DNA from: a bacterium
GTDB taxonomy: Bacteria; Chloroflexota; Chloroflexia; Thermomicrobiales; UBA6265
Direction: 5' to 3'
Assembly: GCA_029977305.1 (NCBI GenBank)
Contig: JAPOLF010000002.1
Span: 1-41,071 of the forward strand
Length of the DNA stretch: 41,071 nucleotides
Shown: piece after piece, positions 1 to 41,071 of the stretch
Numbering within the stretch: position 1 is the first letter of the stretch
Layout: each line of letters opens with the position of its first letter
Notes under the pieces: model-generated
What the model was told of the DNA's origin: nothing
What the model saw: the letters and a program-made list of their open reading frames with translations, nothing else
Databases searched by the model: none
Translations under genes and position numbers: made by a program

Positions 1-122
1 TGAACGTGGTGCCGATGCAGGTGCTCGCCCACCAGATGGCGGTGGTCAAGGGCGTGAACCCCGACACCTTCCGCTGGGACGACGAGCGCTACCGCGACGC
101 CTACGCGATCCTCCATCTCTGA
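1..122 (+). CDS. C-terminal fragment of a SIS-domain sugar-phosphate isomerase/deglycase-like protein (5' end outside window)
   Basis: Frame 3 reads NVVPMQVLAHQMAVVKGVNPDTFRWDDERYRDAYAILHL with TGA at 120-122. The VPMQ-LA-H-A---GV-PD segment parallels the C-terminus of the complete SIS gene at 37469-38503 (IVPMQLLALHMARARGVDPD) and GlmS-type isomerase domains. Only 39 codons are visible. Confidence 0.5.
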   Translation, partial: NVVPMQVLAHQMAVVKGVNPDTFRWDDERYRDAYAILHL

Positions 123-138
123 TCGGAGGCGCGGCGAA

Positions 139-1290
139 TCATCCCGCGAGCGTGAATCGATCTGGACTCATGCGCAGCAGGCTGATGTCGAGGTCCACCT
201 CATCGCGCTCGACGAGGTCGGCGATGATCTCGCCCACCACCGAGGCGAACTTGAAGCCGTGCCCGGAACAGGGTGAGGCGAGCACCACGTTCTGATGCAG
301 CGGGTGGCGGTCGATGACGAAGTGCTCATCGGGCGTGTTGGTAAACATGCAGGCACGCAGACCGACCGTCGGACCGGAAGCGGAGGGGAAGTAGCGGTCA
401 ACCACCTCGCGCAGCACGGCTTCGTCACGGGCGTTGGGGTCGCGGTCCATCGTGTCGGGATCGACGATCTCCTCGAGGTGGTGGTAGCGGCCGATCTTGA
501 AGCCGGGGACGCCGTGGACAGGGAAGCCGTAATAGCGCCCCTCCTCGACGAGCAGGTTGAAGACCGGGAAGGTGCTCGGCAGGTAACGATCGGGCAGGAG
601 CGGCTGGAACCACCCGAGGACCTGCCGCTCGGGGATGGCGAGCGGCGCGAAGCCGTCGATCAGCTTGCCCATCCAGGCGCCGGTCGCGAGCACGAGTTGG
701 TCAGCGGTGTACACGGTGCCGCGGTCGGTTTCGACGCGGACGCCGTCCTCCCCGGCGCTCCAGGCGACGATGCCCTCGCGGGCGTGGATCTCGGCACCGG
801 CCGCGACCGCGCCGAGGGCATGTGCGGTGACGCATGCCTCGGGGACGAGGAACCCGCCATCGGGTTGGAGCACCGCGCGGTGGGTGCTCGGCAGGCGGTA
901 TCCGGGGAAGCGATTGTTGAGCTCGTCGCCGGTGAGGACTTCGTGGCGGATGTCGTGCTCGATGCAGGAGGCGAGAGATGCGGCGAAGACGACCTCGTCG
1001 GCCCCGCTGGCATCGATGGACCCGGTGACATGAAGCAGCGTCTCGCCGAACTCGGTCTCCAATTGGTTCCAGAGGGTGAAGGCGCGACGGAGCAGGGGGA
1101 CGTAACTCGGGTGCTCGTAGTAGGCGAGACGGATGATCCGCGTGAAGCCGTGGTGGGAACCCATCGTGTGGGGGATGTCGAACCGCTCCAACCCGAGGGT
1201 GCGCAGGCCGCGCTTGGCGAGGTGGTAGCAGGCCGCGGAGCCCATCGAGCCCACGCCGGCGACGATGACATCGTAGTGCGCTGTGTTCAT
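139..1290 (-). CDS. FAD-dependent N-methyl amino acid oxidase, monomeric sarcosine oxidase / SolA (MTOX) family
   Basis: 383-aa ORF. N-terminal Rossmann motif YDVIVAGVGSMGSAA. The ACMFTNTPDEHFVID block matches the MSOX/MTOX region containing the flavinylated Cys. SGHGFKF near the C-terminus. GAGGAG RBS upstream of the ATG (reverse complement of 1299-1304). Confidence 0.85.
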   Translation of the reverse strand: MNTAHYDVIVAGVGSMGSAACYHLAKRGLRTLGLERFDIPHTMGSHHGFTRIIRLAYYEHPSYVPLLRRAFTLWNQLETEFGETLLHVTGSIDASGADEVVFAASLASCIEHDIRHEVLTGDELNNRFPGYRLPSTHRAVLQPDGGFLVPEACVTAHALGAVAAGAEIHAREGIVAWSAGEDGVRVETDRGTVYTADQLVLATGAWMGKLIDGFAPLAIPERQVLGWFQPLLPDRYLPSTFPVFNLLVEEGRYYGFPVHGVPGFKIGRYHHLEEIVDPDTMDRDPNARDEAVLREVVDRYFPSASGPTVGLRACMFTNTPDEHFVIDRHPLHQNVVLASPCSGHGFKFASVVGEIIADLVERDEVDLDISLLRMSPDRFTLAG

Positions 1291-1404
1291 CGGGGTGCTC
1301 TCCTCACGGCGGCCAGATGCGTCCCCATCATTATCCCGCCGATGGGCACGGTTGGCTGCAGATCGGCAAGGAGGGGCCCACGTTGCAGGGTGTCGGTCAG
1401 GAAA

Positions 1405-2247
1405 TCAGGCGCGTCCGGCCGAGCCGAGGATGCCGATCCGATTGCGCGCAGCGGCGATGACGGCGTCTTTCGCCTCCTCGAGCACGGCACGGGCGTCGGT
1501 CTCGTGCCCGGGGCGAACAGCGCTTTCGCGCAGCGCGTTCATGAACACCTTCTGCAGGGCGGTGGAGAGATTCACCTTGGTGATCCCGGCGCGAACCGCT
1601 CGGGCGAGTGTCTCGTCATCAACCCCGGACGATCCGTGCATCACGAGTGGCACCGGCACCGCCTGCCGCAGGGCTTGCACCAAGCCGATATCCACCACCG
1701 CGCCGGTGGTGGCCATGCCGTGCACCGTGCCAATGGCGACGGCGAGCGCATCAACCTTCGTTGCTGCGACGAACTGCGCGGCCTGATCGGGGTCGGTGCC
1801 GTCCTTCGGATGATGGCCGTCGCGGGCGTGGCCGACTTGTCCGAGTTCGGCCTCGGCGGAGGCGTTCGCGGCGTGGGCGCAGGCGACGACCTTGCGGGTC
1901 CAGACGATGTTCTCCTCGAAGGGGAGATCGGCGCCGTCGAACATGACAGAGGTGAACCCGGCGTCGAGAGCGTCCTCGCAGGCATCGAGGCTGGCCCCGT
2001 GGTCGAGGTGGAGGACCACGGGGACGGGGGCGGCATCGGCCATCGATTCGGCGAGGGCGGCGATCGGCCCGAGTCCGGCGTACTGCACGGTGCGAGGGCT
2101 GACCTGCACGACGACGGGCGATCGCTCGGCGACGGCGGCGCCGATGGCGGCCTGCAGGAATTCCAGATTGAAGATGTTGAAGGCTGGCACCGCGTACCCA
2201 CCGGCACGCGCCGCCGCAAGCATTTCCCGACCGCTGACCAACGCCAT
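1405..2247 (-). CDS. Class II ketose-bisphosphate aldolase (fructose-/tagatose-1,6-bisphosphate aldolase family)
   Basis: 280 aa counted from MALVSGREML. Motifs AFNIFNLE, VVLHLDHG, AIGTVHG and VMHGSSG are typical of class II (metal-dependent) FBA/GatY/KbaY enzymes. The longer 616-aa ORF on the track is an Arg/His-rich 5' extension that runs antisense to the kinase gene, so I do not use it. Confidence 0.85.
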   Translation of the reverse strand: MALVSGREMLAAARAGGYAVPAFNIFNLEFLQAAIGAAVAERSPVVVQVSPRTVQYAGLGPIAALAESMADAAPVPVVLHLDHGASLDACEDALDAGFTSVMFDGADLPFEENIVWTRKVVACAHAANASAEAELGQVGHARDGHHPKDGTDPDQAAQFVAATKVDALAVAIGTVHGMATTGAVVDIGLVQALRQAVPVPLVMHGSSGVDDETLARAVRAGITKVNLSTALQKVFMNALRESAVRPGHETDARAVLEEAKDAVIAAARNRIGILGSAGRA

Positions 2248-2388
2248 GGTGCTGTCCTTGTCGCTCCCTGATGGTGGACTGCCCCTATGATAGGGCGATG
2301 CAGCGGGAGCCCCGCCCTGATTCCGTGAATGTGCGGTGAATTTGGGACTCCCGGCCCGAGACGCAGTGCGAGAAACGAGGAAGACCCG

Positions 2389-3345
2389 ATGACGGCGTTG
2401 GACGTGCTCTCGCTCGGCATGATGATGGGCGAGGTGGCACCGCCGCGGGCTGGAGCCTCGGTGGCCGAGAGTCCCGACCTGGTGCTGTTCCCCTCGGGGT
2501 CGGCGACGATCTTCGTGATGGCATTGGCGAAACTCGGCGCGCGTGTGGGGACGCTCTCGCGAGTGGGGGACGACGAACTCGGCCGGTGGATGTTGGAGCG
2601 GGCGCATGCCGCGGGCATCGACACCTCGGGCGTGCGCACCGTGTCGGGGCAGCTGACCCCACTCGCATTGGCGAGCGTTGATGAGCAAGGCAAGAAGCGC
2701 TACGCGTTCTACCGATTCGATGGCACCTGCGATCCGTTGGCGACGCTGCGCTCGGCGGATGTGGAGGATGCGACGCTGCGGCGCGCCCGCGTCTTCGATG
2801 TCGGCGAGGCGAGCCTGCGGTCTTCGGTCCTGCGCGGCGAGACGCTCGACCTCATGGAGCGTGCGCGCGCCTTGGGATGCGCGGTGTGTTACACGCCGAA
2901 CTACCGGGCCTCCTCGTGGAAGGGCGGCGCGGAGGAGGCGATGCGGGTGCAGCGCGAGGCGATCGCACGGTGTGATGTCGCGCTGATGAACGCGGAGGAG
3001 GCGGAGCTGATCACGGGCGAGCGCGAGGTGCTGCGGGCGGCCGCCGCGTTGACGGAACTCGGCCCCACGATCGTCGCAGTGACCGACGGTAGCCACGCCA
3101 CCACCCTGTTGGCCGATGGCGCGGTGACCACGCTTCCGGTGGTGCCGACGACGGTCGTCTTCGACATCGGTGCGGGAGACACCTTCCACGCCGGATTTCT
3201 CGCGGCGTGGACGAGCGGCATGGACCCGGTGGAGAGTGCGCACTTCGCCCTGCACGCCGCGGCGCTGAAGATCTCCCGCCCGCCTGATCCCTCGCTGAAC
3301 CCGACGCGGGACGAGGTGCTGGCGGCGATGGCGGAGCGACGCTGA
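2389..3345 (+). CDS. PfkB-family carbohydrate (ketose/aminoketose) kinase
   Basis: Start chosen at MTALDVLSLG, preceded by GAGGAAG. C-terminal DIGAGDTFHAGF matches the PfkB/ribokinase anion-hole and catalytic-Asp signature. Length of about 318 aa is typical for the family. Confidence 0.8.
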   Translation: MTALDVLSLGMMMGEVAPPRAGASVAESPDLVLFPSGSATIFVMALAKLGARVGTLSRVGDDELGRWMLERAHAAGIDTSGVRTVSGQLTPLALASVDEQGKKRYAFYRFDGTCDPLATLRSADVEDATLRRARVFDVGEASLRSSVLRGETLDLMERARALGCAVCYTPNYRASSWKGGAEEAMRVQREAIARCDVALMNAEEAELITGEREVLRAAAALTELGPTIVAVTDGSHATTLLADGAVTTLPVVPTTVVFDIGAGDTFHAGFLAAWTSGMDPVESAHFALHAAALKISRPPDPSLNPTRDEVLAAMAERR

Positions 3346-3346
3346 C

Positions 3347-4159
3347 CTACGGGCAGTGACTGCCGAACTCCCGGTACTGGGGCGGCTCGGCGGCGTGGTA
3401 CTCGCGGCAAAGCGCCTCGAGGCGGGATTGCAGCAGTGCGAACAGGCGCGCGCCTTTCTCGGCAGAGGCGACGAGCGGATCGCCCATCACGCCATGTTCC
3501 ATCTCCCGGCGCCGCTCGGGGAACTTCGCGTAGCGCCCAACCTCGCCGGGGAAGGTGAGGCGCCATTCGTCGCGAACGGCGCGGTTCATGTCGACGAGAT
3601 CAGGTCGCAGCGCGAGTTGGAGGCTGGTCTCCCATTCGCCCGCGTGGCCGATGCTCAGGCCCTGATCGGAAATCGCCCACGCTTCCAGTTCGTCGTCCGC
3701 CATGTGCCAGTAGGTGAGGGCGACGGCCCAGATGTCCTCTTCGGCGAGTTTGACCGCGGTCGCCCACGTGGGCTGCTCGTTTCCGCCGTGGCCGTTGAGG
3801 AGGATGATGCGGCGGAACCCATTCGCCCAGATGCTTCGGGTGACGTCACAGAGGACATCGATGAAGGTCTCGAGGCGGAGAGTGATCGTGCCGATCTCCC
3901 CCATGTTGTAGTGGGTGAAGCCGTAGGTGACCGGCGGCGCGACGATCACCGGGAACACCTCGATCGCGGCCGCGGTCTCGATCGCGAGGTGGTAGGGGAT
4001 GCTGATGTCGACATCCTGCGGGCAGTGCGGACCGTGCTGCTCCACCGATCCGACTGGCACGATCACCACCCCGCGCTGCGCGACCGCATCGAGCAACTCG
4101 TGGCGCAACATCTCCTGCCACAACACCTTGCGACCATTGAGCGGACGGTGCAGCATCAT
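3347..4159 (-). CDS. Creatininase-family metal-dependent amidohydrolase
   Basis: 270 aa. Hallmark motifs VPVGSVEQHGPHCPQDVD (E-x-H...D metal ligands), LLNGHGGN and GHAGEWETS. The start codon overlaps the stop of the upstream SelA-like gene by 4 nt (ATGA, 4156-4159). Confidence 0.85.
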   Translation of the reverse strand: MMLHRPLNGRKVLWQEMLRHELLDAVAQRGVVIVPVGSVEQHGPHCPQDVDISIPYHLAIETAAAIEVFPVIVAPPVTYGFTHYNMGEIGTITLRLETFIDVLCDVTRSIWANGFRRIILLNGHGGNEQPTWATAVKLAEEDIWAVALTYWHMADDELEAWAISDQGLSIGHAGEWETSLQLALRPDLVDMNRAVRDEWRLTFPGEVGRYAKFPERRREMEHGVMGDPLVASAEKGARLFALLQSRLEALCREYHAAEPPQYREFGSHCP

Positions 4160-5370
4160 CGTTGTCCTTGGTGATGGCGGACGAGGTCGAGCACCTCCGC
4201 GAGGCGCGTGGCGACGATTCCCGCTTCCTCCTCGGTGAGGCTGAAGGGGTTGACCGAGATTCGGCCGTGATCCACGTAGGACTGGCCGACGGCGATCCGC
4301 GGAGTGCCGTCGATCAGGGCGTTCACCGTGGCGATGGCGCGGGCCGCCTGCTCGTCGCCGACGAACTGCACGACCAGCGACGGAATGGGATTGTCATCAC
4401 TCGTGGCGCGGGTCAGGGTGACATCGGTGCGTTCGGTGAGCGCCGCCTCGACGACATCCAACAACCGATGCCCGCGAACGGTGTCCTCGTGATCGCTGCC
4501 TGCGGCGAAGCGGCGGAGCGCGGTGATCAGGCCGGCAATCTCCTCGCGACCCACCTTCATGGAGCGGCCGAAGCCTTGGTGCGGGACCCCACGCAGTGAC
4601 CCGTCGGCGATGAGGCCGCGGCGGGACCACGTCTCGGGATGGACATCCATGTCTTGGTGCTGCAAAGCGACCGAGGCGATCAGGTCCTTGCGACCGGCGA
4701 GGATGCCACTCGCCTGAGGACCGCCGATCGCCTTGCCGCCGGAGAAGACGACGAGATCGGCACCTTCCGCGATGAAGCGGCGGAGATTGCCGCGCGGCGG
4801 CAGCTCCGCGGCTGCGTCGACGATCACCGGGATGCCACGTGCATGCGCAATGGCGCATACCTCGCGGAGGGGGACGGTGCCGGGGGTGTTCAACACGGGA
4901 CAGGCGACGGCGGCGGTGCGATCGGTGATCGCGGCGTCAATCTGCCACGGAGCGGTGCCCCCGGCTCCGGGGAACCCGAGGTAGCCGACCTCGACGAAGG
5001 AGACCCCCACCGCGCGGATCGCGTGGTCGTAGCTGTTGCGATGCCCGCGCTGGACGACGACCTCATTGCGCATGCCGGTGGTGTCGGGGAGACGATCCAT
5101 CGCGGCGACGTCCATCCCGACCACGCAGGCGGCAGTGCCCAAACTCAATCCGGCGGCGGCACCGGTGACGACGTATCCGGCCTCTGCCCCGGTGATCTCG
5201 GCGATGACGCGCCCAGCCGCAGCCTGCAATTCGTCAATCGGGACGAACGCTGCCGCGGCCTCCGCCATCGCCGCGACCACTTCCGGATCCATCCGGGTGC
5301 CGCCGAGGCGAGTCAGTGTGCCAGCAGCGTTGATCACGGTGGTGAGACCGAGGTCGCGGTAGAGGCTCAT
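4156..5370 (-). CDS. SelA-like PLP-dependent enzyme (L-seryl-tRNA(Sec) selenium transferase-related / DgaE-like family)
   Basis: 404 aa. N-terminal VINAAGTLTRLGG and the PLP-lysine block VVFSGGKAIGGPQASG resemble SelA (FSGDKLLGGPQAG). There is no N-terminal tRNA-binding extension, so it is more likely a small-molecule lyase/aminotransferase than true SelA. Confidence 0.75.
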   Translation of the reverse strand: MSLYRDLGLTTVINAAGTLTRLGGTRMDPEVVAAMAEAAAAFVPIDELQAAAGRVIAEITGAEAGYVVTGAAAGLSLGTAACVVGMDVAAMDRLPDTTGMRNEVVVQRGHRNSYDHAIRAVGVSFVEVGYLGFPGAGGTAPWQIDAAITDRTAAVACPVLNTPGTVPLREVCAIAHARGIPVIVDAAAELPPRGNLRRFIAEGADLVVFSGGKAIGGPQASGILAGRKDLIASVALQHQDMDVHPETWSRRGLIADGSLRGVPHQGFGRSMKVGREEIAGLITALRRFAAGSDHEDTVRGHRLLDVVEAALTERTDVTLTRATSDDNPIPSLVVQFVGDEQAARAIATVNALIDGTPRIAVGQSYVDHGRISVNPFSLTEEEAGIVATRLAEVLDLVRHHQGQR

Positions 5371-5593
5371 GGTGTGCTCCGGTGGGTCGATGGCGCGATG
5401 CGGGGGATCGTAGCAGGACAGGGGAACGATCCGGGATGCGGTCGACGGGTGGTGACCCCGTGCAACGGAGCGTGGAGTCGCACTTCACCTCAACAGTGAA
5501 CCGATGCCATGATCCTGCTAGGATGCGCAAACCGCGTCGGTGAACCGAGGACGGCCCTCGGCGCGGATGCGGAGCAGGAAAGGGGTTTCGGAA

Positions 5594-6514
5594 ATGAGTT
5601 CTGGAACTGGGTCCACCCCGACCAACCGACGCCGGCTGCTGCAGCGCAGCGCGGTGATCGGTGCCGCCGGCATGGCGGTCACCGGCCTCGCGGCCGCGCC
5701 GGTCGCGGCGCAGGACGGCGCAGGCGGCAAGCTGCAGGAAGTGCTCGATCGCGGCAAGCTCGTGGTCGGCACCGGCAGCACCAACCCGCCGTGGCACTAC
5801 GAGGACGAGAACGGCGCCCTCGTCGGGTTCGACATCGACATGGCCAAGCTCCTCGCCCGCGCGCTGTTCGGCCTGAGCGACGAGCAGCTGGCGAATCCGG
5901 AGGAGATGGCGAAGTACCTCGAGTTCGTCGTCGAGGCGTCGGATGCGCGCATCCCGAACGTCACCTCGGACAAGGTCGACATCGTCTGCCAGTTCATGAC
6001 GGTGACCCCGGCCCGTGCGCTCGAGGTTGAGTTCACGATTCCGTACTACCGTGAAGCGGTGGCCTTGCTGCTCCCGGCGGACTCGCCGTACAACAGCGCG
6101 GCCGAGCTGACCGGCAACGCCGCCAAGGTGGCGATCCTCGAGAACTCGTTCGCCGAGGAGCTGGTGCAGCGCGGCGTCGCCGATGCCGAGGTCTCGACCT
6201 ACGACTCGGTCGCGAACTCGGTGCTCGCGCTCGATTCCGGCCGCGTCGACGCGACCGCGATCGACCTTTCGACCGCGCAGTTCAAGGCCCTCCAGAACCC
6301 GGAGAAGTACAAGGTGTCGACCGACTCCTGGTCGCCGCAGACGTACTCCTTCGCGGTCAAGCCGGGCGATCAGCGCTGGCTGAACTGGGTCAACACCACC
6401 CTGCATGAGCTCATGACGGGCGTGGACTTCGGTTACTACCAGACGGCGTACAACGATGCCTTCGGCGTCGAGTTGGCGCCCCCGGCGTCGGGCTTCCCGA
6501 TCGAGTTCCGCTAG
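5594..6514 (+). CDS. ABC transporter substrate-binding protein, family 3 (polar amino acid/opine type), Tat signal
   Basis: Start chosen at MSSGTGSTPTNRRRLLQRSAVIGAAG (twin-arginine signal), preceded by a purine-rich RBS. The VVGTGSTNPPWHYEDENGALVGFDIDMAKLLA block is typical of family-3 SBPs. Confidence 0.85.
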   Translation: MSSGTGSTPTNRRRLLQRSAVIGAAGMAVTGLAAAPVAAQDGAGGKLQEVLDRGKLVVGTGSTNPPWHYEDENGALVGFDIDMAKLLARALFGLSDEQLANPEEMAKYLEFVVEASDARIPNVTSDKVDIVCQFMTVTPARALEVEFTIPYYREAVALLLPADSPYNSAAELTGNAAKVAILENSFAEELVQRGVADAEVSTYDSVANSVLALDSGRVDATAIDLSTAQFKALQNPEKYKVSTDSWSPQTYSFAVKPGDQRWLNWVNTTLHELMTGVDFGYYQTAYNDAFGVELAPPASGFPIEFR

Positions 6515-6533
6515 TCGTTTTCGGAGGCACACA

Positions 6534-6563
6534 TCCCGGTCGCGCGCCTGCGTGCGATCGGGA
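6534..6563 (+). promoter_or_regulatory. Intercistronic GC-rich stem-loop between the SBP and first permease gene
   Basis: UCCCGGUCGCGC / GUGCGAUCGGGA: 12-bp stem (two G-U pairs) with 6-nt loop, 20 nt after the SBP stop (6512-6514) and 24 nt before the permease GTG. No U-tract. Confidence 0.45.
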
Positions 6564-6586
6564 GCCTCCCCCGTGAGGGCCGCTGG

Positions 6587-7279
6587 GTGTTCGATCTCGA
6601 CTGGAACATCGTCCTCCGGTATCAGGACCTCATCGTCGAGGGCGTGATCATCGCGCTCCGGATGACGCTGATCAGTTTTGCCATCGGATCGGTGCTCGGG
6701 TTGCTGCTGGCCTATGCGCGAACCTCGGGGCGATCGTGGCTGGAGACCCCTGCCACCGCCTACGTCGAGTTCCTGCGCAACATCCCCCTCTTGCTGATCG
6801 TCTTGATCTACTACTTCGGGCTGCCGATGGTGGCCTACAAGAACTTCCCCGACTGGCTGGCCGATGCGGTCGTCTTCGATGGGGAAGGCTCGATGATCGT
6901 CGCGCTCAGCCTCTACTACGCGGCCTATCTGTGTGAGGTGTTCCGGGCGGGAATCCTCTCGGTCGGCCGCCGCTACCTCGACGCCGGGAAGTCGATCGGC
7001 CTGACGAATGTCGGGGTGGCCCGCTACATCACGGTGCCGATCATGTTCCGCAGCGTGTTGCCCTCGCTGACGAACACCGCCATCTCGCTCTTCAAGGACA
7101 CCTCGATCGCGATGGCGATCGCCGTGCCGGAATTGACCTTCGCGGCGCGGAAGATCAGCACGGACACCTTCAAGGTGTTCGAGGCATGGCTGACGGTCGG
7201 CGCGATCTATCTGGTGATCGCGTGGCTGATCGGCGCGGTGATGCGGGCGCTTGAGCGTCGCATCAAGTGGTCGGTGTAG
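6587..7279 (+). CDS. Amino acid ABC transporter permease (His/Glu/Gln/Arg/opine family)
   Basis: 230 aa, GTG start, multiple hydrophobic spans. Lies in an operon with the SBP, a second permease and the ATPase. Confidence 0.85.
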   Translation: MFDLDWNIVLRYQDLIVEGVIIALRMTLISFAIGSVLGLLLAYARTSGRSWLETPATAYVEFLRNIPLLLIVLIYYFGLPMVAYKNFPDWLADAVVFDGEGSMIVALSLYYAAYLCEVFRAGILSVGRRYLDAGKSIGLTNVGVARYITVPIMFRSVLPSLTNTAISLFKDTSIAMAIAVPELTFAARKISTDTFKVFEAWLTVGAIYLVIAWLIGAVMRALERRIKWSV

Positions 7280-7288
7280 GGCGGCGAG

Positions 7289-7945
7289 ATGGAGAAGACG
7301 CTCAGCGCCATCGCGCAGAATCTGGACTTGATGCTCGGCGGCCTCGGGGTCACGCTGGTGCTCTCGGTGCTGATCATCTTCTTCGGCACGATCATCGGCT
7401 TCCTCGGCGGCATGGGATTGACGAGCGGCCCGCGCTGGCTGAAGGCGTTGCTGCGGGTGTATGTCGACATCGTGCGCGGCACGCCCCTGTTGGTGCTGAT
7501 GTTCCTGCTCTTCTATCTGATGCCGGAATTCGGGGTGGACATCACCGGGTTCCAGACCGTGGTGGTCGCGCTGAGCCTCTTCGCCGGTGCGCACATCTCG
7601 GAGATCGTGCGCGGCGCGCTCACGGGCATCCCGAAGGGCCAGGCCGACGCGGCGAAGGCACTCGGCCTGACCTATTGGCCGATGATGCGCGAGATCATGA
7701 TCCCGCAGGCGATGCCGGCGGTGGTCCCGCCGTGGACCAACACCGCGATCGAGATGGTGAAAGGGACGTCGCTCGCATTCCTGCTGAGCGTCTCCGATCT
7801 CCTGTTCGAGACGCAGAACGTGGTGGAGCGGACGGGCATCGCCTTGCCGTTCTACTTCACGGCCGCGCTGATCTACCTCGCGGTCAACCTCCTCCTCTCG
7901 CGGTTCGGCCATTGGCTCGAGCAGCGCAACCGCTACGCGGCGTGA
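7289..7945 (+). CDS. Amino acid ABC transporter permease (second subunit)
   Basis: 218 aa hydrophobic protein. The A-ALGL block (ADAAKALGLTYWPMMREIMIPQA) is the EAA-loop region of this permease family. Starts 9 nt after the preceding permease. Confidence 0.85.
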   Translation: MEKTLSAIAQNLDLMLGGLGVTLVLSVLIIFFGTIIGFLGGMGLTSGPRWLKALLRVYVDIVRGTPLLVLMFLLFYLMPEFGVDITGFQTVVVALSLFAGAHISEIVRGALTGIPKGQADAAKALGLTYWPMMREIMIPQAMPAVVPPWTNTAIEMVKGTSLAFLLSVSDLLFETQNVVERTGIALPFYFTAALIYLAVNLLLSRFGHWLEQRNRYAA

Positions 7946-7964
7946 CGACAAGGGTGCAGCAACC

Positions 7965-8747
7965 ATGGCTGATGTGATCCAACCGATGGTCGAGATCGTC
8001 GATGTGCGGAAGCGCTTCGGGGACAACGAGGTGCTGAAGGGGGTCAGCCTGACGATCACCCCGGGCGAGGTGGTGTCCATCATTGGCCCCAGCGGATCAG
8101 GCAAGACGACCCTGCTCCGCTGCATCAACTTCCTCGAGACCTATGACGGGGGGTGGATCCGCGTCAACGGCGAACCGGTCGGCTACCGGGAGAAGGGTGG
8201 CGCGCGGGTGCCGCTGAAGGAGAAGGATGTCGCCAAGCTCCGCGCGGAGACCGCGATGGTCTTCCAGCAGTTCAACCTCTTCCCGCACATGACCGCGCTC
8301 GGCAACGTGACCTTCGGCCCGACGCATGTGCGTGGTGTCGCCAAGGACGCCGCCAAGGAGCGGGGGTTGGAATTGCTGGCGCGGGTGGGGCTGCGGGAGA
8401 AGGCAGACAGCTATCCGGCGCAGCTCTCCGGTGGGCAGCAGCAGCGGGTCGCGATCGCGCGGGCGCTGGCGATGGATCCGAAGGTGATGCTCTTCGACGA
8501 GGTGACCAGCGCCCTCGACCCGGAGTTGGTGGGCGAGGTGCTCGCCGTGATGCAGGGTCTCGCGGACAGCCACGGCGTGACCATGATCGTGGTGACGCAC
8601 GAGATGCACTTCGCGCGCGATGCCGCGGATCGCCTCGTCTTCATGGATGGCGGGGTGGTTGTGGAGCAGGGCGTTCCCGCGGCGATGATCGAGGATCCGC
8701 AGTCAGAGCGCCTGAAGGCGTTCCTCCGCCGGTTCCACAACGCGTAG
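7965..8747 (+). CDS. Amino acid ABC transporter ATP-binding protein (GlnQ/HisP-like)
   Basis: Walker A GPSGSGKTT, ABC signature LSGGQQQRVAIARAL, Walker B MLFDEVTSALD and H-loop VTHEM. Confidence 0.9.
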   Translation: MADVIQPMVEIVDVRKRFGDNEVLKGVSLTITPGEVVSIIGPSGSGKTTLLRCINFLETYDGGWIRVNGEPVGYREKGGARVPLKEKDVAKLRAETAMVFQQFNLFPHMTALGNVTFGPTHVRGVAKDAAKERGLELLARVGLREKADSYPAQLSGGQQQRVAIARALAMDPKVMLFDEVTSALDPELVGEVLAVMQGLADSHGVTMIVVTHEMHFARDAADRLVFMDGGVVVEQGVPAAMIEDPQSERLKAFLRRFHNA

Positions 8748-8779
8748 GGACCCGGCGGAGGTTCGGTGCGCGACTCGGG

Positions 8780-10480
8780 CTAGGACTCCAATCCGTAGAC
8801 CGTGCGGGCGGTCTCCTCGTCGATGAACCCGTCGCGGAGATCGGCGCGGACCGCGTCCCGGTCACGCTTGCGCGGATCGCCCCAGCCGCCCCCGGTCCCG
8901 GTGATGAGTCGGGCGACATCGCCCTTCTGCAGCGGGTAGCGCGCGGTTTTGCCGGAGAGGTGCGAGGGGCGGCCGTCGGCGTGGATGATCTCGACACCGT
9001 TGCCCGTGCCGCTGTTGCCGCCGTCGACTCCCCATGGAACGAACTTGTGACGCCCGAAGGTGGCGGTGATGAAGCCGCCGTCGTCGCTGAGGATTCGGTA
9101 GTCGCGGATCAGGCCCGCCCCGCCGCGGAACTCGCCCTCGCCGCCGGGGGCGGTGTTGAATGCGTAGCGGTCGACTTGGATGCCGTAGACGAACTCGGTG
9201 ACCTCGATCGGGAGGATGTAGGTCTCGCCGTCGCCGAGGCAGACGAGGCCACCCTCGCCGTCCTGATCGCAGCCGGCGCCCCAACCACCGGCGTTTGGCT
9301 CGACGAGGATGGCGGGCTTCCCGGTGTCGGGATGGATCGTGTAGGTGACGTCGGCGCAGACGCTCATGAAGTGCCCCGCGGCGAGGCGGTGCGGCACGGC
9401 CGGCGCCATCGCCTTCCAGACGAGGTCCGCTGCGAAGATCATCGAATCCCAATACGTTGACACCGGGGCGGGGCGCTTCGCGGTGAAGACGGTGCCCTCC
9501 GGGCAGACGATCTTCAGCGGGCGGAAGCAGCCCTCATTCGCCGGCACGTGGGGATCGGTCAGGGCCTTGAAGACCATGCGCACCGCCGAGTCGAGGCCGG
9601 TCGCGGTGCAGTTGACCGGACCCCGCGTCTGCGGGTCGGTGCCGGTGAAGTCGCAGATCATCTCGGTGTCGGTGACGGTGACCTTCACCTGACAGTGGAT
9701 GGGATTGGAGGAGACGCCGTCGTCGTCGATCCAGTCTTCGGCGGTGTAGACCCCGTTGGGGAGTTTCGCGAGTTCGCGCCGGGTGAGCACCTCGCCGTAG
9801 TCGAGCAGGGCGCGGACGGCGGCGCGGACCTTGTCGACGCCGTGGCGCTCGCACAGCTCGCGGTAGCGCAGCGCGCCGAGGCGGCACGAAGCCACCTGCG
9901 CCCAGACATCGCCCAACGTCATCTCGGGGGTGCGGACGTTGGCTTCGATGATGTCGAGCACGGATTGGTTCTGCACGCCGGCGTGGAAGAGTTTCACGCA
10001 GGGGAACTGCAGCCCCTCCTGCCAGATGTCGACGCTGTCGGTGGTCCACGATCCCGGATCCTTGCCGCCGACCTCGGTCCAGTGCGCCTTGTTCGCGCTG
10101 AAGCCGACGAGGGTGTCGCCGACGAAGATCGGCATCACCAGCGAGACATCGGAGAGGTGGGTGCCGCCGCCGGAGTAGGGGTCGTTGGTGACGATGATGT
10201 CGCCGTCGACGAATCCGTCCGGTCCGAACTTCTCGAGTGCGCTCTGAACGGCGAAGGCCATCGTGCCGAGGAAGCCGCCGACGCCATTGCCTTGGGCGAC
10301 GAGTTGCCCGCGCTCATCGGTGATGCCGCAGCAGTAGTCGAGAACCTCGTAGATGATCGGGCTCTGCGAGGTCCGCTGCAGGGAGACGAACATCTCATCC
10401 CCGATGGCGTTGAGCGCCTCCTTGATGATCTCGGTCGTGAACGGGTCGAGCCCGCTCGAGGTGGTGGTGTGGGTGCTCAT
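8780..10480 (-). CDS. hyuB: Hydantoinase B / oxoprolinase-family subunit (N-methylhydantoinase B, acetone-carboxylase-alpha type)
   Basis: 566 aa. The N-terminal DPFTTEIIKEALNAIGDEM block is characteristic of Hydantoinase_B. Lies 17 nt downstream of hyuA with a GAGGAG RBS. Confidence 0.85.
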   Translation of the reverse strand: MSTHTTTSSGLDPFTTEIIKEALNAIGDEMFVSLQRTSQSPIIYEVLDYCCGITDERGQLVAQGNGVGGFLGTMAFAVQSALEKFGPDGFVDGDIIVTNDPYSGGGTHLSDVSLVMPIFVGDTLVGFSANKAHWTEVGGKDPGSWTTDSVDIWQEGLQFPCVKLFHAGVQNQSVLDIIEANVRTPEMTLGDVWAQVASCRLGALRYRELCERHGVDKVRAAVRALLDYGEVLTRRELAKLPNGVYTAEDWIDDDGVSSNPIHCQVKVTVTDTEMICDFTGTDPQTRGPVNCTATGLDSAVRMVFKALTDPHVPANEGCFRPLKIVCPEGTVFTAKRPAPVSTYWDSMIFAADLVWKAMAPAVPHRLAAGHFMSVCADVTYTIHPDTGKPAILVEPNAGGWGAGCDQDGEGGLVCLGDGETYILPIEVTEFVYGIQVDRYAFNTAPGGEGEFRGGAGLIRDYRILSDDGGFITATFGRHKFVPWGVDGGNSGTGNGVEIIHADGRPSHLSGKTARYPLQKGDVARLITGTGGGWGDPRKRDRDAVRADLRDGFIDEETARTVYGLES

Positions 10481-10497
10481 GGGGGTGCTCCTCTCGG

Positions 10498-12531
10498 CTA
10501 GCGGCCGGCGCCGGTGGTGATCACCAAGTTGCCGATCTCGTCGATCACGGCCGTCTGGCCGGGGGAGATGACGGTGGTGCTTGCGGGCTCCTCGACCACG
10601 GCCGGGCCGCTGATCGCACGCCCGAGGGGCAGCGCGCTGCGTTCCCAGATGGTGGCCTCGAGGCGCCCGTGCTCATCGAAATCCACCAACCGCTTGCCCT
10701 TGGGCACGCCATCGCCGCCCTGCGTCAGGCGGGAGAGGGCGGGCTTGGGCGAAGGAACGCTGGCAACCACGTGGTAGTTCACGATCTCGGTCGGCGTGTC
10801 GAGCCGGAAGGTGTATGCCCGGTTGTGCAACTGGTGGAAGGTCTCGACGACGTCCGCGAGCGAGCCCTCGACTGGGAACGGGACGCGGACGGTGTGCTCC
10901 TGTCCTTGGTATCGCATGTCGGCGAATTGCTCGATGACCACCGCGCTCGGCGACTCACCGCGATCGGCGAAAAACGTGCGTGCTTCCTGCGAGAGCGCGG
11001 CGAAGCGCCCGGCGATGGTCGCCGCGGCCGCTGAGGTCGCGGGGGTGACCGCGGTCTGCACGAAATCCTGCAGGGGGTCGGTCATCAGCATGCCCCACGC
11101 GGAGAAGTGGCCTGGGGCAGGCGGGATGATCACCGTGTTCACGTGGAGTTCGCCGGCGAGGGCGGCCGCATGCATCGCCCCGCCGCCACCGAAGGCGATG
11201 AGCGCGAAATCGCGGGGGTCATAGCCGCGGCGGACCGAGACGAGTTTGAGCGCGTTGATCATGTTGGCGTTGGCGATGCGGATCACGCCGAGAGCAGCCT
11301 CGTCGACACTGACGCCGAGGGCGCGGGCGATCGGATCCATGGCGCGGCGGGCAGCGTCCACACTGACCGTGATCTCGCCACCGAGGAAGTAGTCGGGGTT
11401 GATGCGTCCTGCTATCAGGTTGGCGTCGGTGACGGTGGGTTGGGTGCCGCCCTTGCCGTAGCAGGCGGGACCGGGGATCGCCCCGGCGCTCTTTGGACCG
11501 ACCTTCAGCGCGCCGCCGTCGTCGATCCACGCGATGCTCCCGCCGCCGGCGCCGATCTCGACGATGTCGACGACCGGGGCTTTGATCGGGTAGCCGGCGT
11601 TGTGCTCGTCGCGCTCGATCCGGTACTCGGTGGTGATCTTGACGATGCCATCGTCGACGAGAGTGCATTTGGCGGTGGTCCCGCCGATGTCGAGGGTGAT
11701 CAGATCGGTGATCCCGATCGCCTTGCCGATCGCGACCGCCCCGATCACGCCACCGACCGGACCCGATTCGACGAGGTGGATCGGCTGCTCCGCGAGGACC
11801 TCAAAGGACTGGGTGCCGCCGTTGGACTTCATCGCGTTGAGGCGGGAGGCGACCCCGGCGCCGCGGAGGTCGCGCTCGAGCGCCCCGAGGTAGCTAGACG
11901 CCACCGGTTGCACAAACGCATTCAGCACGGCGGTGGACGTCCGCTCATATTCGCGCCATTCGCGGGTGAGATCGCTGGCGGCGGTGACGGTGACCCCCGG
12001 GAGGCGTTGCCGGAGGATGTCGGCGACCTGCCGCTCGTGCGCGGGGTTGGCGTAGCTGTGGAGGAAGCTGACCGCAACCGCACCGACCTCCGCCGCAGCG
12101 AGCTCATCGGCCACCGCGTCCACCGTGGCAAGGTCGAGCGGGGTGACGATCTCACCCTTGTAGTTGCAGCGCTCGCGCACCTCGAAGCGGAGATGCCGCG
12201 GTACGAATGGCTCCTGCTTGCGGAACCGCAGGTTGTAGATGTCGGGGCGATTGGCGCGGCCGATGGCGAGGACGTCGCGGCACCCCTCGGTGGTGACGAG
12301 CGCGGTCTTGGCGCCTTTGCGCTCGGTGAGGGCATTGATCACCACGGTGGTGCCGTGGACGAAGTGGTCGATCGCCTCGGGCGGGACGCCGGATTTGCGC
12401 AAGGCGTCCATGATGCCGTCGGCGAAGGCCGGAGGCGTCGAGGAGGCTTTGGCGAGACCGACCTGTCCGGTGGCGTCGTCGAGGTAGACCAAGTCGGTGA
12501 ATGTTCCGCCGATGTCGGTGGCGAGTCTCAC
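10498..12531 (-). CDS. hyuA: Hydantoinase A / oxoprolinase-family ATPase subunit (N-methylhydantoinase A type)
   Basis: GTG start at 12531 (VRLATDIGGTFTDLVY), preceded by GGGAGG, giving 677 aa. ASKHA phosphate motifs DIGGTFTD and LDIGGTTAKC. The 984-aa ORF on the track is an implausible 5' extension across the ABM gene and the divergent DUF917 gene. Confidence 0.85.
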   Translation of the reverse strand: MRLATDIGGTFTDLVYLDDATGQVGLAKASSTPPAFADGIMDALRKSGVPPEAIDHFVHGTTVVINALTERKGAKTALVTTEGCRDVLAIGRANRPDIYNLRFRKQEPFVPRHLRFEVRERCNYKGEIVTPLDLATVDAVADELAAAEVGAVAVSFLHSYANPAHERQVADILRQRLPGVTVTAASDLTREWREYERTSTAVLNAFVQPVASSYLGALERDLRGAGVASRLNAMKSNGGTQSFEVLAEQPIHLVESGPVGGVIGAVAIGKAIGITDLITLDIGGTTAKCTLVDDGIVKITTEYRIERDEHNAGYPIKAPVVDIVEIGAGGGSIAWIDDGGALKVGPKSAGAIPGPACYGKGGTQPTVTDANLIAGRINPDYFLGGEITVSVDAARRAMDPIARALGVSVDEAALGVIRIANANMINALKLVSVRRGYDPRDFALIAFGGGGAMHAAALAGELHVNTVIIPPAPGHFSAWGMLMTDPLQDFVQTAVTPATSAAAATIAGRFAALSQEARTFFADRGESPSAVVIEQFADMRYQGQEHTVRVPFPVEGSLADVVETFHQLHNRAYTFRLDTPTEIVNYHVVASVPSPKPALSRLTQGGDGVPKGKRLVDFDEHGRLEATIWERSALPLGRAISGPAVVEEPASTTVISPGQTAVIDEIGNLVITTGAGR

Positions 12532-12566
12532 TGGATACCTCCCGGTGATGCGAACGTGGTGGCGGA

Positions 12567-12926
12567 TTAGCGGTCCATCGTGGGCGCGCCGGCTTCGGCG
12601 GCGGTGGTGGTGCCTTCGGCGAGGTAGACGTCGTAGACGATCCCCGGTGCGCGCTCCTCGCTCATGAAGGGGGAGAGTTGCTCGCCGGAGTATTCGCGCC
12701 ATGGGTTGTCGAGCCAGCCTTGGTAGTCTTCCCGCTTCGCCCAGAGGGCGGTGACGAGGACTGGCCCCTCGGGATCGGGGTGGGCGTGGATCTCGACGCT
12801 CAGACAGCCGTGCTGCTTCATCGCGTTGCCGGGGACGTCGATGCGCCGGAAGACCTCCAGCAACTGGGCTTGCATGCCCGGCTTGGGCTGGAGGAAGAGC
12901 ACGCTGCGCGCCGGACCGTGGGACAT
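12567..12926 (-). CDS. Small ABM-fold (antibiotic-biosynthesis-monooxygenase-like, dimeric alpha-beta barrel) protein
   Basis: 119 aa. The pattern LFLQPKPG...LLEVF...GCLSVEIH...DPEGPVLVTALWAKREDYQGWL fits the ABM ferredoxin-like fold signature. First gene of the ABM-hyuA-hyuB transcription unit. Confidence 0.6.
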   Translation of the reverse strand: MSHGPARSVLFLQPKPGMQAQLLEVFRRIDVPGNAMKQHGCLSVEIHAHPDPEGPVLVTALWAKREDYQGWLDNPWREYSGEQLSPFMSEERAPGIVYDVYLAEGTTTAAEAGAPTMDR

Positions 12927-13030
12927 GGGTGCAACTCCTTGGCATCGAACGCGGATGAGTGACGCCCGGTATCATCGCCCGACACGGGGCAATGGTCCAA
13001 CAGTGGTGCCCGGTGCGATGTGAGGCACGA

Positions 13031-14134
13031 ATGAGAGAGATCACGGCGGACAATCTGGCGGCATTGGCGATCGGTGCCGGCATTCTCGGGACAGGTGGCG
13101 GCGGCAATCCGCGGGTGGGGATGCTCACCGCGCTGCAGCACGTGAAGGCGGGTGCGCCGATCCGGGTCGTCGGGATCGAGGAGGTTGGGGACGACGCCTT
13201 CGCGACGAGCGTGGGTGGGATGGGTGCCCCGGTCGTCTCGGTCGAGCGACTGCCGCGCGGAGATGAGCCGCTCAACGCCCTGCGTGCGCTGGAGCACCAT
13301 CTGGGTCGGGCATTCACGCATCTCATCCCCGGGGAGATCGGCGGCGCAAACAGCATGCGGCCGCTGATCGTCGCCGCGCAGACGGGCCTCCCGGTGGTCG
13401 ATGGCGACGGCATGGGCCGCGCCTTCCCGGAACTGCAGATGGACACCTTCACGATCTACGGGGTGCCCCCGACCCCGGGGGCGATTTGCGATCCGCGAGG
13501 ACACGTCGCGATCTTCGATGGCATCGCCGAGGCGCAGACGCTGGAGCGGTACGCCCGCGCGGTGACGATCCAAATGGGTGGCGCTGCCGGATATGCCTTC
13601 CCCCCGATGGATGCCGAGCAACTGCGGCGGACGACGATCCCCGGCACCATCACCCTCGCGCAGCGGATCGGCGAGGCGGTGCTCGGGGCGCGCAACGGCC
13701 GGGGCAATCCGATCGACGCGGCCTTGGCGGTCTCAGGCGGTCGGCGCCTCTTCCACGGCAAGATCACCGATGTCGAGCGGCGGTTGGAGGGTGGGTTCGC
13801 GCGGGGCATCGTGGTGATCGCCGGGGCAGACGAGGATGAGGGGCGCACGCTCCACATCGACTTCCAGAATGAGAACCTGATCGCGCGGGACGGACAGGGC
13901 GCCGTGTTGGCGGTGGTGCCCGATCTGATCTGCATCGTCGATCAGGATTCCGCCGAGCCGATCACCACCGAGTTGCTGCGCTACGGCCTTCGGGTCGCGG
14001 TGTTGGCGATCCCGGCACCGGAATTGCTGAAGACCCCCGAGGCCTTGGCGGTCGTCGGTCCGGCGGCCTTTGGCTATCCGGACGTCGCATATGAGCCGAT
14101 GGACGGCGTCTTCGGGGTTGGCGCGCACGGCTGA
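13031..14134 (+). CDS. DUF917-family protein, paralogue 1
   Basis: Start chosen at MREITADNL (367 aa). Signature blocks [39 protein letters not shown] and PDLICIVDQDSAEPITTELLRYGLRV. About two-thirds identical by eye to paralogue 2 (21623-22726). Confidence 0.85.
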   Translation: MREITADNLAALAIGAGILGTGGGGNPRVGMLTALQHVKAGAPIRVVGIEEVGDDAFATSVGGMGAPVVSVERLPRGDEPLNALRALEHHLGRAFTHLIPGEIGGANSMRPLIVAAQTGLPVVDGDGMGRAFPELQMDTFTIYGVPPTPGAICDPRGHVAIFDGIAEAQTLERYARAVTIQMGGAAGYAFPPMDAEQLRRTTIPGTITLAQRIGEAVLGARNGRGNPIDAALAVSGGRRLFHGKITDVERRLEGGFARGIVVIAGADEDEGRTLHIDFQNENLIARDGQGAVLAVVPDLICIVDQDSAEPITTELLRYGLRVAVLAIPAPELLKTPEALAVVGPAAFGYPDVAYEPMDGVFGVGAHG

Positions 14135-14233
14135 GACACGGTGTCGCGCGGGATGGCATCATAGGCGGCGCATGGTCGCGGATGCGATCGCGGCGATGGT
14201 GCTATTGCCCTCCTTGAACCGAAAGGACCTGCC

Positions 14234-15673
14234 ATGTCACCGATTTCCCGGCGCTCGCTCATCCAGTCCGCGGCGGCGCTCGCCGCGACCCCCGTGGCCG
14301 CGGAGCAGTGGTCGATCACCAGCGCCATGGCGCAAGAGCCAAGCGCGCCGATCAGCGTCTACGCCAGTGGACTTTTCACGCCGCGCGGCCTCACCTTCGG
14401 GCCGGACGGCAAGCTCTACGTGGCCCTTGGTGGAAACGGCACGGCGGGAGCGGCCCCGAGCGCGGTGCGGATCGAGGACGGATGCGGCGTGGGCGTCGCG
14501 CACGGCCAGCCCTCCACGCAGGGGATGTCCGGTGCCGTGCAGGGGCCGGGTTCGGTGGCGTTCCTCGGCGATCAGCTCTATCTCCTGCAGGACTCCGAGG
14601 ATGACCGAGGCGATCTCATCTCCACCTACCCGAATGGCGTCTACACGGTGGCCAGCGACGGCGTCTGCACCTTGCTGGCAGATGTGTCCACGTGGATGAA
14701 CGAGAACCCGACCAAGGAGATCCCGGCGGATCGCGGCAAGCTGGGCGAGACCTTCGCGATGCTCGCGGGAGACGGCTTCCTCTGGGTCATCGAATCGAAC
14801 GAGGGGCAGGTGCTGAAGGTCACCCCGGACGGCACCATCACCCGCGTCGTTGACCTCTCCGAGGGACACCCGGTTCCGACCTGCTGTGCCGCCGCCCCGG
14901 ATGGCGGGCTGTACGTCGGAAACCTCACCGACGCGCCGTACCCGACTGGCAAGGCGCAAGTGATCCATGTCAAGGCCGATGGCTCGGTCGAGACGGTCTG
15001 GACCGGGCTGACGATGCTGGTCGGCCTCGCCACGGTGGACGGCACGCTCTACGCCTGTGAGATGGCGACCAACAACACGACGCAACCGCCCTTCACCCAG
15101 CCCGGGACCGGGCGCATCGTGAAGCAAAGCGGCCCCGACAAACTGACCGAGGTTGTCTCCGAGCTCGACTTCCCGATCGGCATGACGGTGGGCCCGGACG
15201 GGTTCCTCTACGTGTCGACCCCGTCCTTCGGTGGCGATGGGCCGAGCGGGTCGGTGCTGCGGATCGATCCGTCGGCGACCTTCCTCAGTGCTCCCGCGAA
15301 TCTCTACGACAGCGCGACTTGCCCTGGGTTCCAGGAGGCGTGGAAGGCGCAGCAGTCGGTTTTCGCCACCATGACCGCGAACGCCGACAAGCCCGTGCCG
15401 ACCGCCGAGGCGGCGATCCCGGCAAACACCGCCCCGGTGACCATCGTCAACTTCACCTTCGACCCGGGAAGCCTGACGATTGACGCCGGCCGGACCGTCA
15501 CCTGGACCAACAAGGACAGCGTGCCGCACACCGCGACCTCAAAGGACGGCACGTTCGATTCGGGCAACCTGAACGAAGGCCAGTCGTTCTCGTTCACCTT
15601 CGACAAGCCGGGGACGTACGACTACATCTGCACTTACCATCCGTACATGGTCGGGACGATCGTCGTCGAGTAG
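14234..15673 (+). CDS. Tat-exported beta-propeller-like protein with C-terminal cupredoxin (amicyanin/plastocyanin-like type-1 copper) domain
   Basis: Twin-arginine signal MSPISRRSLIQSAAALAATPVAA. Repeated PRGLTFGPDGKLYVA / APDGGLYVG / GPDGFLYVS strands (NHL/SMP-30/ScyD-like propeller). The C-terminal 80 aa (15431-15670) carry TWTNKDSVPHTATS and YICTYHPYM, i.e. the His...Cys-x2-His-x2-Met copper ligand pattern (Cys codon at 15629-15631). Confidence 0.8.
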   Translation: MSPISRRSLIQSAAALAATPVAAEQWSITSAMAQEPSAPISVYASGLFTPRGLTFGPDGKLYVALGGNGTAGAAPSAVRIEDGCGVGVAHGQPSTQGMSGAVQGPGSVAFLGDQLYLLQDSEDDRGDLISTYPNGVYTVASDGVCTLLADVSTWMNENPTKEIPADRGKLGETFAMLAGDGFLWVIESNEGQVLKVTPDGTITRVVDLSEGHPVPTCCAAAPDGGLYVGNLTDAPYPTGKAQVIHVKADGSVETVWTGLTMLVGLATVDGTLYACEMATNNTTQPPFTQPGTGRIVKQSGPDKLTEVVSELDFPIGMTVGPDGFLYVSTPSFGGDGPSGSVLRIDPSATFLSAPANLYDSATCPGFQEAWKAQQSVFATMTANADKPVPTAEAAIPANTAPVTIVNFTFDPGSLTIDAGRTVTWTNKDSVPHTATSKDGTFDSGNLNEGQSFSFTFDKPGTYDYICTYHPYMVGTIVVE

Positions 15674-15741
15674 CGATTCACCCGGGCGCATCGGTCAGCG
15701 GAGGCAGAGTGCCCGTCGAAATCGCGTCATCGTCGCAGTTG

Positions 15742-15757
15742 CAGCCGCGCGCGGCTG
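15742..15757. repeat. Perfect 16-bp palindrome CAGCCGCGCGCGGCTG (possible hairpin/terminator or protein-binding site)
   Basis: Read directly from the sequence. Located 69 nt downstream of the cupredoxin-fusion stop and 117 nt upstream of the SBP start. As RNA it gives a 6-bp stem with a 4-nt loop and no U-tract. Confidence 0.3.
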
Positions 15758-15873
15758 TGGCAAGATACCGTGGGCAACGACCGGGGCGTGGAAACGGATT
15801 GCCATTTTCGCCCCGTGGAGAAGCAGACGGCGCCGGCGGTCGGCGTCGGGATAGGGTTCAGGAGGAATGACGC

Positions 15874-17562
15874 ATGTCGGTCAAGCAACTCTCTGACGAC
15901 TTGAATGCGCGGCGGATCTCGCGCCGCCGGTTCTGGCAGGGCGCAGCCGCGCTCGGCTTGACTGCGACGGGCATCAGCGTGCTCGAGCGCGGTGCGCTCG
16001 CCGCTCCGGTGCAGTTCTGGAGCGTGAATCGACAGGATGATCGCGAGCACACCCTGATCGTGGCGGTGTCCGAGAACATCGACACCTTCGACCCGGGCTT
16101 CACCGTCGGCTCGAAGACCGCGCAGACCGCGATCCAGAACACGTTCGACCAACTGACGCAGTACGAGATCGTCGATCTCGTCGCGCCGGACGGCACCCCG
16201 TACAAGGGCGTCAACACCCTCAACATCCTGCCGATGCTTGCGGAGTCGTGGACGCAGGACGGCGACAAGCTCGTCTTCACCATGCGTGACGGTGCGACCT
16301 TCTCCAATGGTGATCCGATCGACGCCAACACGATGGTCGAGGCCTACAAGCGCATCTACGAGACCAACGCGGTCTCCACCTTCCTGCTCAGCATGGGCGG
16401 CGCGGTGACCGGCGCCGATGCGTTCAGCGCCCCGGATGCGAAGACCTTCGTCATCCAGATGTCGAAGCCGAACAGCCTCGTCGCGCAGAACAACACGATG
16501 CACAACACCAGTGCATTGAACCCGAACCAGATCAAGGAAGTTGCCACCGAGGCGGATCCGTGGGGCCTCGAGTTCTTCAAGGCCAACCTCGGCATGGGCA
16601 ACGGCCCGTACATGCTCGAGTCGTACAAGCCGGACGACGCGCTGGTGATGGTCGCGAACCCGAACTACTACGGGGAGCAGCCGTTCTTCACCAAGGTCAT
16701 CCTGAAGGTTGTGCCGGACGCGTCGCAGCGCGTGCAGCTGCTGCTGAACGGCGACGTCGACATGGCCACCCAGATCCCGAAGCAGGAGTACGAGACCCTG
16801 GCGGCGAGCGATGAGATCACCGCCCTCTCGATTCCGTCGAACCTGGTCGCCATGCTCGAGATGAACACCACCCTGGCGCCGTTCGACAAGAAGGAGATCC
16901 GCCAGGCGGTCGCGTACGCGGTGCCGTACCAGGCGATCATCGACCAGGTCTTCAACGGCCAGGCGACCGAGGCGAAGAGCCTCGTCCCGAGCGGGATGCC
17001 GACCAGCGACTTCTCAACCAACATGTACACCACCGACCCGGCAAAGGCGAAGGAACTCCTCGCGGCTGGTGGCTACGACGGGACTCCGGTGAAGCTCAGC
17101 TTCAACGCCGGCATCCCTGAGTGGGAGCGCATCGCGATCCTCGTCCAGGCGGCCCTCAAGGAGGTCGGCATGGAAGTGGAGCTCGAGAAGCTGCCGTACG
17201 CGACCTTCAATGAGCTCGAGCAGGGCCGCAAGCTCCAGATGTGGACGGACGAGTGGATCTCCTGGGTCAACGATCCGTACTACCACCTGAGCTGGCTGGC
17301 CGCGTCGACGAGCCCGACCAACTACCCGAGCTTCGCCAACGAGCGGGTGGACGAGATCATCGCCGAGTTCACCCTTTCCGACCCGTCGCCCGAGAAGGAT
17401 GCGGCGAGCAAGGAAGCGCAGGCGATCATCATCGAAGAGTGCCCGTACGTCTTCCTCTGCCAGCCGAACTGGCTCTTCTACATGCGGAGTGACATCGACA
17501 ACTACGTCTACTACAACGACGAGTTGCCGCGGTACTACCACTTCACGCGCAAGAGCAGCTAG
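15874..17562 (+). CDS. ABC transporter substrate-binding protein, family 5 (peptide/nickel/opine type), Tat signal
   Basis: 562 aa. Signal RRISRRRFWQGAAALGLTATG. AGGAGG RBS. Followed by two permeases and two ATPases in Dpp/Opp order. Confidence 0.85.
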   Translation: MSVKQLSDDLNARRISRRRFWQGAAALGLTATGISVLERGALAAPVQFWSVNRQDDREHTLIVAVSENIDTFDPGFTVGSKTAQTAIQNTFDQLTQYEIVDLVAPDGTPYKGVNTLNILPMLAESWTQDGDKLVFTMRDGATFSNGDPIDANTMVEAYKRIYETNAVSTFLLSMGGAVTGADAFSAPDAKTFVIQMSKPNSLVAQNNTMHNTSALNPNQIKEVATEADPWGLEFFKANLGMGNGPYMLESYKPDDALVMVANPNYYGEQPFFTKVILKVVPDASQRVQLLLNGDVDMATQIPKQEYETLAASDEITALSIPSNLVAMLEMNTTLAPFDKKEIRQAVAYAVPYQAIIDQVFNGQATEAKSLVPSGMPTSDFSTNMYTTDPAKAKELLAAGGYDGTPVKLSFNAGIPEWERIAILVQAALKEVGMEVELEKLPYATFNELEQGRKLQMWTDEWISWVNDPYYHLSWLAASTSPTNYPSFANERVDEIIAEFTLSDPSPEKDAASKEAQAIIIEECPYVFLCQPNWLFYMRSDIDNYVYYNDELPRYYHFTRKSS

Positions 17563-17572
17563 CGCGTTTTGA

Positions 17573-17608
17573 GCCCCCCGGATCGGTGATTCCACCGGTC
17601 CGGGGGGC
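17573..17608 (+). promoter_or_regulatory. Intercistronic GC-rich stem-loop between the family-5 SBP and permease genes
   Basis: GCCCCCCGGAUCGGUG-AUUC-CACCGGUCCGGGGGGC: 16-bp stem (one G-U) with 4-nt loop, 11 nt after the SBP stop (17560-17562). No downstream U-tract. The G6 run can alternatively pair with a C6 run at 17612-17617. Confidence 0.55.
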
Positions 17609-17643
17609 CGACCCCCCACTCGCCTCACGAGGTCCGTCGCCCC

Positions 17644-18657
17644 ATGCGGATGCTCCGCTACATCCTGCGTCGACTCCTGTTCCTGGTGCCGGTGGTGCTC
17701 GGGTCGATTTTCATTGCCTTCCTGCTGACGCGGGTGGTGCCCGGGAACCCGATCGAGCGTGTTGCGGGGCCGTACGCGAGCGAGGAGCGGGTGCTCGAGA
17801 TGAAGGCGGAGGCCAATCTCGACAAGCCGATCCCGCAGCAGTTCCTGATCTATGTCAATGACTTGCTTCACGGCGACATGGGGATGTCCTATACGACGGC
17901 CCAGCCGGTCGGCAAGGACCTGAAAGAGCGGTTCCCCGCGAGCTTCGAACTGGTGATGTTCGCCATCGGGCTGGCGATCGTGCTCGCGATCCCGCTCGGG
18001 GTGGTGAGCGCGGTGAAGCGCGGGTCGTGGATCGACCATGTCGCCCGGGTGATCGCGGTCGCCGGTGTGTCAGCGCCGATCTTCTGGATCGCGATGGTGC
18101 TGCTGTCGATCTTCTACGGGAAGCTCGGCTGGCTGCCGGGATCGCAAGGGCGCCTGCCGATCATCATGTCGCCGCCACCGCACGTGACCGGCATGTACAC
18201 GATCGATGCCCTGCTCGCCGGGGATCCGGTGACCTTCAAGGAGGCGCTGCGGGCGCTGATCCTGCCGGTGTTGACGCTGGCGCTGGTCTCGATGGCGCCG
18301 ATCGCCCGGATGACGCGGGCCACGATGATCGACGCGCTCGATTCCGACTACGTGCGGACGGCGACCTCACTCGGCATCCCGCGGCGGACGGTGGTGATGA
18401 AGCACGCCTTCAAGAACGCGATCATCCCGGTGTTGACGCTGATCGCGGGCGTGATCGGGTACGCCATCGGCGGCGAGGTGCTGATCGAGCTGATCTTCTC
18501 GTGGCCGGGACTCGGGCTGTACTCCTACAACGCGATCATGAGCGCGGATTTCCCCGCCGTGCAGGGATTCATCATCCTCGCCACCTGTCTCTACATCCTC
18601 ATCTACCTGATCGTGGATGTGATCACCGCGTTGCTTGACCCGCGGGTGGAGTACTAG
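17644..18657 (+). CDS. ABC transporter permease (DppB/OppB-like)
   Basis: 337 aa. The N-terminus M(RM)LRYILRRLLFLVPVVLG is typical of DppB-type permeases. Six predicted hydrophobic spans. Confidence 0.85.
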   Translation: MRMLRYILRRLLFLVPVVLGSIFIAFLLTRVVPGNPIERVAGPYASEERVLEMKAEANLDKPIPQQFLIYVNDLLHGDMGMSYTTAQPVGKDLKERFPASFELVMFAIGLAIVLAIPLGVVSAVKRGSWIDHVARVIAVAGVSAPIFWIAMVLLSIFYGKLGWLPGSQGRLPIIMSPPPHVTGMYTIDALLAGDPVTFKEALRALILPVLTLALVSMAPIARMTRATMIDALDSDYVRTATSLGIPRRTVVMKHAFKNAIIPVLTLIAGVIGYAIGGEVLIELIFSWPGLGLYSYNAIMSADFPAVQGFIILATCLYILIYLIVDVITALLDPRVEY

Positions 18658-18659
18658 CG

Positions 18660-19553
18660 ATGAGCGCCACTGCCGCCCAGCCCGAGGCCACGTACGCGCT
18701 GCGCCCGCCGTTCTCCGAGCGGTGGCGACAGGGGATGCGGGCGCTCCGGGCGAATCCGACCGCGGTCGTCGGCCTGGTCATCGTGGTGGCCCTGGTGCTG
18801 ATCGCGATCTTCGCGCCGGTCATCGCGCCCTACGATCCGCAGAAACTCGACATGGAGGTGGTCAGCCAGCCGCCTTCGTCGGCGCACTGGTTCGGCACCG
18901 ATCAGTTCGGGCGCGATGTGCTCTCGTTGGTGATCTGGGGTGCGCGGCTCGATCTCTTCATCGCGCTCTCGGCGGTGATCCTGTCGATGGTCGTCGGCAC
19001 GGTGATCGGCGCGGTCTCCGCCTACGCGGGTGGGATGACCGATGAGATCACGATGCGCACGATGGACATCCTGCAGGCGTTCCCGCGCTTCATCTTCGCG
19101 ATGGGTATCGCGTTCGCGATCGGGCCCGGGATCGGGACGGTGGTGATCGCGACCTCGGTGTTGAACATCCCCGGGTACGCCCGCCTGATGCGTTCGGTGA
19201 TGCTCCCGGCGCGCAAGAGCCAGTACGCCGCCGCCGCCACCTCGGTTGGCGGCTCCCATACCAACGTGTTGTTCCGCCACCTGGTGCCGAACTGCCTGGT
19301 GCCGATCTTCGTGAACTCGACGTTGCAGTTCGGCTGGGCGATTCTCGAGGCGGCGGGGCTGTCCTTCATCGGCCTCGGCGTGGAGAGCTCCGCGGCCGAG
19401 TGGGGCGCGCTGATCCAGCTCGGGTTCCAGGACTTCAACGCCGGCCACTGGTGGATCTACACCTTCCCGGGTCTGGCGATCGCGGTGGCGGTGCTCGGCT
19501 TCAACCTGCTCGGTGATGGCCTGCAGGACATGCTCGATCCGAGGCGGCAGTAA
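18660..19553 (+). CDS. ABC transporter permease (DppC/OppC-like)
   Basis: 297 aa. PSSAHWFGTDQFGRDVLS is the conserved DppC N-terminal periplasmic motif. Starts 2 nt after the preceding stop. Confidence 0.85.
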   Translation: MSATAAQPEATYALRPPFSERWRQGMRALRANPTAVVGLVIVVALVLIAIFAPVIAPYDPQKLDMEVVSQPPSSAHWFGTDQFGRDVLSLVIWGARLDLFIALSAVILSMVVGTVIGAVSAYAGGMTDEITMRTMDILQAFPRFIFAMGIAFAIGPGIGTVVIATSVLNIPGYARLMRSVMLPARKSQYAAAATSVGGSHTNVLFRHLVPNCLVPIFVNSTLQFGWAILEAAGLSFIGLGVESSAAEWGALIQLGFQDFNAGHWWIYTFPGLAIAVAVLGFNLLGDGLQDMLDPRRQ

Positions 19554-20585
19554 GTGATGGCTGAGAAGATGACCGCCGCTCCGCTGCTCCGGGTGGAGAA
19601 TCTGCAGACCTCCTTCTTCACCCGCCGCGGCGTCGCGAAAGTGCTCGACGGGTTCGACCTCGAACTGCGGCGCGGGGAGATCCTCGGGCTGGTCGGCGAG
19701 AGCGGCTCGGGCAAGAGCGTCACCGGCTACTCGATCATCGGGTTGCTCAAGCACCCCGGGAAGATCGTCGGCGGCGAGATCCGCTTCTACGGCAGCAAGG
19801 GTGACCAGCAGGGTATCGATCTCGTCACGTTGCCGGCGAAGCAGATGGCCGAGGTGCGGGGCAAGGAGATCGCGATGATCTTCCAGAACCCGCGCTCGTG
19901 CCTCGATCCGCTGATGAGCGTCGGCGACCAGATCATGGAAGTGCTGAAGTACCGGCGGGGGATGTCGAAGAGCGAGGCGCGCGCGGAATGCATCCGCCTG
20001 CTGAAGACGGTGCACATCCCTGAGCCGGAACGGCGGATGAACGCCTACCCGCACCAATTGTCGGGCGGCATGGCGCAGCGCGTGATGATCGCAATGGCGA
20101 TCTCGTGCGCACCGACGCTGCTGATCGCGGATGAACCGACCACCGGTCTCGACGTCACCACCGAGCACCAGATCCTCGAACTGCTGCGCGAGATGCGCGA
20201 TGTCACCGGTGCCGGGATCATCCTGATCACGCACGACCTGAACATGGCCGCCGAGGTGTGTGACCGGATCACGGTCATGTACGCCGGGAACACCGCGGAG
20301 ACCGCTCCGGTCGAGACCTTCTTCTCCGCTCCTCGGCACCCGTACACGCTCGGGTTGCTCGCATCGCGGCCGCGACTCGGGGAGGAGGGGGACATCCCCA
20401 CCATCCCGGGAAATGTGCCGGATTTGATCCAACGTCCGACCGGCTGCCCGTTCCACCCGCGGTGCCGCTGGGCCACGGAGATCTGCGCGGCGCAGGAGCC
20501 GGAGCCGCGCGTCATCGGCGAAGGACACGTCGTCGCCTGCCATCACACGGAGGTCGTCGCCCGCGATGTCATCGCTGCGGATTGA
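19554..20585 (+). CDS. ABC transporter ATP-binding protein (DppD/OppD-like)
   Basis: Walker A GESGSGKS, signature LSGGMAQRVMIAMAI, Walker B LLIADEPTTGLD. C-terminal oligopeptide-ATPase extension with the CPFHPRC cysteine motif. GTG at 19554 directly abuts the upstream TAA; ATG at 19557 is an equally possible start. Confidence 0.85.
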   Translation: MMAEKMTAAPLLRVENLQTSFFTRRGVAKVLDGFDLELRRGEILGLVGESGSGKSVTGYSIIGLLKHPGKIVGGEIRFYGSKGDQQGIDLVTLPAKQMAEVRGKEIAMIFQNPRSCLDPLMSVGDQIMEVLKYRRGMSKSEARAECIRLLKTVHIPEPERRMNAYPHQLSGGMAQRVMIAMAISCAPTLLIADEPTTGLDVTTEHQILELLREMRDVTGAGIILITHDLNMAAEVCDRITVMYAGNTAETAPVETFFSAPRHPYTLGLLASRPRLGEEGDIPTIPGNVPDLIQRPTGCPFHPRCRWATEICAAQEPEPRVIGEGHVVACHHTEVVARDVIAAD

Positions 20586-21612
20586 GCATCTGGTCAAGCA
20601 CTACGCGATCCGCACGGGCTTCGCCTCGCGGCAGATGCTGCATGCGGTCGATGACATCTCCCTCGACCTCGGGGCGGGCGAGACGCTCGGCTTGGTCGGG
20701 GAGAGCGGCTCCGGGAAGAGCACCGTCGGCAAGTGCGTGACGATGCTCGAGCGGCCGACCTCCGGCCACATCTTCCTTGGCGATGTCGACCTGACCACCC
20801 TGAGCTACAACGAGCTGCGACCGGTGCGCAAAGACATCCAAATGGTCTTCCAAGACCCGAGCGACTCGTTGGATCCGCGCCGCACCGCCGGGGAGACGGT
20901 GATGGAGCCGCTGACGCTCCACCACATCGCCTCCGGCAAGGACGCGATCGAGCGCACCGCGAAGCTGTTCGAGCAGGTTGGGCTGAAACCGGAGCACATG
21001 GTCCGGTTCCCGCACCAGCTCTCGGGCGGGCAGCAGCAGCGGGTGGGGATCGCGCGGGCACTGGCGACCGATCCGAAGGTGATCGTGCTCGACGAGCCGA
21101 CCTCGGCGCTCGACGTCTCGGTGCAGGCGAAACTGATCAAGTTGCTGCGCGATCTGCAGCGCGAGCGGTCGCTCAGCTATCTCTTCATCTCGCATGACCT
21201 CTCGGTGATCGGATACCTCTCGACGCGGGTCGCCGTGATGTACCTCGGGCAGATCGTCGAGATCGGTGAGACGCGGCAGGTCTTCGAGCGGCCGCATCAC
21301 CCCTACACCATGGCGCTGATGAGCGCGGTGCCGGCCTCGAATCCGCTGGAGCGGCGGGAGCGGATCCATCTCAGCGGGGAGATCCCCTCGCCGATCGCTC
21401 CGCCGAACCATTGCCGATTGGTGTCGCGCTGCCCGTTTGCGGTGCCGGCCTGCTCGCAGCAGCCAGCAGTGCTCGAACCGATCGCGCCCGGACATCTCGT
21501 CGCGTGCCATCGGGCGGTGAAGGGCGAGATCCCGATCCCGACGTTCGCGTTCGGATCGACGGTGACGGTCGACAGCCTCGAGGGCGGCGCGGCCGTCGAG
21601 GGGCTCGAATAG
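20566..21612 (+). CDS. ABC transporter ATP-binding protein (DppF/OppF-like)
   Basis: Walker A GESGSGKST, signature LSGGQQQRVGIARAL, Walker B VIVLDEPTSALD, C-terminal CRLVSRCPF motif. Overlaps the preceding ATPase gene by 20 nt. Confidence 0.85.
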   Translation: MSSLRIEHLVKHYAIRTGFASRQMLHAVDDISLDLGAGETLGLVGESGSGKSTVGKCVTMLERPTSGHIFLGDVDLTTLSYNELRPVRKDIQMVFQDPSDSLDPRRTAGETVMEPLTLHHIASGKDAIERTAKLFEQVGLKPEHMVRFPHQLSGGQQQRVGIARALATDPKVIVLDEPTSALDVSVQAKLIKLLRDLQRERSLSYLFISHDLSVIGYLSTRVAVMYLGQIVEIGETRQVFERPHHPYTMALMSAVPASNPLERRERIHLSGEIPSPIAPPNHCRLVSRCPFAVPACSQQPAVLEPIAPGHLVACHRAVKGEIPIPTFAFGSTVTVDSLEGGAAVEGLE

Positions 21613-21622
21613 CGGACCGCGC

Positions 21623-22726
21623 CTAGCCGCGGAGCCCGCTGCCGAAGACGCCGGGCATCGGGATGAATTCCACCTCCGGATACCCGAATGCGGCAGGACC
21701 GACGACACGCAGCGCCTCGGGGGTCTTCAGCATCTCGCTGGCCGGGATCGCCATCACGACGACGCGCATGCCGTACCGCAGGATCTCGGTGGTGATCGGT
21801 TCGGCCGAGTCTTGATCCACGATGCAGATGAGATCCGGGACCACCGCGAGCACGGCACCGGTGTCGTCCCGCGCGATGAGGTTCTCGTTCTGGAAGTCGA
21901 TGACCATCGCGCGGTCGCGGTCGGGGCCGATGCCCTCGAGATGGAGGACGCCGCGGGCGAAACCGCCGACGAGGCGGCGCGAGACGTCGACGATCTTGCC
22001 GTGGAAGAGGCGCTCGCCTCCCGCGACGGCGAGCGCGGCGTCCACCGGATCGCCGGTGCCACCGCGAGCCGCGAGCACCGCCTCGCCGATCTTGGTCGCC
22101 AGGGTGTAGGTGCCGGCCACGGTGGTGCGGCGGAGCTCGGCGGCGGTCATCGGCGGGAAGGCGTAGCCGCTGGAGGCGCCCATCTCGACGCAGACGACCC
22201 GGGCGTAGCGTTCGAGGGTCTGGGCGTCGTCGATGCCGTCGAACGTGACGACGTGGCCGCGCGGATCGGCGATGGCCGCCGGCGTCGGGGCGACGCCGTA
22301 GATGGTGAAGGTGTCCATCTGGAGCTCGGGGAAGGCGCGACCCATGCCGTCACCGTCGATCACGGGCAGGCCGGTCTGGGCGCCGACGATGAGGGGTGCC
22401 ATGGAGTTGATACCGCCGATCTCGCTGGCGATGAGGTGGGTGAAGCGGCGACCGATGTGGTCCTCGAGCGCGCGCATGGCGAGCAGCGGCTCGTCGCCGC
22501 GGTTGATGCGTTCATTCGAGACGATGGGTGCGCCCATGTTGCCGACGGTGGTGGCGTAGGCGTCGTCACCGATCTCGTCGAGCGAGACGACGGTGATGGA
22601 GCGCCCGGCGCGCAGGTGGGTGAGTGCCTCGAGTTTGCCGACGAAGGGGTTGCCGCCGCCTCCGGTGCCGAGGATGCCAGCCCCGATGGCGAGTGCTTCG
22701 AGCATCGATTCCGTCACCTGGTACAT
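21623..22726 (-). CDS. DUF917-family protein, paralogue 2
   Basis: 367 aa. [39 protein letters not shown] and PDLICIVDQDSAEPITTEILRYGMRV. Collinear with paralogue 1 over its full length. Confidence 0.85.
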   Translation of the reverse strand: MYQVTESMLEALAIGAGILGTGGGGNPFVGKLEALTHLRAGRSITVVSLDEIGDDAYATTVGNMGAPIVSNERINRGDEPLLAMRALEDHIGRRFTHLIASEIGGINSMAPLIVGAQTGLPVIDGDGMGRAFPELQMDTFTIYGVAPTPAAIADPRGHVVTFDGIDDAQTLERYARVVCVEMGASSGYAFPPMTAAELRRTTVAGTYTLATKIGEAVLAARGGTGDPVDAALAVAGGERLFHGKIVDVSRRLVGGFARGVLHLEGIGPDRDRAMVIDFQNENLIARDDTGAVLAVVPDLICIVDQDSAEPITTEILRYGMRVVVMAIPASEMLKTPEALRVVGPAAFGYPEVEFIPMPGVFGSGLRG

Positions 22727-22904
22727 GAACCGTCGACTCCTTGGTGATCATCGTGATCCGTTCCGCGCGCCGCGACGAGCAGGTCGCGTGCGAAGCCAGG
22801 GAAGCATCGCATGAACGCTCCGTGCGCGGTGATAAGATCGTCTCGGCGACGCGGGAAAGAGGCGTCGCGCGATCGGGATTCGCCTCAGCAATCGGGAGAG
22901 ACAG

Positions 22905-24458
22905 ATGAGTCTGCGCATCGGCATCGACGTCGGCGGAACGAACACCGACGCCGTCCTCATGGACGATTTGAAAGTAGTTTCCAAGATCAAGACGCCGACG
23001 ACCGCGGACGTGACCACGGGCATCACCAACGGCCTCAAGTTCGTGCTCGAGAGCTCCGGCACCGCAACCTCTGCGGTGAACGGCGTGATGATCGGCACCA
23101 CCCATTTCACCAATGCGGTGGTGGAGCGACGCCGCCTGCAGAAGACGGCCGCGGTGCGACTCGGGTTGCCGGCGACGGCGGCCCTTCCTCCGATGGTTGA
23201 CTGGCCGCAGGACCTTGCCGACACGATCGGCGGCAACAACTACCTCTGCCACGGTGGCCATGAGTTCGACGGGCGCCCGATCTCCGCCCTGCGGCCGGAT
23301 GAGATCAAGGCGGTTGCCGAGGATCTGAACGCGAAGGGGATCACCGCGGTCGCGGTCTCCTCGGTCTTCTCGCCGGTCAACACAGACCTCGAAAATGAGG
23401 TCGCGGCGATGCTCCGCGAGTGGGTGCCGGGTGTCTCGGTCACTCCGTCGCACGAGATCGGGCGCATCGGCCTGCTCGAGCGCGAGAATGCGGCCATCCT
23501 CAATGCCTGCCTGCGGCAACTGGCGGCCGAAACCGTTGCCGCCTTCCGCAAGGCGATCAGCGACATGGGGATCACCGCGCCGCTCTATCTGACCCAGAAC
23601 GACGGCACCCTGATGAGCGCGGAGTTCGCCGAGCAGTACCCGGTGCTGACCTTCGCGTCGGGACCGACGAACTCGATGCGTGGCGCCGCCTTCCTCTCGG
23701 GGTTGAAGGACGCCATGGTGGTTGACGTGGGCGGCACGACGTCGGACGTCGGCGCGCTGACCCACGGCTTCCCGCGTGAGGCATCGGTGGCCGTTGATAT
23801 CGGCGGGGTGCGCACCAACTTCCGCATGCCGGACGTCTTCTCGTTCGGCTTGGGCGGCGGCTCGCTGGTGAAGGAGGACCCGCTGCGGATCGGGCCGCAG
23901 TCGGTCGGCTTCCGGATCACGCAGGAGGCCTTGGTCTTCGGTGGCAACACCTTGACGACCACCGACATCGCGGTGGCCGCGGGTGTCGCTGAGATCGGCG
24001 ATCCCTCGCGCGTCGCCCACCTCGACAAGGCGCTGGTCGCGGCGGCCATGGCTCGCATCCAAGAAATGAGCGAGGCGGCGGTCGACCGGATGAAGACGAG
24101 TGCGGAGCCGGTTCCGGTGATCGTGGTCGGCGGCGGCAGCGTCCTGATCGCGAAGCCGCTTGCCGGGGCATCGGAGATGGTGAAGCCGAACCATTACGAG
24201 GCCGCCAACGCGGTCGGCGCGGCGATCGCGCAGATCTCTGGCGAGGTCGATCGGGTCTATTCGCTGGCGGGGATGTCCCGCGACGCGGCGCTCGACGATG
24301 CGAAGAGTGAGGCATCGCAGAAGGCCGTTGAGGCGGGGGCCGACCCCTCGACGGTGCAGATCGTCGACGTCGAGGACGTGCCGCTGGCGTACCTGCCGGG
24401 CAACGCGACGCGGATCCGGGTGAAGGCGGTGGGGGACCTCACGCTGGTGGGGAGGTAA
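22905..24458 (+). CDS. Hydantoinase/oxoprolinase-family ATPase, short HyuA-like form with no adjacent HyuB partner
   Basis: 517 aa. ASKHA motifs RIGIDVGGTNTDAVL and MVVDVGGTTSDVGAL. GGGAGAG RBS. About 160 aa shorter than the canonical HyuA at 10498-12531. Followed after a 3-nt gap by DUF917 paralogue 3. Confidence 0.8.
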   Translation: MSLRIGIDVGGTNTDAVLMDDLKVVSKIKTPTTADVTTGITNGLKFVLESSGTATSAVNGVMIGTTHFTNAVVERRRLQKTAAVRLGLPATAALPPMVDWPQDLADTIGGNNYLCHGGHEFDGRPISALRPDEIKAVAEDLNAKGITAVAVSSVFSPVNTDLENEVAAMLREWVPGVSVTPSHEIGRIGLLERENAAILNACLRQLAAETVAAFRKAISDMGITAPLYLTQNDGTLMSAEFAEQYPVLTFASGPTNSMRGAAFLSGLKDAMVVDVGGTTSDVGALTHGFPREASVAVDIGGVRTNFRMPDVFSFGLGGGSLVKEDPLRIGPQSVGFRITQEALVFGGNTLTTTDIAVAAGVAEIGDPSRVAHLDKALVAAAMARIQEMSEAAVDRMKTSAEPVPVIVVGGGSVLIAKPLAGASEMVKPNHYEAANAVGAAIAQISGEVDRVYSLAGMSRDAALDDAKSEASQKAVEAGADPSTVQIVDVEDVPLAYLPGNATRIRVKAVGDLTLVGR

Positions 24459-24461
24459 CCC

Positions 24462-25556
24462 ATGCGGCAGGTCACGTCGGAAGATCTGAATGACATTGCC
24501 CTCGGGGCGGCGGTGCTCGGCACCGGTGGTGGCGGCGATCCGTACATCGGGAAGTTGATGGCGCAGTCCTCGATGGCCACGCACGGCGCGGCGACGATGA
24601 TGTATGCCGACGAACTCGACGATGACGACCTTGTCATCCCCTCGGCGATGATGGGTGCGCCGACGGTGATGGTCGAGAAGGTGCCGTCGGGGAAAGAGAT
24701 TGTCACCGCGTTCAAGGCACTGACCGAGTACTACGGGAAGGAGCCGCGGGCGACGATGTCCTGCGAGGCGGGCGGGCTCAATTCGACCACCCCGTTCACG
24801 GTGGCGGTCGAACTCGGGATCCCGATCGTCGACGCCGACATGATGGGCCGGGCCTTCCCTGAGTTGCAGATGTGCACGCCGACCCTTGCGGGCATCAACG
24901 CGACTCCCATGGCTGTTGCGGATGAGAAAGGCAACAGCGTCATCATCAACACCGTCGAGAACCGATGGACCGAGACGTTCGCTCGGACGCTCACCGTCGA
25001 CATGGGGTGCTCCGCGATGATCGCGCTGTACGCCATGACCGGGAAGCAGGTGAAGGAGGCGTGCGTGCTCGGCACGATCTCCTACGCCGAGCGGATCGGG
25101 CAGGCGATCCGGCGGGCACGGGCGAACCACCTCGACCCGGTGGAGACGGTGCGTGCGGCGACCGGTGGCTACATCCTCTGGCAGGGAAAAGTGGGGGATG
25201 TCGCGCGGCGGACCGAGACGGGATTCGCGCGAGGCGATGCCCGCATCGACGGCACCGGGGCGTTCGACGGACGATCGCTGTCGCTCTCGTTCCAAAATGA
25301 ATTCCTGATTGCGCGAGACGGTGACACCGTGCTAGCGACGACGCCCGACCTGATCACCGTGCTCGATGCGGAGACCGGCGTGGCGATCACGACCGAGACG
25401 CTGCGGTACGGCTACCGGGTGGTGGTGATCGCGATGCCGTGTGACCCGCGGTGGCGCACGGCTGAGGGGTTGCAACTCGTCGGCCCGGATTACTTCGGCT
25501 ACGGGGTGCCGTACATCCCGGTCGAGCAGCGGATGAAGGCGCTCGGCGGGCGCTGA
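24462..25556 (+). CDS. DUF917-family protein, paralogue 3 (diverged)
   Basis: 364 aa. [37 protein letters not shown] and PDLITVLDAETGVAITTETLRYGYRV. Shares the family blocks but is clearly more distant from paralogues 1 and 2. Confidence 0.8.
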   Translation: MRQVTSEDLNDIALGAAVLGTGGGGDPYIGKLMAQSSMATHGAATMMYADELDDDDLVIPSAMMGAPTVMVEKVPSGKEIVTAFKALTEYYGKEPRATMSCEAGGLNSTTPFTVAVELGIPIVDADMMGRAFPELQMCTPTLAGINATPMAVADEKGNSVIINTVENRWTETFARTLTVDMGCSAMIALYAMTGKQVKEACVLGTISYAERIGQAIRRARANHLDPVETVRAATGGYILWQGKVGDVARRTETGFARGDARIDGTGAFDGRSLSLSFQNEFLIARDGDTVLATTPDLITVLDAETGVAITTETLRYGYRVVVIAMPCDPRWRTAEGLQLVGPDYFGYGVPYIPVEQRMKALGGR

Positions 25557-25566
25557 GGACACGACG

Positions 25567-25899
25567 ATGACCAACAACGAGAACCAGACCACCTATGTGC
25601 TCACCGAGGAACAGGCGCTCGACATGCTGGCGTTCCTCGCCAGCGCGGCGGAGATCTCGCTGCACGAGCCGACCTATTACGGGACCTTCCGCCTGATCGA
25701 CGCGGCGAGTCGCCTGATGGGGTACCTCCTCGAGAGCAACCCGGAGCTCGCAGAGTCGTTCATGCCGGGGTGGAAGCAAGACATTGACACCCGAAAGGTG
25801 TGGATGATGTGGGACCGCCCCGCGTACCAGCAGTTCCTCAAGGAGGCGCCTGCGGTGATCGCCGCCGAGATCAAGCAGCGGCAGGAGGCGGCGGAATGA
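25567..25899 (+). CDS. Small conserved-looking hypothetical protein (110 aa), no family assignable by eye
   Basis: ATG ORF with host-like codon usage, 10 nt after the DUF917-3 stop. Its stop overlaps the nitroreductase start (ATGA at 25896-25899). Predicted soluble and helical (LTEEQALDMLAFLASAAEISLHEPTYYGTFRLIDAASRLMGYLLE). No TM segment or signal peptide. Confidence 0.6.
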   Translation: MTNNENQTTYVLTEEQALDMLAFLASAAEISLHEPTYYGTFRLIDAASRLMGYLLESNPELAESFMPGWKQDIDTRKVWMMWDRPAYQQFLKEAPAVIAAEIKQRQEAAE

Positions 25900-26468
25900 G
25901 CGAGTTCAGCCCGGAGGCGGACGCCTTCTTCCAGACGCTGAAGACGCGGCGCGTGTGCCGGTCCTACACCGATCAACCGGTCGCCGATGCGCAGTTGCGG
26001 CGCATCACCGAGGCCGGACGATGGGCCAGCAGCGGCGGCAACCGACACATCCACAAGTTCCTGATCGTGCGGGATGCCGAGACGATTCGGCGGGTGCGGT
26101 CGGTGGCGCCGGGGATGCTGGTGGAACCGCCGGCGATGATCGTGATCCTGACCGACAAAGAGGCCGCCGAGCGGGAATGCATCCAACTTGATGTGGATCA
26201 GATCAACCAAGGGGATGTCGGCACCGCGGCCATGAACATGCAGAACATGGCCCATGCGCTCGGACTCGGATCGTGCCCGGTGACCTCCTTCAGCCACTCC
26301 GGCGTCGGGGTGATGCTCGGCTTGCCCGACCATCTCGAAGCGGAGTGGATCATCATGATCGGCCATCCGAAGCCGACCCAGCGCGGGCTCGGCACCGGTG
26401 CGCCGAAGCCGCTGACCGCGCGCGATCTCACGTGGTGGGACCGCGTCGGACACCACGATCCTGTCTAA
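25896..26468 (+). CDS. Nitroreductase-family FMN-dependent oxidoreductase
   Basis: Start chosen at MSEFSPEADAFF (190 aa). TRRVCRSYTDQPV...LRRITEAGRWASSGGNRH and the later LGLGSCPV are typical nitroreductase-fold blocks. The track ORF start at 25800 lies inside the previous gene. Confidence 0.8.
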   Translation: MSEFSPEADAFFQTLKTRRVCRSYTDQPVADAQLRRITEAGRWASSGGNRHIHKFLIVRDAETIRRVRSVAPGMLVEPPAMIVILTDKEAAERECIQLDVDQINQGDVGTAAMNMQNMAHALGLGSCPVTSFSHSGVGVMLGLPDHLEAEWIIMIGHPKPTQRGLGTGAPKPLTARDLTWWDRVGHHDPV

Positions 26469-26507
26469 AAGAGTCGCCACGCGAACCCCACGAGGAGCCC
26501 TCACACG

Positions 26508-27593
26508 ATGAGTATGACGTTGCACATCGAAGACCTGCCTGATCTCGCGCGCGGCGCGGCCTTCCTCGGGAGCGGCGGCGGCGGCAACCCGTACATCGGG
26601 CGGCTGATGGTCGAGCGGGCGATGCGCGAAACCGGACGCCCGCTGGAACTCTTGGATCTCGAGGAACTCCCCGACGACGCCTTCGTGATCACGACCGCGA
26701 TGATGGGTGCGCCCACCTGCATCGTGGAGAAGCTGCCGGAGGGGATGGAGGCTGCCCACTCGCTGCGGCGGCTGGAGGAGCACCTTGGTCGCAAGGCGAC
26801 GGCGACGATGCCGATCGAGGCGGGCGGGGTGAACTCGATGATCCCGCTGGTGGTGGGGATGCGGCTCGGGTTGCCGGTCGTCGATGGCGACGGTATGGGC
26901 CGGGCTTTCCCGGAGCTCTATCACGAGACCTTCCACATTTACGGGGTCTCGGGCACGCCCATGGTGATCACCAATGATCATGGCGACCAGACGCTGCTCG
27001 ACACCCATGACAATTACATGATGGAGTGGCTCTCGCGCGGGATCGCGATCCGGATGGGAGGCGTCGCGTACATCGCCGAGTACCCGATGGACGGGGCGAC
27101 CGCGAAGCGCGTCTCGGTGAGCGGGACGATCGGAATGGGTCTGCGGATCGGGCGCGCGATCCGCGAGGCACGCGAGCAGCACCTCGATCCGTTCGACCAC
27201 CTGATCCGGTCGATGGAGGGGACGAGCTACTCCCCGGCGCGGGTGATCTTCACCGGGAAGTTGATCGAGGTGTTCCGGCGGACCAAGGACGGTTTCGCGC
27301 TCGGGACGGTGAAGATTCAGGAGCTGGGCGGTCCGCGGGTGATGACCATCGACTTCCAGAACGAGAACCTCATAGCGATGGTTGATGACGAGGTGCTGGC
27401 CGTCGTGCCGAACCTGATCAACATTCTCGATGCGGAGACCGCGGAGCCGATCACCACCGAGGAGTTGCGCTACGGGCAGCGGGTGAAGGTGATGGTGGTC
27501 TCGGTGCCGCCGATCATGCGCACCCCGGAGGCGATTGCCGTGTGGGGGCCGCGAACGTTCGGATACGACGTCGATTTCGAGCCGCTCACCTGA
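26508..27593 (+). CDS. DUF917-family protein, paralogue 4 (diverged)
   Basis: 361 aa. [39 protein letters not shown] and [26 protein letters not shown]. Confidence 0.8.
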
Positions 27594-27652
27594 CAGCAAT
27601 GCTCCGTCGGCGTCACAATGCCCGTGGCGTCCGGAAGGAAGGAGCAGCGGAC

Positions 27653-28585
27653 ATGGCGAAAGAGATCTTCGTCTGCGTCGGGGTGCACACCGATGCGGTG
27701 GCAGGCTGGCTCGGCTCGTACGGGGGTGAGGATTCGCCCTGTGACATCTCGCGCGGGATGTTCGCCGGGGAGATCGGTTCGCCGCGCCTCCTCGATCTCT
27801 TTCACCGCGAGGACATCCGCACGACATGGTTCATCCCCGGGCACACCATCGAGACGTTCCCGAAGCAGATGCAGATGGTGGCGGATGCCGGGCATGAGAT
27901 CGGGCTGCACGGGTACTCGCACGAGAACCCATTGGCGATGTCGGCGAAGCAGGAGAAGGCGGTCCTCCGGAAATCGATCGAGCTGGTGACGCAGTTGAGC
28001 GGGCGAGCGCCGCGCGGCTATGTCGCGCCGTGGTGGGAGCTGTCGGAATCAACGGTGGGCCTGCTGCTCGAGCACGGCATCACCTATGACAACTCCTTGA
28101 TGGACAACGACTTCCACCCGTTCTATGCGCGGGTCGGCGACAGTTGGACGAAGATCGACTACCGCAAATCGGCGAAATCGTGGATGAAGCCGCTGAAGCG
28201 CGGGACGGAGACCGATCTGGTCGAGATCGGCGCCAACTGGTACCTCGACGATCTGCCGCCGATGCTCTTCATCAAGAAGAGCCCCAACAGCCACGGGTTC
28301 GTCAACCCGCGCGACATCGAGCAGCTCTGGATCGACCAGTTCGACTGGATCTATCGCGAGTATGACTACGCGGTGGTGCCGCTGACGATCCATCCCGATG
28401 TGTCGGGTAGGCCGCAGGTGCTGATGATGTTGGAGCGCTTCTTCGCCTACGTGCACCGGCATGAGGGGGCGTGGTTCACCACCTTCGAGGAGGCGGCCGA
28501 CAACTTCCGGTTGCGCTTCCCGCGCGGCGGTGAGGCACGGCCCGAGAGTGTGCGCGATCGCTGGGAGCACGGGCCGACGGGGTAG
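27653..28585 (+). CDS. Polysaccharide-deacetylase (NodB-homology / PuuE-like) family hydrolase
   Basis: Start chosen at [14 protein letters not shown], preceded by GGAAGGAAGGAG (310 aa). Has a TTWFIPGHT strand, the HGYSHE (H-x-x-x-H type) motif and a [12 protein letters not shown] block, all typical of NodB-fold deacetylases/allantoinase PuuE relatives. Confidence 0.7.
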
Positions 28586-28591
28586 GCGCTG

Positions 28592-30022
28592 ATGGCGAAG
28601 ATCACCTTTGTCGGCGCGGGGAGCACGGTCTTCGCGCGCAACCTGCTGAGTGACCTGTTGACCTTCCCGGAGCTGCACGGGTCGGTGGTCAGCCTGCACG
28701 ACATCGACCCGGTGCGACTCGCGGATACCGAGGCGATTGCGCGGGGGATGGTCGCGCGGGCCGGGGCAGCGACCGTGATCGAGGCGACGACGGATCGCCG
28801 ACGCGCGCTCGCTGGCAGCGATTACGTGATCACCATGATCCAGGTCGGGGGGTATCGGCCGTCGACGGTGATCGACTTCGAAATCCCGACGCGGTTCGGC
28901 CTGCGGCAGACGATCGGCGACACGCTGGGCATCGGCGGGATCATGCGCGCGCTGCGGACGATTCCGGTCATGCGTGAGATCGCGGCGGATATCGCCGAGG
29001 TGGCCCCGAACGCGCTCCTGCTCAACTATGCCAACCCGATGGCGATGCTCTGCATGGCCCTGGCGCAGACCAGCTCCGTGCGGACGGTCGGGCTCTGCCA
29101 CAGCGTGCAGGGCACCGCGGGCGAGATCGCGCTCTGGTTGGGTCTGCCTGAGGACGAGATCACCCACACCTGTGCCGGGATCAACCACGTCGCCTTCTAC
29201 ACCGAGCTGCGGCATCGTGGTGAGGACCTCTATCCCGCCCTGCGCAAGATGGCGGAGGCTCGCACCTATCCTGCGTGGGAGGAAGTGCGCTTCGAGGTGT
29301 TCCGGCGTTTCGGGTACTTTGTCACCGAATCGAGCGAACACCTCGCAGAGTATGTTCCGTGGTTCATCAAACCGGGACTAGATGGCCTGATCACCCGCTT
29401 CGGCGTTCCGCTCGATGAGTATCCAGCGCGGTGTGAGAACCAGATCGCGGGCTGGGCGGCCGAGCGCGATCGCCTACTGGCCTCGGTGCAGGATGGGGAG
29501 CCGTTTGCGGGACACGCTGAGGCGGTGCTATCGGGCAGCGACGAGCGGCGACTCGCGGTGGCTGCGCGCCGTGATCCGCAAGCCGCGGCGAGCTGGCGAG
29601 CGGCGCTCATCGCGCGGAAGCGGGCGCGGCTCGGTGGTCATTCCGGCGAGTACGGCACGCTCATCATCCACAGCATGGAGACGGGGGAGCCCCGCGTCAT
29701 CCACGGCAACGTGCCGAACGCCGGGCTGATCGCGAATCTCCCGTCGGGATGTGCGGTCGAGGTCGCGTGTCGGGTGGATGGTGACGGAATCCAACCCACC
29801 GTGGTCGGCGATCTCCCGATTCAGCTCGCGGCGCTGATGCAGACAAACGTCAACGTGCAGCAACTCACGGTTGAGGCGTCACTGACCGGGCGACGGGATC
29901 ATGTCTATCACGCGGCGATGTTGGATCCACACACCGCCGCGGTGCTCGATCCGGAGCAGATCTGCCAGTTGGTTGATGCCTTGCTGGAGGCCCACGGATC
30001 GATGATTCCGCCGCTCGCCTGA
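28592..30022 (+). CDS. Glycoside hydrolase family 4 (NAD+/Mn2+-dependent alpha-glucosidase/alpha-galactosidase type)
   Basis: 476 aa. N-terminal Rossmann KITFVGAGSTVF, NYANPMAM, the VGLCHSVQG Cys-His metal/catalytic motif and GINHVAFY. Starts 6 nt after the deacetylase stop. Confidence 0.85.
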   Translation: MAKITFVGAGSTVFARNLLSDLLTFPELHGSVVSLHDIDPVRLADTEAIARGMVARAGAATVIEATTDRRRALAGSDYVITMIQVGGYRPSTVIDFEIPTRFGLRQTIGDTLGIGGIMRALRTIPVMREIAADIAEVAPNALLLNYANPMAMLCMALAQTSSVRTVGLCHSVQGTAGEIALWLGLPEDEITHTCAGINHVAFYTELRHRGEDLYPALRKMAEARTYPAWEEVRFEVFRRFGYFVTESSEHLAEYVPWFIKPGLDGLITRFGVPLDEYPARCENQIAGWAAERDRLLASVQDGEPFAGHAEAVLSGSDERRLAVAARRDPQAAASWRAALIARKRARLGGHSGEYGTLIIHSMETGEPRVIHGNVPNAGLIANLPSGCAVEVACRVDGDGIQPTVVGDLPIQLAALMQTNVNVQQLTVEASLTGRRDHVYHAAMLDPHTAAVLDPEQICQLVDALLEAHGSMIPPLA

Positions 30023-30105
30023 CACGTGGCTGACGGTGCTAGCAGAAGTTCCGCCGATATGCGATACACCACGCAGCGGTGCCGAATCACCAGCAGGGGA
30101 ACACC

Positions 30106-33100
30106 ATGGAGAACCCATTGACCGTGCCGCCGGCGGCCGACGCGAGCAAGGATCCGGTTGATCAGAAACTGGGCGTCTGGCGGGAGCGGCTGGTCGATCT
30201 GACGAAGCGCAATCCGCTGCTGGGATTGAATCGCGCGCGGACGACGAAGATCCAGGTGCTCACCCCGACGATTGACGAACTCTTCACGATGGTCGTCATC
30301 GATGAAGACGCCTTGAAGATGCCCTTCGCGCGGAAGGGTGCGCCAAAGCCGTTGCCAAAGAAGGGGGCGATTGCGCCTGCTGCCCCCACGCTGGTGCCCT
30401 CGGCGGTGAGCACCAGCGACCCCGCAGGGGTTGAGGACGAGCCAGATCAGTCAGTGATGCCGGCGGTTGACCAGGATGGTCCTCCAGTCATCCCTGAGGC
30501 CCAGGCGGACGCCATCGACACCCCCACGTCGCCGGCACCTGATGCCGCTGCCACCCCCGCGCCGGATTCGGGCGCGATCCCCTCGACGGTGGGATTGGAG
30601 GACGAACCGGCGGCGGTGTGGATCGTCGCGCCGGGGGACGTGACGCTGGATGTCGACGATGCGCAACTCTTTTCCAAGCTGCGCCGCCTGAGGGACAACT
30701 CGCGCACGACCGTGGCCGAGCGCGGCGTCACCACGCTCCACCTGACGTTGGGCACGGTGACCTGGACCGATCCGGTCCTCGGCGAGTCAAAGGCGCCGTT
30801 GGTGCTGGTGCCGTGTTCGCTCGAACGGTCGGGTGCGGATCGTCCGCTCACCTTGGTGCCGACCGATGACGAACCGACGGTGAACCCCGCGCTCGCGATC
30901 CTCGTGCGCGAGCGGACCGGAAAGGTCCTGCCGGAGTTCCCCGAGGAGCCGACGCCGGAGACGCTGCGCGAGATGATCTCGGCGGTCACCGCGATGCTCG
31001 GCGAGGGCTATCTGGTCAGCGAGGAAGCCTGGCTCGGCACCTTCTCCTTCGAGACCCTGGCGATGTGGCGCGATCTCGGGGTGATGGCGCCCCAGGCGCG
31101 GCAGAACGCGGTGGTGCAGTCCTTCGCCAAGATCGTGCCGGCGCAGCCGCCGGACGGGTCGGAGGCGTTGGGAAATGATCTCGACGTGCTGGAGCCGAAG
31201 GTGCAGGCGCCGCTGATGGTCCTGCCCGCCGACTCGAGCCAATATGAGGCTCTGATCATCGGGAGACGAGGAAAGAACTTGCTGGTGAACGGCCCTCCGG
31301 GCACCGGGAAGTCGCAGACCATCACCAACATCATCGCGGACACGCTGGCGAACGGGCAGACGGTGCTCTTCGTGAGCGCGAAGTCGGCGGCGCTCGAGGT
31401 GGTGCATGAGCGGCTGCGCAAGTTGGGGCTTGGGCAGTTCGTGCTCGAGGCGCACAGCACGCAGTCGGGCCGCATGCGGATCATGGACGACTTGAAGGAG
31501 ACGCTGCGGGCGGCGGGGTCGGCGAAGGACGTCAACCTCGAGGAGGCGCGGCTGCGGTACATGCAGGTGAGGGATCGCCTCAACCTCGCGGTGCGGGAAC
31601 TCCACGCCACGCGCGAGCCGATGGGGGTCTCGGTCTACACCGGACTCGGCCGCTACGCGAAGCGGATCGGGGCGCCGGACGTGGCGGCGGCTCTGCCATG
31701 GCCGGATCTGACGTTGGTCACCCCGGCGGAACTGCAGACGTGTGTCGATGCGTTGGCGGCGATCCAGGCTGAGAAGGCGGTCTACGACGCGCGTGCGACG
31801 CATCCATGGCGCGGGTGCGTGGTGCAGGACGCGGGGCTGGCCTCCACCGAGCGCGTCGTCGGGGCGCTCACTGCGCTCCGAACGGGCGCGGCGGAGATCA
31901 CCGCGGCGTGGACCACGGTGGCCCCGGTCCTCGGCGAGGCTTCGACGCGCACCGTGGCGGACCTGCAGGGGATGCGGGAGGCGTTGGCGCTCCTCGCAGA
32001 TGCGCAGGCCCTCCCGGCAGGGTGGGAGAGCGATGACCCGACGACGCTGGCCACGCGCGCCGCGACCCTGCGTGATGCGGCCGAGCGCGCGACGGTCGCA
32101 CAGGAGGCCCGTGCCGCCTTCGCGGAGCATGCATCCGGGACGGACTACGCCGCTGCAGCAACACTGCTCCAGGAGGGCGCGGCCAAATATGGCGGGTTCC
32201 TGTCGCGGATGTTCGGCGGCTATGGGGCGTGGAAGAGTCAGGTGCAGCAGGTCGTGCAGCCACGATCGATGAATCAGGCGGACATGGCCGCGTTGGCGAC
32301 CCTTGCCGCGAACGCTGCCACCGCGGAGGCGGCCCTCGCGCCGTTGGCCATCACGGTGCAACCGCTGCTCAGTTCACCCGAGTCGTGGCGCGATCCGGAG
32401 GTGCTGCGGAGCACTGCGGCGCGTTGGCAGGCGGCGAGCGTAATTCGCGCCGCGGTGCTTTCCGGGGGTGGGACCGGCGGATCGATCACGCCGGAGGTGC
32501 GGGCAGCGGCGGGGGCGATCGGCACCGCGCTGGCGCCGACGGGTCCGTTTGCCGCTGCGGTGGAGACCACCTCTGCGCTCTTCCCCGCGGACTTCGCTGA
32601 TGAGAAGCCATTGGCACAGAGCACATTGGGGGAGATCATCGCGCGGAGCGACGCCGCATTGGCGGAACGCCCGCGGCTGGCAGAGTGGGTGCGCACGCGG
32701 GCGGCGATGGATCGGGCCCGGGCGGTCAATCTCGGGCCGTTCATCGATGCAGTTCCCGCGGGGTCTGGTGGCGAACTGATCGTCGCGTTCGAGCGGCGCT
32801 TCTGGCAGCGCTGGGCCGATGCGTGGATCACGGCGGTGCCGGCCCTGCGCGAATTCAGCGGGGAGCAGCGGGTGGCACTGATCGCCGAGCTGCGGAAGGC
32901 CGATGATGACCTCCGCAAGCTGGCGGGCCAAGCGGCGGTGGCGGGGGCGAGCCGTGCAGCGGCGCGCGTCTCGCAGTCGGGTGACGCGAACAAGGATTCG
33001 CAACTGGGGATCCTCAAGCGAGAGCTGCAGAAGAAGCGGCCTCGCCCCCTGCGACGACTCTTCACCGACATCCCGGACGTGCTGCAGTCGATCAAGCCCT

Positions 33101-35121
33101 GCATGATGATGAGCCCGGTCTCGGTTTCGACGTTCTTGCAGCCGGGACTGCTGAGTTTCGACGTGGTGGTGTTCGACGAGGCGTCGCAGTTGCCCCCGGC
33201 CGAGGCGATCCCGACGATCCTGCGCGGGCGGCAGGTGATCGTCGCCGGTGATGACAAACAATTGCCACCGACCGCCTTCTTCGATTCCTCGATCTTCGAT
33301 CCGGACGAGGAGGACGATGAGGAGGAGCAGCTCGAGTCGTTGCTGCGGGAGTGCGCCGCGAGTGTCGGACTGTTCCAGCCGGCGACGCTGAAGTGGCACT
33401 ATCGATCCCGCGACGAGCGGCTGATCGCCTTCTCCAACCATGAGTTCTATCAGGGCGAGTTGATCACCTTCCCGGGCCCGGGGTTCCCGGAGGATCGCGG
33501 CGTGAAGCTCGCGTATGTGGCCGACGGCGTCTGGGACCGCGGTGGCAGTCGGAAGAACCGCGCCGAGGCGCGGATGGCGGCCGATCTCGCGATCAAGAGC
33601 CTCGAGGAGCACCCCGAGCGCTCGGTCGGTGTGGTCGCGATGAATGTCACCCAGAAAGAAGCCATCGAGGATGCACTCGCGGAGCGCGTGCAGGATCGCC
33701 CGGAGCTGCGGGATCGGATCTTCGGCGAGACCGGTGAGGAACCGTTCTTCGTCAAAGCGCTCGAAAACGTGCAGGGCGACGAGCGCGACGTGATCATCAT
33801 CAGCGTGGGATACGGCAAGGATGCGAAGGGTGGGTTCTCACTGAACTTCGGACCGTTGAACCGCGAGGGCGGTTGGCGACGGCTCAATGTGTTGATCACC
33901 CGTGCTCGCTACCAGACCGTGCTTGTGACGAGCCTGCGCAGCGGCGATCTCGCCGGAGTGAGCCCGGACAACCTCGGGGTGAAGGCACTGGCCAGTTTCA
34001 TCGCCTATTGCGAGCGTGGAGGCACCCTGCCCGACGGCTCGGCGCGCATCACCAACGCGGAGACGAATGATTTCGAGGATGCGATCAAGGCAGCACTCGA
34101 GGCACGGGGGATGAAGGTCGATGCGCAGGTCGGGGCGTCGGCGTACCGGATCGATCTTGCCGTGCGCGACCCGCGTGACGAGTCGAAGTATGTGCTCGGC
34201 GTCGAGTGTGATGGTGCGACCTACCACAGTTCGCGCACGGCACGTGATCGTGATCTGAATCGTCAAAGCGTCCTCGAGGGCATGGGATGGAAACTGGTTC
34301 GCATCTGGTCGACGGATTGGTTCGCGGATCCAACGGGCACGATGGACCGGGTGGAGCAGGTCTATCGGCGGGCGATCGAGTTGTCGACTCCGGAGACGAA
34401 CGTCGCGGCCCCCGTGGCGCCAACCGCGCCGCAACCGACCACCGCGACGCCACCCGTTGATCCCCCCTCCGCATCCGCGCAGGCCGCGGAACCCACCACG
34501 GTGGCGGAGGCGGTTGCCCAGATCTCGCAGGAACAGGAGGCGCCTGCCGCCCCGCATGGGGCAGATGCCCCGGCCGGAATCCCCTATCCCGTGACCGCCT
34601 TTGCCCAGCCATTCGCCGACGATTTGCTCCGCAACGATGCGTGGCGCTTGCGGCTCGGGGCGGTGATCGGGATGGTGGTGAAAACCGAGACCCCGGTGCA
34701 CCCGGAGGTCGTGCTGGATCGGGTGAAGGACGCCTGCGGCAAGCCGCGCGCGACCGCGAATGTGCGATCCAATTTCGAGGCCGGTGTGCAGCAGGCGATG
34801 CACGAGCATGGGGTGGTGCTCGGCGAGGACGGCTTCCTGCGATGGGGAACGCAATCCCTTGCCACGTTCCGGATCGGTGAGGGAGCCACGTTGCGACCCG
34901 TGGACCAGATCCCAGCCGAGGAGATCACCATGGCGGCGGTTTGGACGGTGGAACAGCAGTTTGGCATGCCGAAGGAGGCACTCGTGGTCGAGACTGCCAA
35001 GACGCTCGGCTATACGAAGAAGCCGAACGCCGAGAGCGTGGTGCGCATCTCCACCATCATCGATGACGCGCTCGACCGGGGTGTGCTGCGGCAATCCGGC
35101 AATCAGGTCGTGACCCCGTGA
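30106..35121 (+). CDS. Large SF1 (Upf1/DNA2-like) helicase fused to a DUF4011-type N-terminus, a Vsr/DUF559-type endonuclease domain and a DUF3320-like C-terminus; Hhe-like candidate defence or repair protein
   Basis: 1671 aa from the ATG at 30106 (AGGGGA RBS; GTG at 30079 is possible). DUF4011-like WRERLVDLTKRNPLLGL and ERGVTTLHLTLGTVTW...APLVLVPCSL. Helicase motifs: I GPPGTGKSQT (31291-31320), II VVFDEASQ (DEAS at 33175-33186), III VIVAGDDKQLPP, WHYRSRDERLIAFSNHEFY, V VQGDERDVIIIS, VI LNVLITRAR. Nuclease core YRIDLAV...LGVECDGATYH...DRDLNRQSVLEGMGWKLVRIWSTDWF (34144-34323). Confidence 0.9.
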   Translation: MENPLTVPPAADASKDPVDQKLGVWRERLVDLTKRNPLLGLNRARTTKIQVLTPTIDELFTMVVIDEDALKMPFARKGAPKPLPKKGAIAPAAPTLVPSAVSTSDPAGVEDEPDQSVMPAVDQDGPPVIPEAQADAIDTPTSPAPDAAATPAPDSGAIPSTVGLEDEPAAVWIVAPGDVTLDVDDAQLFSKLRRLRDNSRTTVAERGVTTLHLTLGTVTWTDPVLGESKAPLVLVPCSLERSGADRPLTLVPTDDEPTVNPALAILVRERTGKVLPEFPEEPTPETLREMISAVTAMLGEGYLVSEEAWLGTFSFETLAMWRDLGVMAPQARQNAVVQSFAKIVPAQPPDGSEALGNDLDVLEPKVQAPLMVLPADSSQYEALIIGRRGKNLLVNGPPGTGKSQTITNIIADTLANGQTVLFVSAKSAALEVVHERLRKLGLGQFVLEAHSTQSGRMRIMDDLKETLRAAGSAKDVNLEEARLRYMQVRDRLNLAVRELHATREPMGVSVYTGLGRYAKRIGAPDVAAALPWPDLTLVTPAELQTCVDALAAIQAEKAVYDARATHPWRGCVVQDAGLASTERVVGALTALRTGAAEITAAWTTVAPVLGEASTRTVADLQGMREALALLADAQALPAGWESDDPTTLATRAATLRDAAERATVAQEARAAFAEHASGTDYAAAATLLQEGAAKYGGFLSRMFGGYGAWKSQVQQVVQPRSMNQADMAALATLAANAATAEAALAPLAITVQPLLSSPESWRDPEVLRSTAARWQAASVIRAAVLSGGGTGGSITPEVRAAAGAIGTALAPTGPFAAAVETTSALFPADFADEKPLAQSTLGEIIARSDAALAERPRLAEWVRTRAAMDRARAVNLGPFIDAVPAGSGGELIVAFERRFWQRWADAWITAVPALREFSGEQRVALIAELRKADDDLRKLAGQAAVAGASRAAARVSQSGDANKDSQLGILKRELQKKRPRPLRRLFTDIPDVLQSIKPCMMMSPVSVSTFLQPGLLSFDVVVFDEASQLPPAEAIPTILRGRQVIVAGDDKQLPPTAFFDSSIFDPDEEDDEEEQLESLLRECAASVGLFQPATLKWHYRSRDERLIAFSNHEFYQGELITFPGPGFPEDRGVKLAYVADGVWDRGGSRKNRAEARMAADLAIKSLEEHPERSVGVVAMNVTQKEAIEDALAERVQDRPELRDRIFGETGEEPFFVKALENVQGDERDVIIISVGYGKDAKGGFSLNFGPLNREGGWRRLNVLITRARYQTVLVTSLRSGDLAGVSPDNLGVKALASFIAYCERGGTLPDGSARITNAETNDFEDAIKAALEARGMKVDAQVGASAYRIDLAVRDPRDESKYVLGVECDGATYHSSRTARDRDLNRQSVLEGMGWKLVRIWSTDWFADPTGTMDRVEQVYRRAIELSTPETNVAAPVAPTAPQPTTATPPVDPPSASAQAAEPTTVAEAVAQISQEQEAPAAPHGADAPAGIPYPVTAFAQPFADDLLRNDAWRLRLGAVIGMVVKTETPVHPEVVLDRVKDACGKPRATANVRSNFEAGVQQAMHEHGVVLGEDGFLRWGTQSLATFRIGEGATLRPVDQIPAEEITMAAVWTVEQQFGMPKEALVVETAKTLGYTKKPNAESVVRISTIIDDALDRGVLRQSGNQVVTP

Positions 35122-35317
35122 CGGTGTGACGCACCGCGCGGGAGCTGGCGGGTGAGACTGCGCTCAACCAGGTCGTGACTGGGCGCATCTCCGGGATGGG
35201 TGCTGCATCGTGCTGAACGAGACGGCCCCTGAGCCACCCGCATGATGGAGAGAAACTGATCCGCCCCCTCGGGCGTAGACTCTCATGAGTTGCCTGAGCG
35301 GGATGGGAGTGATTGCG

Positions 35318-37459
35318 ATGCATGCACTGCGCCGGATGATGATCGCGTTGTCGTTGCTGATGCTCGCCTCGGTGGGGTTGGTCCAGCCAACGGCAGCGGA
35401 GGGTGCCCCGGCGGTCGACATGCTGGTGATCGCCCAAGGCGTCGGGAAACTCCCGCCCGGCAAGGCCTCGTGGCAACTGCGGGCGTATGAGGCGGATCCC
35501 GCGGGTATTGCGCCGCAGCCCCAGGCGGGATTCATCATCGCGCCGGCCGGGGGTTTGCTGACAGAGACCGGCAGCACCTACGTTTCGCTTGGCGCGGGGC
35601 AAGGGGCTTACATTCCCGGCGATCCAGCATCGAAGGTCTATGCCATGCGTGCCCCGGCCACGGTTTGGCAGATCGGCTTGTCGGCCTCGTCTTCGACGAC
35701 CGGCGTGGGCACGGTGAAGTACGCCGGCAGCCCCTTCTCGGTGACCACCGATCAGCCCTCGCAGATCCAACTCCTGGCGGCGACCGTGCCGAGCAACACC
35801 TTGGTCTACGTCCCGACTGGAACGGTCCCCACCCTGGTGGTCGTCGCCGATGGCACCGCCCGCTTGGAGCGTCCGGGACAGGAGCCATTCCTGATGACCG
35901 CCGGACAGGCGACCGTGGTGCGCGGCGACGGGCAGATCCGCGGCGTGGGTTCGACGCCGGCCTTGGTGATGGCGGCGCGCGTGGGCGAACCGGTGATGTT
36001 GCCCACCTCCCTGACGCCGACCCCCACGCCTACCGCGATCCCGCCGACCATCGCCCCGGTGGCGGCTGCCTCCACCATCAAGGTCATCGCCAAGGCCTGC
36101 CCGGTCAACACGCCGGTGTCGATGCTGGGGACCGCCTGCACCCAACCGGCCGGGCAGATCCCGATGGTGCTGAGTGGCGGCTCCACCGCGCGCGGCACCA
36201 CCGCTGCTGATGGCTCGCTCTCCTTCGCCAATGTCCCCGCCGGCACCTACAACCTGATGGCCGAGCTGCCCGGCGATTTCGTGAAGTCCTTTGCCTCGTG
36301 CATCGCGACCGATGGGACGCAGCGAGCCACCAACGGCACCGGTCTCAACGATGTGACCGTCTCCGTTCCTGCGGGATCGACCGTGACCTGCACGTGGTAC
36401 ACGGTCCCCGAGGATGCGCGCGGCGAGACCGGCACGGCAGGGATCGATCTCTTCGTCACCCGCTGCCCGGTGGGGTACATGGGCGTGCAACTCGCTGACG
36501 ATTGCACCGATCCGGTGGTCGACGCCATGTTCCAACTCGATGGGATCACGCCCCAATCCGGCCGAACCGACGCGTCCGGAGCGATGCGATTCACCAATCT
36601 CGCCTCCGACGACTACAGCCTGATGACGGATGCGCTCTCGGCTGGTCGCGGGCTCTACATGATCTGCCGCACCGATGACAGCCAAGTGGTTTCCACGACC
36701 ATCGACGTGCGCACCGCCGAGATCGCGGTGGCCGAGGGGGCTGCGGTCTCATGCCGCGCATTCGCGATGGACGAGGCGTTGTTCCGCTACTTCTCCACCA
36801 TGCCGGAGGAGAACGGGTCCCTCACGGTGCCGTTCCTCTTCTGTCCGCAGGGATCGCCAGCCGGGGAGTTGGATGTCGACGGCTGCGACCAACTGATCGA
36901 GGACATCTCGCTGGTGTTGCTGCGCGACGGGCAGGTGATCCCTCCAACCTCCGTGGAGTCCACGCGCGCGATCTGGGAAGGCCTGACTGATGGCCGCTAC
37001 GAGGTGGTCGCAGATGGGGTGAGGGTCGGGATCACCGCAATCCAACTTGGGGACGAGCGGTGCTGCAACGCATCGGGTGGCTTTGACCTCAAGGTGAATG
37101 CCGCTATGGGCCCGGTGCTGCTTCCGCTCTATTTCGTGCCGGTCGTTCCGGATCAGGATGGTGACGGAGTTGACGATGAGCAAGAAATGGCCTTGGGCAC
37201 CAACCCGCTGAATCCCGATTCGGATTTCGACGGTATGGATGATGGCGCGGAACTCACCATAACCGGAACCGATCCGACCAACGGGCTGAGCAACGATTTC
37301 GGCATCGCCGGGACCCGCGACTCGGACGGCGACGGCCTCGCTGACCTGCGTGAGGCGCAGTTGATGACCGACATCAACGAGGCCGACACCGACGAGGATG
37401 GCGTCGACGACTACACCGAATTGGTGAACGGCACCGATCCGCTGGCGGCGGACAACTAG
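35318..37459 (+). CDS. Sec-secreted multidomain protein: N-terminal beta-rich domain, PT-rich linker, three Cys-containing beta-sandwich repeats, C-terminal thrombospondin-type-3-like calcium-binding repeats
   Basis: Start preferred at MHALRRMMIALSLLMLASVGLVQPTAAEG (classic Sec signal, GGGAG RBS); ATG at 35285 is an alternative. Three ~105-aa repeats begin near 36075, 36445 and 36828 (C-P...DGS/SGA-F-N...Y-L...C...C). The D-x-D-x-DG-x-x-D-x-x-E repeats (DQDGDGVDDEQE, DSDFDGMDDGAE, DSDGDGLADLRE, DTDEDGVDDYTE) occupy 37148-37456. Confidence 0.8.
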   Translation: MHALRRMMIALSLLMLASVGLVQPTAAEGAPAVDMLVIAQGVGKLPPGKASWQLRAYEADPAGIAPQPQAGFIIAPAGGLLTETGSTYVSLGAGQGAYIPGDPASKVYAMRAPATVWQIGLSASSSTTGVGTVKYAGSPFSVTTDQPSQIQLLAATVPSNTLVYVPTGTVPTLVVVADGTARLERPGQEPFLMTAGQATVVRGDGQIRGVGSTPALVMAARVGEPVMLPTSLTPTPTPTAIPPTIAPVAAASTIKVIAKACPVNTPVSMLGTACTQPAGQIPMVLSGGSTARGTTAADGSLSFANVPAGTYNLMAELPGDFVKSFASCIATDGTQRATNGTGLNDVTVSVPAGSTVTCTWYTVPEDARGETGTAGIDLFVTRCPVGYMGVQLADDCTDPVVDAMFQLDGITPQSGRTDASGAMRFTNLASDDYSLMTDALSAGRGLYMICRTDDSQVVSTTIDVRTAEIAVAEGAAVSCRAFAMDEALFRYFSTMPEENGSLTVPFLFCPQGSPAGELDVDGCDQLIEDISLVLLRDGQVIPPTSVESTRAIWEGLTDGRYEVVADGVRVGITAIQLGDERCCNASGGFDLKVNAAMGPVLLPLYFVPVVPDQDGDGVDDEQEMALGTNPLNPDSDFDGMDDGAELTITGTDPTNGLSNDFGIAGTRDSDGDGLADLREAQLMTDINEADTDEDGVDDYTELVNGTDPLAADN

Positions 37460-37468
37460 GGCAGCCGC

Positions 37469-38503
37469 TTACCAGGTGGAGGTCACCTTGCTCAGGCCGC
37501 GCGGCTTGTCGGGATCGACGCCCCGGGCGCGGGCCATGTGCAAAGCAAGCAGTTGCATCGGCACGATCGCGATGATCGGGGAGAGTGACTCCGTGCGCGT
37601 CTCCTCGAGCGGCAGATGGAGCGTGGCGACGTCGCTCAGCGAGCGGTCGCCGACCACCAGGATGTCGGCGCCGCGCTCGCTCACCTCGGTGATCACCGGT
37701 CGCATCGCGGCAGACCCGGCGCCAGTCGGGGCGATGGCAATCACCGGGAAGCCGCGATCGATCATCGCCACCGGCCCGTGCAGGAGATCCGCTCCGGAGA
37801 ACCCGCTGGCGACGACGTAGGTCGTCTCGGTGAGTTTCAGAGAGGCCTCGCGGGCGGTCGGGTAATTGAATCCGCGCGCGGTGAGCACCAGTTCCTCGGC
37901 GAAGCGGTAGCGCACCGAGAGTTCGGCCACCTCGTGCTCGCGGGCGAGTTGGCGCTCGACGAGTTCCGGAACCACCGCCGCTTCGGCCGCGTTGCCGCCG
38001 GCGAGGGCATCGATGAACAGCCACAAGGTGAGGAGTTGGCACGTGTACGCCTTGGTGGAGGCGACCGCCTTCTCCGGCCCGGCCATCACGTCGATCGCAA
38101 ACTCCGCAGCGGTGGCGAGCGCCGACCCCGGTGAATTGGTGACCGCGACGGTGACGGCGCCGGATTCACGGGCGCGGACCATTGGTTCGACGAGATCGGG
38201 CGAGGTGCCGGATTGGCTGACGCCGATGACGAGCACGTCGCGCAGGTCGGGGCGGGCGCCGTAGACGGTGAAGGTCGAGGGAGAGGCAAGGCCGGCTGGC
38301 ATGCCGAGGCGGGTCTCCACCAGGTACTTGGCGAAGATGGCGGCGTTGTCGGAGGTGCCGCGGGCGACGAAAAGGACGAACCGCGGCTGGCGGCGCTTCA
38401 CGGCCGCCGCCACCTCGTGGATGGCGCGCTGCCCGTGGCTGAGGACGCGTCCCAGCGCAAGTGGCTGCTCCGCGATGTCTGCTTGCATGATCTCGCCGAG
38501 CAC
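37469..38503 (-). CDS. SIS-domain protein, GlmS isomerase-domain-only type (sugar-amine phosphate deaminase/deglycase, NagB-II/FrlB-like)
   Basis: 344 aa, GTG start preceded by GGGAGGG. Two SIS repeats (FVARGTSDNAA, VIGVSQSGTSPD, LTARGFNYPTAREASLKLTE). The C-terminus IVPMQLLALHMARARGVDPDKPRGLSKVTSTW parallels the GlmS C-terminus. No glutaminase domain. Confidence 0.8.
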   Translation of the reverse strand: MLGEIMQADIAEQPLALGRVLSHGQRAIHEVAAAVKRRQPRFVLFVARGTSDNAAIFAKYLVETRLGMPAGLASPSTFTVYGARPDLRDVLVIGVSQSGTSPDLVEPMVRARESGAVTVAVTNSPGSALATAAEFAIDVMAGPEKAVASTKAYTCQLLTLWLFIDALAGGNAAEAAVVPELVERQLAREHEVAELSVRYRFAEELVLTARGFNYPTAREASLKLTETTYVVASGFSGADLLHGPVAMIDRGFPVIAIAPTGAGSAAMRPVITEVSERGADILVVGDRSLSDVATLHLPLEETRTESLSPIIAIVPMQLLALHMARARGVDPDKPRGLSKVTSTW

Positions 38504-38581
38504 CTGTCACCCTCCCTGATCAGCGTCCGCCCGACGGACCATGCCGCCTCTGCGCGAACCTTGGCACATTCTACGGTGTGG

Positions 38582-38624
38582 CAACCGAACGGCCCGGCGG
38601 ATGACTCCACCGGGCCGTTGGTTG
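38582..38624 (-). promoter_or_regulatory. Intercistronic GC-rich stem-loop between the family-5 SBP and SIS genes
   Basis: Perfect 10-bp core AACGGCCCGG / CCGGGCCGUU (38588-38597 / 38610-38619). It is extended by 5 outer bp (CAACC/GGUUG, with a one-base bulge) and 3 inner bp. Lies 19 nt downstream of the SBP stop on the minus strand. Confidence 0.5.
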
Positions 38625-38642
38625 AACGGAGATCCGCTGGGT

Positions 38643-40523
38643 TTAGCCCTGCGTCACCCAGTTCGCGATGTTCCAGTAGTCGACCTCGAAGTCGGAGAGG
38701 CCGATGTTGCCCGCCACGAGCTCGTTGGAGATCGCGCTCTTGCCGGCGGCGCGGTTCACCAGCGGAACCACCGCGACGTCGTTGATGAGGATGTCGTTGA
38801 GCTGGATGAACATCTCGGCCGCCTTGTTGATGTCGGTCTCGAGGCGCACCATCTCGAACAGATCGTCGTACTCCGCACTCTGGTAGCGACCGTAATTCTG
38901 GCCGTTCCAGTTGTTGGAGGCCTGGGCGATGTTCTCGCCATCCGGACCAGCGTACCAGCCGATCATGTAGGCAACCGGAATCGGGGTGGTCGCGTTGTTC
39001 GTGTACTGCTGCATGTCGTTGTAGAAGTGGTTGATGTTCTGCTCGTTGCCCGGCGAGCCGTCGAAGAAGATGCCGGAGTCGACCTGGCGCAGCTCCACGT
39101 TGAAGCCCATCTCCTCGAGCGCCTGCTTGATGATCGCCTGGCTCTTCTGGCGGACCGAGTTGATGCTGGTCGAGTAGGTGACCTTGAGCTCGACGCCGTC
39201 CTTCTTGCGGGTGTCGCCGTCCATCACCCAACCGGCCGCCTCGAGGATCTCCTTGCCCTTCTCGACGTTGTACTCCCACGTGGTGTTCGGGGAGGTCATC
39301 GCCGCGATGCCGGTGAGGATGTTGGCGGTGGCCGGCTCACCCGGGGCGCCCGCGTACAGCTTGCTCGAGATCACGTCGCGCTGCGGCGCGAGGTTGAGCG
39401 CCTGGCGGACGGCGAGATCGCCGATGGTCGGGTTCGGGGTGTTCTTCTCGGCGCGCTGGCCGTCGACCTCGGTGTTCGGGTCGGCGAACTGCAGCTCGAT
39501 GCGCTCGACGCTGGTCCCCGGCGCGACGAAGACTGTGCCCTTGCCGCCCTTCTCGAGTTCGGCGAGCACGTCCGGCTCGACCTGCAGGTTCCACGCGTAG
39601 TGGTAATCGCCGGTCTGGAGGACGGCGCGCGCGGCGGACGGGGCGTCACCACCGCCCTTGAGGTTGACCGACGCGAAGTACGGCTTGGCCGGGTCGCGGT
39701 AGTTCTCGTTGACTGCGTAGATCACCTGGTCATTCGGGGTGAACGACTCGACGACGTACGGGCCGGTGCCGATCGGGTTGGTGATGAAGGAATCGTGCGC
39801 GCCCTTGGCGTCCTCGACATCGAGGATGTGCTTCGGGTAGATCGCACCCCAGACCGTGCCGCCGTGCGGCTCGAACCAGTTGGCGTTCGGGTCCGCGAAG
39901 GTGAGGGTGACCGTGAGCTCGTCCTCGGCGGTCATCGACTCGATCGCGCTGTACACGCCGGAGGAGACCGAGGCATTCTCCGGATTCATGATCCAGTTGT
40001 AGGTGAAGACAACGTCCTCGGCGGTGAAGGGCTCGCCGTCGCTCCAGGTGACTCCCTCGAGCAGCTTGTAGGTGACCGACTTGAGGTCTTCCGCGAGCAA
40101 GCCGTTCTCGGCCGTCGGGATCTCGGTGATCAGGTTCGGGATGAGCGTGCCATCGGCCAGGTAGTTCATCAGCGGCTCGAGCACGGGCGAGGCCGCGAGG
40201 TAATCCTTGGTGCCGGTGGAGACGTGTGGCGAGAGGATCGTCGGCGCCTGCCACTGCAGCAGCTTCAGCTCGCCGCCCTCGCCGCGGGTCTTGCCGTCCA
40301 TGCCCTCGGCCGGCTTGCCAACGCTCTCCTGCGCCGCGACACCCCAGCCGATCTGGCGGCCACCACGCGCGGCGACGTCTTCGGAGCGGAGCACGAAGGA
40401 GATGATCGGCATGCCCACGCCGAGCGCCAGCGCGCGCAGCGTGAACTCGCGGCGATCGATCTGCCCGGACTTGAGCATCTCGAAGAGGTTGGAAAACGGT
40501 CCGTTCTTGTGAGTCTCCGACAT
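38643..40523 (-). CDS. ABC transporter substrate-binding protein, family 5, Tat-type signal; no cognate permease/ATPase genes adjacent
   Basis: Start chosen at MSETHKNG, preceded by AAGGAG at 7-nt spacing (626 aa). DRREFTLRALALGVGMPII signal region. Family-5 core (LEGVTWSDGEPFTAEDVVFTY, TGPYVVESFTPND). Confidence 0.8.
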   Translation of the reverse strand: MSETHKNGPFSNLFEMLKSGQIDRREFTLRALALGVGMPIISFVLRSEDVAARGGRQIGWGVAAQESVGKPAEGMDGKTRGEGGELKLLQWQAPTILSPHVSTGTKDYLAASPVLEPLMNYLADGTLIPNLITEIPTAENGLLAEDLKSVTYKLLEGVTWSDGEPFTAEDVVFTYNWIMNPENASVSSGVYSAIESMTAEDELTVTLTFADPNANWFEPHGGTVWGAIYPKHILDVEDAKGAHDSFITNPIGTGPYVVESFTPNDQVIYAVNENYRDPAKPYFASVNLKGGGDAPSAARAVLQTGDYHYAWNLQVEPDVLAELEKGGKGTVFVAPGTSVERIELQFADPNTEVDGQRAEKNTPNPTIGDLAVRQALNLAPQRDVISSKLYAGAPGEPATANILTGIAAMTSPNTTWEYNVEKGKEILEAAGWVMDGDTRKKDGVELKVTYSTSINSVRQKSQAIIKQALEEMGFNVELRQVDSGIFFDGSPGNEQNINHFYNDMQQYTNNATTPIPVAYMIGWYAGPDGENIAQASNNWNGQNYGRYQSAEYDDLFEMVRLETDINKAAEMFIQLNDILINDVAVVPLVNRAAGKSAISNELVAGNIGLSDFEVDYWNIANWVTQG

Positions 40524-40567
40524 CTCGTGAACTCCTTTGCTACGCAACTCGCCAGCAGCGAGTCAGG

Positions 40568-40594
40568 TGCCGATCGGCAACATTGCCGATCGCA
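40568..40594. promoter_or_regulatory. Operator-like element: perfect 12-bp palindrome TGCCGATCGGCA followed 4 nt later by a partial repeat TGCCGATCGCA
   Basis: Read directly from the sequence. Lies 45-71 nt upstream of the SBP start codon (40523, minus strand) in the 109-bp intergenic region. Confidence 0.25.
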
Positions 40595-40632
40595 TCGCGA
40601 CGACTCGAATCGAGTCGCCGGGAATCCCGTGG

Positions 40633-41071
40633 TTACATCCCAGGGTCTTCGAGGACGATCAGCGCCGGCACATCAGTGCCGCTGGCGACAATCGCATATG
40701 CACCCGGGGCAAGACCAGCCAGCGCGTAGTCTTCCTGGTCACCAGCCTTGATGTTGAGCCCACCGATGAGCTTCGCATCTTCTGGCAGGGCGGTCAGTTC
40801 TTCGCCCTCAGCGGGAGCGGCGCTCAGCTGGTAGATGTCGAAGCTGCGGGCAGCCTCACCATTGTTGAATCCGTGAAGGACCAGTACCTCTGGCGCGAGA
40901 ATGGAGTTGCGCTGGTCGAACACCGCGTCACTCGCATCGTCAGCAACGGAGAACGAGACGAACGCCTTGTCGCCGTCGATGTCGGGCGGCAACGACATTT
41001 CCTCGTCAAAGCGCCACTGTCCGTTGTCATTGACGTAGAACCAGCGGGCATTCTCGTAGCCGTAGTCCCCG
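40633..41071 (-). CDS. Hypothetical protein, C-terminal part (ORF stays open to the window edge)
   Basis: The frame remains open upstream of the listed ATG (40998): reading continues GDYGYENARWFYVNDNGQWRFDEEMSLPPDIDGDK... with host-like GC3 codon usage. No family recognised. Confidence 0.5.
   Translation of the reverse strand, partial: GDYGYENARWFYVNDNGQWRFDEEMSLPPDIDGDKAFVSFSVADDASDAVFDQRNSILAPEVLVLHGFNNGEAARSFDIYQLSAAPAEGEELTALPEDAKLIGGLNIKAGDQEDYALAGLAPGAYAIVASGTDVPALIVLEDPGM

What the first reader, a model, noticed from the sequence alone, without database searches (positions are those of the whole stretch)
13031..27593. Four diverged DUF917-family paralogues within 14.6 kb, embedded among hydantoinase-type ATPases
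Four ORFs (13031-14134 +, 21623-22726 -, 24462-25556 +, 26508-27593 +) share the same signature blocks: GTGGGG(N/D)P near the N-terminus, D(G/A)D(G/M)MGRAFPEL(Q/Y), FQNE-LIA, and P(D/N)LI--(L/V)D------ITTE--RYG-RV. Copies 1 and 2 are close to each other, while 3 and 4 are much more distant, so this is an old, substrate-diversified paralogue set rather than a recent duplication. DUF917 (Pfam PF06032) is, to my knowledge, barely characterised biochemically. My recollection, which needs checking, is that the Pfam entry was renamed after an S-methyl-thiohydantoin desulfurase. The genes sit beside a canonical HyuA/HyuB pair, a B-less HyuA-like ATPase, a nitroreductase, a NodB-type hydrolase and two ABC importers. 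This looks like an undescribed catabolic island for hydantoin/thiohydantoin-like or other cyclic amide N-heterocycles whose substrates are unknown.
Basis: partly seen in the sequence, partly recalled or inferred. Interest (0 to 1): 0.7.

Follow-up and report, generated by a model that had tools for sequence, protein, structure and literature searches.

The report
Four DUF917 genes with partner ATPase
The four look-alike genes are real members of a barely studied enzyme family (DUF917), and comparative genomics shows the family works as a unit with a short hydantoinase-type ATPase encoded beside them, probably to break down imported ring-shaped amides such as cyclic dipeptides.

Summary
Observation confirmed. 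All four ORFs carry both S-Me-THD-like/DUF917 domains (PF06032 and PF20906, E below 1e-55). Copies 1 and 2 are 73% identical; all other pairs are 41-48%. They fall into three old clades (A: #1, #2; B: #3; C: #4) that also occur together in other bacterial phyla and in haloarchaea.

They are not thiohydantoin desulfurases: they score 85-119 bits against cut-offs of 440-450.

The conserved partner is the B-less, 517-aa HyuA-like ATPase at 22905-24458, not the canonical HyuA/HyuB pair.
- Its homologue occurs in 71 of 80 DUF917-anchored genome loci.
- In the reverse test, 48 of 49 evaluable ATPase-anchored metagenome loci carry a DUF917 gene.
- Thirty of the top 150 family representatives are ATPase-DUF917 fusions; the ten I looked up include animal, fungal and protist proteins.

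The "nitroreductase" plus the overlooked DUF6092 gene is an AlbA/AlbB-like cyclodipeptide-oxidase pair. The gene set Opp-type importer, ATPase, clade B, clade C and oxidase recurs in other lineages. A 2024 paper already noted the link between these oxidases, DUF917 and Opp transporters.

Best reading (inferred): an ATP-dependent two-component enzyme for cyclic amides in which DUF917 takes the place of HyuB, possibly acting on diketopiperazines. It is biochemically uncharacterised but very widespread, so this window is one instance of it.

The parts
13031..14134 (+). DUF917 / S-Me-THD-like paralogue #1 (clade A). It is a lone copy, divergent from the ABM-HyuA-HyuB operon.
   Evidence: PF06032 and PF20906, E 6.5e-56 and 2.7e-69. 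72.8% identical to #2. Clade A in the NJ tree. Its closest orthologues in Thermomicrobiales MAGs are also lone copies with unconserved neighbours.
21623..22726 (-). DUF917 paralogue #2 (clade A), divergently transcribed from the short HyuA gene across a 178-bp intergenic region.
   Evidence: The same divergent arrangement, clade A gene facing HyuA-short, is found in L001, L005, L051, L083 and L084.
22905..24458 (+). Short, B-less HyuA-like ASKHA ATPase ('HyuA-short', 517 aa). It is the conserved partner of the DUF917 genes.
   Evidence: Hydant_A_N matches over its full length; Hydantoinase_A matches profile positions 1-210 of 291; there is no Hydant_A_C. Both phosphate-binding motifs are present: GIDVGGTNTD and VVDVGGTTSD. 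28% identical to the window's full HyuA. Best PDB relatives are N-methylhydantoinase 7hk5, then 6yra, 5l9w and 5svb. Linkage and fusion evidence.
24462..25556 (+). DUF917 paralogue #3 (clade B), starting 3 nt after the HyuA-short stop codon.
   Evidence: Clade B. AF2 model with pLDDT 88 and pTM 0.89, whose only significant PDB match is 2o3i.
25567..25899 (+). CDOB-like small subunit (DUF6092, PF19585) of a cyclodipeptide-oxidase-like flavoenzyme.
   Evidence: PF19585, E 2.4e-13. Its only PDB hits are AlbB chains 9exv_C (E 3e-4) and 8uc3_D. It keeps the EPxxYGTFR motif with the Tyr that aligns to the catalytic Tyr of AlbB.
25896..26468 (+). CDOA-like nitroreductase-fold subunit (190 aa). Its ATG overlaps the CDOB stop codon (ATGA).
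   Evidence: Best PDB hit is albonoursin synthase AlbA 8uc3_A, E 8.7e-24. Start confirmed by sequence and by the gene call in the 99%-identical locus L081. It keeps AlbA R24 and R28. It has Asp in place of the covalent-FMN Cys115, which the paper reports is absent from CDOAs outside CDPS clusters.
26508..27593 (+). DUF917 paralogue #4 (clade C), immediately downstream of the CDO pair.
   Evidence: Clade C together with L001, L074, actinobacterial and haloarchaeal copies. Orthologues at 64-77% identity sit next to CDOA in L074, L087, L088, L097 and L140.
15874..21612 (+). Opp/Dpp-type ABC importer: SBP_bac_5, two permeases, two ATPases.
   Evidence: Opp permeases accompany the HyuA-short/DUF917 module in 28 of 80 and 25 of 80 loci. 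Orthologues at 46-60% identity form 'SBP5-OppBCDF-HyuAshort-B-C-CDOA' in L074, L087, L088 and L097. The binding protein matches no specific equivalog.
8780..12926 (-). Canonical HyuB (8780-10480), full-length HyuA (10498-12570) and an ABM-domain protein (12567-12926). Possibly an accessory to the pathway; not a conserved partner.
   Evidence: Closest NCBIfam models are caprolactamase CapA/CapB, but below cut-off (520 and 248 bits against 1000). A HyuB homologue is present in only 5 of 80 and 4 of 80 loci. However, 61-62% orthologues follow the CDO gene in L088, and a full HyuA follows in L140.
27653..28585 (+). Polysaccharide-deacetylase-family (NodB-fold) hydrolase. It lies in the same transcription direction, and its membership in the unit is uncertain.
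   Evidence: PF01522, E 4e-17. Only a weak hit to the PuuE allantoinase model, 70 bits against 425. Homologues occur near the module only in L004 and L005 among 80 genome loci.

Best explanation
The four genes are paralogues of the S-Me-THD-like (DUF917) family and represent three ancient clades: A (#1 and #2), B (#3) and C (#4). In this subfamily the DUF917 protein is the substrate-processing half of a two-component enzyme. The other half is the short, HyuB-less HyuA-type ATPase at 22905-24458.

Proposed mechanism (inferred). It follows ATP-dependent hydantoinase, oxoprolinase and caprolactamase. The ASKHA ATPase phosphorylates the carbonyl oxygen of a stable cyclic amide or ureide. DUF917 then takes the role that HyuB plays in canonical systems: it carries out addition-elimination at that activated sp2 carbon, opening or transforming the ring. 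This is the same formal chemistry as the C2-S hydrolysis done by the two characterised family members, with phosphate as leaving group instead of H2S or CH3SH.

In this window the module sits in a probable operon, HyuA-short, #3, CDOB, CDOA, #4. Copy #2 is divergent from it and an Opp/Dpp-type importer lies next door. The likely substrates are therefore imported peptide-derived heterocycles. 2,5-Diketopiperazines and their CDO-dehydrogenated products are the leading candidates; 5-substituted hydantoins come second. The different clades would provide different substrate or step specificities while sharing one ATPase.

Shown: family membership, clade structure, near-obligate reciprocal linkage, ATPase-DUF917 fusions, CDO identity, and recurrence of the cluster. 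Inferred: ATP coupling to DUF917 chemistry, ring opening, substrate class, and catabolic direction.
For: Family: PF06032 and PF20906 in all four. The invariant core is kept in all 122 copies compared (G22-G25, E72, E102, N107, D126, MGRA128-131, P133, E172, R176, E281), so no clade is degenerate.

Clades: the NJ tree has three clades that each mix phyla. Orthologues in other phyla (50-65% identity) are closer than the within-window paralogues (41-48%). Haloarchaeal operons carry B, HyuA-short, C, A.

Linkage: a HyuA-short homologue is present in 71 of 80 DUF917-anchored genome loci and lies within 300 bp in 61. Reciprocally, 67 of 80 HyuA-short-anchored metagenome loci carry DUF917, and 48 of 49 of those with at least 1.2 kb of flank on both sides. 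The one exception, L086, ends inside the Opp operon that precedes the DUF917 genes in L074.

Fusions: 30 of the best 150 50%-cluster representatives are 700-1450-aa proteins with HyuA-short (full length in most, partial in about seven truncated entries) followed by a full DUF917. Of the ten looked up, nine are eukaryotic (abalone, Fusarium, Hyaloraphidium, Anaeramoeba, Pelomyxa, Ancoracysta, an MMETSP protist) and one is an unassigned JGI/IMG metagenome protein; the other twenty were not looked up.

ATPase competence: both ASKHA phosphate motifs are intact, and the protein is 47-67% identical between bacteria and archaea over all 517 residues.

Tight gene spacing in the window: 3 nt, 10 nt, a 4-nt overlap, then 39 nt.

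Substrate hints: CDOA's best PDB hit is AlbA and CDOB's only hits are AlbB. A CDO pair is present in 3 of 80 and 9 of 80 loci. 'Opp-HyuAshort-B-C-CDO' recurs in L074, L087, L088 and L097. The CDO/DUF917/Opp enrichment is published.

Independent literature: permease/DUF917/hydantoinase triplets in C. difficile (co-regulated) and in L. rhamnosus.
Against: No biochemical data exist for any HyuA-linked DUF917.

As I recall (Beliaeva et al., ACS Chem Biol 2021; the paper could not be retrieved), the characterised desulfurases work without ATP. DUF917 may therefore have autonomous chemistry, with the ATPase doing a separate step.

The DUF917 fold shows no detectable similarity to HyuB or to any hydrolase of known mechanism; only 2o3i matches. 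'Replaces HyuB' thus rests on gene context alone.

Copy #1 and its closest orthologues have no adjacent ATPase.

The periphery of the module varies widely: NCS1 permeases, Mo-hydroxylases, racemases, SDRs, luciferase-like monooxygenases. Substrates clearly differ between lineages, and the diketopiperazine assignment applies at best to the CDO/Opp-linked subset.

The SBP_bac_5 protein has no specific ligand assignment.

All characterised CDOs are biosynthetic, not catabolic.
Confidence: 0.5

Rival explanations
1. The DUF917 paralogues are stand-alone, ATP-independent hydrolases or desulfurases for thio- or S-alkyl-substituted imidazolones and related heterocycles, as in ergothioneine catabolism. 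The neighbouring ATPase catalyses an unrelated step. This is essentially the first reader's thiohydantoin idea.
For: The only named equivalogs in the family are thiohydantoin desulfurase and S-methyl thiohydantoin desulfurase, and the Pfam names derive from them. Copy #1 and its orthologues occur without an adjacent ATPase. All four keep the family's invariant core.
Against: Scores are 85-119 bits against cut-offs of 440-450. None of the roughly 31 annotated genes in the window is an ergothionase or thiourocanate-hydratase type. The near-obligate reciprocal adjacency and the ATPase-DUF917 fusion proteins are hard to explain if the two proteins act independently.
Confidence: 0.15
2. The region is a biosynthetic or tailoring cluster for a modified cyclic dipeptide or hydantoin-type natural product. 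The CDO-like enzyme introduces a dehydro bond, and HyuA-short/DUF917 performs an ATP-driven cyclisation or ring modification.
For: Every characterised CDO is biosynthetic. [quoted passage not shown] ATP-dependent HyuA-type enzymes could in principle run in the condensing direction.
Against: The window has no CDPS, NRPS or other scaffold-forming gene. The linked transporters are binding-protein-dependent importers (SBP_bac_5 Opp/Dpp) or NCS1 uptake permeases. The module occurs across bacterial phyla and archaea, with fused forms in animals, fungi and protists, and its neighbours are of catabolic type: Mo-hydroxylases, aminotransferase, racemase. CDOA lacks the Cys115 that is typical of biosynthetic CDOs.
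Confidence: 0.12
3. The paralogues are not substrate-diversified enzymes. They are subunits of one hetero-oligomeric complex with HyuA-short, comparable to the alpha/beta/gamma subunits of acetone or acetophenone carboxylases.
For: Clades A, B and C are co-retained in single operons in distant lineages. HyuAshort-A-B occurs in alphaproteobacteria, Deinococcota and Chloroflexota; B-HyuAshort-C-A occurs in haloarchaea. At least two DUF917 genes are present in 34 of 80 and 36 of 80 loci.
Against: Forty-six of 80 genome loci, and every fusion protein examined, carry a single DUF917 with a single ATPase, so one copy is sufficient. All clades keep the full invariant core, with no degenerate scaffolding subunit. 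Copy numbers range from 1 to 5.
Confidence: 0.15

Closest known systems
Thiohydantoin desulfurase and S-methyl thiohydantoin desulfurase (NCBIfam NF058529 and NF058532; namesakes of Pfam PF06032/PF20906). From my memory, these belong to bacterial ergothioneine and S-methyl-ergothioneine catabolism.
   Same: Same two-domain family and the same glycine-rich and acidic core motifs. The formal chemistry is probably related: addition-elimination at an sp2 ring carbon bearing a leaving group.
   Different: Only 85-119 bits against equivalog cut-offs of 440-450. No ergothioneine-pathway neighbours. The window's subfamily is tied to an ATPase, which the characterised enzymes are not known to need (from memory; not testable here).
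ATP-dependent HyuA/HyuB enzymes: N-methylhydantoinase (PDB 7hk5), 5-oxoprolinase/caprolactamase (6yra), acetone and acetophenone carboxylases (5svb, 5l9w).
   Same: HyuA-short has the Hydant_A_N and Hydantoinase_A ASKHA core with intact phosphate motifs, and these enzymes are its best PDB relatives. The proposed logic, ATP activation of a stable amide followed by processing on a partner protein, is theirs.
   Different: HyuA-short has 517 aa instead of about 690, lacks Hydant_A_C, and has a family-specific conserved C-terminal 125 aa. Its partner is DUF917, whose fold is unrelated to HyuB by Foldseek. Fusions are HyuA-short::DUF917 rather than HyuA::HyuB.
Cyclodipeptide oxidase AlbAB and the 'non-CDPS' CDO gene clusters described in Nat Commun 2024;15:3574 (PMC11055893).
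   Same: The window has a CDOA/CDOB pair with overlapping genes, the FMN-phosphate arginines and the CDOB Tyr motif. The cluster content, DUF917 plus an Opp/Dpp ABC transporter, matches the enrichment that paper reports.
   Different: No CDPS gene is present. There is no covalent-FMN Cys115. Gene order is B then A rather than A then B. In the section I read, the paper's only use of 'hydantoinase' is to describe DUF917. It says sequence and structure comparisons suggest DUF917 proteins are hydantoinases; my fold search finds no similarity to any hydantoinase.
CV_3147 of Chromobacterium violaceum (PDB 2o3i), a structural-genomics DUF917 structure.
   Same: It is the only solved structure of the family. 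TM-score 0.80 to the model of #3, E 3e-23. It shares GSGGGG, DxDxxGR and QNE.
   Different: 24% identity. It has AGRAVPS where the HyuA-linked copies have the invariant MGRAFPE. Its function is unknown, so it does not help with mechanism.

Membership tests
Pfam S-Me-THD-like / DUF917 (PF06032 + PF20906) | Both the N- and C-terminal domain models matched above the gathering score | tested here: met
   All four ORFs: 188-201 bits (N) and 215-235 bits (C) against a cut-off of 27, with full-length profile coverage.
Pfam S-Me-THD-like / DUF917 (PF06032 + PF20906) | Family fold as in PDB 2o3i | tested here: met
   AF2 model of #3 (pLDDT 88) matches 2o3i with E 2.7e-23 and TM 0.80. No other PDB chain scores below E 0.05.
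Thiohydantoin desulfurase (NCBIfam NF058529, equivalog) | Score at or above the curated cut-off of 440 bits | tested here: not met
   84-101 bits for the four proteins.
S-methyl thiohydantoin desulfurase (NCBIfam NF058532, equivalog) | Score at or above the curated cut-off of 450 bits | tested here: not met
   85-119 bits.
Ergothioneine-catabolic desulfurase context | Neighbouring ergothionase and thiourocanate hydratase genes (pathway recalled from memory) | tested here: not met
   Pfam and NCBIfam annotation of all roughly 31 genes in the window shows no aromatic-lyase or urocanase-type gene.
HyuA subunit of ATP-dependent hydantoinase/oxoprolinase (gene 22905-24458) | Hydant_A_N and Hydantoinase_A ASKHA domains with nucleotide-phosphate motifs | tested here: met
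   136 and 97 bits against cut-offs of 25 and 23. Motifs GIDVGGTNTD and VVDVGGTTSD are present.
HyuA subunit of ATP-dependent hydantoinase/oxoprolinase (gene 22905-24458) | C-terminal Hydant_A_C domain and a partner HyuB (PF02538) gene | tested here: not met
   No Hydant_A_C hit, and Hydantoinase_A is matched only to profile position 210 of 291. The adjacent genes are DUF917, not HyuB. A HyuB homologue is present in only 5 of 80 and 4 of 80 related loci.
HyuA subunit of ATP-dependent hydantoinase/oxoprolinase (gene 22905-24458) | Substrate-dependent ATP hydrolysis | not testable with these tools
   Requires enzymology.
Cyclodipeptide oxidase (AlbAB type; genes 25567-26468) | A nitroreductase-fold CDOA plus a PF19585 CDOB, encoded by adjacent or overlapping genes | tested here: met
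   CDOA's best PDB hit is AlbA, E 8.7e-24. CDOB matches PF19585 at E 2.4e-13 and its only PDB hits are AlbB chains. There is a 4-nt ATGA overlap, with gene order B then A.
Cyclodipeptide oxidase (AlbAB type; genes 25567-26468) | Catalytic and FMN residues: AlbA R24/R28, AlbB Y37, AlbA S54, AlbA C115 | tested here: inconclusive
   R24, R28 and the CDOB Tyr (EPTYYGTFR) are conserved. S54 is Gly and C115 is Asp. The paper reports that C115 is absent from CDOAs outside CDPS clusters.
Cyclodipeptide oxidase (AlbAB type; genes 25567-26468) | Location in a CDPS biosynthetic cluster, and activity on cyclodipeptides | tested here: not met
   No CDPS gene in the window. Activity cannot be tested here.

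The most novel reading that the evidence does not exclude
HyuA-short plus DUF917 is a new class of ATP-dependent cyclic-amide hydrolase in which a DUF917 protein replaces HyuB. It is present in bacteria and archaea, with fused forms in eukaryotes. In CDO/Opp-linked clusters like this one, it would form, together with a catabolic cyclodipeptide oxidase, the first genetically defined pathway for uptake and degradation of 2,5-diketopiperazines. The paralogous clades A, B and C would set side-chain or stereochemical specificity.
Probability: 0.25. Interest if true: 0.8.

Novelty: new variant of a known kind. Interest (0 to 1): 0.55.

Why it matters
DUF917 is a large family: 5,844 cluster representatives at 50% identity match at E 1e-3 or better. 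Only one narrow branch of it, the thiohydantoin desulfurases, has a known function.

The data here show that a major branch is locked to a truncated hydantoinase-type ATPase. The two genes are adjacent in bacteria and archaea, and many family representatives are single fused proteins, including ones from molluscs, fungi and protists. That defines a concrete, testable two-component enzyme and a minimal construct to express.

If the ATP-coupled ring-opening idea holds, it adds a second partner type, unrelated in fold, to the HyuA/HyuB paradigm. If the CDO/Opp-linked clusters act on cyclic dipeptides, they would supply genes for diketopiperazine catabolism. As far as I recall, that activity has been described for decades without assigned genes. 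It would also give a physiological role to the 88% of CDO operons that lack a cyclodipeptide synthase.

The window itself is only one, fairly rich, example: four paralogues from all three clades, one ATPase, a CDO pair and an importer.

Tried and rejected
1. Thiohydantoin or S-methyl thiohydantoin desulfurase assignment. Rejected: scores are far below the equivalog cut-offs and the pathway context is absent.
2. DUF917 as a structural relative of HyuB or of classical hydantoinases. Foldseek against the PDB finds only 2o3i, and profile and sequence searches of the PDB also find only 2o3i.
3. Canonical HyuA/HyuB as the conserved partner. Rejected: 5 of 80 and 4 of 80 loci. It does recur after the CDO gene in L088 and L140 and may be an accessory in this cluster type.
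4. NodB-type deacetylase as a conserved member. Rejected: 2 of 80 loci.
5. The prokaryotic 'long' DUF917 proteins P0072 and P0003 as natural fusions. Rejected: they are frameshift or assembly artefacts. Genuine fusions came from the representative search.
6. Zero-nucleotide gaps in L027 and L055 as fusions. Rejected: the two genes are in different frames (my arithmetic on the coordinates).
7. Clade-specific diagnostic residues. None passed an 85% threshold, and all clades share the same invariant core.
8. Ligand prediction for the SBP_bac_5 protein. Only generic Nik/Dpp/Opp similarity.
9. Promoter and terminator scan of 12500-30200. Not above the shuffled expectation.
10. Literature. Only six papers in the searchable library mention DUF917. 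Nothing was found for 'thiohydantoin desulfurase' or for a diketopiperazine-hydantoinase link. The Beliaeva et al. 2021 paper could not be retrieved.
11. Neighbours of lone clade-A orthologues (L004, L006-L008). No conserved context.

Full report
**1. The observation**

The window is 67% GC, and real genes stand out by third-position GC of 0.8-0.93. ORFs exist at 13031-14134 (+), 21623-22726 (-), 24462-25556 (+) and 26508-27593 (+). Each matches both Pfam S-Me-THD_N (PF06032, the former DUF917) and S-Me-THD_C (PF20906) over the whole profile, with E between 1e-55 and 1e-70.

Pairwise identity is 72.8% for #1 vs #2 and 41.5-47.9% for all other pairs.

**2. Gene map of the window**

| Coordinates | Strand | Product |
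|---|---|---|
| 139-1290 | - | SolA-like amine oxidase |
| 1405-2289 | - | class II aldolase |
| 2329-3345 | + | PfkB kinase |
| 3347-4159 | - | creatininase-family protein |
| 4156-5370 | - | DgaE-like PLP lyase |
| 5540-8747 | + | polar amino-acid ABC system |
| 8780-10480 | - | HyuB |
| 10498-12570 | - | full-length HyuA |
| 12567-12926 | - | ABM protein |
| 13031-14134 | + | DUF917 #1 |
| 14234-15673 | + | ScyE-like propeller with a cupredoxin domain |
| 15874-21612 | + | Opp/Dpp-type ABC importer |
| 21623-22726 | - | DUF917 #2 |
| 22905-24458 | + | 517-aa HyuA-like ATPase without Hydant_A_C ('HyuA-short') |
| 24462-25556 | + | DUF917 #3 |
| 25567-25899 | + | DUF6092 |
| 25896-26468 | + | nitroreductase-fold protein |
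| 26508-27593 | + | DUF917 #4 |
| 27653-28585 | + | polysaccharide-deacetylase family |
| 28592-30022 | + | GH4 alpha-galactosidase-like |
| 30079-35121 | + | large helicase-nuclease |

Gene spacing from HyuA-short to #4 is 3 nt, 10 nt, a 4-nt overlap, then 39 nt, so these five genes are probably one operon. A JGI metagenome contig (L081) carries the same arrangement at 99% protein identity, and its independent gene calls agree with these starts. The closest genome relatives are Thermomicrobiales MAGs at about 72% identity.

**3.

The nitroreductase-fold protein's best PDB hit is albonoursin synthase AlbA (8uc3_A, E 8.7e-24). The small DUF6092 protein upstream hits only AlbB chains in the PDB (9exv_C, E 3e-4). 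PF19585/DUF6092 is the CDOB family according to Nat Commun 2024;15:3574.

The two genes overlap by ATGA. The CDOA keeps the FMN-phosphate arginines R24 and R28. It lacks the covalent-FMN Cys115, which that paper reports only for CDOAs in cyclodipeptide-synthase (CDPS) clusters. The CDOB keeps the EPxxYGTFR tyrosine that aligns with the catalytic Y37 of AlbB.

The same paper reports that 88% of 274 CDO operons lack a CDPS gene and are enriched in DUF917, hydantoin racemase, AroM and Opp/Dpp transporters. The association seen in this window is therefore already in the literature as a bioinformatic observation, without biochemistry.

**4. They are not thiohydantoin desulfurases**

NCBIfam holds two equivalog models in this family: thiohydantoin desulfurase (NF058529, cut-off 440) and S-methyl thiohydantoin desulfurase (NF058532, cut-off 450). 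The four proteins score 84-119 bits. No ergothioneine-pathway genes are present in the window. The proteins belong to the family but not to its characterised branch.

**5. The conserved partner is the short HyuA**

A genome scan with the four-paralogue profile returned 580 confirmed relatives. I analysed the best 80 loci with 10-kb flanks, which come from bacteria of many phyla and from archaea. tblastn with all window proteins gave these counts:

| Feature | Loci out of 80 |
|---|---|
| HyuA-short homologue (46-81% identical, full length) present | 71 |
| HyuA-short within 300 bp of a DUF917 gene | 61 |
| Two or more DUF917 genes (maximum five) | 34 |
| Opp permeases | 28 |
| CDO genes | 3 |
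| Canonical HyuB | 5 |

The reciprocal test was anchored on a HyuA-short profile in metagenome contigs. DUF917 is present in 67 of 80 loci, and in 48 of 49 loci with at least 1.2 kb of flank on both sides. The single exception, L086, ends inside an Opp operon that in L074 separates HyuA-short from its DUF917 genes. CDO genes appear in 9 of 80 loci, Opp in 25 of 80 and HyuB in 4 of 80.

Published tables independently show permease/DUF917/hydantoinase triplets in C. difficile (co-regulated) and in L. rhamnosus.

**6. Fusions**

A search of 1.84 billion cluster representatives found 5,844 family members at E 1e-3 or better and 1,549 at 1e-30 or better. Thirty of the best 150 are 700-1450-aa proteins consisting of HyuA-short (38-53% identical; residues about 3-514 in most, partial in about seven truncated entries) followed by a full DUF917 (35-44% identical).

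I looked up ten of them. Nine are eukaryotic: Haliotis, Fusarium solani, Hyaloraphidium, Anaeramoeba, Pelomyxa, Ancoracysta and an MMETSP protist. One is a JGI/IMG metagenome protein with no organism given. All are annotated as uncharacterised or as 'hydantoinase'. The other twenty were not looked up.

Together with the reciprocal adjacency, this is strong evidence that HyuA-short and DUF917 form one functional unit. Two apparent prokaryotic fusions, P0072 and P0003, are frameshift or assembly artefacts.

**7. Paralogue structure**

An NJ tree of 122 DUF917 copies resolves three clades: A (#1, #2), B (#3) and C (#4). Each contains several phyla. Orthologues in other phyla are closer to the window copies than the window copies are to each other: #4 is 60% identical to Kribbella and 65% to L074, and #3 is 61% to a Thermaceae MAG, against 41-48% within the window.

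Recurrent operons are HyuAshort-A-B (alphaproteobacteria, Deinococcota, Chloroflexota) and B-HyuAshort-C-A (haloarchaea). The gene set Opp-HyuAshort-B-C-CDO recurs in L074, L087, L088 and L097, with Opp proteins 46-60% identical to the window's. L140 has HyuAshort-B-CDOB-CDOA-x-C-HyuA(full), with the same B-then-A CDO order as the window.

All 122 copies keep the same invariant core (G22-G25, E72, E102, N107, D126, MGRA128-131, P133, E172, R176, E281), so no clade looks like a dead subunit. Copy #1 and its closest orthologues are lone genes with unconserved neighbours. Its position next to the canonical HyuA/HyuB operon is lineage-specific.

**8. Structure**

An AF2 model of #3 (pLDDT 88, pTM 0.89) matches only the structural-genomics entry 2o3i (E 3e-23, TM 0.80). 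Nothing else in the PDB scores below E 0.05, and sequence and profile searches agree. DUF917 is therefore not detectably related in fold to HyuB or to amidohydrolase-type hydantoinases. This does not support the statement in PMC11055893 that sequence and structure comparisons suggest DUF917 proteins are hydantoinases.

HyuA-short has intact ASKHA phosphate motifs. Its best PDB relatives are N-methylhydantoinase, caprolactamase/oxoprolinase and acetone/acetophenone carboxylase subunits. It is 47-67% identical between bacteria and archaea along its whole length, including a C-terminal 125 residues with no Pfam model.

**9. How it most likely works**

Shown:
- a DUF917 subfamily obligately coupled to a truncated HyuA-type ATPase;
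- three old clades, with all three present here;
- embedding with a CDO-like flavoenzyme and a peptide-type importer in a cluster that recurs in other lineages.

Inferred: by analogy with HyuA/HyuB enzymes, the ATPase O-phosphorylates a stable cyclic amide or ureide. DUF917 then performs addition-elimination at the activated carbon, in place of HyuB, leading to ring opening. This parallels the C2-S hydrolysis catalysed by the characterised desulfurases, with phosphate as leaving group. That chemistry and its ATP independence are recalled from Beliaeva et al. 2021, which I could not retrieve.

Substrates in this cluster type are most plausibly imported 2,5-diketopiperazines, possibly after CDO dehydrogenation, or 5-substituted hydantoins. 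Elsewhere the module sits with NCS1 permeases, Mo-hydroxylases and racemases, so substrates differ between lineages.

My confidence by step:

| Claim | Confidence |
|---|---|
| HyuA-short and DUF917 are one functional unit | about 0.85 |
| ATP-coupled cyclic-amide processing | about 0.5 |
| Diketopiperazine as substrate | about 0.25-0.3 |

The rivals are stand-alone hydrolases, a biosynthetic tailoring cluster, and an obligate hetero-oligomer of the clades. They are weighed in the report sections.

**10. Novelty and verdict**

The family, the CDO pair and their statistical association are known. The window's proteins are uncharacterised members. The HyuA-short/DUF917 unit is, as far as the searchable literature shows (six papers mention DUF917), biochemically undescribed.

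I rate the finding a new variant of a known kind: a HyuA-type ATP-dependent system with a non-HyuB partner. It is of moderate interest as a finding in this window, because the module is extremely widespread and this is one instance. It is of higher interest as a lead, because the fusion and linkage data define a directly testable enzyme.

Noticed in passing
window 30079-35121 (+): A 1680-aa DUF4011 / SF1-helicase / MTES_1575 nuclease / DUF3320 protein. It matches the PADLOC candidate single-gene defence system PDC-S37 end to end (1136 bits) and partly matches Hhe (562 bits). It lies directly downstream of the catabolic genes and is also present in L081.
   Followed up: partly
window 25567-26468; L081, L130, L140 versus L025, L066, L085, L097: The CDO-like pair occurs in two gene orders. 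In the window and its nearest relatives it is CDOB then CDOA, with an ATGA overlap. Other lineages have CDOA then CDOB, and the characterised AlbAB genes are, as I recall, also A then B. In L082 and L130 the CDOB-CDOA pair follows HyuA-short directly, with no DUF917 between them.
   Followed up: partly
window 22905-24458, residues 393-517: The C-terminal 125 residues or so of HyuA-short have no Pfam coverage, yet they contain many columns invariant between bacteria and archaea (for example VGGG 408-411, N435, Y496, P498, K507). This region is a candidate docking site for DUF917, replacing the Hydant_A_C domain of canonical HyuA.
   Followed up: no
window 14234-15673 (+): A ScyD/ScyE-family beta-propeller (160 bits against a cut-off of 80) fused to a C-terminal amicyanin-like cupredoxin domain. 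It sits between DUF917 #1 and the Opp operon. Whether it relates to the cluster is unknown.
   Followed up: no
window 139-5370 and 37469-38503: A group of genes suggesting amino-sugar-acid or N-alkyl-amino-acid catabolism. They are a SolA-type N-methyl-L-tryptophan oxidase (476 bits against a cut-off of 257), a class II aldolase, a PfkB kinase, a creatininase-family hydrolase (below the cut-offs for creatininase, MftE and IolN), a DgaE-like PLP ammonia-lyase, and a NagB-II/GlmS-C-like SIS protein. The creatininase-family gene is another cyclic-amide-hydrolase-type fold in the same window.
   Followed up: partly
window 8780-12926 (-); L088 10503-13539; L140 5522-6985; L074 13089-13808: Orthologues of the window's canonical HyuA/HyuB (61-62% identical in L088) lie immediately after the CDO gene in other 'Opp-HyuAshort-B-C-CDO' clusters. 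Canonical HyuAB is rare around DUF917 in general, but it may be an accessory of this particular cluster type. The closest named relatives are caprolactamase CapA/CapB, well below cut-off.
   Followed up: partly
proteins P0194/P0227 and P0271/P0273 (Haliotis), P0257 (Fusarium solani), P0198/P0208 (Anaeramoeba): Eukaryotic HyuA-short::DUF917 fusion proteins occur in an animal (abalone, with two tandem-numbered paralogues), in fungi and in anaerobic protists. All are annotated as uncharacterised. Whether they arose by horizontal transfer, and what they do in eukaryotes, is open.
   Followed up: no
L042 (Anaerolineae MAG) 3115-11071; L043: These loci hold the largest paralogue arrays seen. L042 has five DUF917 genes (three clade-B-like in tandem plus two clade-A-like) around one HyuA-short; L043 has four. 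Both lie next to Opp ATPase genes. The window's four copies are therefore not the extreme.
   Followed up: no
P0072 (549 aa) and P0003 (544 aa) from the protein database: Apparent long DUF917 proteins in metagenome data are artefacts. P0072 is the C-terminus of HyuA-short joined by frameshifted junk to DUF917. P0003 is a chimera of a clade-B-like copy and a second DUF917 copy resembling #4 (clade C). They are a caution against reading domain architectures from such entries.
   Followed up: yes

Follow-up and report, generated by a model that had tools for sequence, protein, structure and literature searches.

The window analysed, i.e. the whole stretch of DNA examined, comprises 41,071 nucleotides (positions 1 to 41,071 of the forward strand of contig JAPOLF010000002.1, assembly GCA_029977305.1) from a bacterium of the Chloroflexota (Thermomicrobiales, UBA6265). 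It carries a gene for a short HyuA-like ATPase followed immediately by a DUF917 gene, and the features considered are the following:

8780..12552, minus strand: canonical HyuB (566 aa) and HyuA (about 684 aa, with Hydant_A_C), comparators outside the module
13031..14134, plus strand: DUF917 paralogue 1, clade B, adjoining the canonical HyuA gene
15874..21612, plus strand: ABC importer of the oligopeptide/dipeptide type (family-5 binding protein, two permeases, two ATPases)
21623..22726, minus strand: DUF917 paralogue 2, 367 aa, clade B, divergent from the ATPase operon
22905..24458, plus strand: short HyuA-like ASKHA ATPase (HyuAs), 517 aa, ATG start, recognised by open reading frame, Pfam matches and motifs
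24450..24464, plus strand: junction of the two genes, read directly from the sequence (GGGAGG, then TAA, CCC, ATG)
24462..25556, plus strand: DUF917 paralogue 3, 364 aa, ATG start, clade A (PF06032 and PF20906), the immediate partner of the ATPase
25567..25899, plus strand: DUF6092 protein, 110 aa (PF19585), AlbB-like small subunit of a cyclodipeptide-oxidase-like pair
25896..26468, plus strand: nitroreductase-fold protein (PF00881), AlbA-like large subunit
26508..27593, plus strand: DUF917 paralogue 4, 361 aa, of the clade A sub-branch that usually follows the oxidase pair

The preliminary description of this locus had reported a 517-residue ATPase and a DUF917 start 3 nt past its stop codon, and the open reading frames and the junction bear this out. 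The Shine-Dalgarno-like GGGAGG (24450-24455) lies within the last codons of the ATPase gene and is followed by TAA (24456-24458), CCC (24459-24461) and the ATG at 24462. Since GGGAGG is placed 6 nt upstream of the paralogue 3 start codon, the arrangement fits translational coupling. Both ASKHA motifs named earlier were found, DVGGTNTD at residues 8-15 and DVGGTTSD at residues 274-281, their D, G and T positions being at least 97% conserved among 102 family members; a third one, VGGGS (408-412), is likewise conserved. In the Pfam scan the protein matched Hydant_A_N (1.3e-39) and Hydantoinase_A (1.6e-27, covering only profile positions 1-210 of 291), while Hydant_A_C (PF19278), which the canonical HyuA of the window possesses, was absent. 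These two proteins of the window are 28% identical, over residues 3-360 only. Orthologues of the short ATPase share 60-83% identity across phyla, and in the genome searches they scored at least 499 bits as against at most 122 bits for canonical HyuA. The ATPase part of a modelled natural fusion (see below) matched acetone carboxylase beta (5SVC_B, Z 30) and caprolactamase alpha (6YRA_A, Z 22). Structurally it comes closest (Z 21-30) to the subunits that phosphorylate the substrate in acetone carboxylase, caprolactamase and N-methylhydantoinase; the matches cover chain residues 6-614 of 691, and the alignments stop near residues 614-636 in chains of 691-710 residues.

The absence of an adjoining HyuB gene was likewise corroborated. 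Only two HyuB genes were found in the assembly, which is 70% complete, one at 8780-10480 in the window and the other on contig C90, and each of them adjoins a canonical HyuA gene. The designation "paralogue 3" was also justified, the four DUF917 genes of the window being the only ones detected in the assembly.

Paralogue 3 matched both Pfam domains of its family, S-Me-THD_N (PF06032, the former DUF917; 1.1e-59) and S-Me-THD_C (PF20906; 6.5e-70), and in the tree it belongs to a clade dominated by first-downstream genes. Its predicted model (pLDDT 94.9) superimposes on 2O3I with Z 41.3 and an rmsd of 2.0 over 336 residues at 27% identity. 2O3I, CV_3147 of Chromobacterium violaceum, is a structural-genomics structure that has neither an assigned function nor a recorded partner, and it is the only solved one of the DUF917 fold. 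The possibility that DUF917 is a distant homologue or analogue of HyuB was considered and rejected, as 2O3I was the sole match both in Foldseek against the PDB and in a second search of 48,161 chains that did not use Foldseek. Chains containing HyuB were missing from both result lists, which is an absence in searches and not a proof of differing folds. GGGG22-25, D124, R130, R175 and N279-E280 are conserved in the whole DUF917 family. A further set, E72, E102, N107, D126, E134, R249, R315 and R319, is kept in the ATPase-linked sequences compared, from clade A as well as clade B, whereas the desulfurases of the family have other residues there; all four paralogues of the window carry it, and so do three of the four aligned fusions.

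Around this pair, paralogues 1 and 2 are 73% identical, and paralogue 2 is probably a second DUF917 subunit of the module. The stop codon of the DUF6092 gene overlaps the start of the nitroreductase-fold gene (ATGA), the order being B then A. The best solved-structure match of the nitroreductase-fold protein was albonoursin synthase AlbA (8UC3_A, E 8e-24), and that of the DUF6092 protein was AlbB (9EXV_C), weak at E 3e-4. A PuuE-like deacetylase and a creatininase are among the neighbours.

The preliminary description had proposed that DUF917 takes the place of the catalytic B subunit, and it named the lack of a conserved adjacency in other genomes as a result that would speak against this. 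Such an adjacency was found. Of the 80 related loci, 75 have downstream sequence, and in 72 of these DUF917 was the first downstream gene on the same strand, at distances of 3-237 nt; 70 of these genes were full-length and 2 were cut by a contig end. In two further loci an inserted oxidase pair precedes DUF917. The adjacency extends over at least six bacterial phyla (Chloroflexota, Bipolaricaulia, Bacillota, Actinomycetota, Deinococcota and Alphaproteobacteria were represented) and one archaeal assembly, and HyuB was present in none of the 80 loci. Culturable carriers, such as strains of Rhizobium or Devosia, are among the sources of these loci. Of 151 genomes of the phylum that were sampled independently, 6 had the short ATPase, and DUF917 directly adjoined it in all 6; DUF917 was present in only 12 of the 151. 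The earlier caveat that the canonical HyuA/HyuB pair of the window has a DUF917 neighbour too does not apply generally, since no such neighbour was seen in the 11 other DUF917-bearing genomes of this sample; in a close relative (locus L002) the orthologue of paralogue 1 adjoins the short ATPase and not a canonical HyuA. Clade A and clade B genes occur together in 52 of 77 related loci, and a single ATPase gene is accompanied by four DUF917 genes in the window and by up to six elsewhere. In most of the 80 loci the surroundings of the short ATPase gene, usually on its upstream side, contain matches to the ATPase gene of the window's importer, and often also to the family-5 binding protein of that importer. 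The oxidase pair was detected in only about 10 of the 80 and is thus an optional accessory. Published data agree with the pairing: the ATPase and DUF917 genes of C. difficile (CDR20291_1615-1617) are adjoining and co-regulated (PMC12915319), and in L. rhamnosus the pair carries consecutive accession numbers (PMC7513527). No functional study of the pair was found in the searchable literature.

The survey for HyuA-DUF917 fusions that had been suggested was also positive. Among the best 150 representatives (50% identity) of the ATPase family, every one of the 52 relatives longer than 850 aa has a C-terminal DUF917, and none of the 150 contains HyuB (PF02538). The domain order of the fusions equals the gene order, ATPase then DUF917, and Pfam confirmed all nine fusions checked. 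The named carriers include green algae, sea anemone, amphioxus, scallops and many fungi. A few metagenome proteins have other architectures: P0121 is a tandem DUF917 B-A fusion, P0146 a reversed DUF917-ATPase and P0127 a fusion with a creatininase fragment, and in the precomputed annotation still others are joined to permease or TonB-receptor domains. Since all of these could be gene-calling mergers, little weight was given to them. The interaction, whose absence from predictions had also been named as contrary evidence, is addressed by the model of the natural fusion P0167 (987 aa). With a pLDDT of 92.2, a pTM of 0.93 and a disordered linker at residues 570-600, it is predicted to fold into a single compact unit. 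The model suggests an interaction of the two parts, although pTM reflects an interface only indirectly.

The occurrence of the adjacency in many phyla and of fusions in eukaryotes argues for an ATPase-DUF917 partnership, with small cyclic amides as candidate substrates. Together with the predicted compact fusion, these data support DUF917 as the partner of the ATPase in the position of HyuB. The reading that we favour, with moderate confidence, is that the short ATPase and paralogue 3 are the two components of an ATP-dependent enzyme in which the non-homologous DUF917 replaces HyuB, and that a clade B DUF917 such as paralogue 2 probably belongs to it as well. If the ASKHA ATPase works like that of N-methylhydantoinase, 5-oxoprolinase and caprolactamase, it would transfer phosphate to the carbonyl oxygen of a cyclic amide or ureide that has been imported. 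The labile phospho-intermediate would be bound by DUF917, which would break the bond, by ring opening or by displacement of the phosphate. In the reactions of thiohydantoin and S-methyl-thiohydantoin desulfurases, the leaving group is a sulfur that the hydantoin ring already carries at C2. The ATPase-linked branch may perform the equivalent chemistry on oxygen analogues, which would first need a phosphate as leaving group. To our knowledge, and judging by database names and genomic context, the characterised desulfurases appear to need no ATPase partner. The Opp/Dpp-type importer, the AlbAB-like oxidase pair, the PuuE-like deacetylase and the creatininase suggest a 2,5-diketopiperazine-like or hydantoin-like substrate.

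Enzymes of consecutive pathway steps may also adjoin or be fused, thus adjacency and fusion are no proof of a shared intermediate. DUF917 could be an ATP-independent hydrolase of hydantoin-like rings, and the ATPase could be a kinase for the product of DUF917 or for the preceding substrate, the two being linked only for co-expression or channelling. The characterised DUF917 relatives seem to be stand-alone, to judge by the names of NF058529 and NF058532 and by genomic context; DUF917 proteins have been proposed to be hydantoinase-like hydrolases (PMC11055893), and each locus has several DUF917 genes for one ATPase gene. However, the ATPase was never met without DUF917 (6 of 6 in the phylum sample; 72 of 75 loci for direct adjacency), and the extra acidic and arginine residues of the ATPase-linked branch would not be explained by a plain hydrolase. 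Moreover, the solved close relatives of the ATPase pass a phospho-intermediate to a partner subunit, and we know of none that releases a stable phosphorylated product instead. This explanation is therefore regarded as unlikely, though it is the strongest of the competing ones.

Less probable still is a role of the ATPase as an ATP-dependent activase, chaperone or reactivase of DUF917, comparable to GlmL/MutL of glutamate mutase, the diol-dehydratase reactivase or the HgdC-type activators. The short ATPase does give a weak Pfam match to MutL (28.1 bits, the cut-off being 27) and a GlmL match, and the reactivase and activator structures 2D0O, 1HUX and 4EHU are matched at Z 16-18, but HyuA-type subunits match far better (Z 21-30), across the whole 510 residues. 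Furthermore, no conserved cysteine able to ligate a bridging Fe-S cluster is seen in the conservation map, and in DUF917, whose sole fold match is 2O3I, nothing points to a site for a radical or cobalamin cofactor.

The preliminary description had also allowed for a desulfurising enzyme, and the names of the Pfam and NCBIfam families would place the pair in (S-methyl)thiohydantoin or ergothioneine catabolism. Paralogue 3 indeed matches NF058532 (1.8e-34) and NF058529 (9.1e-29), but at 119.2 and 100.6 bits it stays far under the equivalog cut-offs of 450 and 440, while true desulfurases score at least 599 bits to NF058529. The identity between paralogue 3 and the true desulfurases is about 26%. 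In the tree (FastTree, local support 99) a long branch sets the latter apart from all 276-280 ATPase-linked DUF917 sequences, and they differ in the eight residues described above. In the three genomes where they were found they do not adjoin a short ATPase, which two of these genomes lack altogether. The Pfam scans of the window genes named neither an ergothionase nor a thiourocanate hydratase. The annotation of paralogue 3 as a desulfurase was rejected on score, tree position and residues, and we consider desulfurisation very improbable here. A chance or lineage-specific adjacency of no functional meaning, for which only its general possibility speaks, is refuted for practical purposes by the conservation across phyla and the eukaryotic fusions.

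Returning to the two-component enzyme, a wider interpretation can be put forward, more tentatively and with somewhat less than even confidence. The short ATPase and DUF917 may represent a distinct, ancient class of ATP-driven ring-opening enzymes, found in bacteria and archaea and fused in algae, fungi and invertebrates, in which a fold unrelated to HyuB would handle the phosphorylated intermediate. The bacterial ATPase could serve a heteromer or a panel of clade A and clade B specificity subunits, in a modular system that breaks down diketopiperazines, hydantoins and similar cyclic amides; we know of few or no enzymes that degrade such compounds. Stable lactams and ureides, among them 5-oxoproline, N-methylhydantoin and caprolactam, are opened at the expense of ATP by HyuA/HyuB enzymes, the textbook route. 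If the interpretation is true, there would be a second widespread solution to this task, in which the HyuA-type ATPase core is wired to an unrelated partner, with a fused form in animals, algae and fungi. Its thousands of members would make up a new enzyme family to which no reaction has been assigned. A mechanistic frame for DUF917 would follow as well, one branch acting on substrates that bring a sulfur leaving group and the other on oxygen analogues that are phosphorylated first. The breakdown of cyclic dipeptides by microbes is poorly understood (PMC3852281), and the operon, with its importer, ATPase, several DUF917 genes and AlbAB-like oxidase pair, is a clonable candidate for this process.

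A published study has found that cyclodipeptide-oxidase clusters of the non-CDPS type are enriched in DUF917 genes and dipeptide/oligopeptide ABC transporters (Nat Commun 2024, PMC11055893), a combination which is matched by the window. That study calls DUF917 uncharacterised and takes it as a possible plain hydantoinase, and it does not mention the short HyuA-like ATPase. With the desulfurases, the ATPase-linked DUF917 proteins share the two-domain fold family, the GGGG loop, D124, R130, R175 and N279-E280; however, the desulfurases are encoded by stand-alone genes, whereas the ATPase-linked proteins adjoin the short ATPase and, in the sequences aligned, carry the eight branch-specific residues. 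The comparison with HyuA/HyuB enzymes included N-methylhydantoinase (7HK5, 9H03), 5-oxoprolinase/caprolactamase (6YRA), acetone carboxylase (5SVB, 5SVC, 5M45) and acetophenone carboxylase (5L9W). The short ATPase has in common with HyuA the ASKHA fold with its inserted domain, the N-terminal and central Pfam domains and the nucleotide motifs, but it is about 170 residues shorter and lacks Hydant_A_C. Its DUF917 partner appears to have a different fold from HyuB, with no likeness detectable in the searches, and the several DUF917 paralogues per ATPase gene make a stoichiometry unlike that of HyuA/HyuB. In both systems, nevertheless, the partner is encoded in the same operon or fused, the order is ATPase then partner, and the genomic context points to the catabolism of cyclic amides.

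The short ATPase gene and the DUF917 gene following it lie in high-GC DNA with best matches to Thermomicrobiales-type Chloroflexota. The assembly is 70% complete, and every DUF917 gene found in it is one of the four listed here. The relevant genes are the following:

8780-12552, minus strand: canonical HyuB/HyuA pair
13031-14134, plus strand: DUF917 paralogue 1
15874-21612: Opp/Dpp-type ABC importer, upstream of the ATPase operon
21623-22726, minus strand: DUF917 paralogue 2
22905-24458, plus strand: short ATPase, open reading frame of 517 aa
24462-25556, plus strand: DUF917 paralogue 3, open reading frame of 364 aa
25567-26468: DUF6092 gene and overlapping nitroreductase-fold gene
26508-27593, plus strand: DUF917 paralogue 4

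The preliminary description of a HyuA-like ATPase directly followed by paralogue 3 proved accurate: both reading frames, the 3-nt gap and both ATP-binding motifs could be read in the window, and the junction fits translational coupling. The junction is GGGAGG TAA CCC ATG, thus paralogue 3 starts 3 nt past the ATPase stop and the ribosome-binding sequence lies within the ATPase gene. In Pfam the ATPase matched Hydant_A_N and, in truncated form, Hydantoinase_A, with no match to Hydant_A_C; paralogue 3 matched both DUF917 domains, S-Me-THD_N and S-Me-THD_C. The motifs DVGGTNTD (residues 8-15), DVGGTTSD (274-281) and VGGGS (408-412) were conserved among 102 family members. Canonical HyuA and the short ATPase share only 28% identity, limited to residues 3-360. 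Paralogues 1 and 2 share 73% identity with each other and 43-47% with paralogues 3 and 4.

A scan covering a single genome of each prokaryotic species yielded 515 ATPase relatives, from which the best 80 loci (60-83% identity) were taken. They came from Chloroflexota, Bipolaricaulia, an archaeal assembly, Bacillota, Actinomycetota, Deinococcota and many Alphaproteobacteria, including cultured Rhizobium and Pleomorphomonas strains. The suggestion that DUF917 occupies the place of the B subunit was supported: a full-length DUF917 gene came next after the ATPase gene, in the same orientation, in 70 of the 80 loci (gaps of 3-237 nt) and one cut by the contig end in two more, while HyuB was found in none of the 80. 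Five loci had no sequence downstream of the ATPase, in two the cyclodipeptide-oxidase-like pair lay between ATPase and DUF917, and in one DUF917 was present only as a divergent upstream copy. In an independent sample, 151 genomes drawn evenly from the phylum, the ATPase match scores were sharply bimodal, with orthologues matching along their full length at 499 bits or more and canonical HyuA scoring at most 122 bits, reaching at most residues 1 to about 400. Orthologues occurred in 6 and DUF917 in 12 of these genomes, and in all six orthologue-bearing genomes DUF917 directly adjoined the ATPase, in either order. One genome of the phylum carries two short-ATPase genes in one cluster (G074:C132:3716-9722), each with a flanking DUF917 gene; they are 49% and 65% identical to that of the window, and the open frame around the second is 956 aa long. 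In Firmicutes a permease gene accompanies the same pair; in L. rhamnosus it is annotated as a cytosine permease (PMC7513527), and the three genes change expression together in C. difficile (PMC12915319).

The caveat that DUF917 also neighbours the canonical hyuA/hyuB pair did not hold generally. No DUF917 gene adjoined canonical HyuA in the 11 other DUF917-bearing genomes of the 151-genome sample, and in a close relative (locus L002) the orthologue of paralogue 1 adjoins the short ATPase; the placement of paralogue 1 beside HyuAB is local to the window. The open reading frame holding the canonical HyuA (10498-13452, minus strand) encodes 984 aa from a GTG. Its HyuA domains begin only at residue 310. 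The true start is near 12552, so that about 480 nt of intergenic DNA separate it from the divergent paralogue 1.

The proposed survey of gene fusions was also positive. Most of 40 longer relatives of paralogue 3 were proteins of 900-1100 aa with the ATPase domains preceding DUF917, from green algae, sea anemone, amphioxus, scallops and many fungi. An exhaustive profile-free ATPase search gave 1,204 representatives at E <= 1e-30; the best 150 of these included 52 proteins of more than 850 aa, every one of which carried a C-terminal DUF917 and none HyuB. Pfam recovered all four domains in each of the nine fusions submitted to it, and the domain order equals the gene order in the operons. Other architectures, some of which may be gene-calling mergers, included DUF917 with an NCS1 permease domain (P0126, P0155) or TonB-receptor domains (P0123) in precomputed annotation, and, confirmed by Pfam, an ATPase-DUF917-creatininase fragment (P0127), the reversed order DUF917-ATPase (P0146) and a protein of 2715 aa in which NB-ARC and TPR domains come after the ATPase-DUF917 unit (P0288).

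One natural fusion, P0167, has 987 aa and shares 55% identity with the window ATPase. Its model has pLDDT 92.2 and, although residues 570-600 are disordered, a pTM of 0.93 over the whole chain, a high value that indirectly implies that the two modules are packed together with good confidence. Over about 510 residues its ATPase part aligned with acetone carboxylase beta (Z 30), caprolactamase alpha (Z 22) and N-methylhydantoinase (Z 21). These alignments leave about 75-80 C-terminal residues of the two-subunit enzymes' chains uncovered, thus the short ATPase is a HyuA core without the C-terminal domain. The sole structural relative of the paralogue 3 model (pLDDT 94.9) was the unannotated structure 2O3I (Z 41). 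Since neither of two structure search methods returned a HyuB-like fold for this model, DUF917 is predicted to be a non-homologous replacement of HyuB and not a diverged B subunit. That the ATPase serves as an activase or chaperone is improbable.

A tree of 280 DUF917 sequences placed the prokaryotic genes from around the ATPase in two old clades, A (paralogues 3 and 4) and B (paralogues 1 and 2), and the clade tracks operon position. Both were present in 52 of 77 loci, most commonly as ATPase-B-A or B-ATPase-A-A-B, and the window agrees (B divergent upstream, ATPase, A). This co-occurrence suggests a heteromeric DUF917 pair, to which P0121, a 705-aa tandem B-A fusion known from a single gene call, lends weak support. 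Bona fide thiohydantoin desulfurases (about 599 bits to the NCBIfam model NF058529) were found in three alphaproteobacterial genomes, in none of which the short ATPase lies beside them; two of the three lack it altogether. A long branch sets them off from all ATPase-linked DUF917 sequences. The GGGG loop (22-25), D124, R130, R175 and N279-E280 are family-wide. E72, E102, N107, D126, E134, R249, R315 and R319 are replaced in the desulfurases, whereas the ATPase-linked proteins set against them, those of clades A and B and three of the four aligned fusions, conserve them. Judged from sequence, these added carboxylates and arginines may reflect the needs of a metal and phosphoryl-group site. That DUF917 here is a true desulfurase is very improbable.

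In N-methylhydantoinase, 5-oxoprolinase, caprolactamase and acetone carboxylase, the HyuA-type subunit transfers phosphate to a carbonyl oxygen, and the partner subunit receives the unstable intermediate. DUF917 proteins of the desulfurase branch exchange a sulfur substituent on C2 of a hydantoin ring. Since HyuA subunits phosphorylate, and the desulfurases, for which the leaving group is built into the substrate, have no accompanying ATPase, we propose that the short ATPase would make an O-phosphorylated lactim or isourea, on which the ATPase-linked DUF917 would then perform an analogous substitution or ring-opening. That the ATPase and DUF917 are instead two independent consecutive enzymes appears less likely.

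Downstream of paralogue 3 follow the DUF6092 and nitroreductase-fold genes, paralogue 4, a polysaccharide-deacetylase/PuuE-like gene and a GH4 gene. For the deacetylase-fold protein (27542-28585) the top NCBIfam match was the PuuE allantoinase domain, far under the cut-off. Members of that family open a hydantoin ring, in line with the cyclic-amide theme seen across the operon. At the position where the window has the deacetylase and GH4 genes, after the paralogue 4 orthologue, two loci (L003:10035-11174 and L008:10679-11899) carry another HyuA-like gene, which is highly divergent and has 27-28% identity to the short ATPase. The best solved relatives of the nitroreductase-fold and DUF6092 proteins are albonoursin synthase AlbA (8UC3_A, 8e-24) and AlbB (9EXV_C, 3e-4), thus the pair looks like a cyclodipeptide-oxidase-type enzyme. 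It sits in a cluster without cyclodipeptide synthase, and about 10 of the 80 loci have the same pair, some before and some after the ATPase. Most pairs of this type occur in synthase-less clusters, which are enriched in DUF917 genes and dipeptide/oligopeptide transporters (PMC11055893, Nat Commun 2024); that work calls DUF917 uncharacterised and makes no mention of a HyuA-like ATPase. The importer type, the AlbAB-like pair, the PuuE-like deacetylase and a creatininase in the window suggest a diketopiperazine-like or hydantoin-like substrate.

Our literature search found no paper giving the ATPase-DUF917 pair a function or naming DUF917 as the partner of a HyuB-less HyuA; the fusion architecture is already visible to anyone browsing domain databases. 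The window adds the A/B clade structure of the partners, the residue set separating them from desulfurases, the occurrence of true desulfurases without the ATPase, and the connection to AlbAB-like oxidase clusters. Since the system is widespread, uncharacterised and directly testable, its interest is moderate to high. We rate it as a probable ATP-dependent HyuA-type system with a different partner. Its ATPase differs from canonical HyuA in the missing C-terminal domain, and its DUF917 proteins share the family-wide core with the thiohydantoin desulfurases, which lack the additional residue set.

Follow-up and report, generated by a model that had tools for sequence, protein, structure and literature searches.

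A PDC-S37-like, short ProA-like DUF4011 helicase-nuclease gene among metabolic genes of a Thermomicrobiales bacterium

Described relatives and family placement

The single-gene defence system Hhe is said to go back to Gao et al. in 2020. Hhe acts against the phages lambda, T3 and T7 as well as PhiV-1, and protection is lost in its nuclease mutant E1731A (bioRxiv 10.1101/2022.06.16.496414); phage genes of DNA metabolism set the system off (PMC11482910). Of the PDC candidates, only four of the eight tested in one study were protective, PDC-S37 not being among the eight (PMC12881386). Our literature searches on ProA, PDC-S37 and DUF4011 found neither a report of a phage phenotype for any short-form member of this superfamily, PDC-S37 included, nor a paper defining ProA. 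An apparent literature match for the latter, ProAct, was rejected as the name of a software.

The gene compared here with these systems belongs to a member of the Thermomicrobiales (Chloroflexota) and lies on the + strand, as do all features described below, of a window of 41,071 nucleotides, the whole stretch of DNA that was analysed. A single open reading frame opens with GTG at position 30079 and ends at 35121, and translation from the ATG at 30106, which is preceded by GGGGAACACC, gives a product of 1671 residues. The complete coding sequence, stop included (30106-35121), was confirmed as a real and intact gene; a chance reading frame is rejected because of its GC content by codon position (0.83 at third versus 0.50 at second positions), more than 5000 homologues of its product and a dN/dS of 0.08 against the close relative L082. 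An exact look-up of the protein retrieved no identical record. The 83-bp upstream intergenic region (30023-30105) carries a Shine-Dalgarno-like GGGG 7 nt before the ATG, and the 196-bp downstream region (35122-35317) extends to a TSP3-repeat secreted-protein gene, the start of which was set at 35318 by orthologue alignment. Thus, the coordinates, product length and both flanking gaps given by an earlier sequence-only reading were recovered, and its impression of a native composition agrees with the codon-position GC. The promoter scan found no sigma-70-type pattern in the upstream region and the terminator scan no intrinsic-terminator pattern in the downstream region, and the gene is therefore only a putative independent transcription unit; it may be co-transcribed with the upstream co-directional genes, as the lack of a promoter pattern leaves room for.

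The PADLOC profile PDC-S37 (PDLC05009) was matched over its full length, residues 16-1667 aligning with positions 4-1543 of 1550 (1136.5 bits, E = 0). The two are collinear from end to end and share length class and single-gene organisation; the gene differs by a disordered stretch of about 85 residues that is additionally inserted in its DUF4011 domain. PDC-S37 is, furthermore, a candidate defined by genomic embedding, whereas the gene studied here lies outside any defence locus.

The top-scoring NCBIfam family was ProA (NF058533), with 1160.4 bits against a cut-off of 1500. Both proteins have the core of DUF4011, helicase, nuclease and DUF3320 in common, and the alignment (residues 179-1638 versus profile positions 447-1903) is collinear, reaching from DUF4011 as far as the C-terminal winged helices. 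True ProA proteins (L008, L039, L126 and L127; 1950-2230 residues) reach 2020-2372 bits against the same profile and carry, ahead of DUF4011, an additional N-terminal module (about 350-430 residues; profile positions 1 to about 350), so that DUF4011 starts at residue 433 in L039 and 388 in L008 as against residue 28 here. The locus leaves no room for this module, because the upstream gene ends at 30022 and the reading frame is open only from 30079; owing to its absence, the 1671-residue protein is classed as a short ProA-like form. The long forms match PDC-S37 from about their residue 368. Other short forms score 1163-1250 bits against ProA, aligned from about profile position 346, and the short relatives L002, L011 and P0003 reach 1212-1425 bits against PDC-S37. 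Judged by these alignments, the gene is more exactly the short form listed by PADLOC as PDC-S37, equal to the ProA core minus the N-terminal module. Thousands of database proteins share this short form. Phyla of soils and sediments have it in abundance.

The likeness to Hhe proposed by the sequence-only reading holds only at the level of the superfamily. Both genes are stand-alone and encode the same domains in the same order, with DUF4011 followed by an SF1 helicase, then a Vsr-type nuclease and DUF3320, and the E-values are very low (6e-237 for NCBIfam NF042953, 7e-169 for PADLOC PDLC02194). That the gene is a true orthologue of E. coli Hhe is nevertheless highly improbable: the NCBIfam match reached 789.7 bits against a curated equivalog cut-off of 2000 and fell into two stretches, the best of them limited to residues 838-1432 (profile positions 1098-1689 of 1797), and the PADLOC match (562 bits) covered residues 840-1434 only, so that neither the central helical insertion nor a large share of the N-terminal half is aligned. 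PDC-S37 and ProA fit better, with higher scores over more of the protein, and all nine relatives tested likewise missed the Hhe cut-off (776-917 bits). Equivalog membership is hence refuted by score and coverage.

Domain organisation and predicted structure

Every motif that had been quoted as intact is present at mapped residues, both in the motor (GPPGTGKS 396-403, DEAS 1024-1027, GDDKQLPP 1048-1055, QGDERD 1223-1228 and ITRAR 1264-1268) and in the nuclease (IDLAV 1349-1353, VECDGATYH 1366-1374, DRDLNR 1381-1386 and GWKLVRIW 1394-1401), and the domain order read from the letters was reproduced by Pfam, DUF3320 falling just under its cut-off. The protein is thus shown to unite in one polypeptide DUF4011, a split Upf1-like SF1B motor, a Vsr-type nuclease, a flexible linker and two winged-helix modules.

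The N-terminal DUF4011 alpha/beta domain (residues ~17-340; 30154-31125) matched PF13195 at residues 28-264 (E 9e-24) and was modelled with pLDDT 85-95 outside its insert (model m6ddf89ec345a). Its invariant residues include N36, P37, L38, R43, R45, E205, R206, G207, T209, T210, L211 and W220. The insert, a disordered Pro/Ala/Asp-rich segment (residues 84-167; 30355-30606; pLDDT 32-47), is lineage-specific and much shorter in the family consensus. No PDB relative of DUF4011 was found by profile or by fold of the N-terminal model; the domain may serve as a substrate sensor or loader.

The motor shares its RecA1/RecA2 core and motifs with the Upf1-like SF1B helicases (IGHMBP2, Upf1, Sen1/SETX and Dna2), including Walker A, DExx, motif III, Q/GDERD and the arginine finger. 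The first part of RecA1 (residues ~375-451; 31228-31458) holds the Walker A motif GPPGTGKS with K402, and G396-S403 were invariant in comparisons of 24 and of 65 sequences; the Pfam matches to AAA_19/AAA_11 span residues 381-438 and 1017-1057. RecA1 is split by an all-helical, Ala-rich insertion of 545 residues (452-996; 31459-33093), modelled with pLDDT mostly 85-96. The Hhe profile leaves this section unaligned; the insertion distinguishes the motor from the Upf1-like helicases, gave no significant PDB match and is without a solved counterpart. The second part of RecA1 (33094-33285) carries motif II DEAS (D1024, E1025) and motif III GDDKQLPP in invariant columns, and it is here that the sequence matches in the PDB, to IGHMBP2, Upf1 and Sen1, begin. 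RecA2 (residues ~1090-1282; 33373-33951) contains WHYRS, QGDERD and the arginine-finger region RRLNVLITRAR, matched AAA_12 at residues 1091-1276 and was modelled with pLDDT above 85 (model m668c5173facd). For RecA2, Foldseek gave matches to IGHMBP2, Dna2, SETX, Upf1 and Sen1 (E 1e-8 to 1e-6), and PDB sequence matches to Upf1-like helicases had an E-value of 4e-11; altogether, PDB sequence and fold matches were only to IGHMBP2, Upf1, Sen1/SETX, Dna2, Aquarius and nsp13.

The Vsr-type (MTES_1575/DUF559) endonuclease (residues ~1320-1426; 34063-34383) scored above the gathering thresholds of PF18741 (MTES_1575; residues 1323-1418, 121.2 bits versus 38.2) and PF04480 (22.7 versus 20.6 bits). Its conserved acidic and histidine residues D1350, E1367, D1369 and H1374 are invariant, and the core is predicted to fold as alpha-beta-beta-beta-alpha-beta (pLDDT 84-96). 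The invariant E1367 is the candidate equivalent of E1731, which is essential in Hhe. Dna2 is likewise a helicase-nuclease fusion, but its nuclease is RecB-like and N-terminal to the motor, whereas here it is Vsr-type and C-terminal.

A disordered Ala/Pro/Thr-rich linker (residues 1427-1488; 34384-34569; pLDDT 37-51) leads to C-terminal tandem winged-helix-like modules (residues 1489-1671; 34570-35118; pLDDT 92-97) that overlap the DUF3320 match (residues 1517-1555, 24.5 bits versus 25). The predicted structure shows two helix-helix-helix-strand-strand units, and DUF3320 has been described as two wHTH domains (Anantharaman et al. 2013, PMC3710099). The tandem winged helices and DUF4011 are both absent from the Upf1-like helicases.

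Phage defence and genome maintenance as possible functions

The function that we consider most likely, with moderate confidence, is that of an ATP-driven enzyme which surveys and cleaves nucleic acid as a guard against phages or other mobile elements, on the grounds of the tested relative Hhe and of Upf1-like motor biochemistry. Tested members of the family protect bacteria from viruses, and by analogy this gene may do the same. The protein would patrol nucleic acid, and its motor would load onto single-stranded DNA, or onto the replication or recombination intermediates that an invading phage or plasmid produces, and translocate 5' to 3' with ATP (we infer substrate, polarity and the choice between DNA and RNA alike). 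Translocation would bring in or license the Vsr-type nuclease, and the resulting nicks or cuts in DNA would stop the invader and possibly the infected cell too. The winged helices and DUF4011 might contribute duplex binding together with substrate recognition or auto-inhibition. Missing the curated cut-offs of both validated families, Hhe and ProA, weighs against this defence reading.

The surroundings of the gene weigh against it as well. All 27 other genes in the window are metabolic or transport genes and, as the sequence-only reading had observed for integrases and defence genes, no mobile-element or defence gene was found within these 41 kb. Its native composition likewise counts against defence. 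In favour of it, the gene is shown to be stand-alone, as had been claimed, and to need no conserved partner: no recurrent partner gene emerged when the 948 neighbour ORFs of 80 loci were clustered. Against it, the gene's position is kept, with divergence in step with the flanks, in L082 (95.7% nucleotide and 97% amino acid identity; dS 0.147 versus 0.11-0.20 for the flanks) and in L001/L117 (74% amino acid identity versus 66-75%), a synteny argument that rests on only two species-level lineages. The proposed comparison of synteny thus has a divided outcome: the place is kept in the few close relatives available, but the locus order differs in the more distant L118, L119, L121, L123 and L124. 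The dN/dS value shows that the gene is under strong purifying selection, a point for the defence reading. It is a long-resident chromosomal copy outside defence islands.

In an empty-site comparison starting from the downstream TSP3 gene, a protein search returned just four homologue clusters, two of them distant (36-37%), without an adjoining helicase and with the upstream order rearranged, and two metagenome scans with the TSP3 gene retrieved generic TSP3 repeats only. Orthologues of the upstream GH4 gene (64-67%) in Thermomicrobiales and Chloroflexota MAGs sit in unrelated contexts, and an empty-site comparison starting from GH4 was therefore uninformative.

These observations bear on a possible, though rather unlikely, alternative, already raised by the sequence-only reading, in which the gene product has a housekeeping role in the genome maintenance of this Chloroflexota lineage. 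Descended from or ancestral to the defence versions, it would process stalled forks, flaps, R-loops or mismatches in the manner of Dna2, Sen1/SETX or IGHMBP2. The conserved position, the native GC at third codon positions and the metabolic neighbourhood, found here and also at the 48% relative P0003, are all in its favour, and among solved structures the folds closest to the protein belong to eukaryotic helicases that survey the genome and RNA. In every P. aeruginosa isolate, moreover, a large DUF4011 gene is core and flanks a defence hotspot (PMC10250203). Against this alternative stand the narrow basis of the synteny and the loss of locus order in five more distant relatives, together with the spread of the family, which is patchy and taxonomically mixed. 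Among the matches listed, relatives are found in archaea and across many bacterial phyla, those from genome contigs reach at most 42% identity, and the nearest (36-48% identity) belong to Chloroflexota, Acidobacteriota, Rokubacteria and Peribacteria.

The closest named relatives are annotated as anti-phage, and relatives are common on conjugative plasmids (211 of the 473 plasmids with a relative), which also speaks against a housekeeping role. Further signs of defence and mobility in the family, in favour of the defence reading, are a copy on a Klebsiella IncF plasmid, which has IS elements on both sides and an AbiJ-NTD4 gene close by, and the neighbours of some relatives, which include type I and type IV restriction genes, Cas1, JetD and other PADLOC candidates; a minority of relatives adjoin restriction-modification, Cas or Wadjet genes. 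At 45 diverse loci, neighbours were mostly ordinary and a minority of those within two genes on either side were defence genes, which counts against the defence reading; these scans are aggregated family counts, and enrichment of defence neighbours is described only.

A doubtful further proposal, to which we give slightly less credence than to the housekeeping enzyme, is that the short form has been domesticated in this Thermomicrobiales-like lineage and serves genome maintenance or RNA-DNA hybrid surveillance instead of phage defence. The gene would then be vertically inherited and chromosomally fixed, and may parallel the core DUF4011 gene of P. aeruginosa. If so, loss of the ProA N-terminal module would mark the switch from an invader-triggered to a constitutive enzyme.

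It is barely credible that the gene is what remains of a defence gene, decaying or inactive and no longer under selection: it does lie outside a defence island and has two long disordered inserts, but dN/dS is 0.08 across 1671 codons without frameshift or stop, every motor and nuclease residue that is invariant in 65 homologues has been retained, and both models have a mean pLDDT of 81-82.

Meaning for the family

The gene is an ordinary further member of a very large, already catalogued family, and its label is corrected from Hhe to PDC-S37, or short ProA-like DUF4011 helicase-nuclease. The superfamily exists in at least three forms, namely Hhe, the long ProA with its N-terminal module and the short core-only form, and anti-phage naming extends to Hhe and long ProA only. 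A long-resident copy among metabolic genes is a reasonable test case for whether these proteins are always immune effectors or whether some of them serve genome maintenance.

Domain architecture and conservation of the helicase-nuclease

The helicase-nuclease gene (positions 30106-35121, forward strand) lies in a single long open reading frame that opens at 30079 and stops at 35121, and the ATG at 30106, preceded by a GGGG run, yields a product of 1671 aa. The motifs quoted in the sequence-only reading were all recovered and the reading frame was confirmed: Walker A GPPGTGKS (residues 396-403), DEAS (1024-1027), GDDKQLPP (1048-1055), QGDERD (1223-1228), ITRAR (1264-1268) and the nuclease strings IDLAV, VECDGATYH, DRDLNR and GWKLVRIW (1349-1401). 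Pfam assigned DUF4011 to residues 28-264, AAA_19/AAA_11 to 381-438 and 1017-1057, AAA_12 to 1091-1276 and MTES_1575, with a DUF559 match beneath it, to 1323-1418 (121 bits); DUF3320 at 1517-1555 scored 24.5 bits, slightly under the cut-off of 25. The component parts are present and intact. Residue conservation scored over 24 and 65 homologues revealed that Walker A, D1024, E1025, G1048, D1049, R1258, R1259, T1265 and R1266 of the motor are invariant, as are D1350, E1367, D1369, H1374, R1380 and D1383 of the nuclease. Within QGDERD the QGD-R core is invariant, and E1226 and D1228 differ in one or a few of the 65 sequences.

Two AlphaFold models based on 65-sequence alignments, one of residues 1-1075 (mean pLDDT 82.0) and one of residues 1000-1671 (mean pLDDT 80.8), gave a DUF4011 alpha/beta domain (residues ~17-340) that is split by a disordered, lineage-specific Pro/Ala/Asp-rich insert of ~85 residues (84-167, window 30355-30606), also found in a 74% identical relative and much shorter in the family consensus. 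An Ala-rich, all-helical insertion of 545 residues (452-996), modelled with confidence, interrupts RecA1. After RecA1 come RecA2 (~1090-1282), a compact alpha-beta-beta-beta-alpha-beta nuclease domain (1320-1426), a disordered linker (1427-1488) and two winged-helix-like units (1489-1671, pLDDT 92-97). The modelled C-terminal pair agrees with the description of DUF3320 as two wHTH domains adjoining the MTES_1575 Vsr-fold nuclease (Anantharaman et al. 2013, PMC3710099). Sequence and fold searches of the PDB returned Upf1-like SF1B helicases only (IGHMBP2, Upf1, Sen1/SETX, Dna2, Aquarius, nsp13); they yielded no solved structure of any family member and no detectable solved relative of DUF4011 or of the 545-residue helical insertion.

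A short form of the ProA/PDC-S37 group

The top PADLOC match was the phage-defence candidate PDC-S37 (PDLC05009, 1136 bits), aligned end to end (residues 16-1667 against positions 4-1543 of 1550), and the PADLOC Hhe profile (PDLC02194) scored 562 bits over residues 840-1434 only. In NCBIfam the best match was the anti-phage protein ProA (NF058533, 1160 bits), followed by Hhe (NF042953, 790 bits), and the protein reached the equivalog threshold of neither, the curated cut-offs being 1500 bits for ProA and 2000 bits for Hhe.

Scans of relatives by length class separated long proteins of 1950-2230 aa (L008, L039, and the Klebsiella and P. aeruginosa plasmid copies L126 and L127), which score 2020-2372 bits across the whole ProA profile, from short ones of 1540-1680 aa (our protein and relatives L002, L011, P0003 and P0009), which score 1160-1250 bits from profile position ~346-447 onward. 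PDC-S37 is the best match of both classes, the long forms matching it from residue ~368. These scans therefore identify our protein as a short form of the ProA/PDC-S37 group, comprising the core alone. The earlier proposal of an Hhe-like gene was right as to homology, but by profile score Hhe is the more distant sister. The short form is without an N-terminal module of 390-430 residues that is found in true ProA proteins; in L008 and L039, on which Pfam was run, the ~390-430 residues preceding DUF4011 have no Pfam match. What chiefly sets the two forms apart in function probably lies in this module. An annotation artefact as the source of the short form was ruled out, as there is no room for an upstream extension of the reading frame and, of the 120 top database matches, the majority are 1550-1610 aa long.

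By analogy, the protein would resemble Hhe or ProA in its working while being the equivalog of neither, and its sequence assigns it to the candidate family PDC-S37. The PDC families were put forward because of their embedding in defence loci, and only four of eight candidates tested in one study gave protection; PDC-S37 was not among the eight (PMC12881386).

Genomic setting and inheritance

All 27 other GC3-supported genes of the window have metabolic or transport functions, including an FAD oxidoreductase, a class II aldolase, a creatininase, hydantoinases A and B, four S-Me-THD/DUF917 paralogues, several ABC transporters, a nitroreductase, a deacetylase, GH4, a TSP3-repeat secreted protein, SIS and SBP5; among the genes of these 41 kb there was neither an integrase nor a transposase nor any defence gene. 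The GC3 of the helicase-nuclease gene is 0.83, against 0.79-0.93 in its neighbours, and its codon-position GC pattern is that of the real genes of the window. The flanking gaps of 83 bp and 196 bp contain neither sigma-70 promoter nor intrinsic terminator patterns, so that we infer, rather than observe, an independent transcription unit.

The surrounding region has features of its own. Two hydantoinase/oxoprolinase sets (B 8780-10480, minus strand; A 10498-13452, minus; A-like 22905-24458, plus) and the S-Me-THD/DUF917 paralogues (12959-14134, plus; 21623-22726, minus; 24462-25556, plus; 26508-27593, plus) lie intermingled with ABC transporters for peptides and amino acids, making 8780-14134 and 21623-27593 an unusually redundant cyclic-amide catabolic region. 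The hydantoinase A match begins at residue 310 of 984, and that of the class II aldolase (1405-3255, minus; low GC3, 0.75) at residue 341 of 616; these long N-termini without a Pfam match may reflect mis-set starts, fusion to unknown domains or a pair of genes taken for a single one. Between the two catabolic clusters, a 479-aa protein (14234-15673, plus) joins an SGL/Vgb-lyase-like beta-propeller signal to a cupredoxin of plastocyanin/azurin type at its C-terminus, an uncommon combination. The TSP3 protein downstream of the helicase-nuclease (35318-37459, plus) begins with a signal-peptide-like sequence and contains Pro/Thr linkers and Cys-rich beta modules, with calcium-binding TSP3 repeats at its C-terminus. 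It is extremely lineage-restricted: a search of 5.8 billion proteins gave only four homologue clusters, of which two are at 36-37% identity.

In a JGI metagenome contig (L082) the homologue is 97% identical and the gene order is unchanged (deacetylase, GH4, helicase-nuclease and TSP3 protein, followed by SIS on the other strand). Nucleotide identity to this copy is 95.7% (five flanking genes 95.2-96.6%), dS is 0.147 (0.11-0.20 in the flanking genes) and dN/dS is 0.08. A second lineage (L001 and L117, ENA) has at this position a protein of 74% identity, with GH4 at 66% and the TSP3 protein at 73-75%. Because divergence matches that of the flanks in both lineages, the gene was inherited together with its neighbours over this span, under strong purifying selection. 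Synteny was retained among these relatives; further out the comparison is less informative. The two TSP3 homologue clusters at 36-37% have no adjoining helicase, but one of them, L118 from a Chloroflexota MAG, also differs upstream in other ways, and the surroundings of GH4 orthologues at 64-67% in MAGs of Thermomicrobiales and Chloroflexota bear no relation to this locus. The organism that carries the window is probably a Thermomicrobiales-like member of the Chloroflexota. A housekeeping genome-maintenance enzyme, the alternative raised in the sequence-only reading, is in our judgement less likely than a role against invaders.

Distribution and proposed mode of action

The protein database yielded over 5000 scored homologues and the species-representative genomes more than 587, drawn from Acidobacteriota, Chloroflexota, Planctomycetota, Firmicutes, Proteobacteria, Actinomycetota, Bacteroidota, candidate phyla and archaea. 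Among the matches listed, the closest ones from outside the lineage reach no more than 36-48% identity and are scattered over several phyla, a pattern that fits vertical descent less well than horizontal spread. Of 72,556 plasmids, 473 encode a member of the family (Klebsiella 242, Ralstonia 108; 211 conjugative), among them the full ProA equivalog L126 on the conjugative IncF plasmid pM63-1 of Klebsiella pneumoniae (NZ_CP063864.1, 27082-32973), flanked by IS1, IS3 and Tn3-family transposases with an AbiJ-NTD4 gene nearby. By contrast, a large DUF4011 gene belongs to the core genome of P. aeruginosa, occurring in every isolate and forming the right border of the core defence hotspot cDHS1 (PMC10250203). 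The family is nearly absent from phages (3 of 50,697 records); helicase-like proteins of the Liberibacter phages P-9PA-3 and P-JXGC-3 share only the RecA2-early-nuclease stretch (residues 1085-1406, 38% identity).

When 948 neighbour ORFs from 80 loci were clustered, no recurrent partner gene emerged, the largest cluster occurring in 10 loci at scattered positions. The helicase-nuclease is therefore a single-gene unit, which bears out its earlier description as stand-alone. A set of 135 ORFs lying no more than two genes away from the helicase was drawn from 45 loci. Most of them are ordinary genes, and a minority are clear defence genes (type IV and type I restriction, Cas1, a Cas5/6-type protein, JetD, PDC-S02), with weaker matches to MADS, PbeA and AriA-type models.

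Upf1-like motors typically translocate 5'-3' along single strands. Hhe, a single gene active against lambda, T3, T7 and PhiV-1, loses its activity in the nuclease mutant E1731A (bioRxiv 10.1101/2022.06.16.496414), and phage genes of DNA metabolism are the candidates for what triggers it; one of these, Bas63 g40, was validated as toxic to Hhe-carrying cells (PMC11482910). Taken together, these data suggest that our protein would load onto single-stranded or branched DNA made by invader replication, that ATP-driven translocation would deliver or license its Vsr-type nuclease, and that the winged helices and DUF4011 may provide duplex binding plus recognition or auto-inhibition. We consider this mechanism, by analogy, slightly more probable than not, and the probability that it and the housekeeping role together leave over falls to other conflict functions and minor rivals. 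The only unusual aspects of the protein are that we found no reported test of the abundant short form in the literature and that its gene has long resided in a metabolic chromosomal neighbourhood; otherwise it is ordinary.
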